Source: Chiloscyllium plagiosum
Taxonomy: Eukaryota
Direction: 5' to 3'
Length of the DNA stretch: 64,000 nucleotides
NCBI RefSeq assembly: GCF_004010195.1
Contig: NC_057729.1
Location: forward strand, 45,982,241 to 46,046,240
Made by a program: the position numbers and the translations under genes
In this document: one piece after another, positions 1 to 64,000 of the stretch
Position numbering within the stretch: position 1 is the first letter of the stretch
How the letters are laid out: each line of letters begins with the position of its first letter
Notes under the pieces: generated by a model
Databases searched by the model: none
What the model saw: the letters and a program-made list of their open reading frames with translations, nothing else
What the model was told of the DNA's origin: nothing

Positions 1-325
1 TGTGAAGTGATAGGATGGTGTTCCAGGACTTTGTCCTGGCATCAATGAGCGTAAAGAAGGAATTTCCTCAAAATGTACAGGCTCAAAATAGGCATAAATT
101 AATGCCCAAGACCATCGTCTCCTAACCTTAGCTCAAGTCAACATCTCTAGAAAGATAGCAAGATAGGTAGTATGTGTCTTCATATCAATTGGTCACACAT
201 TATTAACCCTATTCTTGCCATTCCACCCACAGACGTTTTGGGCTGAGATTGTCACCTAAGCAACTATTGGGGAAGCTGATCAAGTCATGGCTGTGGTTTA
301 CTAAGGTAACCATCAGGCAATTATG

Positions 326-758
326 TCATAGAGATGTACAGCACAGAAACAGACCCTTAGGTCCAACCCGCCCACGCCGACCAGATATCCCAACCCAATC
401 TAGTCCCACCTGCCAGCACCCAGCCCATATCCCTCCAAACCCTTCCTATTCATATACCCATCCAAATGCCTCTTAAATGTTGCAATTGTACCAGTCTCCA
501 CCACTTCCTCTGGCAGCTCATTCCATACATGTGCCACCCTCTGTGTGAAAAAGTTGCCCCTTAGGTCTCTTTTATATCTTTCCTCTCTCACCCTAAACCT
601 ATGCCCTCTAGATCTGGACTCCCCGACCCCAGGGAAAAGACTTTGCCTATTTACCTCATAATTTTGTAAACCCCTATAAGGTCACCCCTCAGCCTCCAAC
701 GCTCCAGGGAAAACAACCCCAGCCTGTTCAGCCTCTCGCTATAGCTTAAATCCTCCAA
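326..758 (-). mobile_element. Young CR1-clade LINE (HER1-like) 3' fragment
   Basis: Minus ORFs 'RDLRGNFFTQRVAHVWNELP' and 'ERLNRLGLFSLERWRLRGDLI' are the typical CR1 ORF2 C-terminus. Tail GTCATAGAG at 326; near-identical copies at 14935, 22177, 56053, 59910 and 61003. Confidence 0.92.
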
Positions 759-1022
759 ATAAGGAGAATCTGTGCCACTGGCAGGGAGGTTTGTAACCAG
801 AAGATATAAATTTGAGAAAATTGGTAAAAGAGCCAAAAGGCAAATGTAGAATGGTTTTGTTTTACCTAGCAAACTATTGTTGCCTAAAAGGGTAGGGGAA
901 GCAGATCTAATCATAACTTTGAAAAGAAATTGTCAGGCAATGGGAACTGGGGTGTGGAATTAATTGGATAGCACAAGCATAATGGACCAAAAGGCCTCAT
1001 TTTCTGTAGTATGACTATATGA
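759..1022 (+). mobile_element. Old degenerate CR1 3' fragment
   Basis: Decayed match to the CR1 C-terminus/3'UTR, ending 'atggaccaaaaggcctcattttctgtagtatgactatatgatt'. Confidence 0.6.
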
Positions 1023-2439
1023 TTGTCTGTGTTTGGTAGAACAAAACCATTTTGCACAAACCACATGCAAGAAATGCCAACAAGCTTGCATGTTTCACAA
1101 TTCAGTATTTACCCACCTGCAGGAAATGGAGTGAGGGATAGATACTGGATGATAATGCATACCTGTTACTAATGTGACTGCTATCACCAGGTCAGGTTTC
1201 ACAGAAGGCAGCAGAGAATACTTCTGGAGCATAGTCACTGCTGCAGAGTAGATGTTGCACTGAGGGTTAGTGCCTGATACATTTCACCCTTCGCTTCTGA
1301 AATTAAAAGTATTGCATATCTGGTGAACTTATGTACAATAGTTGATTTTATTGCAGTAATTTGAGAACAATAATCAGAGACTTACTCAGAAGAACAGTTC
1401 TGTCACAGGAATTGCCAAAGCATTCTTGTGTTACATACATATATATATATCTGCAGCTGGCCACCTTGCTAATACATTTCATTTTAAAGTATTTTGTTTT
1501 AGTACAAATTATTTTTGGCAAAGTGAGCTGACAGCTATTTGCCTGACGTTTAAGATATTATTTCAGCAGGAGTGAAACTGTGTGGTACAATATTAGTATC
1601 AAGCATATTCTGACATTCAGAAGAAATTATTTTTGGTGCTAATCTTCTTATCTGAAACATATTAATGTTTTTATTAAAACTGGTGACAGAGGGATTTAAT
1701 TTGAAGGAATTAACACATTTGTTCGTGAAATTACTCTGCACAGTTTCAGCACAACGGTTTTCTGAAGACAGAGTAACCCAAAGGGGGTCCCCACCATGCT
1801 ATAATAATTTCCTTATAGTTTGAAGTATCTGTTCCAGAGACAAGTAAAACTATTCATATCCTTGTTTTTTTTAACCAGTGCTGGTAAGTAAGTTTTTACA
1901 TTTGAGTGTAAATATGCACAAATAAGGTCAAACAAATCAATGCATGTGGCACAAAGAACAAAAACAGAATATGGGCTTATTTTTGCAACTGAGAAATAAT
2001 AATTTACACTATAACTGTGCCAACCACTTTGCAATATTCATTGTCGTTATAATTTAGCAGAATATTCATTTAATTTTTTTTGTGAAATGTTATTATTTCA
2101 GAACTTTTGCAATAATGGTCATGGTTAAATGATTGCCGATTTTAATGTTTATTATTTTTCCATACAGTATCATTTGCACTCTTGGTCAATTTTTCACATT
2201 AATAAGAATCACGCATGCACAAAAAAAAATCTCCTTAAGTTAGGGCTGAGAAATCATATTGTCAGTTTCCAACCAATTTTTAATTGGGAAAGATGTAGAA
2301 TAGGAAGGACTGCACATTTACTTGAATCTGATGCCATAATTGGAGTATGCAAGTAGAAATCAAGTAGATTCAGGGGCTGACATCCATGAGGTGTAAGCCA
2401 CTCATGCTGAATCTGTTAATTTAAAACACATTCTGGTCT

Positions 2440-2785
2440 CTATACAAAATAAGGTATAGGAGCACTGGAGAAGGTGTAATAATGATTTCACAGGATGGTG
2501 TGAGAACTGAGAAGGTGCAAATACCAGGAAAAACGGAAGAGGCTGAGCCTCTTTTCTGTTGAACAGAAATCTAATGGAGGTCTTTAAAACTATGAAAGAA
2601 TTTGAAGGATTAGACAAAACTAAATGCAATCATTTGAGGAAATCACTAAATTCCATGGAGGTGTGTGCAAGAAACTCCTTTATCTGGAGAGTGATGAAAA
2701 TATAAAACTTACTGCCGCATTGAGGTGAGTAACATAGATGCAGTTAAATGGAAGCTAGATATGTACCTGAAAGTGAAAGAAATGT
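2440..2785 (+). mobile_element. Old degenerate CR1 fragment
   Basis: Decayed 'gatttcacaggatggtg...ctaatggaggtctttaaaactatga' resembling the CR1 RFTRM/DLIEVFKIM region. Confidence 0.6.
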
Positions 2786-2787
2786 TG

Positions 2788-3385
2788 GAATTGTACCCAC
2801 CTCCACCCCTTCCTTTGGCATCTCATTCCATATGTGCACCACCCTCTGCATGAAAAAAGTTTCACCTTTTTAAATCTTTTCTCTCTCACCTTAGATCTAT
2901 GCCCTCCAGTTTTGGACTCCCCCATTCTAGGAAAAAGAACCTTGGCTATTCACCCTATCCATGCCCCTCATGACTTTAGAAACCTCTGTAAGGTTACCCC
3001 TCAGCCTCCAGGAGAAAAAAGCCTCAGCCTATTCAGCTTCTCCAAATAACTCAAACCAATCAGTCCCGGTAACATCCTTGTAAATCTTTTCTGCACCCTC
3101 TTATGTTTAACAACATCCTTTCCATAGCAGGACCACTGCAATTGTATGCAGTATTCTAAAAGTGGCCTCACCAATGTCCTGTACAACCACAACATGACAT
3201 CCCAACTCCTATACTTTGATATTCTGACCAAAGAAGGGAAACGTGCCCACTGACTTCTTCAACCGCCTATCTACCTGTGATTCCACTTTCAAGGAACTAT
3301 GCATCTGTACCCTGAGGTCTCTTTGTTCAGGAACACTCCCAGCAAGTCCTGCCCTGGTTTGCCTTACAAAATGCGACACCTCACA
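2788..3385 (-). mobile_element. CR1 (HER1-related) ORF2 fragment
   Basis: ORF 3001-3231 'LYRTLVRPLLEYCIQ...RVQKRFTRMLPGL'. Confidence 0.88.
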
Positions 3386-4129
3386 TCAGGGGTGATGTTA
3401 ACTGATCAGGATAATGGTTGTTGGAACTTTACAATTCAGATGCCTCACGTTTGCTCTACAGATCTGGTTTTCTCTGTCAGCAATGGGATCAAAGGTCCTT
3501 ACAGTAGATTAGAAGAAATTCAAAGGTGTCAATAATGATTTGAGCAAGATTGGAGAAAAATATCAAACGTTAGAGTGTTTGATTATGGGTAGCCATGACT
3601 GATTCCTTCAGTAACCTCACAAAAGGCAAATAAAATTGTTTAAGACTACACATATAGGATATCATCTCACATTATAGAATCATAGAATTCCTACAGTGTG
3701 GAAACAGGCCCTTGTCTCCATTGTTCTTTAAATAAAAAGAGAGTAAAGTTGACGGTGGTGGGGGACTGATTTGCTGGGTTGGTGCCTCTGGTAGAGTCAG
3801 CCCCCACCCTCCCCTTTATAAGAGATCACCATCCCACTTGGTTACCACTGGTCACTGCAGCTAAAGCTGTCATTCTTCCTGTGTGGCATGGCGTCCCCTC
3901 ACTGTGGTTAAGGTACCTGAGGAGGCTGGAAAATGAGCCCCTTAAGTGGTCATTAATTGGCCGTAAAGTTTCAGAGAGGCCAGAGGCAGGCAGATAGGCT
4001 GAATTTTATAAGCTTCATTTGTTTTCATGCCTGCAGACAGGAGAACTCAAAATCCACCCGATGGAATTAGTGAGGCTTGATTAATAACTCATTTCACCCT
4101 GACTGTCTGGTGGTGGGATGTAGCCACAA

Positions 4130-4880
4130 AGAATGAATATGTTGGATTCACATTTTCTGAACTTTAGAGAGATGATCTTATCAAGTCCTTCAGGATTGTC
4201 AAACGCTTTTACAGGGTTGCTACTGAGATGGTGTTTCCCCTGTCCAGGGAACACGGGGGAGCAAATTCAACAGGGCAATCCTGGATAGAGTGAATGTGAA
4301 GAAGATGTTATCATGAGTTGGAGAGACTAGTTTCGCAAGGCACAGCCTCAGAGTGAAGGGACAATCGTTTAGAATTGAAATGAGCAGGAATTTCTTCAGC
4401 CAGAGGATGGCAAATCTGTGGAACTCATTGCCACAGAAGGCTATGATGTCCAAATCATTGAATATATTTCAAGTAGAGATATAGGTTCTTGATAAGTAAG
4501 GGGATCAAAGGTTATGGGGAGAAGGCAGTAGAATGAGCCTGTGAAACGTACCAGCCATGATCAAAGCTGACTCGATGGGCTGAATGACCCATTTCTGTTC
4601 CTATATCTAGTGGTCTAATTATTGAAGACTGGAGATGAAGAGAAATTTCTTCACTTAAAGGGTTGTGAATTGGTGAAATTTTCTGTCCCAGAGATTATTG
4701 AGTCCAACACTGGCTCCTCCATATCATGGCTATCATCAATTTAAGGCTGAGATAGACATAGTTTTGTTCTTTTCATGAATGAGGAGCAGTGGAAAAGCAG
4801 GGTTGAAGCGCAACAGCAGCCCATGAATGTATTGAATAGTGGAGCATGCTCAATCTCGTCTTCTCCTGCTAGTATTTCCA
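4130..4880 (+). mobile_element. Adjacent CR1 3' fragments, containing a PLE tail fragment at ~4701-4728
   Basis: 'gaaatgagcaggaatttcttcagccagaggatggcaaatctgtggaactc' is repeated in degenerate form at 4630. 'agtccaacactggctcctccatatcatg' matches the tail at 42599-42625. Confidence 0.75.
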
Positions 4881-5154
4881 ATATTTGTACTTCCTTAAAA
4901 TGGCTTGGACAACTTATCACTGAAGAGATGCCAGGAGTCTTCCAATTGTGAGTTTTGACTAAGTCGCATTTCCTAACCCAATGGTGTCTTTATTTAAATA
5001 TCCAAACTGTCACCTGATAATTTGGACCCTATTGTAAATTTTTAATCCAGGTTTGAATGGGAAAGTAGCACTCAGGCTTCCCACTTGAATTAAGCCAGTT
5101 GAGATTGCAAATGTTCCAATAACTTGTTTATTTTCTCGTTAATTTGTAAAAGAT

Positions 5155-5607
5155 CATGCATTTAAGAGGTACTTTTGCAAAAACTGGCCATGTCAAAGCG
5201 TCTTACAATTAATGCAGTACTGTTTGAAGTGCAGTTACTGTTATAATGTGGGAAACACACAATCACTGTGTGCACAGTAAGCTGACACCAACAGCAAAAT
5301 GATAACAATCAGATCATCCGATCTTTTGTGATGTTGAACAATGACTCAATATTGACCAGGACAGTGAGGTAACTCTCCGGCTCTTCTTTAAAACTGTGCC
5401 ATAAAATCTTTTACAACCACCAAGCAGATAGACAGAACCTCAGTTTCATGCCTCTTCCAAAAAACTACATCTTTAACAGTACAGCGCTCTCTCTGTGTTG
5501 CACTGGAGTGCAGTCTTGATTTCTGTGTTCAAGTTATGAGTGGGAGTTCAACCTAAAATTTTGTCGTGTCTCAGAGGTAGGATTGCTTTGCTGAGCCACA
5601 GCTGACT
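5155..5607 (-). mobile_element. Deu-domain SINE (SacSINE1-like)
   Basis: Reverse complement has a tRNA-like head (GTCAGCTGTGGCTCAG) and the recalled Deu core; homologous to 8310-8695 and 26295-26690. Confidence 0.7.
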
Positions 5608-6633
5608 CACTTGCGAGGCCAAGAAGAACATGAAGAATCTTCCAAATCTCCATTCCTCACATCTGCTATGTCCCAACTAAAGGCTACTTGGTTTTCCAGT
5701 GGCTGTCCACCCAAACCCTAATCATTCTGTGTGGGAATTCAACTAACATCGTATTGATGAGAGAGTGAGGTTGAAATCTTATTAAATCTCATGAACAAGT
5801 CAGTGAGAAGTTACTTGCCAGCAGATTGTCCCCTGAGAAAGTCACTTCCAATTAAAAGAAGCCCTTTAATGTATCTGATTAAGTGAAATTAAAAAAAAGG
5901 TTTGAAATTAAATTAGAATTATTCTTCCATTTACTTTTCTGCAGAGTTGAGGATCTTATCCATTGATCGCCTGGTATAACAAGTTCTCACGATGCTCTTT
6001 GGGAACATGGCATCTGTTTAAACTCTATCCGATTTTTGGGATCTTGGCTTAAACCTAACCCAAACTAGTTTCAGAATCCAAGTGAAGAAATGCACAGTCT
6101 TGCAGAGAGGGGTCACTGCAGAAAGCTGCTTCCAGTTCAGAACTGATTTGCATTACATTAGTAGACCTGAACCAGAATGAATAGCACAATTAAGCTCAAT
6201 GCATCTAAAATGTGTGCAGATACATTGATAACATTTAACCAATCTAAAACCATGCGTATACAACGACACTATTTAACCAGTCTAAAACTATGTCGTTTAC
6301 CAATACCGATTGCTGCTAATCTTTCTTGTATTTGGTCAGGACCACTGACCTTATTAGTTACAAGGTTATCGGAAGACAAATGAAAGGAATCCGGTTCTCT
6401 CGAGGTTGATCTCTCTTGGGCTACACTTTTAATTTCATTAATGAGCCATGCTTATCTGTCAATCGATCACTGATTTGTAGACCAGTTTAAATCAAGTATC
6501 AGAACACAGAATGTTTTAGAGCAGATTTGGTGGTGACCACAATCACCAGATGTATCATCTTTAAATTACCCTGTTTGTGTTCCTCCCTTCCAGGAAGATA
6601 AACAGCTATTACTACTAGTGTTGAACTTAAACA

Positions 6634-6832
6634 CTAAAGCAATTGAAGTTGCCTCGTTGAATATTTTTAAGGCAAAGATAGATTTTTAAACAGTAAAGAA
6701 TGAAAGGTTATGGTGAGCGGGCGAGTAAGTGCAGCTGAGTTCAGGAAAAGATCAGCCATGATCTTATTGAATGACGGAGCAGGCTCAAAGGGCCAGATGG
6801 CCTACTCTTGCTCCTATTTTTTAAGTTCTTAT
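6634..6832 (+). mobile_element. CR1 3' end
   Basis: 'gatcagccatgatcttattgaatgacggagcaggctcaaagggccagatggcctactcttgctcct'; near copy at 58155-58455. Confidence 0.8.
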
Positions 6833-8309
6833 ATTGTGGCCCTGTCAGTATGAGGTGGCAGAGCGAAGATGGTGATACTTATCCTTGTGGACTGCAAAAG
6901 GTTATTAATCTTCTTGCTGCTATGTTATGTGTGGGTTTCACTCAGAACGTTGCAATGACCCAGGTCGCTATTTCAGTCCAGGTTGGCTGTGACTGATGGG
7001 GTGTGACCTTATTTGCTGGTCAGCAGGAAAAAGCTCTCCCCTCCTTTCCATTGCACTGCCCACCAGCAAACCCAGATCCCTGTGGATGAACTGAGGAGTT
7101 AACTTGCTTTTCTGGGTCATTTTCTTCAGGATAACAATGCAGGACCAGAGTGTGAAGGGCAATTGCTGGCATGCAGCACCTGAAATACGATGGAATACCA
7201 TATACCATGTTGTTTAATGATCAGACTAATGGTGCAAACATGACAAAGTCCTGGCAGCGGTGGATACTTGGCCCTCTCCTGCTGCATGATTCCATGAGAC
7301 GGGCACCAGTTGCATTTATAACAAGCTGAAGAACAGAAGATTCCATCAGAAAAGCTGACACATGAATCTCATTTGAAAAAACACTTGCTGAAAAAAGGGA
7401 AAACTCAGTCCAATATTTCAGATTAAGGACTTTCATTGGAACTGATTTCACTTAAAGTTGCATGGATTTCAAAACTAATTTCACATTTGGTAAGTCAATT
7501 AACATGCCAAATGCGTTCCTCCAATTATTAATTTCTAAAAAAATTACCAAACTGATAACATTTAAGTTTGATTTTTCCTTCCAAGTGTTTTGTTAGTATG
7601 GTATTGTTTAGCTCCCAGTTTTGAAATACCAACCAATGCAGATGCTCAACCCCAAAAACCACAATGTTACTTTGTAACCTGGGTGTAGATAGGCCTGTGC
7701 ATGCTAAATTGCAGATTTGTCCAAAGTTGTTATCTCACATTAGTTGGAATCAGCTGTCAAAATAAATACGTATAATCTCATGTTAATCCAAGGATCATTA
7801 TAAGCAATCATTGTGAGCTGGCATGTGGTTGAAACCAGTTTCAGCAGGTTAGTACAACCACTGTCTGTCAATGCCCTGATATCCTGCCAAAACGCCCCGC
7901 TAAGCTGGAGTAGACATTTTGCCTTATTTGGTACATCTCAAGTGCCATTGTTTTCAGTCCATTAGTGATCTTGTTGAATGTAATATGTGTTTCTGACAGC
8001 ACGTTAATGACTGAGAGAAAGCAACATGCAGGGCTGTAGGGGACACTTGTGCTGTTCCAACTTGAATGTCTTTGAAATTTTATAATTAAGTCATGGTGTG
8101 TTTAGATTTTTAGTCTGTGACAAGTACCATTTGTATAGCTTTTGTCTGCTATTGCTCACTGCGTTACACTGATATTTTTGTTACTTCATGCTAAAACTCA
8201 AAAATTAAGCTTGCGGGAACCATCAGATTGTAACCCATCACCTTAACAGTTTTTGGACATGAAATTGTGTGCAGATATCATATAATGAACAAAGTGTGTG
8301 TGAGAACCT

Positions 8310-8695
8310 TGTCATATAGCTTCAACTGCTCGGCTGCTAGCGCTCTTTGTGTTAGAAGATTGTGATTTTAAGTTCTACTCTAGCAAAAATCTAGACTGCT
8401 ACAGGAGGAGTGCTGCACTATGGAAGGTGACATCTCTTGAATGAGGCATTAAGCTAATGTGGACTCTGACATCTGAGGTGAATTCCTACAGAGTACTTTG
8501 AGGGGGGATTCACCCCAGTGTCCTGATCAGTAATTATATGTAAAGCAACATCCAAAAACATGATATCGTCATGCTCATTTTGGGATCTTTCCATGTAATA
8601 GTTGGCTGTCATGTTTTCCACATGTCAAAATATTTCATTGACTGTAAAGCACTTTGGGACATCCTATGTTTGTGAAATGCAAATTCTTTCTTTCT
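8310..8695 (+). mobile_element. Deu-domain SINE, degenerate
   Basis: 'ggagtgctgcactatggaaggtgacatctcttgaatgaggcattaagc' core and 'gtaaagcactttgggacatcc' tail. Confidence 0.65.
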
Positions 8696-9799
8696 TTACA
8701 GTAATGTTAAAAATTTTACTTCGGTCTGTAAAGAATATGAACTGACTCCCCCCATAATATCAAAGTTGTCTTGTGTGATTGGTGGCTGGATTTCATGGAC
8801 TGGAGAGAAGGGAGGCAACATTGCTCTAGTAACATTTTGTAAGTGTTGGCAGGGGGAGTTTAAGCTTTAAGCAGTGTTTCATACACTTGGAAACACTCTG
8901 AAAAGTTTAAATGTTCAAATATTGTCAGCCATGATCCTCAACACAGATTCCAAACAAACATAAAATTTTGGATGTTATTCACATCCCCAACACTATTGTT
9001 GATGCCACAACTCACATTGTTGTTTAAAAGCAAAAGGAAATTTGTAAAATAAACAATATTTAATTGAAGTCAGGAAGAAGTCAGATGCCTGATAACTGGT
9101 GGAAAAAGCACAGACTGCCTGATCCATATCAATCTTCGTCAGACCTCTGTAACATAAAATACCCAATGGTCTCATGATCTGAGGCAATCAAAAACTGTAC
9201 AGGCTCACAGTGTTTCCTTAGTGATCAATTTAACAGGCCCTTTGACCACTCTGGGAAATGTGTTCTGACAAACTGATAAATACTATCCTCTGCCAGAGAG
9301 AGACCACAAGAGATTTTGGACAGGGATTCAAAAATCAAGAAAGCTTGAGATTTAGCCACAAGTATGTTCTCAAATATTCTACATGACACAAATTTATATT
9401 GTAATGTTACATATAAAAATGACCTACACTGGATTTCTTTGGGAGTAAACACAGAAACTAAAAATATTTCAAAAAGGCAGATGTTTAACAATGGATTTAA
9501 CATCAACATATGTTTGTTCGGTTTTTTAAAAATGTCATTCTGCTATCTATGATAATGTGTTTGTATTTTATTTTTCTGTTATGATATAATGTTGTGGTTG
9601 GCTTTTGTAGACTCATGTAATAGTGCTATTGAAAATGAGTCAGGCCACACTTTGGCTGAGAAATGGATTAATAATGTGAAAAATTAGACAGCCTTCTAAA
9701 AATGTCATGTTAGGTACGTATGGATATGGTATTTTTTACACTTCCTTTTTGTCTCACCAATTTCCCATTGTCACAATTTAGTAACGCTTTTAAGAAAAT

Positions 9800-10128
9800 C
9801 ATTGCAGAATTACAGGTTATTCAGCCCAACTGCTTTACATCAGTATTTATATTCCACACAACATTCCCTCCACACTAATCTCTTCTTCTCATTCTGCCCT
9901 GTACCCCTGTGTTTCCTACTCTCTCACGTAAACATCAAACCTTCCCCTAAATAATCAATATTATCTACTTCAATCACTCTATTTGGCAGCAAATTTTACA
10001 TTCTCACCATTATCTTTGTAAAATAGTTCTTCTAAAGTCTGTACTTTATCTGCAATGTCGTTATTTTGTATTTATGCTCCTCTGATATGCACTCACCCAC
10101 AAGTAGAGACAATTCTTTTATATCCATC
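9800..10128 (-). mobile_element. Old CR1 3' fragment
   Basis: Decayed reverse complement of the CR1 3' end ('ggcagcaaattttacattctcaccatt'). Confidence 0.5.
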
Positions 10129-10548
10129 CAAGAGTGGATGACGAGCATGAAAGAGTGATCACAACTCCTTAAGTTTAAAATAGTTCTGAATAAGGATAAG
10201 TCAGGATCTTGTGGAAGATACTAAATTGGGGGAGGGCAAATTCTGTCAGTATTAGGCAGGAGCTAGGGAGTGTTAATTGGGAGGAGCGGTTATCGGACAA
10301 GTTCACATTTGACATGGGATCCACAGTGACTTGGCAGCTTGGATTCAGAATCAGCTTGCAGAAGGCAGAGGTGGAAAGGTATTCTTCTGGCTGGAGGACC
10401 ATGACTAGTGATGTTTTGCAGGGACCCATATTGCGACTTCTGCTGTTTGTGATATATAGAAATGACTTGGATGAAAATATAGATGGGTGGGTTAGTAAGT
10501 GTGCAGACGATAAAACGATCGGTGGAGTTGTAGATGGCCACATTTTAG

Positions 10549-10664
10549 GAAACCCACGCAGACACAGGGAGAATGTGCAAACTCCACACAGACAGTCACC
10601 CGGGGCTGGAATCAAACCTGGGACCCTGGTGCTGTGAGGCAGCAGTGCTAACCACTGAGCCACC
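10549..10664 (-). mobile_element. HE1-type V-SINE, 5' part
   Basis: Reverse complement GGTGGCTCAGTGGTTAGCACTGCTGCCTCACAGC (A box), GGTTTGATTCC (B box) and V-domain TGTGTGGAGTTTGCACATTCTCCC. Confidence 0.88.
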
Positions 10665-10704
10665 AGACTTGCTGTGCTTTTCCAGCACCACACTCTCGAC
10701 TCTC
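10665..10704 (+). mobile_element. PLE-terminus fragment, family A
   Basis: 'gacttgctgtgcttttccagcaccacactctcgactct' matches 18635-18669 and 21007-21044. Confidence 0.75.
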
Positions 10705-11689
10705 CACATTACAAGAAGGATGTGGAGACTTTGGAAAAGGTGCTGAAGAGATTTACCTGGAAGCTGCCTTAATTAGAGAGTATGAGTTATAAGGAGAAGC
10801 TAGAAAAATTTGTATTGTTTTTCTGGAGACATGGAGGGTGAGGGGAGACTTGATAAAATTATGAGATGCATAGATAGGGTTGATGGTCAGAATCTTTTTC
10901 CCAGAGTTGAAATATCTCATACTCGGGCGCATACATTCCAGGTGAGAGGGAGAAAGTTCAAGGGAGATGTGAGGGTCAAGTCTTTTATCCAGAGAGTGGT
11001 AGGGAGTCTGGGACGCATTGCCAGGGGTGAAGGTGGAGGCTGATATGATAGGGGCATTTAAGAGACTTTTAGATAAGCACATTAATATGCAAGAATGAAG
11101 AAATATGGACCAAGGACAGGCAGAAGGGATCGGTTTACTTTGGTGTCATGTTTAGCACAGCATAATGAGCTGAAGGGTGTTGTACTGTTCCTGTGTTGGA
11201 CAGTTCTCTGGTCTGTGAGGTAGCAGCTCAAGGTGGGAAGCTATAAATTGTGGGTGAGTTTGAAGGCCTTGTCCACTTACCTGGAGTTTTTTAAGGTGTG
11301 GGACCTTTTGAGGGAGCACATCATTACATTGTACACCAGTCTTGCAGCTGATGTGACTTAGCTAGGAGTCAGAACGACATTGAACTTGCAAGGGAACAGC
11401 TTTGGGTGGTAAGCGATAAATCACACGCTAGTCTCAAGTCCCACACCACTTACCTGAGAGTCAACACACCATTCGTCTGCTCAGAAATGCCAATGCTGAG
11501 TTCAAAAAGGGAGTGATAAAACTGTGGTGATGTTACAGAAAATTTGTAAAATTGTTAGATGCGAAAAAATCTGTGGTTAGAGACTTTAGATTGCTGTAAG
11601 TTAGAAAAATGTATTGTTTTAAAGTAGGTATACTTGGATTTAACTGAGAAATACCAGGGATAAGGAAAATTCAGGGCCAATGCAATATG

Positions 11690-11855
11690 GGAGAGGTGCC
11701 AGTTTAGTGATATTCTCACTGGGCTATTAATTCAGAGACCGAAGTAATGTTCTGTACCTGGGTTCAAATCATGCCATGGTCACTGGGGGAATTTGAATTC
11801 AAGTTTTAAAAAAATCTGATATTAAGGGTGTAATGATGACCATGAATTCATTTTT
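11690..11855 (+). mobile_element. tRNA-derived SINE 5' part (family of 17236-17580)
   Basis: B box GGTTCAAATC followed by 'gaatttgaattcaa...aatgatgaccatgaa'. Confidence 0.65.
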
Positions 11856-12065
11856 GAGAACCAGCATTCACTGTGTTTACTTCAGATTTCCAGCATCTAC
11901 AGTGTTTTGCCTTTAATGATGGGGGTGATTGCACTAATGCTTTCATGTAGCAGTTTTAGTAACCACAATGAGCCTTTCTCATCCTCGTGGGGTATTCTGT
12001 ATTATGTGCAAATGGCTGTGATACCCACTTATTTAATGAAAGATCAACAGAACACCGACTTTTAA

Positions 12066-12295
12066 TCAAGAACAGAAGTTGCTGGAAAAGCTCAGCTCGT
12101 CTGGCAGCATCTGTGAAGAGAAATCAAAGTTAGCGTTTTGGGTGCGGTAACCCTTCATCAGAACTTCCTCACTGGACCTGAAACATTAACTCTGATTTCT
12201 CTTCACAAATGCTGCCAGACCTGCTGAACTTTTCCAGCAACTTCTGTTTTCGTTTCTGATTTACAGCATCCACAGTTCTTCCGGTTTTGATTTTT
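12066..12295. mobile_element. Palindromic PLE-terminus mini-element, family B, degenerate hammerhead cores
   Basis: Left arm from 12071 (aacagaagttgctggaaaagctcagc) pairs with a right arm ending at 12248. The minus strand reads CTGATGA-A-GGGT...ACCC-AAAACG. Confidence 0.85.
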
Positions 12296-13844
12296 AATTT
12301 TCCATTCATAAAGTTGATGGACTTATTCTAAGAAAGGCTATCACCTTTCTGAACTTAGTCAGCCAGGATAGTATAGGTCTAGAAATTAATGTTGAATATT
12401 TTCATTTTTATTTAGTATTTCTAATTTTTTTTGTGTCATGAGGTTCACAACCTTGCATTTCAACATAAGCCTCAGAATGACTATGAATTTCTTGTTGTCT
12501 ACTTTATAACATGTTTGCAGATGTTATAGGAGTGAGAAAGAAAGCTGTGAATTCTGGAAGCTGAATAAGGACTAGGTGATGACAATTGTCCAATCTAGTC
12601 TGTGAGGACATGTTGAACGACGTTGCCACAACAGATCCAAGAGTTAGGTGCCAAACTGACGAATTCATCATTTAGACAAATATTTCTATTGGCATCTACC
12701 ACGGATAAGAGACCAGTTCCATTCATTATTATCTTATCCTTTTTAGATACTTGTCTGCAGTCAATGACATTGCTCCTAAGAGGGTGCAAGCTGCATTTGG
12801 ATTCCTTTTGCAGTAAAAGGAAACCCGATTCTAGTTCACACAGAATATAGATTTGTTTGAAAAGCTGCAATTACTAAGTTATTGATTTACCATGCGGTCG
12901 GAAACAGATATGTTTGAATATTAGAACCTGCATTACACCCCTCTTGCAAAATCAATTGTGTGCAAATGTCAAATCTGAGTAAGCAAGGAATGAAGGCCCA
13001 AGGGATCGGTCCCTATTTGCCTCCTAGTTCGGAAAATGAAAAGGGATTCATCACATGTGAAATTGGAAAAATTAAATGCACCGCCAATTATGCAGAACCA
13101 ATGCCTGAAGTGTCTTAAACAGGTGAAGGCCATTCAGCTTTCCAAACATGCTTTATTATTTAATTAAATAATGGTGGATCTGTACTTCAATTCACTTTCC
13201 TTGACACAGTGTGCAAGAAGAAATGTTTTTGGCATCAACAAGCCGAGCAACTTAGCTGTGTCTTTCCCATTTTTACTTCATGTTAATTCTATTTTGTTTT
13301 ACTCTCAGCAGGTGGTGGGCATTAACTGGGGATTCATTGTGCCCCTATAAATCCAGACAAACTAAACCTGTGGTTGTTGGCTTGGCAGGCTTGTAATGTG
13401 TGACTCCATAAATAATTTCTTATTTAGTGTGAAGGTTGGTTCCAGTTCTATCCTGCAACAGCTGGCTTTTTACAATATTAATACTTTTGGCTATTAATGT
13501 CTTACCTAGAGATGCTAACTCATGAAATTGTGTGATCCACAGGTTCTGGCAAGCTAAACCAAATGCTTGTTTTTCATACATGTAAGCTGTGGCTTTAACG
13601 TCAATTATTCACCTGACTAGACAATTTTATGATAGCAACATCAGAGGTAAAACTGATCCCACCTCACTTAACATTTGCACTTTCCAGAAACCTAGAATGA
13701 ATATTCTCGTAGTTTTTTTTAGCAAGTACAGGAGTCTGTGGGGAAATGTGAACCCTAGCAGTTCCCTGATTGAAAACTCAACATAGGCTTGTAATGGAGC
13801 TTTCCAGTCAGTCTGGTTCAATATCACAACACTTACTTATTGGT

Positions 13845-14104
13845 GGGCGGCATGGTGGTACAGTGGTTAGCCCTGCTGCCTCACAGTGCCAGAGACCGGG
13901 GTTCAATTCCCACCTCAGGCGACTGACTGTGTGGAGTTTGCACATTATCTGTGTGGGTTTTCTCCGGTTTCCTCCCACAGTCCAAAAATATGAATTGGTG
14001 AATTGGCCATGCTAAATTGCTTGTAGTGTTAGATGTAGGGGAGTGGGTGTGCTTTGGCGGGCTGGTTGGGCCGAAGGGCCTGTTTCCACACTGTAAGTAA
14101 TCTA
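13845..14104 (+). mobile_element. HE1-type V-SINE
   Basis: A box TGGTACAGTGG, B box GGTTCAATTCC, V-domain and LINE-like tail 'gggccgaagggcctgtttccacactgtaagtaatctaa'. Confidence 0.92.
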
Positions 14105-14619
14105 AAAAAAACCACCAGGAGCAAAAATGTAGTGTTTCGATTTTTTTATTCCCAACGTATCTCCATTTGAACTTTTTGATACAATTACCCAAATTTTCAT
14201 TTGTGTAATATCTTCCATTTGGGAAGCAGTTTAACTCCAAGTCTTAGTTGGGAACAGATTATCTGTCCAACCCAAACAAGGTCACCCAGATGGAGGAGAT
14301 GTGGCTAATGGTGAGAGTGCTGAAGGGACGTACAGATTAAGGTTTACCATGTTTCCATTACAGTCAAATGACAGATACATGCTTAATAAGTACTTTACAC
14401 TTGTACCTGAAAACACACCTTCCCCACCCCACTAGGATTCTGGCCTGGATCAAGGTCTAGACTCTGAAATTTTTTATTTAGCATTCTTTTCACAGTCTTC
14501 ACAAGAGGACTCACAAGCTCCTTTCTAAAATCTTTCTGATCAGTATTAACATCCTCCCTCACCAGACTAAAATGCAACATCTGTGGCTGATGTGATTATC
14601 AGCAATATTGAAGTAAAGT

Positions 14620-14868
14620 AGGAGTTCTTGTGGTGCAGTGGTAATGTACCTACCTCTGGGCTAGGAAGCTGGGTTCAAGTCCAACCTGTTCCAGAGGTGA
14701 GTGATAATATCTCTAAACAAGTTGATGTAAGGCAAATGTGAGGCTGTTGTAAGGAGTTTGTGTTGCAGTGATAGTGTTTCCATCTCTGATCCAGGAGGCC
14801 TGGGTAAAAGTGCCATGTCTTCTAGTGCATGTAATAACACCTTTGAACAGGTTGATTTAAAAATCTCT
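14620..14868 (+). mobile_element. Tandem pair of ~115-bp tRNA-derived short SINE units
   Basis: Two units 'tgtggtgcagtggta...ctgggttcaagtcc...ctctgaacaggttgatt'; the same pair recurs at 23165-23416. Confidence 0.75.
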
Positions 14869-14934
14869 ATTGAGGAGGTCCCCCATACAAATTAGGAGTA
14901 AGCCATTTGGATATCCTAGCCACTGTATTAGATT

Positions 14935-15563
14935 CATAGATTCATAGAGATGTACAGCATGGAACAGATCCTTCGGTCCAACCGACCAGATATCCCAACC
15001 CAATCTAGTCCCACCTGCCAGCACCCAGCCCATATCCCTCCAAACCCTTCCTATTCATATTCCCATCCAAGTGCCTCTTAAATGTTGCAATTGTACCAGC
15101 CTCCACCACATCCTCTGGCAGCTCATTCCATACACGTACCACCCTCTGTGTGAAAAAGTTGCCCCTTAGGTCTCTTTTATATCTTTCCTCTCTCACCCTA
15201 AACCTATGCCCTCTAGTTCTGGACTCCCCGACCCCAGGGAAAAGACTTTGCTAATTTACCCTATCCATGCCCCTCATAATTTTGTAAACCTCTATAAGGT
15301 CACCCCTCAGCCTCTGACGCTCCAGGGAAAACAGCCCCAGCCTGTTCAGCCTCTCCCTATGGCTCAAATCATCCAACCCTGGCAACATCCTTGTAAATCT
15401 TTTCTGAACCCTTTCAAGTTTCACAACATCTTTCTGATAGGAAGGAGACCAGAATTGCATGCAATATTCCAACAGTGGCCGAACCAATGACCTGTACAGC
15501 CGTAGCATGACTTCCCAACTCCAGTACTCAGTACTCTGACCAATAAAACAAAGCATACCAAAC
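14935..15563 (-). mobile_element. Young CR1 (HER1-like) 3' fragment
   Basis: ORFs 15005-15196 and 15251-15556 (LVRPLLEYCMQFWSP, RGDLIEVYKIM); repeated TCATAGA tail. Confidence 0.93.
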
Positions 15564-15979
15564 GTATTCCTGCAGAATTAGGAGTGGATGTTACCTGTTG
15601 TCATATATTCCAGATTGCATCCTCTGATTTGTAATCTGTTCATTTTGATGTAAAACGTTCAATGAGATTGACAGCCACTGGTGAGGCATTATAGCAAAAA
15701 TCAAAATATCAATGGAAACTTAGTAAATGAAAATGGAAATTTTTTAACTCAAAGCAAAATGTTCATCTCCCTGGGTGAAGATGCACCCCTGCCCCTGCCT
15801 GATAGGCCTATACAGTGCAGATTGTCTCTGCAGGTTCTGTGATTGCCATTCTATCCTGAGTATTAGACCAATTGAAAAACCTATTTACTTTATTAATCTA
15901 GCTACTGAGCAAATTTTACCTTCAATCACATTTATCTGATGCTTCAATGGGTGAATAAGGAATGCGGCAGTGATGATTT

Positions 15980-16270
15980 CTTTATTATACGACAATGAAA
16001 AGGTTAACTCCTTGTTATTGTAGTAGAAAGTTAAAATTAACTCCTTATGTCCTTTATTGGAATGAGAAGATGAACTCCTGCTTAGTATTTGGATAAGATT
16101 ATGAACTTTGTATTTAATAGGTTGAACTTTTGTTATTAAATTAGAGTGGAAGGCTTAGCTCCTTGTTACACTGGAATGAGAGGATTAAAATCTTGTCAGG
16201 TTAATGAAAAATGAAGAACTACCCATTATTTTTACTAGAATAAAAATATTAATTCCTCATTATTATGTCA
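15980..16270. repeat. Degenerate ~32-bp minisatellite
   Basis: An AACTCCT-like anchor recurs at 16006, 16039, 16073, 16104, 16125, 16157, 16187, 16217 and 16251. Confidence 0.7.
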
Positions 16271-16937
16271 GTATGTCACCAGTTGTTTATATTACTCAAA
16301 AATATGGGCACTTCTACTGAATTAATTCCTTGTTAAGGTGTCACCTGGGGTTTATTATGCATTTCTGATTGTTTCTTCATATTCTGTAACAAGATCATGT
16401 TTATGTTAGTAAGGCAGACTTACCGAGGTAGAGACCTCACTTCACATGAACACTTTAAACATTTCCATTCTCCTGGTTCTTCAGTTTCTCTGTTCAAACA
16501 GCAAGCAAATCCACAGATTGTGCTTGCCATTTGCTGATATATACCACAGTGAAAAATCCTATTGATTTCTTATGTGCTGCACTATGATAATAAATGTGTA
16601 AATTGGTGTTAATTTGTTTATCAAATCAAATAGGAATGATGTTGTTAGGAAGTTCTGTTGATTTATTAAGTGGATATGAGATTCTTTCACTCCAAAGATC
16701 TTTCCTGTTGTTAAAATTCTGGTGTTCAAATAGCAGCATTCATTCATATGCATTTGAGTATTGAATTTCGTAAAAGGAGCAGAAAAGCCACATGCATGTA
16801 AATGAAACAGTAATGCTTCAAATCCACTTTCCAGTAATGAAATGTTGAAATGTTGTGCCAAATTAAGAGAAAAATAGGCTTCTATAACAGTGAGTATACT
16901 GCTTGGTTTAACATTGTCAGTAGAGTTCAGAATAGGG

Positions 16938-17140
16938 GCCTGAAATGCATTGACTGGGAGGGTAGTTGAGGCAGGAAACCTCATAACCTTTTAAAAAGTA
17001 CTTGAATGAGCACTTGAAGTGCATTAAAATTGAAGGGTATGGACCTTGTGTGGGACTGTGTGACTAGTGTAGGCAGTAGTTTTTTTTTGGTGGTAGAAGC
17101 TTGATGAGCCAAAAGGCCTCTTCCGTACTGTTTGACTCTA
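16938..17140 (+). mobile_element. CR1 3' end
   Basis: 'gcctgaaatgcattgactgggagggtagttgaggcagg...gagccaaaaggcctcttccgtactg'. Confidence 0.7.
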
Positions 17141-17235
17141 GAATTTTTAAGTACAATTTTCAGTCTATGTTACGTTAACCTCTCCTATCTCTGGTTTTGG
17201 AGCCATTGAGATATGGTAGGAAATGTAAAGTGGGG

Positions 17236-17580
17236 GGGATGGGTGATGGTCTAGTGGTATTGTTGCTGGACCGTTAATCATGAAATCCAGATAACATTCT
17301 GGGAAGCTGGGTTCGAATCCTGCAACGGCAGATGGTAGAATCTGAATTCAATAAATATCTGGAATTAAGAATCTAATGATGACCATGAATCCATTGTTGA
17401 TTGTCGGAAAAACCCATCTGGTTCACTAGTGTCCTTTGGGGAAGGAAACTACCATCCTTACCTGGTCTGGCCAACATATAACTCAAGACCCACAGCAATG
17501 TACTTGACTCTTAACTGCCTTCTGGGCAATAAATGCTGCCTAGCCAGTGATGCCCTCTTCCCGTGAATGAATAAAAAAAA
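17236..17580 (+). mobile_element. Full-length tRNA-derived SINE with LINE-shared tail
   Basis: A box TGGTCTAGTGG, B box GGTTCGAATCC, body 'cccatctggttcactagtgtcc...cccacagcaatg', tail 'gggcaataaatgctg...gaatgaataaaaaaaa'. Confidence 0.85.
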
Positions 17581-17944
17581 ATTGAGATTCCTTGCTATTG
17601 ATCATGGTCTGGGAATTGCTGCTGGAAACTACTCATGGGGACTTCACGTATGTGCATGAATGGCCATATTGCTTCCACTCTCATGTGATTTGCTGGTACC
17701 ATGGGATTGTGAGCCAGAATCCTCCAGTTAGGTCATGACTTTGTCTGATATCTAGTCAACAGCAGTTTGTCCCCTGTTCCTGATTGTCATTTCCATTGAA
17801 GCTACAATCACCTCTTCACATTATTGCACAAAGTCAACATTTCACCCTCAACTTCTTTGGGAGGGGAGAAAAGACAGCCAAGAACCTTGCCCAGGGTCTG
17901 GTCATAATAAAATAAATATTTAACTTTATGATAAGTCTGAAACA

Positions 17945-18375
17945 TGAAGAAAGACTGGACTAACTGGGCTTGTACTCACTGGAATTTAGACAAATGACAG
18001 GGGAATCTCAGAGAAGCATATAAAATCCTGATGGGACTGGTCAGGCCAAATGCAGGAAGAGTGTTCCCGATGTTGGGGAAGTCCAGAACTAGTGGTCACA
18101 GTCTAAGAATTCAAGACTGAGATGAGCAAGAATTTCTTCACTCAGAGAATTTGGAACTTGTGGAATTCTCTGCCACAGAAAACTGTTGTGGTCAATTTGT
18201 TAGACATTTTCAAGAGGGAGATGGACATAGCCCTTGTGACTAAAGGGATCAAGGGATATGGAGAGAAAGTGGGAATGGATACTGAGATTACATGATCAGC
18301 CATGATCATATTGAATAGTGGTGCAGGCTTGAAGGGCTGAATGGCCTACTACTGCAACTGTTTTCTATTTTCTGC
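17945..18375 (+). mobile_element. CR1 3' fragment
   Basis: 'gagatgagcaagaatttcttcactcagagaatttggaacttgtggaattctctgcc' plus a CR1-type 3'UTR. Confidence 0.85.
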
Positions 18376-18445
18376 ACCTTTAACACTGATGACCAACCAC
18401 ATGGGCACTGAAACTTAAAATTTACAAGTGTGGGAATTTTTTCCA

Positions 18446-18669
18446 GGAGAAAGTGAGGACTGCAGATGCTGGAGATAGAGTCAAGAGTGTGTTGCTGGAA
18501 AAGCACAGCAGGTCAAGCAGCATTCAAGGAGCAGGAGAATCGATGTTTTGGGCATAAGCCCTTCATCAGGAAAGACTCCTGATGAAGAGCTTATGCCTGA
18601 AACATCGATTCTCCTGCTCCTCGGATGCTGCCTGACCTGCTGTGCTTTTCCAGCAACACACTCTTGACT
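18446..18669. mobile_element. Palindromic PLE-terminus mini-element, family A, two divergent degenerate hammerheads
   Basis: Arms 18479-18571 and 18577-18669 are near-perfect reverse complements. Cores TCATCAG (18563-18569) and CTGATGA (18579-18585). Confidence 0.9.
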
Positions 18670-19569
18670 GGGAATGTTATCCTCCAGATTTGAATTTTTG
18701 ATGATAACCTTTTTAAAAAGTGCTTTTTGTAAACCATTTTTCTGTCTTTTTGATCTCTTCCTCTTAATCCCTTTTCCCTGTCATTATTTTGCTTTCTTTA
18801 AGTGATATGTGGCATTGAACCAAACTGACACATCCTGCTTTAAATGCTATATCCCTGAGAAAGGGTGCTTCTTCACCTTAATTGGTTAATAAGACCACTA
18901 CTCACCCTATTCACCAAAGTCTTCTCGCCCTTGTAGATGGTGTTCAATTAAAATAATTTTCTAATCATAATCCGTTCTTGTATAAAGACCCACAGAAATT
19001 TTGTGAAAGTGTAATGACAGAAAAATGTGGTTATTATTCAGTTGGGCAATATGATAATACTACAAGAAATGAGCACAAAACAGACAAGATCATGAAAGAA
19101 ATAGAAAATTGTGTTGCTGAAATCAGAACTACTCAATGAGTAACAATTTACCATTTTTATAATTAAAAATAGTGCAATCAATTGTCATTTTAAAACCTTC
19201 ACATACAACTTGGTATATTTTTTACCGTAGTTACATTTATATCTATGGGTAATCATATATCTAATTCAGCACTCTACTATGCCTGTGTGCTCAGTGACTT
19301 CATGACTACAATTGAATTAATAGACTGTGGTACACATTGGGCTTTGTTCTAGACTCAGTATGATCTGCAAGCATAGTAATGTTTTTCAATCTTTATTCTA
19401 TGACTTTGCTGTTTTCTTTATGTTGAATTTGTTCAGCCTTTCCGCTGATGGGGCAATTATTAATTGGTAGCTCTTTGTGTTAACACACCATTGACACAAT
19501 GGGATGGCTTTAAAATGGTCAGGTTACTTAGTTATCTGAAAACCGCTCCCCCCCGCCCCCCTCACCTCC

Positions 19570-19695
19570 ATTCCTGAAGAAAGGTTATACCTGCAGCGTT
19601 GACTTCTCCACCTCCTGATGCTGTCTGGCTTGCTGTGTTCTTCCAGCCTCCTGCTTGTCGACTTTGGATTTCAGCATCTGTAGTTTTTTTGTCCT
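19570..19695 (+). mobile_element. PLE terminus, family C, degenerate hammerhead
   Basis: CTGAAGA-A-AGGT-TAT-ACCT-GCAG-CGTT (GAAA mutated), followed by 'gatgctg...ttccagc...cagcatctg'. Confidence 0.75.
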
Positions 19696-20040
19696 TACTC
19701 TATTGAACTGGCAACTTGTGCCCTTTTTAAACTGCAGGTGCCACATTTCACTGATGTAACTGGGACCAGATCGCAATTTTAATTAATGCTTTGTCAAGGA
19801 AACTGGGCCATGTTCAGGCCAGGAGAAGGCTGGTTTCATCTGCCAGGAAGGAGATCCTGATAAATTTATTATTTGTTTTCTCTTTTGGCAGCAGAGGAAA
19901 GCGATGTGTTCTTCCAGACCTTATAATGTCCCTTACTCAGCATCTTCATCACACCCTCCTCACCCATCCCACACCACCTTTCACCTGTGACCCAGTGGAT
20001 GGTGGAAATCAGATCGGTGCGAGTTCAAGCCACGCGCCAA

Positions 20041-20288
20041 AGACAAAAACAGAAATTGCTGGAGAAATTCAGCAGGACTGGCAGCATGGGTGGAGAGAAA
20101 GCAGACTTAACCTTTTGGATCCAGTGACCCTTCTCCAGTACTCTTTAGAACGTCTGAAAAAAGATCTCTGGACCCGAAATGTTAACTCTGTTTTCTCTCC
20201 ACTGATACTGCCAGACCTGATGAGTTTCTCCAGCATTTTCAGAGCTTTGTTTCTGATTTCAAGCATCCACTGTTCTTTGTCTTATTTT
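20041..20288. mobile_element. Palindromic PLE-terminus mini-element, family B
   Basis: Inverted arms around ~20140-20152; right arm contains 'gacccgaaatgttaac'; homologous to 12066-12295. Confidence 0.82.
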
Positions 20289-20289
20289 C

Positions 20290-20900
20290 GTGTCACACTC
20301 CGGAGACTTGGGCTCACAATGCAGGCTGGCAGACTCTGTTGAATTGCTGCAGTTAGAGGTGTTGTATTTTGGGATGCAATGTTAAATCAATGAATTGACT
20401 GCCTTTTCAGGTGCGTTGATTTGAAGAGGTAATTTTGCCCTGTATCCTTTCAAATATTTATCCGCCTTCTAAACCCATCACCAACTCCCATCTGGAAGGT
20501 TAAGGGCAGCAGATGCATAGAACACCACCATCAAAAGTTCCCCTCCAAGCCACTCATTTTCCAGACTTGGGAATATATCACATTTCCTTCAGTGTCACTG
20601 AATCAAAATCCTTCCTTAATAACATAACAGCTCTACCCACAGCACATGGATTGCAGTGGTTCAAGGAGGTAGCTCACCAACGTCTTCTCAAAGGCAATTA
20701 GGGATGGGCCATAAATGATAGCCTATCCAGTGATGCCCACATCAATGAGTGAATAAAAAAACACAATTAAAACAATTATCTAATCATTATATCATTATTA
20801 TTATTATGAAACACTGCATTGTGTTATTTAACATTGGTTAGAATGTGCTTTGGGATACCTGAAACTTATGAATGATGCTTTAGCGATGCAAATCTTTTCT
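20290..20900 (+). mobile_element. Deu-domain SINE split by a LINE 3' fragment
   Basis: Deu core 'gctgcagttagaggtgttgtattttgggatgcaatgttaaatc'; tail resumes after 20760 ('gtgctttgggatacctgaaac'). Confidence 0.55.
20478..20760 (+). mobile_element. 3' end of a CR1/L2-group LINE sharing its tail with the 17236 SINE family
   Basis: 'ggattgcagtggttcaaggaggtagctcaccaacgtcttctcaaaggcaattagggatgggccataaatg...gaataaaaaa'. Confidence 0.7.
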
Positions 20901-20945
20901 TTAATTGAACTCAATATTTCTACAGTTTAGTTGATTCTGCCATCT

Positions 20946-21076
20946 TCATTCGTGATGAAGGGCTTTTGCCCGTAATGTCGATTTTCCTGCTTCTCGGATA
21001 CTGCCTGACCTGCTGTGCTTTTCCAGCACCGCACTCTTGACTCTAATCTCCAGCATCTGCAGTCCTCACTTTTGCC
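20946..21076 (+). mobile_element. 131-bp PLE-terminus element, family A, with 14-bp TSD
   Basis: Flanked by TGATTCTGCCATCT at 20932-20945 and 21077-21090. Starts 6 nt before the degenerate core GTGATGA-A-GGGC-TTTT-GCCC-GTAA-TG-TC. Confidence 0.9.
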
Positions 21077-22176
21077 TGATTCTGCCATCTACCTTATGTT
21101 GACAGATTGCCTTCAGGTCATGGAATTTTCCGATCCTTCCCAACAATTTCCAGCTTAAAATAGGAGAGAAGTCAGTTGTTCAGGTTTAAGTTCACCCCCT
21201 GAGGTAATTTAAGCCTCAATTTCAATTCCACAGCAGTGGTAAATTTTCATTGACCTTCATATACACCTCCCCAAAACCATTCTGGAATTAAAAAATCAGG
21301 GCTCGTGTGTTGGACTGGAAAGAAATTTTACTGACGTGTTCAGCAATAATCTGTATATCACTTGTTATTTTGAGTAAGTGTGCAATGGCGAGCAGTCAGA
21401 GGTAAAAATTAAGGAACTATTTGGTGTGAAATCATGGGAAGCATATTTATGTAAAGCATATTCTGAGTCACTAACAATGTAAAGCAGATGCTTTCGTTTG
21501 TATGATGCAAAATGCACTATTATCACCTTTATGAGTTTCTCTACGAAGACTGTTTATCAGCAGCTATGAAGATACAAATTCGACATGGCGTGGACAAAAA
21601 GAAGGCAAAGAAACATCAAATGAGTACTCCTACTATCAGCATTTCTCTGCTGTTGCAAGAAATTATGATTAAAAAGGAATGCATTCCTTGAAACAGATAG
21701 ATAAGCATATGAGTATTTTATACAGATTCTTTCCCCTGTGTAGCTTTGAAAACTCAGGCTAACTGCCCCATACAGATGAATTCCTTATTGCGAGTTCAGT
21801 TCCTTGAAGGCTTTGCTACATTTTTTGCTCTTCCACCTTCCAAGTTCTGATTTCCATAAAACATGCAGGAGAAGGTGACTTGCCTGACGCCAATTAATTT
21901 GTTACAAAATATGGCAGAGTGTGAGAAGTGACATTATGTTAATATCAGCTGTGTCCCTTTAAGTCATGCATGTCATATACTGCAATCAAATTTCAAACAT
22001 CACCCATTGCCTAAAGTAATTAAAATGCATATCAGTGAAGGATATTGAGCCCCATTGGTTAAGTAACACACAGCAGACTCATATTTAGAACAGAAAGATA
22101 TGTAGGCTAGCTTCATTTTGAGGGACATATTAAATCTTACATGTAATATAGGATGGAAAAGTAGGTATAGGTACTT

Positions 22177-22936
22177 ATAGAGTCATAGAGATGTACAGCA
22201 TGGAAACAGACCCTTCGGTTCAACCTGTCCATACCGACCAGATATCCCAACCCAATCTAGTCCCACCTGCCAGCACCCGGCCCATATCCCTCAAAACCCT
22301 TTCTATTCATATACCCATCCAAATGCCTCTTAAATGTTGCAATTGTACCAGCCTCCACCACATCCTCTGGCAGCTCATTCCATACANNNNNNNNNNNNNN
22401 NNNNNNNNNNNNNNNNNNNNNNNNNNNNNNNNNNNNNNNNNNNNNNNNNNNNNNNNNNNNNNNNNNNNNNNNNNNNNNNNNNNNNNNNNNNNNNNNNNNN
22501 NNNNNNNNNNNNNNNNNNNNNNNNNNNNNNNNNNNNNNNNNNNNNNNNNNNNNNNNNNNNNNNNNNNNNNNNNNNNNNNNNNNNNNNNNNNNNNNNNNNN
22601 NNNNNNNNNNNNNNNNNNNNNNNNNNNNNNNNNNNNNNNNNNNNNNNNNNNNNNNNNNNNNNNNNNNNNNNNNNNNNNNNNNNNNNNGCTAAGATTTGCT
22701 TTCCCAAAATGCAGCACCTCGCATTCATCTGAATTAGACTCCATCTGCCACTTCTCAGTCCATTGGCCCAACTGGTCCAGATCCTGTTATAATCTGAGGT
22801 AACCCTCTTTGCTGTCCATTACACCTCAAATTTTGGTGTCATCTGCAAACTTACTAACTGTACCTCTTATGCTTGCATCCAAATCATTTATGTAAATGAC
22901 AAAAAGTAGAGGACCCAGCAGCAATATTTGTGGCAA
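22177..22936 (-). mobile_element. Young CR1 (HER1-like) fragment spanning an assembly gap
   Basis: Same tail and sequence as 59910-61000; 'WTEKWQMESNSDECEVLHFG'. Confidence 0.9.
22387..22687. other. Assembly gap (N run)
   Basis: 301 consecutive N. Confidence 1.
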
Positions 22937-23164
22937 CTTAAAATCAAAAGAAAACTTTTAGAACTGTATTTTTACAGACATGGGAGTCCTGACCCCATTT
23001 CTCACAAATCCCACTTTTGCCAGCAGAGGAAAGAGGAAAGGACATGATTCACATGGACTCTGTTCTAATTTCAACAGGACTATTTAAACTGAGTGCTGAG
23101 TTCATACTAATCTGTTCTAAGGCCCTTTAACCTGCACTGCCACTGAAGTACCTCTGAGCCAGGG

Positions 23165-23416
23165 AATGGTCTTGTGGTACAGTGGTAGTGTCCCTATCTC
23201 TGAGTTTTGAGAGGTGCATTCTAGTCCCACATGCCCCAGATGTGAGTAAGAACACCTCTGAACAGGTTGGTTAGAAAATATCCACCTCAGAGCCAGAGGG
23301 GTCTTGTGGGACAGTGGTAGTATCCCTACCTCTGAGCCAGGAGCCTAGGCTAAGGTTCTGTCTGGTTCAGAGATGTCCAATGACATCACTAGACAGTTTG
23401 ATTAGAAAATATCTCA
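23165..23416 (+). mobile_element. Tandem pair of ~115-bp tRNA-derived short SINE units
   Basis: Units start 'ggtcttgtggtacagtggtagtgtccct' and 'ggtcttgtgggacagtggtagtatccct'; both end 'ttagaaaatatc'. Confidence 0.78.
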
Positions 23417-24297
23417 ATACGCTTGAAGGATGGACTAACAGTTGTTTAATGAACAGATTTAAAGCATTTTGTGTCCTCTATCTGTTAAACTGTAAAAAAG
23501 TACTGGCTGTAGCTGGCATTAATCACTTAAAATTAAGTCCTTCTGGACTGATTTAATTGACAAGTTAGCTGATCTGATAACTCTTTGAGTAGTTTGATTA
23601 GAATCCTAAATTGACAATTTTCTAAAGATAATTAACTACAAATGCTTGGCTGAGTTTCATGATCCCACATAACTGTTCTACCTTCATAGTGTAATGAGCA
23701 ACTTTAAGAGGCTATTAAAGGATTTTTGGGGAGGTACAAATAGTATGTTTTTAAAACTCTCATTTGAGAAGATTGAAAAAGTTTGTTGTTTTTCTATGTA
23801 AATATTTTTCCCCAACCAAAAAAAAAATCTTGATTACTTTCCTCACTACTATTTGTGGGATGTTTCTTTGAATTAAGTGGCTGCTGCATTTGTCTGTACA
23901 ACAACAGTGACTACAAATGAGAGTATCTCTTTATGTTTGAAGATCTTGAGGGATTTTTAATGATATATGGAGTTATGTCAACCCATGTTTTTCTATAAAG
24001 ATGCTAAGAACAGAATAGGAATAGCCTAAAGAGTAATTTTCTCTCCCATATGGCTAAAACCATGAGGCTAAGAAGTTAAAATGGCTCAAAAGTTAGTGCC
24101 CAATTTCCTGGAGTCCAACATTTTCGCTTGCTTAAAGTGAGGTACATGAGGGCCATCTAATCCAGAGGATCTAGGATCTCTTCTCAATGTCTTCAGCCAG
24201 TAAAAAATACCTTCTAGTAGCAGGGATCTAGACCACTGAAAACTAAGGTTCTTTCTACATATGTTTAAAGGTTCTTTGTTGATGGGGAGCAGGTATG

Positions 24298-24495
24298 TCC
24301 AAAGATGCGTAGGCTAGGTGAATTGGTCATGCTAAATTGCCCATAGCGTTCAGAGATGTGTATATTAAGTGTCTTAGTCATGAAAAATGTAGAGTAATAG
24401 GGGCTGGGTGGGATGCTCTTTGGAGGGTCAGTGTGGACTTGTTGGCGAATAGCTTATTTCCACATTGTTAGGATTCTATGCTTTCTATGATTCTA
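24298..24495 (+). mobile_element. HE1-type SINE, 3' half
   Basis: 'tccaaagatgcgtaggctaggtgaattggtcatgctaaattgccc' plus tail. Confidence 0.8.
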
Positions 24496-26294
24496 GATGT
24501 ACTCCTCTGTTCCCAGTGATAATGATTTGGGCCTATCTCTCTCCAAACAATGATAGTAAACCTCCCAACACCAGGCTCAGAGTGAACAGGTTTTAAAGCA
24601 GACTCTTTAGAAGTTCTTGGGAACTTCATTCATGTTTCTCCTGAAAATGTTTGCTCCTCACTCCTTATTATGTCTCAATGGCACATGTTGCCATATGTTG
24701 GGACTTCTTCTATTGATGGGTAACAAGAGGAATAAATTTAAGATTATTTCTTTCAAGTATAAATTCTGTTTTTTTCTTATGAACTGAATTTAAGTCTAAT
24801 GCTATCGATTGTGATGCAATATACTGTAATCATTAAAGGGAGGTCCTCACTGTTTAGTGGCTGCATCATAATGTGTGGCTGATATAGTTCACTACACGCC
24901 ATAGCCAGTTTGGAAAGGGCTGTGTTGATGGTGTAATATTAATCACATGTACCGTCTCTCGCTATGACCACTATGAGAGTATGGCTAAGACTATAAACTT
25001 CTGGGCTATTTTACTATCATCCCTAACATTCGCCAAATGAATAGATTTGTATTATGGGTGGCTTTGGACATAAGGCTTTCCTCAACAGAAGATGACCCAT
25101 AGTGAGGAAAAAAAACAGATTGAAGTGGTCATGTTACCTAGTTTAGATTTTAGTTATCTCAGGCCAAAGTAACCAGTAACTGCTGCTTTCTGGCTGTAAA
25201 GTAAACCCAGGTCAATTGTAAGAGTTTGCCACAATGCTTTTTAATCTATAAAGGATCATTTGTGCTACCATCATGTCAGCTGTTTATCAGTACAGCTCTT
25301 GATTTCTATCATACTGAGTATCCAGTCAGGTTTCAGATTGCTAACTTATATCCTTATCTCCAGTTGGAGCATTGTATGCCCCTCTCAGAGTTGAATCTAT
25401 TTGGACCTGGAATGGGTTCATTGACATGAGGTACTTTCTATTCAAATTATTTATTGAAACTTGGTCAAAAGTAAATGAACATTAACTTGCAAACAAACAT
25501 CACAACAAACAAATATAACGAGTCCCGCGAGGCAAGACTTTCAGAGAACACAGCCGTGCAAGTCATGGGGTTAATTATCCACCAGATAACAGCTAACATT
25601 CAGCAGTTCCCTCTAGATTGCAGCAAAAAAGGCTTCTGTAATTACACATGTTCAAAATTTAACAGCAAGAAAGCAAACTCCGAGACTGTGACACATTGCT
25701 GAGGTGGAAAGCTTAAGGTTTGGCCAATACTGAATCATCTAATCTCAGACTTGTTTGAGCTTCTCATTCCTTGCACTCCTCTGTGCCGTATTCTCAGTCA
25801 GAGACAAGATTTTGCAGATTGCTTTTTGGTCTGTGTGGTGTAGAGTGGCACCAAAGGGTGGACAAAGCTCATTTGGATTGAGGTTAAGGCTGAATTATCA
25901 TCGATCCCCCAAAACAGATCAAACACAACAGGGTGAATTGCTAATCTAGTCAAATACTTTGGAGTAGCTGAACAATCCCACCCTCCCACAACAATGTCAA
26001 TGTAAAATATTGTTTTAATTTGTTTATTTTCAGGGTATACTTTGGCCACTTAAGAACTAATTTCCTGCAAGTCGAATCCCATTCTTGGACAAGCTCTCAG
26101 AACTAGCCAGTTGTTGGAGGTGAGGTTAGACTATTCTTCACAGACAGACAGTAAGAGTGACAGAGAGAGGGGAAGGAAAAAAATAATAAATCGGTGGGTA
26201 GTTCAGATAAGGCCACACCCTTTGCATCATTGAGGACTGCACAGGCAGAAACCTAATGAGGACCTCTTACTCTCTCCTTCAGCTAAAGACATGG

Positions 26295-26690
26295 CTGTAT
26301 TTATAAAACATTTCACCATATTACTTAAAACTTCCTCAAAATGCTTCATTTATAACTTGTTACATTAAATTAAGGCAGCTTTTTTTTGCAGGCAATTATT
26401 TTGAGCACTGTAAGATCCCAACAATAACAATGAAGTAATGATCAGTTAATCTAATTTTGATGGTGTTCATTGAGAGCAGAATATTGGTATGAACACTTGG
26501 AAAAAAATCTCTTTATCAAGATATTTTGGGGGTCAGAGAATCTTTAACATCCATCTCAATCAACAAATGCAACCTCATTTCCATCTTTTATCTGTAGAAC
26601 AGTCCCTACAAAATATAATGTGTTGAAGGCCTTAATTGCTCAATTCCCGGAGTGAGACTTAAACCCATAACCTCCAACGCGGTGGCTGAG
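26295..26690 (-). mobile_element. Deu-domain SINE, very degenerate
   Basis: Colinear with 5155-5607 ('gatcccaacaataacaatgaag', 'aatctttaacatccatctcaa'). Confidence 0.5.
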
Positions 26691-28208
26691 TACTGCGAGG
26701 TAACAGAAAACTGGAGGGTGATGAGAGTAGGTTTTGTTGTGAGCTTATACAAACAGAACTGGTTATTGTATCTGGGGGGAATTCCTCAGCACTGTTTTTA
26801 AATCATTTATCAAACCCTTTAAAATAAAGTGATTTTTGGCTTATTTTCCCAAGAATGATTCCCAAACAGAGGTAATGCACAAACATTGGAGAGGATGTTT
26901 CATTCTTTGTGGTGATGAGGGTTACAAGGAGAGTTGAAATCAGTAATGATGGTAGCAGACGGTGGTGTTAAAGAAAATAAGATGGAAGAAGAGATTTAAT
27001 TTTAGACTTCCGATTCTCATGTCGCTCTCTCCTTACATTGGAAGTACTTGAACGAAGGATTGACACAGAGAAGAGGGTTTCCTGATTCCAGTTAGTTATC
27101 TGTCCTGAATGCAGGAAATATATGGACAGGTGTAAATAGAAAGCATTAAAGATTTATCAGAGCATCTGCTGATGAGATTATAAAGTTGTTTATTATTAGA
27201 ATAGGTAATGCTTAAGCGAACCTGTTATCACCCATAAAACTCCATCAAGCTGATCTGGTCCCGGTACGTGTACATCTGGTGTTTTTCAGATGTCTTCATT
27301 TTTAAACTATCCATCATACTAGTAGCAGAGACCGCAAAACAGCCACACCGGCACTTTTCAGACTGCTCAGGTGTAGAGCTCGGCTTTGTTTCATGCAAGA
27401 GCGCAAAAGAGCTGAGAGCAGTCCTGCATCAACAGAAATGCATCCCGGGAGCAATCCCAATCTCTGACCTTCTTCATCAGGGTGGCAGTGCAGAATCAGC
27501 TCTCAGCCCCTTCCCTTCCCTGGTTATTAGAACTAGCTCTCAGCTGGCAGACAGCTGTTTTATAGCCCAATAGACTGTGGGCTTCAAACAGCCATTTTGA
27601 ACTTTCAGGGTTGAACTCGATAGATCTTTGTTAGATAGAAAATGAAAGGATGGAGAACAAAGATGGCTAAATTATATGTATAGATTAACAATGCAGTTGC
27701 CAATTTCAAAGTTTGTGGATGATATAAAATTTGGGAGCATTATAAACTGTGAGGAAGACAGTGTTGTGGAACTCCAAAGGATATATGCAAGATGGTGGAT
27801 TGGGGTAGATGAAGTTCAATGCAGAGAAGTTTAAGGCAACACATTGCGATGCAAAGAACATGGACAAATAGTATAAAATAGAGGTTATTATTCTAAACTA
27901 CGTGCTGTAGTAGAGAGATATAGGTGTATTCACACAAATCATCAAAGGTGACAAGACTGGTAGAGAGAGCAGTTAATGAATCAAACAGTGCTCCAGTTTT
28001 TATTCATGGAGGTGTAGAATGTAAGAGCAGGAAGTTATGCTGAATCTGTATAGGGCATCAGTTAGACCTCACCTGAAGTTTTGTCTATAGTTCTGTGTGT
28101 CACATTTTAGGAAGGATGTGATTGCATGGGAGAGAGTTAGGGTTAGGGTTACCTAAATAGACCCAGGGATGAGGACTTTCAGTAATGAAGAATGTTTTGA
28201 AAAGTTGA

Positions 28209-28425
28209 TATGATTTGGAGATGCTGGCGTTGGACTGGGGTGTACAAAGTTAAAACTCGCACAACACCAGGTTATAGTCCAACAGCTTTAATTGGAAGCA
28301 CACTAGCTTTCGTAACGATCGAGCCCTCCACAATCACCTGATGAAGGAGCATCGCTCCGAAAGCTAGTGTGCTTCCAATTAAACCTGTTGGACTATAACC
28401 TGGCGTTGTGTGATTTTTAACTTTG
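28209..28425. mobile_element. Palindromic PLE-terminus mini-element, family D, with 10-bp TSD
   Basis: GAAAAGTTGA at 28199-28208 and 28426-28435; inverted arms 28246-28312 and 28358-28424. Confidence 0.9.
28335..28369 (+). ncRNA. Minimal type I hammerhead ribozyme motif, intact core
   Basis: CAC-CTGATGA-A-GGAGC-ATC-GCTCC-GAAA-GC-TA|GTG: all core nucleotides present, 5-bp stem II, palindromic AGCT stem III, stem I CAC/GTG. Predicted cut after 28366; activity untested. Confidence 0.78.
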
Positions 28426-29304
28426 GAAAAGTTGAGACTGTTTCCTTTGCAGAGGCGAAAACCAAGAGGAGATTTGACTGAAGTTTTCAAAGTTATGAGT
28501 ATAGACAGAATTAGTAGAGAAAAGATGATCATGCCCATAAAAGGATCAAGATCCAGAGGGCACAGTTTTAAAATGTTTGTTTTAAAAAGAAGCAAACGTG
28601 AGATGGTAAAAAAAAAATCCTTAGATAGTGAGTAGCTAAGGTCTGGAATGCACTAATGTGTGTGTGGTGTAGCAGGTTCAATTGAGCCATGTTAAAGGGA
28701 ATTGGATGATTAGTTAAATATGAACAATGTGCAGGGTTACAGGGAAAACAAAACAGGAGTTTGGCCCAGAGAGCGAGTGCAGAGAGGATGGGCCAAATGG
28801 CCTCCTCCTGCATGGCAACAATCATATGATTCTGTGAACAAAGGAGCATTCTCAAAGGGTGAATGACCTATTTACCAACAACAAATGCAAATACACAACA
28901 TCAATAAAAGCCCAGACAAATATACTTCTTGTGTTCTACATTTTACAAGAAACATCCAGATTATTTCTTCCTATCTTACAACCACAGATCCATTTCCATC
29001 TCTTTCACCATCAACACCTGTGGCAGGGATGATTGCCACTGGTGAGAGGTTGAATTACACAAGCCTTATTAACACTGTCTCTATAACAATCAAGGCATGT
29101 TGAAGACATGGTTCAGATGTCTGAACAAATCCAGGGGGGTCTTCAGAATCCAACAGCAATGTTCTGTGCAGCACAGTGTGTGACAGAGAGGACTGAGATC
29201 ACAGAAGGAGGAAGGTGGTGATTGGTCTTTGAAGAAGGAGTTCTGACAGGAACAGGAGGAGGTTGCAAAGTTTGATAATTGACTTCAAAGGTTGGGCTCA
29301 TTCA

Positions 29305-29665
29305 TTATTTAGTATTCACTTACATGATGTGAGCGTCACTGGCCCGATCAGTATTTATTGTCCATCCCTAATTGCCCGGAGGGCAGTTGGAAAGAAGCAC
29401 ATTACTGTGGGTTTGGAGTCACATATAGGCCAGACTGAGTCAGAACGGCAGATTTCCTTCCCTAAAGGCCACTAGTAAACCAGATGGGTTTTCCTGACAA
29501 CCACCAACAGTTTCATGGTCATCATTAGATTTTTAATCCCAGTTTTTAAAAAAATTGAATTGAAATTCCACCATCTGCCAGTGGAATTTGAACCTGGGGC
29601 CCCAGGACATTACCTGAGAAACTGGATTAATAGTTTAATAATAAGACTAAGCCATCACCTCCCCC
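29305..29665 (-). mobile_element. tRNA-derived SINE (family of 17236-17580)
   Basis: Reverse complement is colinear with 17236-17580. Confidence 0.82.
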
Positions 29666-29717
29666 AGAATTCAGGCATTTTTTTCAGTTGATCCAAGGAA
29701 ATGCAACCATCTCCCAC

Positions 29718-29813
29718 TCTCCTGCTCCTCGGATGCTGCCTGGCCTGCTGTGCTTTTCCAGCAATGCACTTTTCTACTCTGATCTCCAGCATCTACAGTC
29801 CTCACCTTTTCCT
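29718..29813 (+). mobile_element. PLE-terminus fragment, family A, starting just after the predicted ribozyme cut site
   Basis: 'tctcctgctcctcggatgctgcc...ctccagcatctacagtcctcacc'; CCATCTCC on both flanks (29707, 29818). Confidence 0.8.
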
Positions 29814-30112
29814 ACAGCCATCTCCACAGTAATACTGACCTCAAGCCTAAAGCAGTCCCGTCACCAACAATTCATCCCTAACACAGACACCCATTGTTCA
29901 TCTCCAGATTTTGTTGTGCCATTTCCCTCAAGGCTGAAGGCCATTTGCTAGGTGACTGGTAACACCAGGGAAAATGGAAAATGAGGCTTTGAAATGAAGG
30001 ATAATTATTGGAAACTTTGAACATGAGTGATCATTTGACATGCTAGTGTTAGTACTTAAGTGTTTACCCTTGTGCAACTCCAAATTCTTTCTTTTTCAGA
30101 TGGAGATGAAAA

Positions 30113-30290
30113 AGATGGAGATGACTGGTGGTGGTTTAACCTGAGGGTCACTGCACCTCGGGTAAGGGGAGAGATTGAGAAGAAAAGTTCTTTCTGCTCA
30201 CCTCAGCTGCTTAGGGAATTGCACACATGCTATTGGCCTTACTCTACATCACAAGCCAGCTGTTCAGCCAACTGAGCTAACCAACACCCT
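30113..30290 (-). mobile_element. Short tRNA-derived SINE
   Basis: Minus strand begins GGTTGGTTAGCTCAGTTGGCTG (A box), then a degenerate B box and a non-tRNA tail. Confidence 0.6.
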
Positions 30291-33200
30291 CCTACATGAT
30301 ATTGTCCCTGTGGCTTCAACAGGTTTGAGGCAGATTAATGGTTCCTCTGATTTGATTGTTCAAGTGTTCTTGGCTGATGCCTGCAGGTTTTGAAGTCCCT
30401 GTGGACCCTTCCATAGGATCTCCCCCCCACCAACATTTGAGATGGGAGACTTGGCCATTGGAACAGGAAGCAGAATGGAGGTTTTCTGTTAGAGGTCAGG
30501 GAAGGGAGTTGGTGGGGGGATAGCTGTGGCGTTAGTATTCAAGAGGAAAACACTGTACTTTTGAGCATGGTCTCTACTTTCATATTCCCATTTTCCATAT
30601 ATTACTTCACACGGCGTAGTTTCATTTGCCCACTGGCCAGGAGCTGGTGATCGTTTCACTGCACTTTAGTTAAATGATGAAAGGCCAGGGTGAGGCTTTC
30701 CTCTGCTCTATTTAGACTGAGTGTGCAGTCTATTGGTCAGGGCTGATATGACCTCAGTTGCCTGATGTGCCTTATGCCCCTTGAATAGTTGTTTCATGTG
30801 TATATGTATACTTCTCATAATCTTCAAAAAGCCCGAAAACCCTAGAAATGTGACACAATGTACTGTGGAAGTTTTGCCCACATGTGTTGCAGAGTGTATA
30901 GCCTTAACATTTTCCTGCAAGGATTTGTTACTGTACAAATACGATTGCCTATTTATAGATTAAGTAACACAACAGAAGTGATAGCAGATTTGACTCATTC
31001 CAATTGTTTCTAAATTATTGGAATGAAGATCAGATTGGTTTAATGTATTTGTTGAATAATTTAGATGTGAAATTTAGTGGTCAATTTCTGTCTAATTCAG
31101 GTAAGTAGTTTGCTTAACGTGGTCTTTGACCTTGTATGAGGCAAATAATCATGTGTTCTGCTTTTAATAATCTGCATTCCAATGTGTGGGATGCAAGGTA
31201 ATCCTATTTGTTGCTTCTTGTGTAATTGGGACAATTTTAAATTGGCCATAATCTCATTTACACTAAGACACCAATTGAAGAACCAACAGTATAAATGGAT
31301 GTATTGGCCAGAATTAAGTGGAACATTGTCATTCTTTCCTGTCAACAATAAAATAAAAATCATAATGTCTTGTTGCAAGTGCAATATTCATTTTTTCTAC
31401 TATATTTTGCATAACATTTCAAAAATAGCCATTTATGATGAATTTGAGTGTTCTACAATTCTACTTCCACAATGGTTCATTATTCAGGTTTTCTAAATAT
31501 AAATGACTTCGGCAGTCTGCAGGACCAAGAGCACTAGCATGCTTCTTATTTTCCTGCTCATTCTGTGAAATATTGTTTCGGTATAGAGTCGATGGCAGAT
31601 GGTTTATTATTTACACAAAAGTACTTGAGATTAAAACTTCCTGCAAAACCTCGCCTTCGCTGTCAGCAACCCCTTACTTCAGCTAATTTCTGCTTGGGAA
31701 TATTGTTGACTGTGTGATTTTTTTTTGTGAACTGTAAAGTGAGATTGTATCACGGTGTACATCTGTGCTGTTTGTTACTATACTGTGGAGCCTGTCAATC
31801 CCACCAAAATAACAACCACTCTTCCATCAGCCTTGAAGCCTAATTACTCAAATTAACAATTTTTTTCATGTAAAATATATTGCCATATCAAACTTTTTTT
31901 TTGCTGACTTTGTTTAGAAGTTGTTTCTGTTCTGTAAAATCATGTGAGTTGTTTTGTTTGTGATACTTGTTTGCTGTGTGAGTAAACAAATTAGCTGATA
32001 AAGATGGGAAAGGGCCAACTTTCATGGCTGAGCTTTCACGTAGAGGTGGATGCTATTCTATTTCAGCTAGAACCTTCATATTCGACCTTCTTTGGTGCCA
32101 GTCTTCAGGAAATTAAGCAGTTTTGCCTTAAAAGCAGGAAGTAAGTGCTAAAGCCCACTTGAGAGTCTTAGGCACTTCATTTCGATTGATGTTTCATAGT
32201 GAAGCAAGGCCAAATTTTACAAAGACCTGTAACTCCCAACACTCCCCTAAGTAATCGACTAGGGGTGAATTGCTGGGGGAAGAATAGCTGCCCTGCTGAA
32301 GGCTGCTTTTCCTGCCTCAGGGAATTGCTGGGCAATAAGAAGCCAGCAACTCTTCAGGACGCAAGTCTGTGGAACAGGATGTGGATTTGATAAGTGGACG
32401 CTGGTTTTGCCAGGATCCAAGCTAACAGATTCTGGTCAGGGATTGGGACTACAAAGTGGTTGGAGACTGGGGTTTGAAAAACTAATTGGTGTGAGGAGCG
32501 GATGGTAACCTGGTCAGAGTTAAACATTGTGGAGCCTTTCAATGGGCTCCGTTCAATGGCTTGTTCAAGGGCACTCCAGTATGCAGCACCAGTCCGTACA
32601 GGAAATACTGCAGACCTTGCCCCTTGGCTTGGTCAGCATGGCTTAAATGCCAACTTCACCGGGCAAAGGTTTAAATGGAAATGAATTGCAAACTAAAGAA
32701 TTCAACTGTCCCCTATTGGACAGGCTGCCCAATGCCATCCCTACCTCTGCTATAGTTGCAGGGGGCCGGGTAAGGGTGGGCAGAAAGATGATAGACAAGT
32801 CACCCTAGTCACCTAATTTAACAAGCTGCCTTTCTGCCTTCAAACCCATCCGCAGGGAAGAGCAAACTCTGACCACATTAAATGACTTGCGCTCTCATGT
32901 GGGTGTAGAAGGTTCAAAATCACCAATCAAGGAAGAAGAATGGAGGAGTTTCCCTGTTCAACATTGCTCCCTTAATCAAGCCAGTACAACATTTAATATG
33001 ATTAATTATCTTGTGACTTTTCCATGTGCAATCTGGCTATTTGTCTCCATTACAACAACAACTAACCTATATTAAAAGTAGTTTGGAATATCTTGAATGA
33101 GTGAAGGTTGGCAAATAAATGCATGTTTTCTTTCTTTTTCTGTAAGTGTTAAGATGTGGGCTTGGATCTTCTAGGTGCAGCTGCTCTCTTGTGGAGACTT

Positions 33201-35061
33201 AATTTTGCATTTATATGGATGTAGCACTGGCCAAATATAACTTGACATCCTGCCTTTGTGAACAATCAAAAAACGGTCTCAGGTGATACTTCACCCATTC
33301 ATTCATGTTACCTGAATCACTGCAGCCATTTATTTTAGTTAAGTCAATCCTTTCTTTCTAGCTTGCACATTTTATTATATTTAGAAGCAAAATGACATGC
33401 AATCATCTCTATAAAATGTTGTGAAATGTCTTGACTTCTTAATTAGCCACATTAAAGGAAGAAAGCAGTAATTGCATCAAACAGTTTGTGAAATCTTTGA
33501 GGTGAAAGCCTCAGCACGTTATACCGTTATCATCAGTTTCACTACCAATGTTGTAGTTCTGAGAAGTGAGGAAATCCATTTGGCAAAGAGTTTGTTTCTG
33601 ATCCAGGAACAGCGTGTTTTTCAAAGAGATGATGTCTCATAAGATTGAGTGCTGTGTTTATACTAAAGGAAAAAGGTCCCAGAACATCCATTTAAGAATA
33701 GGTGTCTGTGTGTCTTTTCTGCGTCACGTTCATAAGCTTGACATTCTTTCTACCCATATTTATTAATTGGATTTTAAATGGCAAATCTTAACATGATTTT
33801 GCAAAAATTTATAAAGTATTGTTTGCAATTAGCATTGGAGTAGAAACATTTGTTCAGCTTAATCGTTTGCAACCAATGTATGTAAAATATACTTACAAAA
33901 GACTGATGAAAAAAATGAACTTTGGTCTTCTGAGAAAAGCTTACCACCTCAGTTTTAATAAAATTATTTTCCTGTTTCTATTTGCATACTATTAGTTTTT
34001 CTATCGCCCTGACTCGTTTGACAGTCCATAAGCCTCCCATTTATAATGAGCTGTATAGATTGGAAGATGAATCTCATTCATTACAATGATATACAAAAGC
34101 TGCAAGAATTTTCAGTGACAACAACTTCAACTGATTTTTTGAGAACTAGATATTTCATTGTGCACAACCTTACATGCCTGCTTTTGATGATCTAATGCAA
34201 GCTGAACATTTGGAGCATTCAGAATATGATAATAGCCAAGATTATTCCTTTTAACTTATTTTTAGTCAAATGAGTAAGTACATCTGATTGGAGAAAATAC
34301 AGAACAACAATTGTCCATCCAGCTATAACAAATGATGATCTCTTCTGTTTGGTACTTGTAGTGAAATCATAAACATGTGCATGAAGACTGCGCTTGTGCA
34401 TGGAGTTTGATCAGAGGTAATTTTGATTGGAAAGAATGTAATTATATCGAGAGATGATTAATTTTTATTTCTAATCTCGAACTGAGGTAACGTGGATGTA
34501 ACTAACAATATTCAAAGACTTACAGCATTAAATTAAAAATAATTATATAAATGTGTTTATAAATTGTACAGATCCTATTGTGCTGCTTCATTCATTCTTG
34601 AATCCCAAGGATACTTCTATTCTTGTTCTCCTGCCCACTCAACTCCACTCCTTTCTGCACCCCAAATCCCTCTGCTCCTCAGCATCAGATTGAGAAATAT
34701 TTCTACTAGAGAAAAGTAATAGATTTGGACTTGCTTTCTCACTATTACTTTCAGATTTCTGTGCCTCAGTGATAAAGAGACTTGGATTAGGGATTAGGTT
34801 ACATTTGTTCAAAAATATTCTGAGATCTCCGAACATATGCATTGGCATGGATTTTCTAAGCCTGCATGTTACAAAATACCAAGCTGTTGAATCAATTTGT
34901 TCAGATAGCAGGAGCTTTCCTATTCATTTGACTCACACTCTACTTGACATAAGAATGCTTAACATTCACAAAGGGACGAAAAAGTAGAAAATATATCTTT
35001 TAATAGGGCAGTAAAAGAATCGCGATTGATTGGAGTTTCGTACCAACAGTAACTGTTTAAA

Positions 35062-35255
35062 ATTCCTTCAGGGATGTGGGCATTGTTGACTAGATTTGTT
35101 GCCCATCCGTAATTGCCCTTAAAAAGATCCTGCAGCCCATGTGGTGTAAATCCATCCGCAGTGCTTTCGTTGAGGATGCAGTTCAAGACTGACCCATGAA
35201 CATTGGATGAAAGTCTCCCCATTCTGATGGCAGTGTAGATATCTTCTGAAATGAC
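35062..35255 (-). mobile_element. LINE 3' fragment (family of 20478-20760)
   Basis: 'gggatgtgggcattgttgactagatttgttgcccatccgtaattgccctt' is the reverse-complement tail. Confidence 0.6.
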
Positions 35256-36254
35256 TGTTCAGGCAAGTTTCTTTTTGTGCTGACCTGCCTGTGATTGTGC
35301 ACAATTTATCATTAAAATGGCAATCTGGCTTTTCGAAACTGTTAAATGCCTGCAACTGGAATTTAAAAATACTGCATTGTTGCAGTAGGGGGTGCTCCTC
35401 TGACGTTGGAATTGAGGCTTTCTATTTAGCCAGTTACACATAGCTTCCCTGTTCATTTGACCTATGTTATACCTGATTAGTCTGCTTGTTAGTAACAATA
35501 TGGCCAAATGTAGAAAATGTTCCTGATTAGCACAAATAAACTATCCCCAAAGTACACATATATTTTCAGAAAACTAGCCTTTGGTAGAATATAGCTAAAA
35601 ATGCACAGAGCCAAACAAGTTTCAATTCCTGTAGGTAGTCATCTCTAGTTCTACCTAAAACTAATTGTGAAAGTGCCTTTCAAAAGGGAGGCAGGAAGTA
35701 GTAGGTTTAATACCTGTTATGATCTATCGTGTACCCAGCCCAGCAGGATATCTACTTTAAGAGTTATAGTTGATAAAAACAAAAAGAAATGTTTAGAAAC
35801 TGGATTTATACTGTCATGTAAGTGTAAATCCTTTGATTATGTTAATGTTAATTGAAACAGATTCTTGGTAAGGTCCCAGCAATAACTAGATCTTTGTTAA
35901 CTGTATTGGTCCATGCATTTGATTTAAGAGAGGTTATATCAAAGATTGGAAACTGTTAATTGTGGTAATTGTGTATTCATGTTGGAAGCAATGTCAATAA
36001 TCTGGTCAGTCTTATTGGCAGACACATATTGATTAAAACCCCCACATTGGACTCTTTAAAACTGTACTCTAATCTGTCATGCTTCCCTGGTCTTTGCAGA
36101 ACAAAAATTTCAATAATCAAAATTCCCTTCAATCCCTTCAGTTCTGACTATAATGGCAATATCCTAGCCTCAGGCAGCTAGCATTCTTGAATACTGCAAG
36201 AATGAGGCCACTGAAAAACAGCACCAAGCAGCATAGTTAGACACCTTCAGCCTC

Positions 36255-36420
36255 AATGGGTCAAAATTCTGGAACTTGTTTCTGAACAGCAACTGTGGGT
36301 GTCCTGACACCAAATGGACTGCAGCAGCTCAAGATGGCAGCTCACCACCGTTTACTCAAGGGTAACTAAGGATGGTCAATAAATGTTGGCCCATTTAATG
36401 CTGCTCTGAATGACAATAAA
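36255..36420 (+). mobile_element. LINE 3' fragment (family of 20478-20760)
   Basis: 'tggactgcagcagctcaagatggcagctcaccacc...aactaaggatggtcaataaatgttggcc'. Confidence 0.68.
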
Positions 36421-36788
36421 AACAATAGACATCTCTATCAGACAGCCTTGGTAAAATCATTGAGAGACAAGCTGTTTACTAAAACTGCTCAGCCGTGGTC
36501 ATAACACTTTGCAGAGATCATCATTCTATTTATTAAAAGGTGTGTGCTATAGTTGTGTTTGGTCATATCAGCAGAGATTATCACTGGTAAGGGCAAAGTC
36601 TCCATATTGATTCCCTTTACCTTTAACAGAAAAATATTTCACAGTTTGGTGCTGACTGTTCACTAACCAAGCCACACAATTTGTGGCATGTATAAAGGAA
36701 GAACAAAATTATTCATCTAAAGCCTTATTTTTCTTGATGTTAAAAATCACACAACACCAGTTCTAGTCCAACACATTTAGTTGTAAGT

Positions 36789-36821
36789 ACTAGCTTTCGG
36801 AGCGCTGCTCCTTCATCAGGT
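36789..36821 (-). ncRNA. Minimal type I hammerhead ribozyme motif, intact core
   Basis: Minus strand AC-CTGATGA-A-GGAGC-AGC-GCTCC-GAAA-GC-TA|GT, in the same sense as the GIY-YIG ORF. Predicted cut between 36791 and 36790. Confidence 0.75.
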
Positions 36822-37180
36822 TGCTAGTGGGGTAGGATCATAAGACACAGAATTTATAGCATAAGATCATAGTGTCATGCAACCGATATGATATATTGAA
36901 CCAACTTACATTGCTGTTAAGTCTTTCATCTTTGAGAATGGGTTGCAAGTTTTGATTCAGTGATACGTAAATCCCAGAATTTCTTTCAAGGCACATACCT
37001 GAAATAACTTAAGGTTTTATAAAAAAAGCTGACATTTCAGTTCAGGCAATGCATTAAAGGTGTGAGGTTAGAGTCTGTCTGTATCCCAACCTTGAGTCAG
37101 ACTTGTTCTATTTCCAAAGTAGCAATTTATAAAATGTCACGTGGATTGACTGCCTGGATTGACGGCCTGCAGATTGTGTG

Positions 37181-37263
37181 GTGCTGGAAAAGCACAGCTA
37201 TGCTTTTCTAGCGCCACATGTTTTCAGTCTGATCTCCAGCATCTACAGTCCTCACGTTCTCCT
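37181..37263. mobile_element. 83-bp family A PLE-terminus insert with short inversion and 16-bp TSD
   Basis: GCCTGC(A/C)GATTGTGTG at 37165-37180 and 37264-37279; hairpin 'gctggaaaagca...tgcttttctagc' plus tail. Confidence 0.82.
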
Positions 37264-37347
37264 GCCTGCCGATTGTGTGTTTTGAACAAAGTAGAATGTA
37301 TCTGCAAATACAATTCTGCAAATGCAAATTCACCCCATAGATTTATA

Positions 37348-37550
37348 TGTGTGTGTGTGTGAGTGTGTGTGTGTGAGGGNNNNNNNNNNNNNNNNNNNNN
37401 NNNNNNNNNNNNNNNNNNNNNNNNNNNNNNNNNNNNTGGGTATGAGTGTGGGGTGTTTATGTGTGTGTTTCTGAGAGAGAGCATGTGTGTGAGAGAGAAT
37501 GTGTAAGTATGTAAAGGTGTGTGTGTGTGTATGTGAGAGTGTATAGTGTA
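37348..37550. repeat. Imperfect (GT)n/(GA)n microsatellite containing an N gap at 37380-37436
   Basis: Directly visible dinucleotide runs inside the PLE 3'UTR. Confidence 0.95.
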
Positions 37551-37556
37551 GTGGGG

Positions 37557-37935
37557 TCACCTGTAGTGTGACATGAACCCAAGGTCCCAGTTGAGGCCAT
37601 CCTCATAGGTATCAAACTTGGCTGTCAGCCTCTGCTTGGCTAGTCTTCGTTGTTGCGTATCCCGAAGTTTACCTTGGACGATTGTCACCTGAAGATCCGA
37701 GGCTGAATGTCCTTGACCACGACGTGTTCCCCCGCTGGAAGAGAACATACCTGTCTGACAATTGTTGTGTGGTGTCCATCCATCCGTTGTCGTAGAGTCT
37801 GCTTGGTCTCTCCAATGTGTCAAGCCTCAGGGTATCTTGTCTGCAGCATATGAGATAGACAATGTTGGCCAAGTCACATGAGTACTGCCATGTACATGGT
37901 GGGTGGTGTCCCCACATGTATCCATGTCGATCCTC
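37557..37935 (-). pseudogene. Frameshifted GIY-YIG endonuclease domain of a Penelope-like element
   Basis: 'YSCDLANIVYLICCRQ' and, in another frame, 'GHSASDLQVTIVQG...RRLAKQRLTAKFDTYEDGLN' (VY...C, H, GLN motifs of PLE endonucleases). Confidence 0.85.
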
Positions 37936-37945
37936 TGACATGTCT

Positions 37946-38302
37946 TAGAACATAGAACATAGAAAAATACAGCGCAGTACAGGCCCTTTGGCCTTTGATG
38001 CTGTGATCCAAGCCCACCTAACGTACACTAGCCGACTATCCTCCATATGCCTATCCAATGCCCGTTTAAATGCCCATAAAGAGGGAGAGTCCACCACTGC
38101 TACTGGCAGGGCATTCCATGAACTCACGACTCGCTGAGTAAAGAATCTACCCCTAACATCTGTCCTATACCTACCACCCCTTAATTTAAAGCTATGCCCC
38201 CTCGTAATAGCTGACTCCATACGTGGAAAAAGGTTCTCGACCAAAACTGCATACAATACTCCAGATGCGGCCGCACCAGAGTCTTATACAACTGCAACAT
38301 GA
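37946..38302 (-). mobile_element. Young CpG-retaining CR1 3' fragment with internal deletion, inserted in the PLE
   Basis: 'TRGHSFKLRGGRYRTDVRGRFFTQRVVSSWNALP' is joined directly to 'LYKTLVRPHLEYCMQFWS'; tail (AGAACAT)n. Confidence 0.9.
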
Positions 38303-41300
38303 GAGAATGCAGTGGTTGCCATGAGAGGGTTGTACCGTGTTGTGATCGATGTCCTGTAGGCTGGGCAGTCTGTGCGAACAATCATCTGTTTAAGGTTTGG
38401 CGAGAAATGGAGGTGTGGGGAAAGCCTTGGCAAGTTGCTCATCCTCATTGATAATGTGTTGCAGGCTGTGAAGAACATGGTGTAGTTTCTCATTGTGTAA
38501 TCATCTGCTTCAAGTCCAATGCTTCTGTAGTGAAATATGTTAATCACAATGAGCCACCATGAAGGCCCAAGTGTATTAGTGATAGCAACCATTGATCTTG
38601 GTGCTGTTGCCCATAATGTGAAGCTGCTGGCTTTAGATTGGCCAGTCACTCTCATCAACAGGCTATCTTTCAACTCCTGTCCCCGACCTTACATTCAAGG
38701 GCTTTACATGATATTTTACCCAAATTTTATAGTCAGTGGCAAATGGACCTTAAAGAAAGCTATGCATAAAGATCTAGTTATCTCTGCAGTGTGGATTTCA
38801 CCATTCCTAATATTAGTTTGAATCTGCTGCCAAGTCAAAGTGATTTCCAATAACAGTGATACCATCAAGTAGGACTGGCAGCCAAACACATTGAAGTATT
38901 CTCACAGATAGCAAGTTAGAAGTAGAATGCATTATTATGCTTTATTTTTGTTAACTTTTACAGCAAGTAATATAAATGATTGGAACACCTACATTAGAAA
39001 CTGAAGCATCATAAAGTTTTAAAAATGCACTGAAAGTTTGTATTTTTGTGATTGTACTTTGTAGTTCCAGAATGTCATTGTACAACTGTAAGATTTAAAT
39101 CTGTCAAGTTGGAGAGGTTAAAGTACAATAATTCTATTGTTAAAAATACAAGCTGCCACTCAATCAGGAAGGTGCAACTTTGCCAAGGATTCTCATAACA
39201 TTTCGAACAGCTTAAAAGGCCATATACTCCTCAGTTTACTGCCTTCTGCTTGATTGCAGAGGGGAGGGGCGTTCAATTGTGCACCCTCTGGAAAAGTCTA
39301 GAATCGTTAACAGCTTCTCGATTTCTTGGATTTGAGTATAATGTGCAGATTCCCAGCTAACGTTAGTTTCAGAGAACTCATGGTGACAAACTCTGTCAGT
39401 TTCAATGTGGCTATTACTGCAAAACTTGGCCACTGAGATAACTATTACAAGAAAGCACTTACTCTCATTTCATGCTTAGAAAATGTGGAATCACTCAGAA
39501 GAAAATATTCCAAACACTTAGGACTTTGGCATACATACAGCTGCAGAGTCATTTTCTAAAATTGACAGTTAAAAACAAAGCAAAAAAAACATATCAATAG
39601 TGAGGCACCTATAAATGTAATATTCATTACAGTTATATATCTCTATAAATGATTATAATTCCTCATAAATATTGACAGAGTCTTGCGCACTATAGAATGT
39701 TGGCGGGAGATAGAGTTTTCTCACCACAGTGACCAGAATGATTCCTCTGTCACACTGAGCACTCAAAGACATGATATGATATATTCTGCACACCTGTATT
39801 AACACATGGGATTGAAACACTTTAAAATTTAGGTAAACCATTAAAATAATGTGTCTGTTATTATGTCGAGATTGGCCTCATGCAACACATTGGCCTGTCA
39901 TGAGGTTTGTTTCAAGCTTCATAATGAAAGAAGTTTTCCTTAGGGTAGCTTTGGCTTCTGAGACTAATTAAACGGAAAAGAGCCCTGTCCGAACAATTGA
40001 GTAAACTGGATTGACGGATTCGCTTATTGTCGGGAAATATTGCCTGACAATGTAGAGGCTGTAAAGAAAAATTAATACTAATGTCTGAACACCATCTTAG
40101 GTATGGCATGCCACTAATACTTGTTCACTAATCTGAAAAGTCACCTTACTTATTGAAGATGTTTAAAGCTTGGATCAAGTCACTCAGGATGACACAAGCT
40201 TCAAGCCTTATCTTCAAATTAGCTAACAAAGAGCCATTTTAAAAAAAAAATCTAAATATAGTTGGAAAGAAATCATAAAATGACTTTAGAGAAATGTGGT
40301 GATACAGCGTTGGTGAGGATATCTAATTTAAAAATGAAAAATCCTGTTCGACCATTAGCTGACTGCCATAATTAATCCTGCCTGGTTTCGAAAGAAGTGG
40401 CCGTTTTTTCTTTGTGACCACTAGAGAGCACAATTCATCTAAATGACGATTAATTGGTTAGCAGCCGTTTCAGGGCCAGTGTTGATCTGCTCAATTTATA
40501 CTGAGTGCTTAACTCCATCCAGTCATGGCCCTAATTAAACTGCTGTAGATGATCTTAAGCCTATTTTAAAGTTTGATGAAGAATTGATCAGATGAACAAA
40601 CAGGAAATTTAACTCTGAGTCGAACAAATGCGGAATGAGGGACTGGGGAAATATATGAGACAGTGTTATGGACTTGTCTAAATTCAGGCAGCGCAGGGTG
40701 CACCTGAGAAAATAAATTGATTTATTTTCTAAATTGATGTTTATCTGCTGGAATTACATGGGCTGGCCGCAGTTTACAATATAGGTGGCATGTCTGGTGA
40801 TTAACCCTTATTTGGTCATTGTGAGGGGTGAACCCAATTCAATATGAAACAATCCCCATTCTTCTCCACCGATCTTAATTAGCAGCAACAGCTGCTGTGG
40901 GTTGGGAGAAAAAGATGAAGGGCAGCCACACGAATACTTTCCCAGTACATTGCTAACCACTCCATCTCACTTTCAATAGCATCATTTGTCTTGTAGCAAG
41001 GAATAAGCTGTGATTCATTAGAGATGTCAGTTACCACTTAATAACTCCTAGTCCCTTTTCAAACATTTACAGGCTGGGCTTCAGTGTTGATTTTCGAAGA
41101 GTCTCTTTGAATGGAGCTGACATAAATCACACGTGCCCTTAACTCACTCTAACTCATCTCAAAGTGTATTTGATATGGGTGACATGTTCTCTTGGTATGC
41201 TGGCACAGTTGCTAATTTCACCAGTGCTCATGGAAGTACGCCTAATGATTATACTAATTTTGTGTGGCTGTCAATTTTCTACGTACCCATTGCATCACAA

Positions 41301-41349
41301 TAAACCTCAGCACAATTGTTATAAACTGGTGCAAAGTAAATAAACAGAG

Positions 41350-41760
41350 TAAGGAGTAAGCAGTGGTGCTGAAGAAGACCCACTTGGTCCCTTAAACCGC
41401 CACCATTCAACAAAATCATGGTTGATCTTCAATCTTAGCTTTATCTCCTTGTACCGGCCCCACATCTCTCGATTGCTTTGTATCCAAATGTCTATCAATT
41501 TCTGATTTTAATATGTTGAGTGACTGAGAACCTTCAGAACTGTAGGGTAGAGAATGCCAAAAATTCATAACCCTTCGAGTGAAGAAATTTATCCACTTTG
41601 TGCCCCTTATTCTGATCCTCTTAGCCTCACATCCCAGATTTCCCAACCAGAGGAAATGTAATCTCAGAATTCACCTGATTGAGCAATTTAAGAATTTTAT
41701 TTGTTTTAAATCTCTAATCCTTCAGAGAGAATAAATCTGGATTATTTAATAGCTCTCCAT
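41350..41760 (-). mobile_element. Old CR1 3' fragment
   Basis: ORF 41416-41646 'NFFTRRVMNFWHSLP...LKSEIDRHL'. Confidence 0.75.
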
Positions 41761-42084
41761 AGCACAAATTGATATTATCAACTCAGGAAATAGATTGAAA
41801 TATGTCTACATTAAATACTAGGATACATCCACATATGTACTATAGATATATGGACTACTGTACCTTCTACATGAAATAAATATATAAAGTGTAGGATTGC
41901 AGATTTATTGTAAATATAAAGATAAATTGTGCAAGTACTTTAAATAACAGAATGTAATTCTATGCATGTACTATTTGTCCGAAGAATATTTTATCTATGT
42001 TACATGAACATAGGAAGCATGTTGTGCTAATGACATGAATACAAAGACAAGAACAAACATATTTATATTTAATGATAAGTAGTG

Positions 42085-42445
42085 TCTTTGGATGAGTAAT
42101 GCAGATTCACAGGCTATAATGTTCTGCGGACAGAAGTTTCAATCTGACAATGGCAAATGGTAAAATTGGCATTCAAATTTTTAACAATTTAAATTAAAAG
42201 ATAGCCTGTTGGTGACTATCCAACCATTGTTGATAATCGTAAAAACCCATCTAGTTCATCACGCCCTTTAGGGGAGAAAATTTACAGTCCTTGCTTATCT
42301 GACTAACATGTGACTCCAGTCCACAGCAATGCATTTGGATCTTAACCACCCACAGAAGCGGCCACGCATTGCTGCTAGGTTCCAAATTAGAGATGTTCAA
42401 TAAGTATTTGACAGCCCAGTGGTGCTCCTGCTGCATGAATGAAAG
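42085..42445 (+). mobile_element. tRNA-derived SINE (family of 17236-17580), degenerate
   Basis: 'aaaacccatctagttcatcacgccctttaggggag...tgtgactccagtccacagcaatg'. Confidence 0.7.
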
Positions 42446-42448
42446 AAA

Positions 42449-42625
42449 AAAGTCAGAAGTCACACGACACCAGGTTTTAGTCCAATAGGTTTATGTGAAA
42501 TCATATGTTGAAGGGGCTGCGCTCCAAAAGCCTGTGATTTCAAGTAAACCTATTGGACTATAACCTGGTGTAATGTGACGTCTGACTTTGTCCACCCCAG
42601 TCCAACACCAGCACCTCCACATCAT
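42449..42625. mobile_element. Palindromic PLE-terminus mini-element, family D variant
   Basis: Arms 'aaagtcagaagtcacacgacaccagg' and 'cctggtgtaatgtgacgtctgacttt'; degenerate core TGTTGA-A-GGGGC-TGC-GCTCC-AAAAGC; CATGAATGA at 42434 and 42623. Confidence 0.82.
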
Positions 42626-42721
42626 GAATGAGAAAGCACAAGTGAAGATGCAGATGGAGCAGTGCTATGCAAGTATTTAAAAAATAATACTTTTATCTTC
42701 AAGTAGTCATTTTTTTCCCCC

Positions 42722-43400
42722 TTTATTTGTTTATGGGATGAGGGCACCTTTGGCCACGCCAGCATTAATTGCCCCAACCCTAATTGCCCAGAGGTCAGTT
42801 GTGAGTCAAGCACATTGCTGTGGGTCTGGAGTAATATGTTTAGATTAGATTCTCTACAGTATGGAAACAGGCCGTTCAGCCCAACAAGTCCACATCGACC
42901 CTTCGAAGAGTAACCTACCCAGCCCCATTCCCCTATCCTATATTTACCCCTGACTAATGCCCCAACGCTATGGGCAATTTAGCATGGCCAATTCACTTGA
43001 CCCACACACCTTTGGATTGTGGGAGGAAACCAGAGCACCTGGAGGAAACCCATGCAGATACAGGGAGAATGTGCAAACCCCACACAGACAGTCGCCCGAG
43101 GTAGGAATCAAACCAAGTCCCTGGCACTGTGAGGCAGCAGTACTAATGACTGAGCCACCATGCCACCCTACTTTTTATGTAAGTCAGACCAGGTAAGGAT
43201 GGCAATTTCCTTCCCAAAAAGAGGTTAGTGAACCAAATGTGTTTTTCCAACAATTAACAATGAATTCATGGTCATCATTAGATTCTTAATTCCCCCTTTT
43301 CTTCATTGAATTTAAATTCTACCAACTGGCGTGGGAGAAGTTGAACCCAAGTTCCCAGATTATTACCTGGGTCTCTAGATTTACAGTCCAGTGATAATAC
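42722..43400 (-). mobile_element. tRNA-derived SINE (family of 17236-17580) split by HE1
   Basis: Host reads 'gggtctggagtaatatgt' before the insert and resumes 'atgtaagtcagaccaggtaaggatggc' after it. Confidence 0.82.
42841..43167 (-). mobile_element. Full-length HE1-type V-SINE
   Basis: A/B boxes, V-domain and TAGAT-repeat tail. Confidence 0.92.
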
Positions 43401-43699
43401 CACTAGGCCATCGCTTCCCCTAAGTGTGTTACAAATAAAGAGGTAAAATGCTTGCATTCATAGCTATCTATATGTTGCTAAGGGTTGTTTTGCCTAGTGC
43501 ACAGTTATTTCTTATGTGATGATTCTTTGCTGAATAATATACTGTGCAATTTGTTCTCTTTATAGGTACAAGAAGTGCACCCTTTGACTAACCTTGAGTA
43601 TTATTGTGGGAAATCCATTGATATGCTAAACATTCAGAGAATATAATACTCCATATTTTATTATGTTGTTTACAGTCATAGGAAATTCAAAGCAAGGAG

Positions 43700-44190
43700 C
43701 CACAAATACTTTAGACACTAATAAATCCAGAAAAGAATTAAGGGGAAACTTCCTTACCCACAAGTAGCAAGAATGTGAAACTTGCTATTGCATGAACTAA
43801 CTGAGGCAAATAGCATAGATATTTTCAAAGAATACAATCGGTTCTGATATAATGCGTTAGTTCCTTTCTTCTGCGTTCTCGCGCTATAAGCAAATCGCAA
43901 AATAACCATGCCATCTAATTGAATGGGGCCAGAATCATGTTATAGCCAATCCTGGTAAGGAAAGTTCCCATTCTACAAATAACGGTCTAAATTCTTCAAT
44001 CCGTTAAAGCCAATTGGTGTTGAAGAAACACGTTACAGCAGAACTGACTTTATCTGGATAAGTGCAAGAGGGAGAAAGGAGTAGAAAGATAGTTACATTG
44101 AGATGGATAAAGTAGAGTGGGACAAGGCTCATGCAGAGCATTAATAGCAGCTGAGACTAAATAGGTCAAATGATCTGTTTCTGTGCTGCA
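43700..44190 (+). mobile_element. Old CR1 3' fragment hosting a MITE
   Basis: 'ggaaacttccttacccacaagtagcaagaatgtgaaacttgc...gcatagatattttcaaag' resumes as 'ctggataagtgcaagagggag'. Confidence 0.6.
43835..44050. mobile_element. 216-bp Tc1/mariner-pogo (Tigger-like) MITE
   Basis: Imperfect ~23-bp TIRs CAATCGGTTCTGATATAATGCGT / ACACGTTACAGCAGAACTGACTT, flanked by TA at 43833-43834 and 44051-44052. Confidence 0.78.
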
Positions 44191-46753
44191 AAGTCAATGT
44201 AATCCACATTGCTCAATGTAGCATAACAAGATGACTGTTTTTAATTCGACTCATTCTATAACTGTTGGAATAATAAGGATTTTGTTATGTTGGAGTGCAA
44301 ACTGTGCTCTTTTAATCAAATGGGTATGGTTTAAACTCAACTTTAAACACAATGTTCTCTTAGGGAGATAATTAAAAATAGCATTTTAGTTGGATCTCTT
44401 TTAACCCCTTACCTCTTACTTTACTTAGTGTATATTTACCCAGGTCACCATACTTATAACATGAATTAACTGACATTAGATTTCCTGTGTCAGACTAAGT
44501 CAATATCTCAGTGATGAGTTCCAGTGCTCATGTACTGGAGAGTTCTGTCAGGCTGGAGTTCTCTATTGATAACACATGTTTCAATTGAAGCAGTTTTACA
44601 TTTTGAGCAGAGGTGGTTCACTGCAGACAATGATACTGGGATAGCTCAACTCCTTGGAAAAAGTGAAAACAAAGTTCAAATCAAAAGTCCAAATCAGGTA
44701 CACAGGCCACCTTCAGGAGATTGGAGACTGAATTACATTAATGTCTATTGGCTGTGACCTCTGACACTCGTGACCAATACAGCTTGTGGCTTTCATCTAT
44801 TTCTTAATCATGAGGGTTAAGGTTGTGCAATGAGAGTTTCGCTTTTGAGAATTATCCAGCTTTGACAGTTTCACAAACTGCGCACACTATTCATTTTTTT
44901 GGTAGCAGTTCTTACTGTTCAAAGATCTCTGAGCAATGATAGGTGATGTCAAACACACTATTTTCTTGTACAAGTACGTTTTTCAGCTCATACTTATATG
45001 TACAGTACTGTGACATTTTTTCTATCACCTATTATATTAACTGGTGACAGTGCACGTGTATTAAAATGTTTATGCAAATGCTTCCTCGCCTTTGCAATGC
45101 ATTTGTTGTTTTTGCTGGATTGGTTTTACTTCACAGTTTTCTTGAAGTTTGCCCTTTAAACTTACACGTGTATGCTGCTAGTTTCATTTTGAATGGAATC
45201 TTTATCTTGTCTTGGCATCAATGAGATTGAAAGTTAATAAATCACTACAAACAAATGAATGCTGTATCTGAGACAAAGAGACCTAACAACCTAACAAAAT
45301 TGTCAATATTCAGTTCTGTTTATCACACTTTGGTGCAAAAAAGGTTTTCCACAACGACCCCATTTAAGAGTCAACAGTAAAGCTAATTCTCAGTAACACA
45401 TCTGCCTGGAGCAAATTTTGATATCTTCTCATGCAAACTGTGTGATTTCTTTCCCTCAATTGTGCTCAATTGAAAAAAGTCAAGTTGCAGAAAAGATGGA
45501 TTGTCAGCAAAAGGGAAGATTTGCCACCTGTGTTTTATGAGGGCTGTTGTGGGTTCAGGCAGTGCATTGTTTTTACCTCAAGGATTCAGAATGACTATAG
45601 TGCCAATCTATCCATTCCCTTCATTTTCCTCACTCTCATTATAACCAAATGTGATCCGCTCCTTGTTGTTCCCGATGTAAACAAGGCTCTTGATCTTTTC
45701 GCCTTCCCCCTGCAGATAATTCATTAAGATGGCAGGTAGCTCGAATCCGTCTCCCTTCAGTCATCAATATTTCATAAACTACAGTGACAAATTTATTTTA
45801 ATGTGCTTCACAGCAGCTAGTGATTGATCAGAGGCTCAAAAATATGACACGTTTCAAAGCGGGATATTCATGGAGTGTTTTAGTGAATACATTAGTCAGT
45901 GGAATGGTGAGTGAATTTATCATAGTTATGGGTCTCAGATCCATCCATTTTGTTTAGCAAATGACAGCTGCTATCTGCATGACGGTATTGATTGAGCACA
46001 AGGGTTCATCTTCAAGCACATCTAGTTAGTGCAGTTTGGATGAAATTAATATAATATGGAAGATTGACGCCAGAACAATCAGAGCATGGCTGAATTATTG
46101 ATTAATAATGTCAGAAAAATATAACTTTGGACTATTAAAAGTACAAATTATATATCTCACATGATACCTCCTCAATTTTCCCTTTTTATTCATAAAATAT
46201 TGAGGCAAGTAAATGAAACCTGAAAGCTGCTTCTTCAATTTAATGTAAGAGTTGCCAATGTTTCTGCTGCTTCCATTTAACAAGGCAAAGGAACCCTTGC
46301 CATCCGCAATTTTGTATTAAACCGGCAAGTTGTATGAAGTAACAGACAGAAGAAATGGGCAGCACTCTGCGATGGAAATCCCATTTGTCTGAATTTTTAT
46401 GAGTGTGTATATTACTTAAATATAAAAAGCACATAAAAAGGAACAGGTAGAAAGCATAGATGTGCATCAATTTGAGAGCTTAAAGCTTGTCTACATTGAG
46501 GAAGAGGAAGAGTGGGGATAGACAAAGGATGTACATAGTTCTCCTGAAGATATCTTTATTTCCTCCCCAAGGCTGGCATACTGTGGATCCAAAATTACCT
46601 GGAGTCACATGCCATCTTACTTCCTCAAAATCTCCCAAACCAGAGAAATTAGCAGGATTCATAAATAGACTGAACTAAATTTCAACACAGATTCATTTTA
46701 CCACATAAGGCAGTTTGTTTTGCAGATAGACAGCTAAAATAAGAGACAGAGCT

Positions 46754-46841
46754 AAAAAATACACAACACCAGGTTATAGTCCAACAGGTTTAATTGGAAG
46801 CACACTAGCTTTCGGAGCGCCGCTTTTTCATCAGGTGGTTG
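46754..46841 (-). mobile_element. PLE terminus, family D, hammerhead with damaged stem II
   Basis: Minus strand CAC-CTGATGA-AAAAGC-GGC-GCTCC-GAAA-GC-TA|GTG; AAAATAAGAGAC at 46736-46747 and 46857-46868. Confidence 0.85.
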
Positions 46842-47159
46842 GGCATTTCCGAATCAAAAATAAGAGACGGTTGTGAACCAGAGTAAGAGATTAGTGATAC
46901 ATGTTTAAGATTAACCTAAACTCTTCCACAGTAGCCTTTAACTCAGGCTGCCTTCAAAAGAATGACTCCCCAATCATCAATATTCAAATGGTACATTATC
47001 TAAAATATATATCTGCAAATACTCTACAACATGCCAAAACTTATATCCATAACTCTGACGTCAGCAAATGCAAAGGGCAGAATGTGATGAAAATGTAAAT
47101 CTGACTTGGTCAATGTTCGTCCTTCAATCAAAATCACTAAACCGTGTTATTTGTCCTTT

Positions 47160-48218
47160 TGGATGAAAATGGGTGGGTTAGTAAGTTTGCAGATGACACA
47201 AAGATCGGTGGAATTGTGGAGGGTGTAGGAGGTTGTCAAAAGATATAGCTGGATATAGATCAGTTGCAAATATGGGTGGAGAAATGGCAGATGGAGTTTA
47301 ATCCGGCCAAGTATGAGGTGCTGCACTTTGGGAGACCAAATGCTAAGGAAAAGTATTCGGTTAAGGGCAGGTTTTTGAACAACACTGAGCTACAAAGGAA
47401 TCTTGGAGTTTAAGTCCATAGCTCCCTGAAAGTGGCCACACAAGTAGTTAAGGTGGTAAAGAAGGTGGCTGGCATGTTTGCCTTTATTGGCTGGGACATT
47501 GAGTCTGATTATCATGTTGCAGCATTATAAGGTTTTGGTTAGGCCGCAATTTCATTCAATTTTGGTTGCCACATTACAGGAAGGATTAGAGGCTTTGAAG
47601 AGGGTGCAGAAGAGTTTTACCAAGATGCTGCCTGAATTAGAGGTTATGAGCCATAAGGAGAGGCTAGAAAAACTAGGATTGTTTTCTCTGGAGTGGCGGA
47701 GACGCAGGAGAGACCTGATACAAATCTATAAAATTATGAGATGCATTGGTAGGATTGACAATCAGAATCTTTTTCCCGGAGTGGAAATGTCTAATACAAG
47801 GGGGCATGCATTTAAGGTGAGAGGGGGGAAGTTCAAAGGAAAGGAAGAGTGTAGAGGGACATGGGTCAAATACTGGCAAATAAGACTGGATTAATTTAGG
47901 GTATCTGGTCGCCAAGGAGGAGTTGGACTGAAGGCTCTGTTTCCATGCCGGACATTTGTAGGATTCTATGAGATGAGAGGGGCAAGTTTTTTTTACACAG
48001 AGGGTTGTAGGAGCCTGGAATGTGTTGCCAGGGGTGGAGGTGGAAGCAGATATGACAGGGGCGTTTAAGAGGCTTTTAGATAAGCACATGTATATGCAAG
48101 GAATGGTTAGATATAAACTAAGGGCAAACAGAAGGGATTAATTTAATTCAGTGTCATGTTCAGGACAACATCGTGGGCTGAAGGGGCTGTTCCTGTGCCA
48201 TTCTGTTCTATGTTCTCT
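47160..48218 (+). mobile_element. CR1 LINE 3' kilobase with a nested ~130-bp HER1-like tail (47841-47970)
   Basis: 'agtaagtttgcagatgacacaaag' (SKFADDTK) and ORF 47478-47894; host resumes at 47971. Confidence 0.9.
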
Positions 48219-48279
48219 ATTCTTTGTTAATAGATTACTGTTTGTGGTAACTTGTGGTGCTGTGAAATGGCATGGATAT

Positions 48280-49185
48280 CAGTGCTGGGGCCTCAGGCTA
48301 GTTACAATCTATATCAACGACCTGGATAAAGGGACTGAATGTATGGTCGTAGCTAAATTTGCTGATGACACTGAGATAGGTAGGAAAGTAAGTTGTCAAG
48401 AGGAGATAGAGAGTCTGCAAAGGAGAAGAGATAGGGTGAGTGGACAAACATTTAGCAGATAGATTATAAAATGGGAAGTGTGAACTTGACCACATTGGTC
48501 TGAAGAATAGAAAAGCAGTGACAAGAGATTGCAGAACTCAGAGGTACAGAATAACCTGAATATCCTGATACATTTAACAAAGGGTTAAATGGAATATTGG
48601 CCTTTATTGCAAGAGGAATTGAATATGAGAGTGCAGAAATTTTATTGCAGCTGTAGAGGGCCTTGGTGAGACCGTACAAAGTGCAATTTTGGACAAGGAT
48701 ATGAAAAAAGATACTGTTGCATTAGAAACGATTCAGAACGGAATCACTCGATTCGTTCCTGGGATGAAGATGTTATTGTATGAAGAAAGAATGAATACGT
48801 TGGCCTTCAGAAGATCTAATTCAGATGTATAAGATCCTGAGGGGATTTGACAGGGTGAATTTTGAGACGTTATCTCTGGTTGGAGGTAAGATTAAATTAG
48901 ATGACACAGATTAAAAATAAGAGATCTTGTTTTTAAGGTGGAGATGTGGAGAACGTTTTTTCTTGCACATGGTTGTTAATCTGTGGAATTCTCTTCTGCA
49001 AAAAAAAACAGCAGAGGTTGCATCATGGAATTTATACAAGCTGTAGGCAAGAGACTATGGGGTTCTTAGAAGCAGACCGGAAGTTGGAGTTGAGAACACA
49101 AATAGATTACTGTATATTTATTGGATGGAAGAGTAGGGGTAGAACAGGTGAATAGCCAATCCTGGTCCTAAGTCTTACATTCCTA
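48280..49185 (+). mobile_element. Old CR1 LINE fragment
   Basis: 'IYINDLDKGTECMVVAKFADDTEIG'. Confidence 0.85.
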
Positions 49186-50191
49186 TGTTACTGGAAACTG
49201 GTTTCTGCATTTCCTAAAGGCATAGTGGTGAGTCTAAGGTGGTTCATCTCAGAATGGAACAGGTTATGCAATACAGTCAAGAAATTCAAGAAGCTAAACA
49301 GCTCATGCAGATTTATCATGTCAAATGTGAAATGATTATGGATTGGAGATAGCTTGCAACATGGTCACATTGATTCTCTAAATTACTGTTCCTTTTCACT
49401 TTTTCTCAAAACATTCTGCAATAACTGGGAATCAGGAGCAGTGAATGAACCCAGCATTTTTATCCCTTTCTCTCATGATTGTGAGAGTTGTTAGAGTTAA
49501 CTTTCTTGCAGCTTCCACCTACAGTTTCAAGGAATAATATATCTGTCCATCATGTTTTGTGCTTGCAATTTGTATTAATAAAGCCAGGACTGCATCAAGG
49601 CTATCATTCAACATTCAAATCATCAACATTTAATGTATTTTGTCCCCTTATCTACAAGAAGAAAAGGCTTGGGTTTGACACATCCCTTCAGGGGCCATTT
49701 TCTGTTGACAGTTTAAAATAAATCCTTTGTTTTTTTTCGACTGATTTTCTTGCACCTTCATAAGAAGACATTTTTTTAATAAATGGCTTCACTATTTTTA
49801 ATGACATTTACATATTAAAAACAACTCCACAATGTGTAATTTTCTCCATTGTCTTGTGATTACTGCCAGGGTCTTGTCGGTAATCATCACAGAAACCATT
49901 TGTTACCTGGTGATTATTTATCTGACAGTGTTAAAAAGGTGAAAGAGAATTCTGTAAAACCTGGTCAGTGATCAAAAGCAGCACATATCTGGATCGTATA
50001 AGTGTAGAGAATAATGAATCATAATGCAGCCAACCTCTGTCAGACTGATGATTTACGCTTTTTCTCAACTATAATAACAAAACATGGGCTTATAGGGTGA
50101 CTTTACAGAGCAAAATGTCTCAGCGCACTTTGTAGGAACATAAATACCCAAAGACACAGAACATTGGTATTTGTGTCAAAACATTTGTTTA

Positions 50192-50517
50192 AGGGCAGCA
50201 TGGTGGCTCAGTGGCTAGCACTGCTACCTCACAGTGCCAGGGACCTGGGTTCAATTCCAGCCTTGGATGACTGTCTGTGTGGAGTTTGTACATTCTCCTC
50301 CGGGTGCTCTGGTTTCCTCCCACAGTGCAAAGATATGCAGGTTAGGTGGATTGGTCATGGGAAATTGCCTCTAGTGTTCAGGGATGTGGAAGCTAGGTGG
50401 GTTAGCCTAGGCAGGAAAATGCTGGGTTACAAGGATTGGGTAGGAGGCTCTTTGGAGGATTGGTGTGAAATCGATGGGCCAAATGGCCTCTTTCCACATC
50501 GTACTTTAGTGATTCTG
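50192..50517 (+). mobile_element. HE1-type V-SINE
   Basis: A box TGGCTCAGTGG, B box GGTTCAATTCC and V-domain. Confidence 0.9.
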
Positions 50518-51079
50518 AGGAGATGGATTTTGAGGAATATCATCAAGGAAGTGAGAGAGGGTTAGGCAAGAGTGAGGCAAAGGGAGAAGTGAATAGACTA
50601 GAGAGCAAAATTGAAGCTGCAAGAATCTCAGAGGCTTTAGTTCTTCATTGGCAGCAATAATGTGAAAGGTGAGAGGATTGATAGAATTGACCCCTGGTCT
50701 AAAGATTGAAAAAAGACCACAGTTTCAGGGAAGCAATTTCTATTCCAAATGTTCAAGGTACACATGCGTGGTTATTAGAAGTTGTCAGAATTGGGCTCCA
50801 CTCTAATGCCCTGCAATTGATTGGTCAATTTACATTTTAGATTCAGTATTCTAATGAGGTATTTTAGTAGCTGGATGTAAAATCGGGCAAGATACCAACC
50901 TACTCCATTGACTCTGCTCTCACCTTTATGGATTTTCTCGTGGCAGGTTCATTTATTTAATTTGGTTAATCTGTGGTATGACATTGCCACAGTGGTGACC
51001 AGAATTCTTAAATTGCTGCAACATTCACGACACCTATGATAGTTTAAAGGGGCGGGCTCCAACGGTTTTTTACAAAAAT

Positions 51080-51180
51080 GTTCCAAGGAAAGCTCATGGA
51101 CCTGAAACATTAACTCAGCTTTCTCTCCACAGATGCCGCCATACCCTGCTGAGTTTTTCCAGCAAATTCTGTTTGTGTTT
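51080..51180 (+). mobile_element. PLE terminus, family B, degenerate core, tail-less
   Basis: 'gttccaaggaaagctcatggacctgaaacattaactcagctttctctccacagatgccgcc...ttttccagcaaattctgttt'. Confidence 0.75.
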
Positions 51181-51929
51181 AACATTTTTTAGAAAGGTGG
51201 ACTCATTGCTTAAATTTTCCTGCATGTCCCCTTGCAAGTCTTCAAGCCCCCAGATTCTCTAACTGTGAAAAAATTATTAGCTCAAGTAAAACAGAAGAGA
51301 GAATAAATATTTGGCAGTGAGCTGTGGCATCCATCCACCTCCACCATTCCAATGCTGAAAGAAACTCGATGACCTCACCTGGACAGCCAAAGTAAAGAGA
51401 GGTTGTGGCATTCAACAAAGAAGGTACTGTTAGAAGCATGAGTTTACATGTACAACCACTTTTCTGCACTGTTTGGAAGAGCTTTATCACTTAACCAACA
51501 ACGTACAGGAGGTACTGCCAAAGCATTCACAGCCCTTCCCTTCACCACCAGCTATATCATTCTGACATCAATGGCAGCACTGACAACCTCAAAAGCTTGT
51601 GCAAACCATTGACTCCAGAGTTGCACCTATGCTTTCTAGCTACCTGTTCTGGATGACTCAATGTTTCCCATTCCTTAACACTAGTACCATTGAACCAGCT
51701 CAGTTTGGATCTCTCCAGCACCTATGTGTGACTGGCTTCACCTCTGCCACCTTCTCTGGTTGTTTGCTGAGGTTGAACTTATGTGGAACACAACTTCACT
51801 GTTCTGCCCGAGCCTGACATGAACTCTCAGACCTGCATCTGAACTATTGCCAGGGTTGACTTTGCGACTTTGAAACAATGGCTGCTTGCACTGTGCTCTG
51901 TTTAACATTAAGGTTTGTGTTGTTACCAA

Positions 51930-52420
51930 TGCTCTTGTCCCTGTTTCTATCCATATTGACTTTGTTAATCTATAACTGCGTCATCTCCTCTACCTTGGCA
52001 CTCATAAATCTTATTTCAGCCATGGTGCACTTGCTCTCTGTACTTCAACATTCATGATCCCCACCCCCCCAACCCTTGTTATTCCTCCAAGGTCAGGTTC
52101 CCCATTCTGAGCCTTATGTTCCTCTGCCTCTGGATTGCTATTGTTTTCAGTTTTCCCGATTCAGTAGAAGCCAATTTTTCAACATTAATCCTTCTGGAAC
52201 ATGCTTCAAAAACCACTCTGTTTTGCAACTGCATTTCTTGTCTTTAAAAACCTCTTTAAAAGAGAGAGAAAAAAAGCAGTTCTCTTCTGACTGCTCCTTT
52301 GATCTCCCCCACCAAGCTCACTTCACTTCTGAGTTGGTACCCACTTCTCCCCGGTGTAAAGCTCTCTGAGATGCTGTTTTATGTGAGAAACATGCTATAA
52401 AAGTAAGTTTTGGCTGTAGT
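51930..52420 (+). mobile_element. Very old L2-like LINE 3' remnant
   Basis: Ends 'tgtaaagctctctgagatgctgttttatgtgagaaacatgctataaaagtaagttt', resembling a recalled L2-type tail. Confidence 0.4.
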
Positions 52421-53149
52421 TTGTGTCAGTAGAGAAATAGATTTGCTGGAGGCAAATCCTGAGAATTAGCTTTAGTGTTAAATTGTAAATGGATTTGTTA
52501 TAGAAAAATCTCTTTAGGACAAAATGCAACAAGAGGGATTTCTATTCATGAGAAGGGACTAGGATCATTCTCTCCACTGTATAAATGAGATGTACACTCT
52601 ATATCAATATGAATTATCTACTATCTTTACGATATGTCACTGACAAACCATCTAAGTACTGTGACATGGTTTCAAAAATCTAATCTCAATGTATTAACAG
52701 TTGTAACAAATAATTTGTTTGATAAACCTCCAGAAAAAAGGTTAAATTAATTATGGGTGAGGATAGTATTAAAAGGTGGTATTGTGAAATACAGTTCAAT
52801 TAAACAAATACATATTACTCTATTTGTTTTAAATGGAACTTAAATTGACTTTTAGGTTTAAAGATGTAATTTGTGTTGGGAATCAATTTAACTTTCGATT
52901 TTGTCTCTACCTTCATTGAAGGAAATGGTAAAAAGTTAGAGATACAAACAGAAGGTGTGTTGGCTCATTGCACCCTCACATTTATAAATCATACATGTAA
53001 CCTTACAGGCTTTTAATGAATAACATCAACTCTCATGGTCACATGGCTTTTTGCTGCTGTTATTTACTTTTCATTCTCAATCAGATTTCTCACAGGCTTT
53101 CCAGGGCAAATATATTCAGAACCAATACATTGTCAGGAGAACAATTTTA

Positions 53150-53470
53150 ATAATTCATTCTGAAGATGTGGACAGTTCTAGCAAGGCAGACATTCTATTG
53201 CTCCAATTCCTAGTTGAGTCATTTGATATGATCGAATCACTTGCTAGGCCACTTCTGAGGGCAAGTCTCAACCTGCTTGGATGACACTGGATTCATATGT
53301 TGGATTGAGTAAGGAAGGATGGCAGGTTTCTGCATCTGAAGGATGTAGCGAACCAGTTTCTAACTGTCCAACAGCTTCAGCATAATTTTCACTGATACCA
53401 GCTTTTATTTTCAGATTTTTTTCTTAATGAGGGCTGAATTAAAACTCTCAGAAATCAGGGCTGTGGATTG
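53150..53470 (-). mobile_element. Degenerate SINE (family of 17236-17580)
   Basis: 'ttgctaggccacttctgagggca...ggatggcaggtttc...gaaccag'. Confidence 0.55.
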
Positions 53471-55867
53471 TCAGCACTGTGCTATTGTACCGGTGTCCCA
53501 TTCAACTCAAATGACACCAGGTGCCATCCTGTCCAATTGTTTAATGAAACTGTACCCTTGTTGATAACATCTAGCTGGTGAATTGAGTAGAACTTGTATT
53601 AATATTATCTCCTCAAAATCTGCATGCGCAGGCCCGTCATCTGACATAATTCCCATTAACTCTGAGGGTTCTTGCAATCTCCTTGTATAAAACAAAGAAA
53701 AAATTCTCAGGAGATGGAAGAAAATAAACACATTTCCATTTAGAAGAAAGTAGGCAACCTTCTCATAGCGAAAACCCCTACATTTAAAACGTTTGAGAAG
53801 TGAGTCACCTTTGCAAGCCAGCTTCACAGAGATAGATGTTATAGTCATGAAAGTGTGCAGTGTTCAGTGTTAGCTACACTTTGTTCCATTAATTAAACCT
53901 ATGAAATTGTGGAAGAAGAGCAGCCCACTTGTCAGCTTGTCAATCATATCGAGATTGGCTTGTTTTATTCCATTATAAAAAAAATCACCTTAGAAATTCC
54001 TATTACACTGTTTTTACATTCTCTCCATATTTGTGTCACTTTGTTCAGCAAAATGAGCAAATTTTTTTTCAAAAAACAGCAAGCGTTAACCTTCTGATAG
54101 TTGCAAGGTGAAAACAAGTCTTTAATCATGCGACAAATTAAGTGGCGTTATTGTGACATCTCAACAGATGGCACAGATTCACTTGCCCGAAGTGAAGACT
54201 GAAGAGGAGAAAAAGGGAAACGTGTGAAATGTGCTGGAGCTTGTGTTTCTGTCAGTTAGGAGTAAGAAAGTTCAGCAAGTGATACTTTGTTAAGTGTCAG
54301 TCATTCAAATGTTTCTAAAAATGCATTGCAACTGAAATCATATTGGCACTGCTACCATAATAGAATATTTGGATAACTCATTATTATACATCATGAAAGG
54401 GAAACTGATGTTCTTTATGAAAAAACTGCATTAATTAGCCCTCAGGCTTTTGCAAATGTTACTGTTCAAATAAATGAGATGTTCAATTTAAGTAAAACTC
54501 GCTGTTCAAATATGATAAATATGTATTTAGAGAGGCTTTTATTTTTTTCTTTGAATTAAACTTGTACTTAGACAGAACAGGACAAATTGCACAGATTGAG
54601 AGGATTACAATATACCATAATTACACGGATTGATCATGAAGATCTTGTACAGATTATGCTGTCCTATAATTGCACAGATTGATTGAGAAAGTGGTCTAAA
54701 TCATTCCTTAACTTAATTGCAGCGTTTGAGCAAGGAGATTTACACCATAGGCATACATTTACATTTTGCATTTTTTTGAAGATTACACATACTTCATCAT
54801 CAATGTGCAGATAGTTTGAGTGGACAGTCTGTAGATTATACTGAAGTATAGCTGGATACTTTATTGTGTTGTGCTGTAACTAACCATGTTAGTTAACCAC
54901 TTCTAAGGAAACAATAATATTGCATCAAACTTACCACTTAAGTGGATGGTGCAGAAATTAGAATAGATTTTTCCGCTCAAGCACTGTTGTAAAGCTCTGG
55001 GATGTTGGTTGTTTTGGGAATATGCTAATATTCACAACACTGTTGTGAAAGAGATGGCATTATGAATCCTTGCACCCTGGTTCCCTGGAAAGCAGACACA
55101 TACTTTGGGTTATATGGTCCAGCCAACAGAGGAAGAAGATGCAAATATGGACAGAGCAAACTTTGCATGAAATACAAAAGAGCTTTACGGTCTACCTAAA
55201 TCTGTGTCAATAAGATACCAGACAAATTCCCATCCAATTAGAATGGGATCATATTGTGTACGTCCTCTACCTACATATCTGGAGTGGATGAAATAGAAAC
55301 CTTCAGGAATTATGAGGCTGTTAAAGGGGTAAACACTTTTGTACGATTTTTGTAATTTTGGTTCTTCTGGGTACTTTGTTTAGCTTTCTCTCAAGGTGCA
55401 GCAACATTTTGGAAATGGAGTGGAGATGTGCTCTGAAGGTTCTCAGTCTGGAACATGATGGATGCCATCGTCTGTGGGACATGGGTGCATGTGGCTGGTG
55501 CTTGTAGAGCATACACTGAGATGCTGGATACTGGTGTCCAACATGGAGATTGTTAAGAGCAGGCAGCAAGCTGAATTTGCCTGGTACCTGTTCTGGTTTT
55601 GTTGTCAAGTTTTCTCTATGTCTAGCTTGTTTGGCGAGTTTGGTAAGATGGGAGTCTGAATATTAATGTGGTGGGTTGGGCCATAATCGAGGTGTTGAAT
55701 TAGCAATAATCCACTTTAATTAATATCTCACATCCTAGTGCCTTGCCAATTGTGAAAAGCATAAAAGATGGCACAAAATGCTGCTGATATTGAGATGGAT
55801 CTTGATCCACTTGTCACCTGGTTCTGCTGTGTATCTTGTTATGGGCCACGTTGTTCCATTGTCTTTG

Positions 55868-56035
55868 AATATTTTTAAGGCAGCGTTGGTAGGCTCTTGT
55901 TAAGCAAGGAGATGTAATGCTGTCAGCAGGAGGTGGGAATACAGATTTTAAGTTACAATCAGATCAGTCATGATCTCATTAAATGGTGAAGCAGGCTGGA
56001 AGGGCCACAAGGATTCATTCTGCTCCCTGTACATT
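55868..56035 (+). mobile_element. CR1 3' end
   Basis: 'gatcagtcatgatctcattaaatggtgaagcaggctggaagggcc'. Confidence 0.7.
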
Positions 56036-56052
56036 TATAACTAGATTGAAGT

Positions 56053-56688
56053 AGAGTCATAGAGATGTACAGCACAGAAACAGACCCTTCGGTCCAACCA
56101 GTCCATGCTGACCAGATATCTCAACTCAATCTAGTCCCATCTGTCAGCACCCGGCCCATATCCCTCAAAACCCTTTCTATTCATATATACGTCCAAATGC
56201 CTTTTAGATGTTGCAATTGTACCAGTCTCCATCACTTCCTCTGGCAGCTCATTCCATACACATACTACTCTCTGCATGAAAAAGTTGTCCCTTAGGTCTC
56301 TTTTGTATCTTTCCCCTCTCACCCTAAACCTATGCCCTCTAGATCTGGACTCACCCCACCCTAGGGAAAAGACTTTGTCTACTTATCCTATCCATGTCCC
56401 TCATAGTTTTGTAAACCTCTATAAGATCACCCCTCAGCCTCCGACGCTCCAGGGAAAACAGACGCATCCTGTTCAGCCTCTCCCTATAGCTCAAATCCTC
56501 CAATCCTAGCAACATCCTTGTAAATCTTTTTTGAACTCCTTCAAGTTTCACAACATCTTTTTGATAGGAAGGAGACCAGAATTGCACACAATATTCCAAC
56601 AGTGGCCTAATCAATATCCTGTACAGCCGCAACATGACCTCCCAACTCCTGTACTCAATACTCTGATTGATAAAGGAAAGCATACCAA
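56053..56688 (-). mobile_element. Young CR1 (HER1-like) 3' fragment
   Basis: ORFs 56131-56322 and 56351-56683. Confidence 0.93.
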
Positions 56689-56726
56689 TACAAGGTTTAT
56701 TTGAGTGAAAGAAAGAGGAATTTTAT

Positions 56727-57183
56727 TTGAATTGAATTTGAATTTGAATGTAATTTATTGTCACGTGTACCAAGGCACAGTGAAAAGCTTTGTCTTGCGA
56801 GCAATACAGGCAGATCATAGAGTTAAGTAACATAGATAAATAAATAATAGGTAAACAGCAGCAAAAACCAAAACACAGGGTACAGGCAAGTTTGTGAGTC
56901 CATTCAGTATTCTAACAACAATAGAGTAGAAACCTTTTCAAAACCGGCTAGTGCATATGTTCAGGCTTCTGTACCTTCTCCCCGAATGGTAGAGATTGTA
57001 GAAAAACATTGCCAGTGTGGGATGGATCTTTGAGAATGCTGGTGGCCTTTCCTTGACAGCGGGCCTGGTAGAAGGATTCTATAGATGGGAGGTTGGCCTT
57101 TGTGATTGTCCAGGCCGAGGTCACCACTCTCTATAACGGTCTCCGATCTTGAATGGTACATTTGCCATACAAGGGTAGTAATA
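56727..57183 (-). mobile_element. Rex1/Babar-type LINE 3' end
   Basis: Minus strand encodes a decayed 'RTITKANLPSIES...SILKDPSH.GNVFLQ.LP.GRRYRSL'; TTGAAT-like repeat tail at 56727-56749. Confidence 0.75.
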
Positions 57184-58154
57184 ACTCCAACAAAAAAATG
57201 ATTAAATGCAGCATCAAACATGCACAAACATAGATATTGAATTTAAAAAGGATAGGAAAATTAAGGTTACATAGTTAAAAAATTCTTACAGTCCTTAAGA
57301 TTTTTAACCTAAAGCCACTTTTTTTAATTGATAATTTATATCCTGAGCAGATCCAAAATTTTCTGACATCTTTGACATCTTGGTCATAGTTGCTTTTCAA
57401 TGGGTGTTGTCTTCTGACATGATGAAAAGGAACTGGAGGGAGAATCCTTTGTTCCATACATCAATTCTTCATTCCATTATCAATACATGTTCATTCTCTT
57501 TCCTACACTACCAAGGAGCTATTTGAAATATGGTTCCAGGTATATTCCTGAATCTGGCTTCATTGTCTTTCAAAGCTGGCTAACTGGCAGGTGAACCTTT
57601 CATCACCTAATATGTGAAATTATCATACAATGTGCATTAGAATAGGAGTTGCAAATTTCTTAACCCTGAATGAATTGACTGGTTTCAGTGACTTTAGATA
57701 AAATGCTAATTTCAGTGTAGAAGGTTTTATTAGTCTCCTGGACTTCCCTTGATCTATGGTCAAGTAATCATGGCAGCCACTTTAGGTTAGTATTGGTATA
57801 ATACTCAGATTCAGCGAGTTAACATTTGATAATCTTATTTTTATATTTAAATTTAGAATTTGCCAGTCTCTGATTGGCTAGTAGCTGACCCAGGATGCCT
57901 GTTTGGAGGACTACAATAGACTCAAATGCGCCTGTCAGTTTTTAAAAGGTGATTGGTGCATAATAAGTCAAGATTTCTTGGTCGCCTGTTAGTCACACAT
58001 GAACTGTTCATTAAAAAATTAGAAAATTGTGCCCACAGTTTTGAACTTCCAGTGCTATTTGTAATTGTGTGACTACTTGTGGCGCAAACTGAGAAGAGAA
58101 AAGGACGTGATGGACAACATATTTATTATTTTGGTTGTATCGACCTTCACAACA

Positions 58155-58455
58155 TGTGCCAATTAGCTCCATTTACGAGAACAAGGGGGCATGGCCTCAA
58201 AATAAGGGGAAGCAGATTTAGGGCTGAGTTGAGGAGGAGCTTCTTCATCTAAAGGTTTGTGAATCTGTGGAATACCCTGCCCAGTGAAGTAGTTGAGATT
58301 ACATCATTGAATGTTTTTAAGGCAAAGGTAGATTTTTGAGTAGTAAAGAAATTATGGGTTATATTGAGCGGGCAGCTGAGTTCACAAAAAGATCAGCCAT
58401 GATCTTATTGAATGGCAGAGAAGGCTGGATGGGCCAAATGGCCCTGCTTCTATTT
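58155..58455 (+). mobile_element. CR1 3' end
   Basis: 'gagttgaggaggagcttcttcatctaaaggtttgtgaatctgtggaataccctgccc'. Confidence 0.82.
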
Positions 58456-60072
58456 CCAAGGTTGGCTTGCTGACCAGAGATTTGTTTGGAATAATGCCAA
58501 CAGAACAGGTATGGACCTGTTTCAGGCTGAGGTAGAAATGAGACCACTTGTCCTTCACCTGGGAAAGACAATGGCAAACCACCACTAAACAAGAAAATGG
58601 TTTCGAACGAAACATCACCAGACAACGAACCAAAAGCATGTTTCAAAGCAATGCATGTGATATCAAGGTTCAAAGTAAATATTTTCTGTAAGTTGAGACC
58701 AACCAATAGTTCATTTTATAAACTCTAACATCTTCAGCTTGGAAGCAGCAGTTCTGTGCACCATTAATTAAACTGGTTGTTATTGAATATTATTTAAATG
58801 GACAATACCTTCTTGTTAATGTATCTGATAATGGTGTTGAAGATATTTTGTTGTCGTCACAATACCTCACTCATTTGGATACCACATTGTTATTAGTCAT
58901 TAAAAACAGCTAAGGTCTAACCTTTGTGGTCAGTGCATCTTAACTCTAATGCAGCATATCGCAGAATAGTGGGGTTTGGGTTTGTGTACTGTTACATGGA
59001 CATGGAAATGGAAAAGGTGCCAAGCAATAGTTCTCAGAGAAAACAGTGTAGGTTGCAATACCTGGTGAGTTAGTTCTCACCATTACAGGGCCATTCTATC
59101 TGCCCATTTCTCAGCATAGGGTATCACAACTGGAGAAGAACAAAAGGAAGCAGTGTGGCTAGAAGTGATGACGATAGTAGGATTTCCTGTGAAAGTTCTG
59201 TAGCCTCTGTTCAGATTGTCATACAATGCTGTGTAGAATATTTGGAATGTGGCCAAGTAACAAACACCATGCACTTCTGATTATTACAAAACAACTAGAG
59301 GTTCACAGAAAGCAGCAAAACATTCATCTACAATTTATAGTCACATAAATATACAACAATAGGAAATCACCAGGCATAAAAAGGGATTAAACCAGATACA
59401 CCTAAAACCAGTTCATTTGAAAAGACAAGTTGCGAATTCCAAATGATACTTGTGATTTTAATTTTCCCCCTTGCTTGTAAACCGATCACTGTTCATGGCC
59501 TTCTGCAGTGTCTCAGTGAAGCTCAGTATAATGTTGCAAGTATTTAGTTCATGGTTCAACCTTTTTGGCAGATAACTTTTGGTTTTGGGAATTAAATCTT
59601 AACTGTAGAGATGGGATGGATACAATTAAAGCAGGCTTGGAGACTATTATGCTTAGACATTTGGGCTGTGTTACCTTAAGAAGTTAACTCTGGGATTATT
59701 AGGAAGCTGAAAGCAAGCAATTCAGAAGGTGGCCATTTTTAAAAATAAATACAGAATAGAAGAGTCAGAGCTACAACCTCAGCAGGTTGACTTACTTCGC
59801 TGAAGCACTGTAGATGTGATATTTGCAGTGGTTGCAATCCAGAGAGCTTGGGCAGTCCAAAGAGGTAATTTTCACAGAATCGTACAGTACAGAAATGGCC
59901 TGTATTGATTAGAGTCATAGAGTCATAGAGATGTACAGCATAGAAACAGACCCTTTGGTCCAACCTGTCCATGCCTACCAGATATCCCAACCCAATCTAG
60001 TACCACCTGCCAACACCCGGCCCATATCCCTCCAAACCCTTCCTATTCATATACCCATCCAAATGCCTTTAA

Positions 60073-60257
60073 GGGTGCTCCAGTTTCCTCCCATAATCCA
60101 AAGATGTGCACGTTAGGTGAGTTGGCCATGCTAAATTGCCCCATAGCGTTAGGTCAATTAGTCAGAGAGAAATGGGTCTGGGTGGGTTACTCTTCAGAGG
60201 GTCGGTGTGGACTGGTTGGGTCGAAGGGCCTGTTTCCACACTGTAGGGAATCTAATC
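60073..60257 (+). mobile_element. 5'-truncated HE1-type SINE inserted in HER1
   Basis: Host 'tgcctttaa|...|taaatgttgc' is split by V-domain plus tail; TAA duplicated. Confidence 0.88.
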
Positions 60258-61002
60258 TAAATGTTGCAATTGTACCAGCCTCCACCACTTCCTCTGGCAG
60301 CTCATTCCATACACGTACCACCCGCTGTGTGAAAAAGTTGCCCCTGAGGTCTCTTTTATATTTTTTCCCTCTCACCCTAAACCTATGCCCCCTAGTTCTG
60401 GACTCCCCCACCTCAGGGAAAAACTTTGTCTATTTATCCTATCCATGCCCCTCATAATTTTAAAAACCTCTATAAGGTCACTCCTCAGCCTCCGACACTC
60501 CAGGGAAAACAGCCCCAGCCTGTTCCGCCTCTTCCTATAGCTCAAATCCTCCAACCCTGGTAACATCCTTGTAAATCTTTTCTGAACCCTTTCAAGTTTC
60601 ACAACATCTTTCCAATAGGAAGGAGACCAGAATTGCACGCAATATTCCAACAGTGGCCTAACCAATGTCCTGTACAGCCACAATATGACCTCCCAACTCC
60701 TGTACTTAATACTCTGACAATAAAGGAAAATATACCAAATGCCTCCTTCAATATCCTACCTACCTGCGACTCTGCTTTTAAAGAGCTATGAATGTGCACT
60801 CCAAGGTCTCTTTGTTCAGCAACACTCCCTATGACCTTACAATTAAGTGTATAAGAACTGCTAAGATTTGCTTTCTCAAAATGCAGCACCTCGCATTTAT
60901 CTGAATTAAACGCCATCTGCCACTTCTCAGCCCATCTGATCAAGATTCTGTTGTAATCTGAGGTAACCTTCTTCGCTTGTCCACTATGCCTCCAATTTTG
61001 GT

Positions 61003-61381
61003 GTCATAGAGTCATTGAGTCATAGAGGTGTACAGAATGGAAACAGACCCTTCGGTCCAACCCGTCCATGCCGACCAGATATCCCAACCCAATCTAGTCC
61101 CACCTGCCAGCACCCGACCCATATCCCTCCAAACCCTTCCTATTCATATACCCATCCAAATGCCTCTTAAATGTTGCAATTGTACCAGCCTCCACCACTT
61201 CCTCTGGCAGCTCATTCCATACACGTACCACCCTCTGCATGAAAAAGTTGCCCCTTATGTCTCTTTTACATCTTTCCCCTCTCACCCTAAACCTATGCCC
61301 TCTAGTTCTGGACTCCCCGACCCCAGGAAAAAAACTTTGCCTATTTATCCTATCCATGCCCCTCATAATTTTGTAAACCTC
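61003..61381 (-). mobile_element. HER1-like 3' fragment inserted into its own family
   Basis: A new tail starts at the host GTCAT; host resumes 'cttactaact...atgctcgcatcc' at ~61381 (compare the uninterrupted copy at 22831-22880). Confidence 0.88.
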
Positions 61382-61863
61382 TTACTAACTAATGCTCGCA
61401 TCCAAATCATTTATATAAATGACAAAAAGTAGAGGACCCAGCACCGGCACTCCACTGGTCACCAGCCACCAGTCTGAAAAACAATCCTCCATCACCACCC
61501 TCTGTCTTCTACCTTTGAGCCAGTTCTGTATCCACATGGCTAGTTCTCCCTGCATTCAGTGAGATCTAACCTTGCTAACCAGTGTCCCATGGGGAACCTT
61601 GTCAAACGCCTTACTGAAGTCCATATAGATCACATCTACCACTCTGCCCTCATCAATCCTCTTTGTTACTTCTTCAAAAAACTCAATCAAGCTTGTGAGA
61701 CATGATTTCCCACACACAAAGTCATGTTGACTATCCCTAATCAGTCCTTGCCTTTCCAAATACATGTACATCCTATCCCTCAGGATTCCCTCCAACAACT
61801 TGCCCACCACCGACGTCAGGCTCACTGATCTATAGTTACCTGGCTTGTCCTTACCATGTTTCT

Positions 61864-62090
61864 TGTAATGAGGTCAGCCGGGTAGACCTCATAGGATATG
61901 AGTTCCCTGATTGGGGCTGTTAATCTGGTCCAATCATGGAGTCCTCGCTCACAGATAAGAGCAAGAGTGTCAGCCATCCAATTGTCTCTGAGAGCTGGCT
62001 CTGGGGGAGCTGGATCAGTGTCAAGGACTCTCTATATGTAAATAAATGGTGATTTAGTGACTGAATACCCACCTCTGTGGAGTAATTTCA
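61864..62090 (+). mobile_element. Probable solo LTR (~227 bp)
   Basis: TGTAAT...ATTTCA termini, CCAAT at ~61930 and AATAAA at 62041; no TSD seen. Confidence 0.6.
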
Positions 62091-62420
62091 AGGCCTTCAG
62101 CCCATCAAGTTTTGTACTGCCATAGCTACATTAAATTGACACCAGTTCCATTTTCTAGAACTAGGCACATAGCTTTGAAGGTTATGACTTTTCAAATGCT
62201 CATCCAAGTACTTCTTAAAAGTTGTGAGGATTCCTGCTTTAACCACTCTTTCAGGTAATCAGTTCCATTCACTCCCCAACCTTCTGGGTGAAGAAGGTCT
62301 TCGTCAAATCCCCTCTGAACCTCCTCCCTTTCACCCTAAATCAATGTCTCCTTATAATTGACCCTTCAACTAAGGGGAACAGTTGCTTTCTATTCACCTT
62401 GTCCATACTCCTCAATTTTT
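62091..62420 (-). mobile_element. CR1 3' fragment (different subfamily)
   Basis: 'aatgctcatccaagtacttc...cttctgggtgaagaagg...cacccta'. Confidence 0.72.
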
Positions 62421-62746
62421 TTATATAGGTGTTGGAGTTGAATTAATTTCAAGCATTGCATGAACACTGAAAGGTTATAAAATCCATTTAGTTTATCAGA
62501 TCAAAGACAAAATTGTAATTAAGGGATAAATGACATAAAGGTTGGTTGATGATGTCCTGCTGCAGGCTCCATAGTTATGGAGATGGATTGCAGTGGTATC
62601 AGCAAGAGCGGGCTTTGTGCAGAGTGGTGGACAAAGATGGCGGCGCAAGCCTGAGTAAATATTGAAGGTAGAGGCAAGCGGCAGTGGCAGCAATGCAAGA
62701 TGAGACGGATGCGGCTCTATCCCAGCCCACGGTCTCCCGGTGGGCA

Positions 62747-63066
62747 TAGAGCAGAATCTCTACAGCGTGGAAACAGGCCCTTCAGTTCAACCAGTCCCCA
62801 CTGCCCCTCTGAAGAATATCCCACCCAAACTCATTCCTCTACATTTACTACTGACTAATGCACCTAACCTACACATCCCGAAACATAATTCACCAGACCT
62901 GCTCATCTTTGGATTGTGGGAGGAAACTGGAGCACCCAGGGGAAACCCACGCAGACACGGGGAGAATGTGCAAACTCCACACAGACAGTCACCCAAGGCG
63001 GGAATTGAACCTAGGTTCCTGGTGCTGTGAGGGAGCAGTGCTAACCACTGAGCCACCATGTCACCC
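62747..63066 (-). mobile_element. Full-length HE1-type V-SINE
   Basis: A/B boxes, V-domain and tail. Confidence 0.92.
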
Positions 63067-63299
63067 TTAATTCCCAAAGCAAGGGAATTAAAGCCATAGA
63101 AAGGAGTTACATCTCCTGATGATTTTACACACTGAGGATGCACACCAGGAACAGGTGTGTTCTACCTTTCCTAAGTAGCCTGGGTAGAAAGGTCAGGACA
63201 GAAGCATGGAGCTCCATAGTAATGCAAGAGAAAAGCAGTGAAGTGGAAATCTGACAGCGATCACCACTCCTCGGAAGATTAATCTTAATAAGAATTTAC

Positions 63300-63745
63300 A
63301 GCTTTACAGACTGAATATTCAGTTCAACAATTTCAGACTGTAATTTCAGCCCTTGTTTTGTTTCCTTTTTCTTTGCGTGTTTTAGTTCCAACTTTTTTCC
63401 TCTTGATTTTGCTTTTGCACTGTAATGGCTCATAGTTCTGCCACCTACACCTCCTCTTTTCTCTATCTGTCCTAATGCCATTCCCTTTGACCTTGCACTG
63501 CCAACTTTTTACTCAATTAATTTCTCTTGCCTAGGACCTTATCACAGACCTTCCCTTTTGTTCTTTTTCCCCACCCTTGCCCCGCTCCTTCCACTTGTTT
63601 ATAATCTGTCTCATTTTGAACATTCCCAAATCCGGTGAATAATCATTGAAAAGTTAATCATTGAAAATGTAACTTTGATCCTCTCTCCACATATGCTGCC
63701 AGATTTGCTGGGTGCTTCCAGCATTTTCAGTTTTCCTTTTAAATG
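63300..63745 (+). mobile_element. Old Penelope-like 3' end (ORF end, pyrimidine-rich UTR, degenerate terminus)
   Basis: 'ctgaatattcagttcaacaatttcaga' (LNIQFNNFR), a C/T-rich tract, then 'ctctccacatatgctgccagatttgctgggtgcttccagcattttc' resembling family B. Confidence 0.6.
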
Positions 63746-64000
63746 CAGACTTCTCTGTTTCCTTTGAGGTGGTGTCTGCTCTGCTATATTTTGCAGATTT
63801 CTGCTTCACACATTGTAAACAATTTTGATTTTCCTTGCTAAGTTTGTTTCTGGTCAAGATGGCAGCGGACTAGGACACTCCAACCGCTCCTCCGCTCCTT
63901 CTGTTTCTTTCTTTATTCTCCCTTTAGTTTTTTGGCAGCTTTCAGTCTGGTGTCCCAGCAGCTCTGGTGGCTCTCAGCCTGTCTCTCGGCAAGGTGCAGG

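Follow-up and report, generated by a model that had tools for sequence, protein, structure and literature searches.

Short hammerhead-bearing repeats of Chiloscyllium plagiosum as probable truncated ends of Penelope-like elements

Copies in the window and their hammerhead core

The window, that is the whole 64,000-nucleotide stretch of Chiloscyllium plagiosum DNA analysed here (NC_057729.1, positions 45,982,241 to 46,046,240), carries short repeats of four families, A to D, and one long copy of a Penelope-like element (PLE) (Table 1). A profile search returned 13 insertions with 18 arms in the window; it was applied to other stretches of the genome as well, and reversed-sequence controls gave 0 matches. 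The copy at 37176-37258 was picked up by blastn. Family sequence was present at all 15 places cited in the preliminary description of this DNA. Five of these places proved to be head-to-head pairs, and 37181 a small palindrome. When intact cores were counted, as had been proposed, only two arms of the window, 28338(+) and 36819(-), both of family D, kept the full core in a descriptor scan. No core was found at four of the cited pieces (4701, 10665, 37181 and 63630), nor at 29718.

Table 1. Repeat copies and related features in window coordinates; signed offsets are counted from C3 of the core
Positions	Strand	Feature	Details
4701..4728	+	D tail fragment only, without hammerhead	27 nt; 25/27 to the L012 tail, E 9e-6
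10663..10703	+	A body fragment, without hammerhead	begins 52 nt past core start
12058..12294		B head-to-head pair	left arm (-) untailed, right arm (+) tailed; 10-bp duplication; core decayed or truncated
18446..18672		A head-to-head pair	both arms begin at -2/-3; tail on left arm; core decayed in both
19568..19691	+	Single C copy	decay in stem II and in GAAA
20037..20289		B head-to-head pair	tail on right arm; core decayed in both
20944..21077	+	Single tailed A copy	14-16 bp target duplication; core decayed
28210..28425		D head-to-head pair	14-bp duplication; left arm carries the tail and is truncated within stem II
28335..28369	+	Intact minimal type I hammerhead, D	helix I CAC/GUG, helix II GGAGC/GCUCC, palindromic AGCU; descriptor scan
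29718..29813	+	Single tailed A copy	begins at +31; 11-bp duplication; no core
36740..38491	-	Long PLE copy of family D, truncated at 5' end	remnant of ORF, then 3' UTR (containing a microsatellite and an N gap) and pLTR end; broken up by nested insertions
36788..36822	-	Intact hammerhead core of long D copy	descriptor scan
36853..36858	-	TATAAA of long D copy	39 nt upstream of core start; read from sequence
37176..37265		Small A palindrome, nested in the D copy's UTR	body and tail only; 16-bp duplication by eye
37561..38491	-	Remnant of PLE linker and GIY-YIG endonuclease, decayed	stops, frameshifts; tblastn E 5e-15 to 1e-10
~37950-38300		Unrelated insertion	inside GIY-YIG remnant 37561..38491
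42443..42625		D head-to-head pair	tail on right arm; 11-bp duplication; decayed core
46746..46841	-	Single D copy	begins at -3; stem II decayed
51080..51180	+	Single B copy	core decayed; 11-bp duplication
63662..63746	+	B body fragment	begins near +29; no core

All four types are minimal type I hammerheads, with the core CUGANGA and GAAA, a NUH triplet, paired helices I and II, and a palindromic helix III. The hammerhead reading offered earlier was upheld in unbiased copies, which contain the core together with the stem II proposed for A, B and D, the ACGT of A and B, and the AGCT of D. The stem II proposed for C was not: GGGT/ACCC was found in 4 of 4 unbiased C arms and 350 exact matches (an A-U subfamily lies outside that search), and AGGT/ACCT is probably the decayed form of the window copy. 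The ACGT of C was read from core-selected loci only, the four unbiased C arms being decayed there. Helix I covaries. Subfamily-majority sequences were paired in 84 of 88 cells across eight subfamilies, a level reached by 0 of 20,000 shuffles, in a test that is partly circular, as G10.1-C11.1 and the 5' strand of D helix I were fixed by the search patterns and the subfamilies are kin. Pairs were counted after anchoring the sequences on the motif, since MAFFT misaligned D against the other families. One subfamily of 1,336 matches has a fixed U3-A8 core. The bodies of A, B and C are homologous, so these families are related and not fully distinct.

Rfam reported no hammerhead in the window at the gathering score, and none even at E 10 on 28200-28450; minimal motifs lie outside its models. 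Folding two copies together exchanged the helix II strands, and an active dimer was not isolated; the ribozyme may cleave as a dimer or with the help of protein. Selection would keep it in master elements only, while inserted copies decay.

Parent elements and genomic scale

The short repeats are almost certainly truncated 3' ends (pLTRs) of four PLE families that encode an endonuclease (EN+). Upstream of each hammerhead type lies a GIY-YIG clade particular to it; the four clades are separate, with support of 95-100 (the bootstrap is not fully settled), so that every family now has a PLE parent, as the preliminary description had expected. Below the best GIY-YIG matches, the first same-strand hammerhead-family match was D in 23 of 30, A in 24 of 30 and B in 20 of 30 cases, each set including the query's own locus; for C, eight loci have an ORF end 162-249 nt upstream. 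Starting from core-selected loci, the ORF was reached by only 3, 1 and 3 of 30 for A, B and D, respectively. The window copy at 36740-38491 itself runs into a GIY-YIG ORF. A 403-aa open frame contains RT motifs (GTAMG, YIDD), then CX4CxxC, then GIY-YIG with CCHH, and loci of A and D have RT motifs further upstream as well. In every family, the peptides have the CCHH and the two cysteines between GIY and YIG (as defined in PMC8557442), as well as the CX4CxxC linker, which fits Neptune or Nematis and separates neither. The nearest Atlas clusters contain HTH_animal, GIY-YIG and RVT_1 (score 0.96). No full-length intact ORF was found, and at five loci what had looked like long open frames consisted of N runs. 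Pfam RVT_1 stayed below the cut-off (E 0.0025), Pfam gave nothing on two endonuclease fragments and one weak GIY-YIG match across the genome, and comparison with solved structures and exact protein look-up returned no matches.

These repeats are therefore ends of longer elements and not four separate short-element families as first described; in annotation they belong under PLE ends rather than MITEs. We estimate about 900,000 places genome-wide, near a million copies, and about 3.4% of the sampled bases fall in these PLE ends. The very large reservoir of motifs claimed earlier was confirmed by 93,870 exact family-A cores and an estimated 170,000 or so intact cores in all (range 130,000-225,000). 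Most of this reservoir is dead motif, however, since the full core is gone from about 85% of arms (55 intact cores versus 373 arms in the sampled stretches); the 55 intact motifs came from 1.09 Mb, where a reversed control gave 0. The high density ascribed to the window did not hold: it has 0.28 arms/kb, and 113 other stretches of this genome have 0.34, which makes it an ordinary region. The intact-motif estimate is about ten times the top vertebrate count of the 2014 survey (PMC4209133).

Insertion structure and the 5' boundary

Among 283 insertions, 87 were inverted pairs folding into long hairpins and 196 were single arms. All 87 pairs were head-to-head and 0 tail-to-tail, and exactly one arm carried the 35-nt tail in 69 of 84 pairs (P 4e-10). 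Two peaks of 3' ends, about 35 nt apart, were present in A (90-94 and 125-129) and also in B and D. Target duplications of 8-22 bp flanked 66 of 275 insertions versus 9 of 822 shuffled ones; only 21 of 192 single copies had one. Several junctions have 1-3 bases in common with the target, and pair junctions vary from copy to copy. Most insertions span only 90-250 bp, a partial tandem was seen at L028, and same-strand neighbours such as L014/L015 are few. The hairpins of paired copies score as microRNA-precursor-like, below threshold. Variable duplications, head-to-head pairs and a one-armed tail are known PLE signatures.

The 5' ends pile up at the upstream edge of the ribozyme and not at its cut site, about 30 nt below a TATA-like box. 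In A, 58 of 212 ends fell in -5..-1 versus 8 in -30..-11; the corresponding peaks were 23 of 70 in -10..-1 for D and 11 of 78 in -5..-1 for B, and 11 of 16 short B2 copies stop exactly at -4. Many other 5' ends lie inside the ribozyme. Of the 19 D references, 16 have TATAAA at -38..-40, and of the 13 B references, 7 have a TATA-type hexamer at -32..-34; TTATC lies at -33..-36 in 30 of 38 A rows and 6 of 8 C rows, A and C carrying TTTATC and not a textbook TATA box. All four families have an AT-rich box 29-32 nt upstream of the cliff. Position -8 was reached more often by D copies than by A and B copies (8/54 vs 3/163, p 0.0008). The boundary also coincides with helix I, which in D can be extended to -6. 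A splice acceptor was rejected as the boundary, the AG being kept in short B2 copies and A having none, and a possible DPE is misplaced by two bases. Raw reads did not reveal any RNA 5' end: neither their beginnings nor their ends pile up, and D reads extend upstream of -8.

We consider it likely that the short copies are run-off cDNA from an RNA start, while the chances that an RNA start causes the boundary appear about even. Taken as a whole, an account in which PLE ends have their own minimal hammerhead in each family and short copies originate as run-off cDNA is very probable. A promoter in the pLTR would start RNA at or just before helix I, at -4 in A, B and C and at -8 in D; reverse transcription would reach this 5' end, and the run-off cDNA would be inserted. 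In vitro work on a lizard PLE has shown that its protein nicks both strands and that the tail arises because reverse transcription begins at either of two sites within the RNA (PMC11167929). Priming at +90 or +126 of the first pLTR (in A) would give cDNAs of 95 or 130 nt, and priming from both nicks, followed by joining of the two cDNAs, would give the palindromes.

These copies may also be PLE ends in which the ribozyme fold or a bound protein, rather than transcription start, determines the 5' boundary: the enzyme might fall off or switch template as it leaves helix I, or an exonuclease might stop there; we find this plausible but lean against it. The modal edge is the first helix I base in A and B2 (-4/-3), the mode in D being -3, and this reading would also accommodate the many ends within the ribozyme and the junctions sharing 1-3 target bases. 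It does not account for the AT-rich box 29-32 nt upstream of the cliff in four families, or for the shift of the D cliff to -8 as TATAAA shifts to -40. Less probable still, and in our opinion improbable, are non-autonomous, SINE- or retrozyme-like elements amplified from short masters with PLE protein. Short copies do far outnumber long ones and have preferred lengths, and PLE-derived non-autonomous retrozymes have been proposed (10.64898/2026.07.22.740005); however, 5' ends are continuous up to the ORF, copies beginning at -4 lack the upstream box, junctions differ between pairs, and copies are single or head-to-head where retrozymes are defined as tandem arrays (same source). That ribozyme-cut RNA served as template, so that short copies record self-cleavage, is very improbable, and as the principal route it is already largely refuted. 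Masters do conserve the cores and helices, and a few copies begin at +28 to +33 (29718 in the window), but there is no cut-site peak (7, 6, 8 and 8 A ends in 5-nt bins from +15 to +34 versus 58 at -5..-1). In the experiments of PMC11167929, moreover, insertion in vitro had no need of cleavage and no reads ended at the cut site. Finally, that the palindromes are MITEs (TIR DNA transposons) with an incidental hammerhead match, as the 87 hairpin-forming pairs might suggest, is refuted by the 196 single arms, the unequal arm lengths, duplications that vary instead of being fixed, and parents with RT/GIY-YIG ORFs.

Returning to an RNA start at the hammerhead, one extension of it is speculative and rather unlikely, namely that the PLE pLTR resembles a retroviral U3-R-U5, with RNA beginning at the hammerhead, ending just past it in D, and the enzyme jumping across the hammerhead region that is repeated in the RNA. 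In a related species, poly(A) is added to family D RNA shortly downstream of the ribozyme. Within +30..+95, no B (0/75) or C (0/7) sequence has a poly(A) signal and few A sequences do (13/184), so this extension is supported for D only. Here the TATA promoter would start RNA at the hammerhead and the poly(A) signal just past it would end the RNA (D); reverse-transcription start sites, lying 3' of the poly(A) site, would be present only in the first pLTR of the RNA, and the enzyme would therefore have to copy a short, strong-stop-like cDNA and then jump to the ORF. The near-million stubs would be failed jumps that got inserted, the ribozyme marking the transfer region. This copying model is directly testable through promoter spacing and the poly(A) site, by mapping 5' ends, and the insertion ends, which number in the hundreds of thousands across the four families, provide a natural readout of how PLEs form pLTRs and what role their hammerhead plays.

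Comparison with known systems

The kind of element described here is already known; its scale is unusual, and it comes with a testable mechanistic lead. The 2014 survey of PLE hammerheads (PMC4209133) describes a similar type I core without a stable helix III, with palindromic 15.2-16.2, a base between 9 and 10.1, and G10.1-C11.1. There too, one genome has more than one family, the motifs are mostly solitary and come from truncated PLEs, some lie close together on opposite strands, and a U3-A8 variant occurs, in a flatworm; the available text has no statement on where truncated copies begin. Its highest vertebrate counts are about 4,000 and 9,000, versus 93,870 exact family-A cores here, the search methods being different.

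Canonical EN+ PLE insertions (PMC8557442, PMC3846280) share with ours 5' truncation, partial tandems, an adjacent head-to-head inverted copy, a 30-40 bp tail on one end, palindromic junctions, a putative TATA and Inr in the pLTR, and, in Neptune and Nematis, a CX2-5CxxC linker. Their duplications are 8-10 bp. What differs here is the size of most insertions, only 90-250 bp, and their estimated number near a million. In PMC3846280, head-to-head pairs are attributed to antisense RNA that primes itself; for the pairs described here, priming from two nicks would be consistent with the single tail too. The Anolis Poseidon element PAc (PMC11167929) is alike in that two internal reverse-transcription starts define the tail, the hammerhead lies upstream of both, and there is no sign of cut RNA as template. 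It belongs to the Penelope/Poseidon clade without the linker zinc finger that is present here, and the main text is silent on transcription start, polyadenylation and strong-stop products. Animal non-LTR retrozymes (10.64898/2026.07.22.740005) similarly have type I hammerheads related to PLE pLTRs in short units without protein; they form tandem arrays with a ribozyme in every unit, whereas the copies described here occur singly or as inverted pairs and grade into parents that carry an ORF.

Hammerhead repeats in the window

Searching the window with family profiles, each derived from 30 core-selected loci, placed 13 insertions with 18 arms, five of the insertions being head-to-head pairs. Family sequence was confirmed at all 15 sites cited in the preliminary description. 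Of the four families held there to be distinct, D indeed stands apart, but A, B and C have a homologous body in common, and the stem II reported for C as AGGT/ACCT was found to be GGGT/ACCC. A minimal-hammerhead descriptor detected two intact cores in the window and gave no match in 508 kb of reversed, complemented and Markov-shuffled control DNA. The window also holds a frequent long repeat, which we take to be 3' fragments of a CR1/L2-type LINE, and a repeat family of 100-120 nt, presumably a tRNA-derived SINE; a fragment of A adjoins one copy of the latter.

Pairing was observed in 84 of 88 cells over eight subfamilies (shuffles: mean 65.5, maximum 77 in 20,000), a test that is partly circular and whose subfamily rows are kin. 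Helix I, absent from the preliminary description, covaries (AUUC/GAAU, AGUU/AACU, AGCU/AGCU, AGUC/GACU, CAC/GUG), with one U-U mismatch in common A subfamilies and a C-C at the fourth pair in D. In subfamily B2, the core had U3-A8 in 99, C3-A8 in one and G8 in none of the first 100 matches listed, and helix I was re-paired as AGCU/AGCU. The same U3-A8 swap occurs in a flatworm hammerhead, according to PMC4209133.

Positions of features in the window and at one further locus
Feature	Position	Strand
Intact hammerhead core	window 28338	+
Intact hammerhead core	window 36819	-
D poly(A) signal region	locus L013:1540-1560; window equivalent 28375-28395	+
Head-to-head hairpin	window 28250-28419	
D copy at 36740, decayed ORF reached through UTR	window 37561-38491	-
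PLE end nested in or joined to another PLE family	window 37176	
Long PLE copies ending in N	window 22387-22687, 37380-37436	
Frequent long repeat	window 313-760, 2782-3213, 14918-15526, 22170-22476, 47177-47971, 56044-56653, 59910-61382	
100-120 nt repeat family	window 10548-10665, 13845-13955, 43044-43161, 50189-50298, 62941-63070	
A fragment adjoining a 100-120 nt repeat	window 10663	

Insertion anatomy and parent elements

Two 3' end positions about 35 nt apart were found in A, B and D. Head-to-head pairs numbered 87, and no tail-to-tail pair was seen. With C excluded, the tail lay on exactly one arm in 69 of 84 pairs, on both arms in 2 and on neither in 13 (P 4e-10 versus independence). 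Target duplications of 8-22 bp accompanied 66 of 275 testable insertions, compared with 9 of 822 shuffled; they were commoner in pairs (45 of 83) than in singles (21 of 192). These end, pair, tail and duplication features rule out that the repeats are MITEs, and features of this kind are described for Penelope-like elements (PLEs) in PMC8557442, PMC3846280 and PMC8969392; PMC11167929 traces the PLE tail to two internal reverse-transcription starts. The two arms of a head-to-head pair occupy opposite strands, and together they form hairpins of 60-95 bp. We therefore infer that they permit no same-strand dimer of the putative ribozyme; such a dimer could arise only from tandem pLTRs, the terminal repeats of PLEs. 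One hairpin in the window gave sub-threshold matches to plant and animal microRNA precursor models (MIR860, E 3e-12); it invites false microRNA calls and also supplies long double-stranded RNA.

The PLE parents proposed in the preliminary description were borne out, as downstream matches and a peptide tree tied each hammerhead type to its own GIY-YIG clade. At locus L028, a GIY-YIG fragment and a second, tandem D end lie upstream of one D core. Among the 30 best genome matches of each peptide, the query's own locus included, the first same-strand downstream hammerhead family was D in 23 for the D-linked peptide from L028 and A in 24 for the A-linked peptide; for the B-linked peptide, B came first downstream in 20, and after a nested A in 2 more. 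For C, a same-strand ORF match lay at <=800 nt in 13 of 30 core-selected loci, and the ORF ended 162-249 nt upstream in 8 loci. The endonuclease tree, with 24 hand-picked rows and a bootstrap not fully settled, resolved one clade for each of the four hammerhead types (support 95-100). At locus L093, an open frame of 403 aa encodes RT motifs, a CX4CxxC linker and GIY-YIG; Atlas neighbours carry HTH_animal, GIY-YIG and RVT_1. No full-length intact PLE ORF was found, the long open frames being N runs. Long copies often end in N (L102-L106 and in the window), and intact elements may be under-represented in this genome.

PLE ends also occur inside, or fused with, the ORFs and UTRs of different PLE families (L189, L160 and in the window); examples are a D end on an A ORF and palindromes of A within UTRs of B and D. 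Upstream of a B core, loci L161 and L153 hold more hammerhead-like ends (CTGATGAAGAGTCA...GACTC), which match none of the four profiles and likely represent further, older PLE families.

Genome-wide abundance

Exact core patterns gave 93,870 genome matches for A, 499 for B1, 350 for C and 1,336 for B2, which is absent from the window (L332-L351 are among its loci), and one 32-mer of D gave 2,066; the backwards control of each gave none. A further sample comprised 113 stretches, each of 10 kb and placed at round coordinates along contigs C1-C29 (1,085,227 non-N bases); the two next to the window were excluded. The sample contained 373 arms (0.34 per kb, 3.4% of bases), 370 of them alignable to a reference and forming 283 insertions, and 55 intact cores. 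Extrapolation to the 3.56-Gb genome gives 1.17 million arms, 0.89 million insertions and 173,000 intact cores (130,000-225,000, Poisson range), totals that may be about a quarter too high because the sample contains more exact A cores than the genome count predicts (38 observed versus 29.8 expected). With 0.28 arms per kb, the window is typical of the genome in arm density.

Where copies end and begin

In RNA run X21, from one sample of a related species and covered to about 2%, 1,088 of 2,830 reads aligned to a D reference carried non-templated poly(A) from +55..+58 (numbered from C3, the C that opens CTGA), 12-15 nt past ATTAAA/AATAAA. A canonical signal is kept in both common D variants (62 of 71 copies); it is absent in B and C and rare in A. 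D insertions have their 3' ends (+82, +121) past this point. The polyadenylated reads could come from host transcripts that terminate in D copies, not from element mRNA. If element mRNA does end there, reverse transcription would start only in the first pLTR, and the reverse transcriptase would have to jump to reach the ORF. Present in tens of thousands of copies, the signal could terminate host transcripts.

At the other end, 58 of 212 A arms began at -5..-1 versus 8 at -30..-11 (44 versus 16 under the most extended alignment), as did 11 of 78 B arms at -5..-1 and 23 of 70 D arms at -10..-1. Short B2 copies stopped exactly at -4 in 11 of 16 cases, the search pattern requiring only -3. No peak of 5' ends was seen at the predicted ribozyme cut site (+27 to +30) among sampled arms. 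Raw RNA reads from a related species, aligned to an A reference, gave one listed peak of loose 5' ends, at the -4 base (115 reads); short genomic copies carried within host RNA could produce it.

The 5' boundary of the copies is preceded, at a distance of 29-32 nt, by an AT-rich box. In D this is TATAAA at -38..-40 (16 of 19 references); in B, a TATA-type hexamer at -32..-34 (7 of 13 references); in A and C, TTATC at -33..-36 (30 of 38 and 6 of 8 rows, respectively). Extension to -8 was commoner among D copies than among those of A and B (p 0.0008), as the spacing between box and boundary predicts. In A, B and C, the -4 base falls within an initiator-like YYANWYY motif; in D it does not. That the 5' boundary is a transcription start seems to us about an even bet; the main rival is an end set by structure.

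The presence of hammerheads in PLE pLTRs, their dispersal in truncated copies, and insertions of inverted, tailed structure are already published. We found no literature on families A-D or their 5' boundary in a search that left Repbase, Dfam and most subscription papers outside. The arrangement in fly Penelope differs, since PMC2377424 puts its transcription start upstream by 46 bp plus an intron.

Follow-up and report, generated by a model that had tools for sequence, protein, structure and literature searches.

The insertion at 18446 to 18669 raises the question of why a palindrome should be centred on a hammerhead ribozyme core, and whether the ribozyme itself sets the ends of the copies from which such palindromes are made. 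The locus lies in a window of 64,000 nt (39.5% GC), which is a piece of the 3.56-Gb genome of the cartilaginous fish Chiloscyllium plagiosum.

Anatomy of the focal palindrome and its relatives

The stretch from 18446 to 18669 is one insertion, in which two 3' ends of a Penelope-like element (PLE) are joined head to head, with a single tail and a decayed 14-bp target duplication. Its arms are 94% complementary across 93 nt, and the minus arm is longer by about 35 nt, which is the tail. The positions named in the original prediction fall into three families, termed A, B and C. The features are listed below; signed positions are relative to C3 of the core, and papers are cited here and throughout for their accessible parts.

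18446..18575, minus strand: tailed arm, the 3' end (pLTR fragment) of a family A PLE, spanning -6 to about +125
18577..18669, plus strand: tail-less arm of the same insertion, spanning -2 to about +90
18563..18569, minus strand: hammerhead core CUGAUGA of the minus arm; the GAAA box is mutated in this copy
18579..18585, plus strand: hammerhead core CUGAUGA of the plus arm; cleavage predicted after about 18606, numbered by the minimal type I motif (PMC4209133)
18431..18444, plus strand: left copy of the target-site duplication, decayed, matching 18669-18682 at 12/14 positions, read from the sequence
18669..18682, plus strand: right copy of the target-site duplication, read from the sequence
20946..21075, plus strand: tailed single copy of family A with start -6, bounded by a 14-bp target duplication
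12064..12280, no strand assigned: family B head-to-head insertion with one tail, arm starts -4 and +11
20044..20267, no strand assigned: family B head-to-head insertion, arm starts -4 and -1
28210..28425, no strand assigned: family C head-to-head insertion outside the cluster, arm starts +14 and -26, 7-nt overlap
42449..42627, no strand assigned: family C-type head-to-head insertion, arm starts +42 and -5
46747..46841, minus strand: single family C copy, start about -7
51080..51180, plus strand: single decayed family B copy, start -3
36739..36970, minus strand: family C copy reaching 145 nt beyond the core (counter-example)
37171..37264, no strand assigned: tiny family A palindrome with its junction at +60/+61 (counter-example)
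19545-19693, plus strand: copy of a fourth related family (E), start -26, tail complete

Palindrome centres had been proposed to lie at or just 5' of the core, and several of the examples given agreed with the alignments. The two focal cores (18563-18569 on the minus strand, 18579-18585 on the plus strand) are indeed separated by 9 nt, the C3 positions 20138 and 20154 of the two decayed cores leave 15 nt between them where about 15 nt (20140-20153) had been claimed, and the centre at ~12165, placed at or within a core, has its junction at -4/+11. For the centres at ~28313 and ~42506, to which the same had been ascribed, one arm at most fits (+14/-26 and +42/-5, respectively). Among the single copies, the start at 20946, given as about 6 nt upstream of the core, is at -6 as fixed by the 14-bp target duplication, and that at 51080, given as 3 nt, is at -3; the copy at 46841, given as 7 nt, starts at -7 by eye and at -3 by the best reference. 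Misfitting arms had been left out of these examples: only 9 of the 20 called arms in the window begin between -10 and +3, and the other starts include -145, -26, +20, +31, +49, +60 and +61. The focal junction carries no extra G. Further dispersed repeats with LINE-like open frames were noted in the window at 15187-15412, 22152-22858, 47177-48137 and 59921-61375.

Long copies of families A, B and C all contain a predicted minimal type I hammerhead (CUGANGA, stem II, GAAA, UH and a short helix I), in which helix I occupies roughly -4 to -1 and cleavage is predicted some 28-30 nt downstream of C3, following the motif in PMC4209133. Stem II folded in all four predicted structures, and the predicted folds were weak, at -7.7 to -10.8 kcal/mol and with a z-score below -2 in one of the four. 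A scan of the window at Rfam gathering thresholds gave no matches. Since CUGANGA alone was not enriched in the window (46 occurrences compared to 40.1 expected), the cores were located by alignment. In all three families a short inverted repeat at about -6 to +6 (for example at 28334-28343 of the window) overlaps the 5' edge of the core, and it may promote joining between arms or the formation of another, inactive fold.

Longer relatives of the arms run upstream into an open reading frame (ORF) with a reverse transcriptase (RT), a CxxxxCxxC linker and a GIY-YIG domain, which identifies the arms as the 3' ends of an endonuclease-positive PLE. In family A, the ORFs of three loci (L215-L217) lead into a 3' end of the focal type, with RVT_1 matched at an E-value of 1.3e-8, above the cut-off, and GIY-YIG at 21.9 bits, slightly below the cut-off of 22.6. 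Similar endonuclease ends were seen by eye in families B and E. The longest sampled copies of family C extend only into a CA-rich untranslated region, and this family is assigned as a probable endonuclease-positive PLE by its motif and insertion anatomy. In the translations, the Cys-rich, Zn-finger-like linker (CxxxxCxxC) lies between the RT and the endonuclease, which would fit the Neptune clade; such a linker is common to Neptune and Nematis (PMC8557442). A sequence search of the PDB with the ORF returned no matches. None of 13 long candidates reached a direct upstream pLTR or showed the passage from +125 into the ORF, all being truncated or gapped; a pLTR in that place is hence assumed by analogy with other PLEs. 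Long open frames at further loci (L211, L212 and L251-L263), considered as full-length elements, proved to be gap or repeat artefacts, and no common continuation past the tail was found among the sampled tailed copies.

Two other classes of element were considered and rejected. A non-LTR retrozyme (compare preprint 10.64898/2026.07.22.740005) does not fit because the window holds no head-to-tail tandem hammerhead array, the copies being single or head-to-head. A MITE, that is a palindromic DNA transposon, does not fit because the junctions vary, the arms are unequal and the duplications are 10-18 bp rather than of a short fixed length. Some longer copies showed internal repetition: a 66-nt piece of the GIY-YIG region occurs three times in frame at L035:3800-4100, and 73-nt tandem repeats lie at the 5' junction in L096 and L097, which suggests repeated re-priming. 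Beside an inverted arm at L023:4172-4400, parts of a family E 3' end are present as several short pieces in tandem. Six long insertions (L094, L101, L102, L105, L106 and L107) have inverted arms of about 180-390 nt with junctions far from the core, and arm lengths may thus be correlated within an insertion.

Pile-up of 5' ends just before the core

The distribution of copy ends was assessed in a sample consisting of the window and 160 evenly spaced 10-kb pieces, placed at round coordinates across 24 contigs (1,664,000 bases, of which 53,003 were N). This gave 480 anchor hits, 477 of which had a breakpoint called against 77 long reference copies; most references were drawn from that sample too, and matches of a copy to itself or to its own locus were left out. 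Most of the anchors lie 3' of the cut site, which kept the search from preferring copies that begin close to the core. The resulting histogram relative to C3 was not smooth: per nucleotide at risk, 7.6% of copies ended in [-10,0), 2.1% in [0,10), 0.9% in [10,26), 1.2% in [26,34) and 0.4% in [34,56), compared to an upstream background of 0.40% in [-200,-20). Between -200 and -20 there were 52 ends over 12,905 nt at risk, compared to 137 over 1,792 nt in [-10,0), an approximately 19-fold excess in the latter, and all three families peaked there (A 7.0%, B 9.6% and C 8.1% per nt). The peak persisted among copies with 90% identity or more to a reference (59 of 107 at risk) and among family A copies for which no partner was detected (32 of 80). 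The clustering just before the core is real, and the exclusion of random truncation in the original prediction is upheld in this unbiased sample. The accompanying notion of discrete unit-length elements was overstated, since among the 477 copies 109 extended beyond -20 (censored ones included) and 151 started at +10 or later; a further 201 started in [-10,+10), 12 in [-20,-10) and 4 were censored in between.

The sample contained 121 head-to-head pairs, 98 of them contiguous. In 64 of these 98 palindromes at least one arm started in [-10,+3], and in 23 both did. Exactly one tail was present in 89/98, and an outer duplication of at least 10 nt in 43/98, compared to 0.05 in swaps; target duplications measured 10-18 bp, and two preferred 3' ends lay about 35 nt apart. 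The predominance of a single tail, together with the outer duplications, fits one cDNA being made per target strand and the ends being joined. The 48 junctions listed were mostly different, which points to independent events; one was seen three times, its tail being on one arm or the other, and a second one was seen twice. Junctions reuse short complementary words of the motif. Sibling arms were on average 92% identical, compared to a median of 84% and a best value of 96% with other copies (30 family A pairs). These values support a common subfamily for the two arms, and a single RNA molecule as the source of both gains no support beyond this.

A pile-up of this kind could arise as an alignment artefact, given that the sequence upstream is C-rich and subfamily-specific, or through amplification of a few master palindromes; both are now largely refuted, leaving them a negligible chance. 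In favour of an artefact, the subfamilies of family A share sequence only from about -7 onward. In a leave-one-out simulation with uniform breakpoints, restricted to copies already known to align, the called ends in [-10,0) numbered 48 against 21 true ones in A, 34 against 27 in C and 20 against 25 in B, and with 8% added divergence the ratios of called to true ends were 50/33, 25/19 and 14/18, respectively. Breakpoint calls in family B were imprecise, with 30% falling within 5 nt. The inflation thus reached 2.3-fold at most, in A, compared to an observed excess of about 19-fold, so that unalignable upstream sequence is very unlikely to account for the clustering. Target duplications give starts of their own: at least 10 nt were duplicated around 36 of 207 partnerless copies (null mean 3.2), and 13 of these 36 duplication-defined starts, as sorted by eye, lay at -8 to +10. 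The other duplication-bearing partnerless copies were long copies, copies with hidden short inverted arms, inserts and spurious self-matches. The exact-pattern counts described below likewise contradict an artefact, and the mostly different junctions speak against master palindromes.

An extra G and the source of the ends

Genome-wide counts of exact patterns in the young A subfamily showed that the base before -4 matched the template (C) in 13,412 copies, whereas it was G in 3,017 others and either A or T in 2,016. G therefore made up 3,017 of the 5,033 non-C bases (60%), compared to 26% expected. At control positions, G was found in 15/100 family A starts at -3 among the matches listed, 20 G were found against 17 A for starts at -5 (100 matches listed), and at the cut site there were 45 G against 55 A among the matches listed. 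Family B at -4 gave 62 G against 38 A among the matches listed. For family C, two sample copies had pointed to -8 ahead of the search; breaks occur at this position in 1,179 of 5,581 copies, and G preceded 78/100 ends at -8 compared to 37/100 at -6 among the matches listed, a neighbouring-position control by which the end becomes separable from the ribozyme register. The G-marked end accordingly lies at -4 in A and B and at -8 in C, where it falls outside the 3-5-bp helix I, and in each case it is the A of a CA dinucleotide at a distance from the core that differs by family. The initiator consensus likewise has an A after a C, and an initiator fits these family-specific distances better than the fixed edge of a fold would.

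The mark is neither universal nor sharp. The older A subfamily, nearest to the focal palindrome, showed a weak excess (52 G against 48 A among the matches listed, 41% expected), and starts at -3 (5,386/23,831) and -5 (2,616/13,412) are nearly as common as those at -4. In four distinct single copies starting at -4, the G belongs to the target duplication as well and may therefore reflect selection of G-bearing targets rather than direct addition. Within palindromes the opposite arm can supply the G, above all in family C. Of the first 30 listed loci with a start at -4, 17 were partnerless, and G was present in 9 of the 16 distinct ones, so that its excess is also seen where there is no inverted arm. 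A switch of template triggered by the ribozyme, as originally suggested, is hence not needed. A spliced template with a shared upstream exon was rejected, as the flanks before -4 appeared diverse by eye in 30 loci. In 797 family A copies, T replaces A at -4 after a purine (G preceding it in 59/100 among the matches listed, 41% expected), and the focal minus arm likewise has T at -4; this could stem from miscopying of a modified cap-adjacent A, or from a source variant.

The probable cause of the pile-up, judging from these sequence patterns, is internally primed reverse transcription that runs off a capped transcription start just before the ribozyme. A Pol II promoter in the pLTR would start the RNA at the A of CA, directly upstream of helix I, and the element's protein would prime internally at about +90 or about +125. 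Where priming took place in the pLTR copy at the RNA 5' end, only 95-130 nt would be left to copy and a C would be added opposite the cap, whereas priming in the downstream pLTR copy would pass the core and yield long, smoothly truncated copies. Both nicked target strands would prime, one per start site, and the two cDNA ends would be joined, often through 1-4 nt of microhomology, into palindromes centred near the RNA start. On this view, the ribozyme would be found at the breakpoint owing to its place at the head of the RNA, and not through any cutting. A resemblance to the Drosophila downstream promoter element was discarded as too weak (5/8 by eye) and off register. Poly(A) single-cell reads from two runs of one sample (1,579 and 0 reads) had mixed loose ends at -4 and no common molecule start or end, which fits read-through of genomic copies and has no bearing on the start site.

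An RNA 5' end that is defined and uncapped, for example where 5'-to-3' decay is halted by a protein-bound ribozyme domain, combined with an untemplated C added at any run-off, would account for the sharp upstream edge beside helix I in three families and for the ragged spread from -5 to -2; the protein-binding region of an anole element also adjoins its hammerhead (PMC11167929). We regard it as unlikely, since the G-marked position is family-specific (-4 or -8), each being an A after a C as in initiators, and since starts at -3 show no excess of G. That the folded hammerhead stalls the RT or triggers a template switch is in turn very unlikely, even though in A and B the peak falls on the 5' strand of helix I, a shoulder of ends (2.1% per nt in [0,10)) extends over the core and stem II, and short complementary words of the motif are reused at the junctions. 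The first obstacles for an RT would be stem II and the 3' helix I strand, yet the peak ends lie beyond the whole structure, and copies past -10 continue at the background rate; the weak predicted folds also count against a stall, which explains neither the G nor the -8 end of family C.

Self-cleavage as the event that sets the template 5' end is refuted as the main cause and would be a minor class at most, with next to no likelihood otherwise. The consensus motif is complete in all three families, but copies made from cleaved RNA would lack the core, and those in the peak retain all of it. At the cut site, only 258 of 29,352 exact copies covering +28 to +61 have a purine for C17 (0.9%, mutation included), compared to a break frequency of about 21% at -4 by the matching measure, and cleavage was dispensable in vitro for the anole element (PMC11167929). 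A small residual excess was observed at +26 to +33 (37 ends in 3,191 nt, 1.2% per nt compared to 0.9% and 0.4% in the flanks) and could represent a minor cleaved class. The proposal that the ribozyme fold or its cleavage defines the template end is therefore retained in part: a defined template end is likely, whereas cleavage is unsupported and the fold is unlikely as the cause.

Relation to known systems

A joint reading, in which the hammerhead would be the first structure of a capped transcript and overlap the core promoter, the clustered copies would be run-off fossils, the stubs would be SINE-like and the ribozyme would have another role, is a possibility that we put forward tentatively. 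If it is true, run-off cDNA fossils number in the tens of thousands in the genome and pinpoint the start of each family to the base, the 130-nt stubs retain the start site and both priming sites and so would be self-propagating SINE-like elements, and the selected role of the ribozyme is other than making the template. Run-off at a capped start would also explain how such repeats pass for MITEs or SINEs, would tie internal priming in vitro to a very abundant genomic product, and predicts exact, family-specific RNA starts at -4 (A and B) or -8 (C). No report of a G-marked pile-up just upstream of a PLE hammerhead was found in the main texts of the accessible literature, and the map of genomic copy ends in Fig. 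S2 of PMC11167929 may be relevant to it.

Inverted arms, tails and target duplications have been described for endonuclease-positive PLE insertions (PMC8557442; PMC3846280), and the accessible parts of these papers share with the present elements the head-to-head arms, the tail at one end, the hammerhead in the pLTR and the ORF with RT and GIY-YIG. The units described there consist of an inverted 5'-truncated copy and a 30-40-bp tail; they differ in that the 5' truncation is variable, with no fixed-site pile-up or extra G reported in those parts. The Poseidon element PAc of Anolis carolinensis is primed internally at two sites bounding the tail, with both target strands extended and uncleaved RNA as substrate, ribozyme cleavage being dispensable and no reads falling at the cut site in the accessible text (PMC11167929). 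The same features are proposed here, whereas the PAc work was carried out in vitro on synthetic templates with no start mapped in that text, and the element studied here has a Neptune/Nematis-type linker.

The metazoan PLE hammerheads in PMC4209133 have the same short helix I, extra base after A9 and palindromic helix III stub, and are mostly single motifs, with some opposite-strand pairs 100-700 bp apart. That paper proposes self-cleavage and circular templates, whereas the copy ends here are not at the cut site, and the genomic copies argue against a cleave-and-circularise template for the bulk of insertions. Penelope of D. virilis has an internal TATA-less promoter in its pLTR (PMC2377424), and the transcription start that we infer here would similarly lie within the pLTR; in D. 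virilis it is followed by 46 nt and then by a 75-nt intron whose end lies at helix I, in contrast to the 4-8 nt before the core inferred here. Finally, L1-made insertions carry an extra G at 5' junctions, attributed to mRNA capping (PMC11702581). The single untemplated G, read as a copy of the cap, is the same in both, though the L1 products are made by another enzyme, primed at the 3' poly(A) and full-length, compared to the 95-130-nt stubs of the present element.

Follow-up and report, generated by a model that had tools for sequence, protein, structure and literature searches.

Penelope-like retroelements (PLEs) probably rely on a conserved RNA helix that positions both starts of their reverse transcriptase (RT), a reading to which a probability of roughly 0.6 is assigned here. 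The helix joins two short complementary segments downstream of the hammerhead core in the terminal repeats (pLTRs) of these elements. Its 3′ strand sits in the optional tail of 30-40 nt, with 18-22 nt between it and the long end; the short end falls within the enclosed loop, in most cases 6-12 nt ahead of that strand. That the pairing itself is real and selected is likely.

Penelope-like ends in the window and in the genome

The window, the whole 64-kb stretch of DNA analysed, contains repeats of 100-230 bp in inverted pairs that carry a minimal hammerhead core along with the complementary motifs (Table 1). These repeats are the pLTRs of PLEs. For the focal copy (28210-28425), the minus strand is the RNA sense of the helix-bearing long arm. 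An Rfam search of the window returned no match at gathering score. All ten motifs listed by the sequence-only reading lie where it had placed them, and its enclosed loops of 39 nt in family D and 48-49 nt in families A-C are confirmed. Dispersed repeats of another type, mutually 87-95% identical, occupy window positions 325-771, 14927-15562, 22174-22386, 56042-56688 and 59908-61443, and are probably LINE/SINE fragments.

Table 1. PLE insertions and their features, in positions of the window
Feature	Position	Strand	Remarks
Family D two-armed PLE insertion (focal)	28210..28425		long arm - (28210-28318), short arm + (28328-28425)
Helix 5′ strand, focal D long arm	28276..28283	-	RNA sense GTTGGACT
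Helix 3′ strand, focal D tail	28229..28236	-	RNA sense AGTCCAAC; 19 nt before long end
Optional tail, about 35 nt, focal D	28210..28244	-	long arm only
Minimal hammerhead core CTGATGA-stem II-GAAA, focal D short arm	28338..28362	+	without Rfam match at gathering score
Left target-site duplication GAAAAGTTGA, focal D	28199..28208	+	read directly
Right target-site duplication GAAAAGTTGA, focal D	28426..28435	+	read directly; 10 bp
Second, older D insertion	42449..42625		short arm -, long arm +; helix strands 42553-42559/42599-42605
Family A long-end copy, truncated past hammerhead	29718..29812	+	helix strands 29732-29738/29787-29793
Family A two-armed insertion	18446..18669		long arm -, short arm +
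Family B two-armed insertion	12064..12288		short arm -, long arm +; helix strands 12209-12214/12264-12269
Second family B two-armed insertion	20043..20278		short arm -, long arm +
Family C long-end copy	19564..19697	+	helix strands 19617-19623/19672-19678; right end approximate (T-run)

EN+ PLEs are characterized by an optional tail of 30-40 bp and an inverted, 5′-truncated copy (PMC3846280; PMC8557442). A search of the genome to which the window belongs (3.56 Gb) gave 1841-3327 candidates per family, with 40 scored for each. At 30 loci per family, copies of D, A and B have a pair of arms placed head to head, of which one stops 33-40 nt earlier than its partner, with short direct repeats outside; C copies are single more often. 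The hammerhead core with its stem II is present in all six families (A1, A2, B, C, D and E), and the 3′ ends are two-peaked in all six, as expected for optional-tail EN+ PLEs.

Copies of A2, C and E extend upstream into broken RT/GIY-YIG frames, which marks them as ends of endonuclease-bearing PLEs. For instance, one A2 copy (L552) matches RVT_1 above the cut-off and contains DKG and YIDD motifs, and GIY-YIG matches below the cut-off lie beside C (E 0.003) and beside E (E 0.0032). A GIY-YIG search of another family E stretch found no match, and a GIY-YIG family search of the genome produced a single weak match that was set aside. By eye, a CxxC linker adjoins A/C, a feature assigned to Neptune/Nematis (PMC8557442), and E has none, in that resembling Penelope/Poseidon (PMC8557442); on this inspection by eye, A/C may belong to Neptune-like clades and E to Poseidon-like ones. 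The RT-bearing stretches compared (12 of 20 fetched) are all 5′-truncated or interrupted. Upstream of D and B copies no ORF was found; D copies share up to about 530 nt of upstream sequence and B copies little. Two D copies (L133 and L142) have about 500 nt of upstream sequence in common, which reaches a (CA)n tract and has no visible open frame. Common downstream sequence, sought as a sign of a full-length element with RNA past the long end, is present in two of 64 copies in D, none of 41 in E, two of 142 in A1, two of 131 in A2 and none of 49 in B; the few copies that share it look like duplicated loci.

The earlier count of four families with different sequences overstates their independence. 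A, B and C are homologous: downstream of the hammerhead their identity is 65-68%, and none of 300 shuffles attains the score of A1-B or that of A1-C. GATGCTG/CAGCATC is common to A1, A2, B and C. D alone is unrelated and aligns to A/B/C no better than shuffles do, with 62 of 300 reaching the A1-D score and 131 of 300 the B-D score. The window thus contributes two independent cases, not four. A search for further families in all fetched DNA, including 1.0 Mb of unselected sequence, uncovered one more, E, which is alignable to neither A/B/C nor D.

The complementary pair: position, chance level and conservation

Family majorities form a Watson-Crick helix of 9 bp in D and of 7 bp in A1, A2, B and C; the window copy of B has 6 bp because one base is mutated. 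Family E carries a third unrelated pair, AGCTCAG/CTGAGCT (7 bp, loop 28 nt), whose 3′ strand ends 22 nt before the long end. The pair is therefore found in three mutually unalignable lineages of this genome: A/B/C, D and E. BLAST short ends of A1 cluster additionally at 15-19 nt before the 3′ strand, probably as a result of subfamily divergence.

Chance complementarity was gauged with dinucleotide shuffles in which a helix of equal length could lie at any place with a loop of at least 25 nt. Such a helix appears in 45 (D), 139 (E), 161 (C), 334 (B), 366 (A1) and 506 (A2) of 5000 shuffles, so each family alone is only moderately unlikely. The counts fall to 12 (D), 24 (E), 30 (C), 59 (B), 76 (A1) and 85 (A2) of 5000 when the 3′ strand must lie 16-23 nt from the end, a range picked after families A-E had been seen, which leaves the set without position as the only fair test. 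Family C was trimmed short at its T-run in this test, the true distance of its 3′ strand being 18-19 nt. By stacking energy, the value observed for E is reached by 10 of 500 shuffles.

With the hammerhead included, the predicted pair probability is 0.99 in A1, 0.79 in A2, 0.16 in B, 0.95 in C, 0.77 in D and 0.81 in E; without it, D drops to 0.34 and E to 0.12. The D majority also contains a rival register, GGTGTTG/CAACACC (28210-28283, minus strand; 7 Watson-Crick pairs, 9 with G-U), which overlaps the 3′ strand of the main helix and could represent an alternative fold. Of the window copies, two were folded; the helix is predicted in both, and their overall folding z-scores are modest (-1.99 and -0.52). 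An inner hairpin within the loop, TGCTG..CAGCA, is conserved in A1, A2, B and C (4 bp in C; 29744-29763 is an example), and at a comparable position in the loop, D and, by eye, PAc (described below) contain an inner stem of 5 bp.

In the alignment of A1, A2, B and C, all 14 helix columns are invariant, compared with 33 of 93 other downstream columns. Divergence of copies from their majority is lower in the helix (0.013-0.096) than nearby (0.061-0.141) in all six families, and the tail bases adjoining the helix are conserved as well. Covariation among 437 long copies amounts to just five double changes to Watson-Crick pairs, each a single case; such scarcity is expected among dead copies, yet offers no proof of a helix. 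Subfamilies with altered helices were sought and none was found. Several extensions of the helix are, by eye, G-U pairs in the hammerhead-sense strand (A1, A2, the metagenome family M4 and one copy of metagenome family M6), with B as an opposite case.

Another example of the pair comes from PAc, the Poseidon element of Anolis carolinensis, which works in vitro (Frangieh et al., PMC11167929). In the PAc template, CAUGGCC at +50-56 and GGCCAUG at +94-100, counted by eye, enclose a loop of 37 nt and represent, by the same inspection, a fourth unrelated sequence beside A/B/C, D and E. The two genomic ends of PAc correspond to two internal RT start sites bounding the tail; nicked target DNA serves as primer for its cDNA, which starts at internal positions of a longer RNA (PMC11167929). 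The main start, +111-118, was placed in a local AC-rich stem loop (PMC11167929) and lies 11-18 nt past the pair identified by eye. One tail length upstream, the other start would lie within the enclosed loop. The pair is included in the shortest RNA with activity (+20 to +172), from which the hammerhead core is absent and which requires some 50 nt past the distal start (PMC11167929). Both target strands are nicked and extended, no difference in start site between them was seen in vitro, and the protein is a predicted dimer (PMC11167929). Identity of the helix with the AC-rich stem loop was considered and rejected: the former occupies +50-56/+94-100 (by eye) and the latter +111-118, and since the start lies 11-18 nt downstream of the helix, the stem loop is a neighbouring, different element. 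The proposal that a conserved second RNA element lies downstream of the hammerhead is supported by the unrelated sequences in E and PAc (the latter by eye) and the 14 invariant columns.

Metagenome contigs were examined with a pattern scan, which gave 120 loci in 15 clusters. Eight of these families have at least two long copies, so that the end can be read, and one copy of each was tested. The longest helix with G-U pairs allowed, 12-23 nt from the end, sums to 47 versus 47.75 and is reached by 239 of 400 shuffles. The statistics of Watson-Crick length and stacking energy were a second try, made after this one: the former is reached by 26 of 500 shuffles with no position prior and by 140 of 500 at 12-23 nt, and the summed stacking energy by 2 of 500 and 1 of 500, respectively. 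Four of the eight families share a GGTTG/CAACC core and so are not independent. In 11 aligned sequences, with M2 left out, the two strands of this core are the only long invariant blocks; its five pairs show no double change there, an invariance that is uninformative either way. The next outer pair is T-A, A-T, T-G or T-T depending on the family, one double change by eye.

In M1 and M12, 19 nt separate the core from the long end. M2 and M3 have pairs of 5-6 bp at 19-20 nt from that end, M0 has just 4 Watson-Crick pairs at 19 nt, and M6 has an 8-bp pair at 26-28 nt. Without a position prior, the energy-best helix ends 17-22 nt from the end in three of six lineages outside the discovery set (E, the GGTTG group and M3; binomial P 0.044), the others being M0, M2 and M6. 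A scan of viral contigs with the hammerhead pattern listed 121 stretches. On one metagenome contig (L356), a tandem array of units of about 63 nt, each with a hammerhead core, is retrozyme-like.

Long and short ends across insertions

The use of the two ends was counted in an unselected sample of 1,064,000 bases of the same genome (fetched blocks plus the window), which holds 370 pLTR matches. Among 78 close inverted pairs, 69 combine a long and a short end, one is short+short, none is long+long and eight are unclassifiable, whereas unpaired matches divide into 97 long, 88 short and 17 unclassifiable. Repeats of 10-18 bp resembling target-site duplications (TSDs) surround 46 of the 69 long+short pairs and none of 69 controls. 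The 90 distant inverted pairs comprise 54 long+short, 15 long+long, 7 short+short and 14 unclassifiable cases; the 21 with a TSD are all long+short, compared with 0 of 22 same-end pairs (Fisher P 0.0004). By this long+short rule an insertion makes use of both starts, but a causal part of the helix does not follow from it. Solo copies seldom have a short hidden partner arm beside them: one was scored for 7 of the 97 long solos and for 8 of the 88 short ones.

In long family E insertions that contain endonuclease sequence (L526, L534, L535, L539 and L542), a long end is again combined with a short one, at a distance of about 0.7-1.4 kb. Many arms in the unselected sample start at a point 5-13 positions inside the models, immediately ahead of the hammerhead core and not at the cleavage site, which is in line with an uncleaved template.

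Proposed role, rival explanations and known systems

The mechanism proposed here starts from a helix that would form in the hammerhead-sense RNA. The RT-endonuclease protein, a predicted dimer, would bind this long-range helix of 7-9 bp as an anchor; recognition of the helix by the RT is plausible. Of the two nicked strands, one would then prime within the loop and its counterpart some 19 nt beyond the helix, in a programmed form of twin priming, and head-to-head joining of the two cDNAs would give a palindrome in which a single arm has the tail. Such a helix is probably necessary, yet not sufficient, because PAc also requires RNA out to +172. Weighing against this reading are the near absence of covariation where sequences align, the mixed metagenome statistics, the distance of 26-28 nt in M6, the low pair probability in B and, for PAc in vitro, start sites that did not differ between the strands (PMC11167929). 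As a wider and more tentative proposal, PLE clades may share a sequence-independent anchor helix, on which a dimeric, telomerase-related RT has two fixed starts, one per nicked strand. If true, this anchor would account for the PLE tail and for insertions with one long and one short inverted arm, and would constitute a retrotransposon counterpart of the telomerase boundary helix.

Several other explanations of the pair have to be weighed. It is unlikely that the helix is real and selected for another job, such as hammerhead folding, RNA stability or translation, with the starts set by sequence or by the small distal hairpin and the RNA beyond it. The position of the main PAc start inside the AC-rich stem loop at +111-118 and the requirement for RNA to +172 would suit such an arrangement (PMC11167929), as would the altered pairing predicted in D and E when the hammerhead is included and the suggestion by Frangieh et al. 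that protein binding near the distal start aids hammerhead folding (PMC11167929). However, spacing to both ends is kept across three unrelated lineages, and PAc insertion is unaffected by hammerhead mutants (PMC11167929). A rather improbable alternative is that the strands are conserved because the protein recognizes them as sequence motifs, whether in RNA or in DNA, for instance as an inverted pair of sites for a dimer, with pairing not required. Strands that are invariant and do not covary in the alignable sets are compatible with this, as are the conserved adjoining tail bases and the report that the D. virilis tail is needed for endonuclease recognition of DNA (cited in PMC11167929). Complementarity at similar spacing in at least four unrelated sequences (PAc by eye) argues for pairing instead, and so do the G-U extensions in the hammerhead-sense strand seen by eye, B being the one opposite case.

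Chance, or a by-product of insertion, is a poor explanation, even though short complementary stretches occur often and small inverted pieces can be copied during palindromic insertion. The helix length is reached in 1-10% of single-family shuffles, the length statistics fail in the metagenome set, and the 16-23 nt range was chosen with families A-E in sight; yet the pair recurs in E and PAc, outside the original finding, its strands are invariant across families only 65-68% identical, and the energy-best helix falls 17-22 nt from the end in half of the six non-discovery lineages (P 0.044). Fold-back of the tail to prime its own reverse transcription, which the sequence-only reading had offered, is very improbable. 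Self-priming has been proposed for palindromic junctions of rotifer PLEs (PMC3846280), but the 3′ strand is not at the 3′ terminus. In the families of the window, 18-20 nt lie between it and the long end (19 nt in the focal copy), and over the full range of 18-22 nt no paired 3′-OH would be available. The TSDs around 46 of 69 pairs, with none around the 69 controls, and the priming of PAc on nicked target DNA from a longer RNA (PMC11167929) likewise oppose it.

A helix that positions both starts can be set beside what is known of PLE ends. The hammerhead pLTRs, head-to-head arms, one-end tail and TSDs of published EN+ PLEs are the same as those described here (PMC3846280; PMC8557442), and the PLE ends, the tail and the two start sites are already published (PMC3846280; PMC8557442; PMC11167929). 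The text found in the first two of these sources ascribes the tail to endonuclease resolution and mentions no RNA pairing of the tail, whereas a near-strict long+short rule has been counted here. PAc has the same two starts bounding its tail and, by eye, a 7-bp pair of the same layout; the text found on it names no long-range helix or its conservation, and the letters of Fig. S1B span +30 to +125 (PMC11167929). Minimal hammerheads of metazoan PLEs have the same core, upstream of the helix, in an account that deals with the ribozyme and covers nothing downstream in the part consulted (PMC4209133). The sequence-only reading knew of no description of the element, which stands in part: no text found on PLE ends names the helix or its conservation, but the tail and start sites have been described, and Fig. 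S1B, which spans the region, may draw it (PMC11167929).

Similar devices are found outside PLEs. The template boundary element of telomerase RNA, a long-range enclosing helix in vertebrates, resembles the PLE helix in fixing a limit on the template (PMC4993307). It sets the stop of synthesis, whereas the PLE helix would set starts; PLE copies run through the helix to the hammerhead, so that it is not a stop. In L1 twin priming, priming on the RNA takes place from both sides of the break and produces an inversion, as proposed here (Ostertag and Kazazian, via PMC2246262); in PLEs, unlike L1, the starts are fixed and the two arms copy the same segment. How the PLE RT chooses internal starts, and why the tail is one-sided and the arms inverted, are open questions on which the helix bears (PMC8557442; PMC11167929). 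It offers a defined candidate for a cis element, with coordinates (by eye, PAc +50-56 and +94-100) in the only system that works in vitro. PLE RTs are the sister group of telomerase, and a positional helix would therefore bear on the origin of RT-RNA anchoring.

Four sequencing runs were uninformative about RNA structure and start sites. In a poly(A) single-cell RNA run (X19), 438 and 536 family-D-like reads have poly(A) loose ends at window positions 28395-28398, in the short arm. These reads, from one sample and many loci, are probably host transcripts that use D copies as poly(A) sites; their poly(A) ends lie about 15-20 nt past the AATTAAA/AATAAA of the pLTR, just beyond the 5′ strand of the helix.

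What the first reader, a model, noticed from the sequence alone, without database searches (positions are those of the whole stretch)
28335..28369. Intact minimal hammerhead ribozyme inside a TSD-flanked 217-bp mobile palindrome
Seen: CAC-CUGAUGA-A-GGAGC(AUC)GCUCC-GAAA-GC-UA|GUG with every catalytic-core nucleotide, an extra A after A9, and stem III reduced to the palindrome AGCU. It lies in an ORF-less element with a 10-bp TSD. Established: Penelope-like elements carry such minimal hammerheads, and short-stem-III variants are reported to cleave as dimers. Inference: this is a non-autonomous, ribozyme-bearing PLE derivative of a shark genome that may still self-cleave.
Basis: partly seen in the sequence, partly recalled or inferred. 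Interest (0 to 1): 0.8.

Follow-up and report, generated by a model that had tools for sequence, protein, structure and literature searches.

The report
Hammerhead in truncated Penelope retroelement insertion
The ribozyme motif is real but ordinary: it is the end piece of a very abundant Penelope-type jumping gene, left here as a probably silent mirror-image stub, although the ends of many such stubs hint at how these elements copy themselves.

Summary
Observation confirmed: a complete minimal type I hammerhead (28335-28369, predicted cut after 28366) in a 217-bp insertion with a 10-bp duplication. It is the pseudo-LTR end of a Neptune-type Penelope-like element; longer copies carry RT and a GIY-YIG-like domain. 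A 23-mer of it occurs 47,819 times. The kind was described in 2014, and this scan has noted it repeatedly in this genome. The 217-bp unit is not a mobile family: the junction is rebuilt at each insertion. This copy lacks the TATA box, shows almost no locus-specific RNA, and its inverted arm sequesters the ribozyme (24.5 kcal/mol), so self-cleavage here is unlikely. Copies show no post-insertion selection on the core. More useful is the family record. Arm starts pile up 30 nt after a TATA box (1,229 matches versus 95-140 at control positions; 118 at the cut site), with an extra G in 95 of 100. Family RNA is polyadenylated about 30 nt after the cut site. 25 of 28 palindromes have one tailed and one untailed arm. 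This suggests that capped, uncleaved RNA is copied from two start sites, and that the pseudo-LTR is laid out like U3-R-U5.

The parts
28199..28208 (.). Left target-site duplication (10 bp)
   Evidence: flanks form one LINE reading frame with these bases repeated
28209..28312 (-). Left arm: inverted copy of the pseudo-LTR 3' part, from about +131/+132 (the ORF start codon position) back to +29; holds only the 3' half of the hammerhead
   Evidence: in full-length copy L121 this end abuts the ORF ATG
28210..28245 (-). 36-nt 'tail' between the two inferred reverse-transcription start sites, present on this arm only
   Evidence: 3' ends of sampled arms are bimodal near +92/95 and +128/131; one tailed and one untailed arm in 25 of 28 palindromes chosen without regard to the tail
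28313..28425 (+). Right arm: sense copy of the pseudo-LTR from -17 to +96, no TATA box, no tail; G28312 is a 1-nt overlap with the left arm
   Evidence: upstream template seen in loci L061-L090; 3 differences from the subfamily majority
28330..28330 (+). Inferred transcription start (+1) of the parent element; TATAAAT begins 30 nt upstream in longer copies
   Evidence: inferred: spacing; pile-up of arm starts with an extra G
28335..28369 (+). Minimal type I hammerhead: stem I 3 bp, full core, extra A, stem II 5 bp, palindromic AGCU in place of stem III; predicted cut after 28366
   Evidence: features as listed in PMC4209133
28378..28398 (+). Polyadenylation hexamer ATTAAA (28378-28383) and poly(A) addition site of family transcripts (about 28395-28398, +66 to +69)
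   Evidence: 348 + 419 reads of run X19 carry poly(A) behind 28395 and 28398; these are family reads, not this locus
28426..28435 (.). Right target-site duplication
28031..28596 (+). Older decayed CR1-type LINE ORF2 end into which the element inserted (extent shown by translation only; it may be longer)
   Evidence: CR1 label is recalled, not from a call

Best explanation
This is a dead-on-arrival insertion made by an autonomous Neptune-type Penelope-like element (PLE). SHOWN: the sequence is the pseudo-LTR end of elements that encode RT plus a C-terminal endonuclease. It is present as two 5'-truncated copies joined head to head, one ending at the ORF start (+131) and one about 36 nt earlier (+96), inside a 10-bp duplication. 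INFERRED mechanism: the element's endonuclease nicks both target strands about 10 bp apart. Each nick primes a cDNA at one of two internal start sites near the 5' end of the element RNA. Both cDNAs run back toward the RNA 5' end through the hammerhead and are joined by short microhomology. Many arms in the family stop at the capped transcription start, so their template was not cut by the ribozyme. This copy's right arm runs 17 nt past that start, so its template continued upstream (read-through RNA, an end-to-end jump, or a circle). The hammerhead is inherited cargo. It was kept intact in the active parents, where it probably cleaves only as a dimer or with the element's protein, but this copy has no promoter, is sequestered by its own inverted arm, and decays neutrally.
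For: Partner ORF: RT match RVT_1 above cutoff in 3 of 3 long frames. DKG and YIDD motifs, a CX4CX2C linker and a VY...YIG domain are visible. The C-terminal part lies near clusters with GIY-YIG members (16 of 30 hits in a set where 11% of members carry PF01541, score 0.95), and some full-length homologues carry PF01541. Layout hammerhead-tail-ATG-ORF in L121. Junctions vary: 41 combinations in 57 palindromes. One tailed and one untailed arm in 25 of 28, both tailed in 0 of 28 (p=3e-5 against one half). Published parallels: inverted truncated copy with a tail at one end (PMC8557442; PMC3846280); two internal start sites, both strands nicked and extended, hammerhead needs the protein and is dispensable in vitro (PMC11167929). 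Arm starts counted genome-wide with a 21-nt exact core preceded by two non-template bases: +1 1,229, -3 140, +36 95, cut site +38 118. G before +1 in 95 of 100 listed versus 37 of 100 at -3 (hand counts). Neutral decay: C11.1>T (tolerated) 18 versus G12>A (lethal) 17 of 193 arms; core 5 of 270 versus non-core 6 of 510 mismatches in 27 arms not selected on the core, p=0.53. Sequestration: 24.5 kcal/mol.
Against: No cleavage assay. No fully intact ORF was seen: long frames were interrupted by stops, frameshifts or N runs. Pfam found no domain in 5 of 5 short broken fragments and no GIY-YIG in the 3 long frames; the endonuclease call rests on motifs, homologues and the Atlas. No RT tree was built, so 'Neptune' rests on the linker motif. 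Part of the G excess can come from the opposite arm. Of 21 true ends with G among 30 loci, up to 5 fit a GA microhomology and 9 have G as the arm's next base; only 7 have no template (plus reading by eye). The RNA evidence is one run read at about 2%; the second raw run laid 0 reads. A 30-nt cleaved 3' fragment would be poorly captured in that library, so the lack of a pile-up at the cut site in RNA is weak evidence.
Confidence: 0.85

Rival explanations
1. Short arms come from non-autonomous sources: thousands of truncated copies that still hold the TATA box, +1 and the tail make short RNAs that the element's protein copies in trans, a SINE-like or retrozyme-like amplification. This can coexist with the best explanation. 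It would make the reader's 'non-autonomous derivative' right for the family, though not for this copy as a source.
For: 3,729 exact copies extend at least 4 nt upstream of +1, and most of 30 sampled keep the TATA region. Short palindromes are abundant: 2,837 junction matches, some counted on both strands. Trans-mobilisation by pseudo-LTRs alone is reported in a rotifer (PMC3846280 passages).
Against: [quoted passage not shown] The poly(A) site at +66/69 lies upstream of both start sites, so a short polyadenylated RNA would lack them. No tandem array of the unit was seen in the loci examined. This copy has no TATA box.
Confidence: 0.3
2. This copy is still a working ribozyme in some host transcript, cleaving in trans with another family RNA or with help from protein.
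For: All core bases and both stems are intact, and the copy differs from the subfamily majority at only 8 of 217 positions (the 5 left-arm differences read by eye after an off-by-one in that script). An RNA spanning only +1 to +69 reaches the active fold at 2.4 kcal/mol, with stem I probability 0.16. Family RNA is present in cells as a possible partner.
Against: Any read-through transcript includes the left arm and folds into a -120 kcal/mol hairpin. Flank depth was 0-1 reads. An intact core is expected at this age: 18 of 27 unselected arms are intact. Monomeric minimal hammerheads showed no detectable cleavage and dimers only low cleavage (PMC4209133).
Confidence: 0.1
3. The element is a MITE-like DNA transposon or fold-back unit that moves as a 217-bp palindrome, and the hammerhead look is incidental.
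For: Long terminal-reaching inverted repeat, no ORF, target-site duplication.
Against: The arms are asymmetric, and the centre differs per copy. The same sequence flanks RT-endonuclease ORFs. Two unrelated repeat families keep the same core with different stems.
Confidence: 0.02

Closest known systems
Minimal hammerheads (min-HHR) in the pseudo-LTRs of metazoan Penelope-like elements (Cervera and De la Pena 2014, PMC4209133; parts 1-2 of 4 of the text read, supplements not seen)
   Same: Full core, a nucleotide between 9 and 10.1, G10.1-C11.1 pair, palindromic 15.2-16.2, short stem I; mostly solo motifs from truncated elements; pairs on opposite strands 100-700 bp apart are mentioned there.
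   Different: Sharks are not named in the parts read. Stem II here is 5 bp (7-8 bp in the schistosome families). Copy number here is higher: 47,819 exact 23-mers of the 3' end against about 9,000 motifs in Xenopus, though the two counts measure different things.
Insertion architecture of endonuclease-bearing PLEs: inverted 5'-truncated copy plus 30-40-bp tail at one end (Craig et al. 2021, PMC8557442; Arkhipova et al. 2013, PMC3846280; passages only)
   Same: Head-to-head inverted ends, tail on one end, target-site duplication of about 10 bp, zinc-finger-like linker between RT and endonuclease as in Neptune/Nematis.
   Different: Here both copies are cut down to about 100 bp, so no ORF remains. 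The 2013 passages explain head-to-head junctions by self-priming on an antisense template, whereas the data here fit two cDNAs made on sense RNA.
Poseidon element of the green anole, in vitro (Frangieh et al. 2024, PMC11167929; parts 1-2 of 4 and passages read, supplements not seen)
   Same: Two internal start sites bracket the tail; both target strands are nicked and extended; the hammerhead lies just upstream; uncleaved RNA is the main substrate.
   Different: Different clade. There the ORF begins inside stem II and the start sites are 111-118 nt or more into the ORF; here the outer site coincides with the ATG about 95 nt after the cut site. The parts read do not map a transcription start, cap or poly(A) site.
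Non-LTR (animal) retrozymes (bioRxiv 10.64898/2026.07.22.740005; part 1 of 5 and passages read, supplements not seen)
   Same: ORF-less, type I hammerhead, related to PLE pseudo-LTRs; reported in the one chondrichthyan sampled.
   Different: Retrozymes are defined there as head-to-tail tandem repeats with at least two hammerhead units; this is a single head-to-head insertion with one complete hammerhead.

Membership tests
Minimal type I hammerhead of PLEs | Conserved core C3-U4-G5-A6-N7-G8-A9, G12-A13-A14, A15.1-U16.1, H17 | tested here: met
Minimal type I hammerhead of PLEs | Extra nucleotide after A9, G10.1-C11.1 pair, palindromic 15.2-16.2 | tested here: met
   A28345; G28346-C28358; AGCU 28362-28365; features from PMC4209133
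Minimal type I hammerhead of PLEs | Core kept while stems vary or covary across families | tested here: met
   read by eye: sister subfamily has stem I UAC/GUA for CAC/GUG; an older one has U17 and a 6-bp stem I; two other families keep the core with ACGU and different stems II. No formal covariation statistic was run (alignment A1, did not hold the stems in register).
Minimal type I hammerhead of PLEs | Self-cleavage (dimer or protein-assisted) | not testable with these tools
   folding only; RNA reads show no pile of ends at the site, a weak test
Rfam hammerhead families | Score at or above gathering threshold | tested here: not met
Endonuclease-bearing Penelope-like element | Single ORF with RT followed by GIY-YIG endonuclease in the parent | tested here: met
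   RVT_1 in 3 of 3 long frames; C-terminal GIY-YIG by motif, Atlas lead and homologues; no direct Pfam GIY-YIG hit
Endonuclease-bearing Penelope-like element | Pseudo-LTR with hammerhead, optional 30-40-bp tail, inverted truncated copy, target-site duplication | tested here: met
Neptune clade | CX2-5CxxC linker between RT and endonuclease (shared with Nematis) | tested here: met
   CHGGRCKTC-type motif in L091, L092, L117, L121; definition from PMC8557442
Neptune clade | Placement in an RT tree with reference Neptune elements | not tested
   no named reference elements were available from the tools
Non-LTR retrozyme | Head-to-tail tandem units each with a hammerhead | tested here: not met
   single head-to-head insertion
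MITE or other unit-length non-autonomous family | Copies share a fixed length and internal junction | tested here: not met
   130-232 bp and 41 junction combinations in 57 copies

The most novel reading that the evidence does not exclude
The pseudo-LTR of this Neptune element is organised like a retroviral LTR: U3 with a TATA box at -30; R from the cap (+1) to the poly(A) site (+66/69), which is little more than the hammerhead; U5 holding both reverse-transcription start sites. A protein dimer primes one cDNA at each site on capped RNA. cDNAs that run off the cap (adding a C opposite it) give the thousands of short palindromes. Long insertions require crossing from the 5' R to the 3' R. The two half-ribozymes in the two R copies may serve that crossing: they pair through AGCU and swapped stem I, and either hold the RNA ends together for a strand jump or cut and close it into a circle. 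This would give PLE hammerheads a concrete job and explain both the tail and the head-to-head inversions.
Probability: 0.3. Interest if true: 0.7.

Novelty: new member of a known kind. Interest (0 to 1): 0.33.

Why it matters
The single copy matters little: it is one of tens of thousands of stubs of a described kind, and 103 earlier notes of this scan in this genome fit the words hammerhead and Penelope. What could matter is the family record. How PLEs are copied and what their hammerheads do are stated as open questions in PMC8557442 and PMC11167929. This genome offers a large natural record of insertion ends that points to capped, uncleaved template, one cDNA per start site, and a poly(A) site upstream of those start sites. 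Each of these points can be tested directly.

Tried and rejected
Rfam: no hammerhead hit; the weak matches were microRNA hairpin models that only reflect the inverted repeat. Pfam on five short broken fragments gave nothing. A PDB sequence search gave 2 irrelevant hits at E 0.6. Sequencing runs: no listed holder is on record as RNA, which is no evidence either way; run X20 laid 0 reads. An empty-site search by DNA similarity of the flanks among fetched loci found 0 pairs; the protein frame was used instead. Subfamily sorting mislabelled group D (130 arms) because a motif also matched the 3' end, and F1-D is also mixed; only group A counts are used. The left-arm difference list is off by one and was re-read by eye. 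The 80 rows contain a few duplicates from locus edges and were scored against one subfamily, so they are used only for the two 3' end modes. Five of those rows start at +39/+40; some may be true cut-site ends in sister subfamilies, which one search did not test. A splice acceptor at +1 as the source of the G was rejected because the template has CC, not AG, at -2/-1. Replication in a second repeat family was only suggestive: about 11 of 22 short arms have a G within two bases of the start (by eye). The dimer energy could not include both stems I (not nested) and is not used. No loci were obtained for the +36 and -3 controls, so their share of true ends is unknown; about half of the first 30 of 118 cut-site matches were true ends by eye.

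Full report
1. The observation. It has every core base, the extra nucleotide after A9, the G10.1-C11.1 pair and the palindromic AGCU that Cervera and De la Pena list for minimal hammerheads of Penelope-like elements (PMC4209133; parts 1-2 of 4 read). My descriptor finds it once in the window against a mean of 0.01 in 100 shuffles. Rfam does not recognise it. The element is 217 bp with a 10-bp duplication. The flanks read as one old LINE frame with the duplicated bases repeated.

2. What the element is. A search with the element returned 1,305 candidates, of which 40 were scored and all matched. An exact 25-mer over the ribozyme's 5' half occurs 3,729 times and an exact 23-mer of the 3' part 47,819 times; reversed controls gave 0. 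Longer copies continue upstream into frames with DKG and YIDD motifs, a CX4CX2C linker and a VY...YIG domain. Pfam RVT_1 passes its cutoff in 3 of 3 long frames. The C-terminal part lies near GIY-YIG-bearing clusters in the Atlas, a lead only, since 11% of members in that set carry the family. Some full-length homologues carry GIY-YIG, and the closest named ones are shark proteins at up to 91% identity. In L121 the order is hammerhead, tail, ATG, ORF. The linker marks Neptune or Nematis elements (PMC8557442 passages); no tree was built, and no fully intact ORF was seen.

3. Anatomy of this copy. Numbering from window 28330 as +1, the left arm (28209-28312, minus strand) covers +131 back to +29 and the right arm (28313-28425) covers -17 to +96. 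Sampled arm 3' ends fall in two modes, near +92/95 and +128/131. Among 28 palindromes chosen only by their centre, 25 have one tailed and one untailed arm, 3 have neither and 0 have both (p=3e-5 against one half). The 29 chosen by likeness to the query are biased and not counted for this. Across all 57, lengths run 130-232 bp with 41 junction combinations, so the palindrome is rebuilt at each insertion. This matches the published layout of an inverted truncated copy with a tail at one end. It also fits the in vitro finding of two internal start sites with both strands nicked and extended (PMC11167929).

4. Where arms begin. In longer copies TATAAAT begins 30 nt before +1. I counted 21-nt exact cores preceded by two non-template bases: 1,229 at +1, 140 at -3, 95 at +36 and 118 at the cut site +38 (not different from +36, p=0.13). 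The base before +1 is G in 95 of 100 listed, against 37 of 100 at -3 (hand counts). In 30 inspected loci, 24 were true ends and 21 of those had G. Up to 5 fit a GA microhomology with the other arm, 9 have G as that arm's next base, and 7 have no template, including one locus with G on both arms (partly by eye). Untemplated G at full-length L1 and SVA insertions is attributed to copying of the cap (PMC3287187 passages). I infer that many arms are complete copies of a capped RNA 5' end, and hence of RNA the ribozyme had not cut. Limits: the cut-site test covers one subfamily, and controls at +36 and -3 were not inspected.

5. RNA. In run X19 (poly(A) single-cell library, about 2% read), 1,906 reads were laid, 1,903 only in part, and the flanks had 0-1 reads, so they come from other family members. 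Depth is 1,155 before and 1,098 after the cut site, with no pile of ends. 348 + 419 reads carry poly(A) behind 28395 and 28398, 12-15 nt after ATTAAA, and 110 more from a sister subfamily with AATAAA end at the same place. Run X20 laid nothing. A cleaved 30-nt fragment would be poorly captured, so this does not exclude cleavage. The number of source loci is unknown.

6. Is this copy active? The copy lacks the TATA box. Copies show no sign of selection: the tolerated and the lethal change of the same CpG occur 18 and 17 times in 193 arms, and core and non-core mismatch rates do not differ in 27 arms (p=0.53). Selection is visible only between families: a sister subfamily changes a stem I pair on both sides, and two other repeat families keep the core with wholly different stems (read by eye). 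Published minimal hammerheads were inactive as monomers and weak as dimers. The anole one needed the element's protein and was dispensable for insertion in vitro.

7. Mechanism. Shown: sequence identity, ORF linkage, arm geometry, end counts, and poly(A) reads in one run. Inferred: two nicks, two cDNAs, one per start site, joined by microhomology; a cap-derived G; a U3-R-U5-like layout. Speculative: that the paired half-ribozymes help the crossing from the 5' to the 3' repeat. The right arm here passes +1 by 17 nt, so it needed read-through RNA, a jump or a circle. The Drosophila element has a TATA-less internal promoter (PMC2377424 passages), so the layout is not general to all PLEs.

8. Novelty. 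The kind is known. Seven literature searches in an open-access library turned up no paper on this shark family or on cap-terminated PLE arms. Most subscription papers, Repbase and Dfam were not searchable, and supplements were not seen, so this is weak. Earlier notes of this scan already report these palindromes, their variable centres and the clustering of 5' ends before the hammerhead. I read them after my own analysis; they are not independent support.

9. Verdict. Real, correctly parsed, a new member of a known kind, and probably inert at this locus. Interest 0.33, carried by the family-level mechanistic lead.

Noticed in passing
window 46736-46868 (minus strand): Same family, with only a 15-nt inverted tail stub before a near-complete arm and a duplication of about 12 bp; its hammerhead is not sequestered but stem II has two changes.
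   Followed up: partly
window 36739-37180 (minus strand): Sister-subfamily copy of about 440 bp that keeps the TATA box and has the compensatory-type short stem I; 5,269 candidates in the genome search, 40 scored.
   Followed up: partly
window 42449-42625: Older, decayed palindrome of a related subfamily with the same one-tail layout and a broken core.
   Followed up: partly
window 18445-18670 and 20948-21080: A second, unrelated hammerhead-bearing repeat family (palindrome ACGU, 4-bp stem II), once as a head-to-head palindrome and once as a single arm with a duplication; 68 arms of it turned up among the fetched loci and the window.
   Followed up: partly
L236 627 and 964; L019, L150, L259: A third hammerhead-bearing family with a longer stem II, an extra U after A9, and a TATA box followed by an initiator-like sequence upstream of the ribozyme.
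   Followed up: no
PMC11167929 methods passage: The anole template printed there also shows a TATA-like run about 30 nt before an initiator-like sequence just upstream of the hammerhead; this is my reading, not the authors'.
   Followed up: no
L250 upstream of the arm; L122: A short arm starting at +1 lies directly after sequence from the 5' part of the element's own ORF, and a second-family copy sits inside an ORF copy: nested insertions or template jumps.
   Followed up: no
window 19755-20342 (+): 195-codon stop-free frame that does not look like the surrounding LINE debris; not examined.
   Followed up: no
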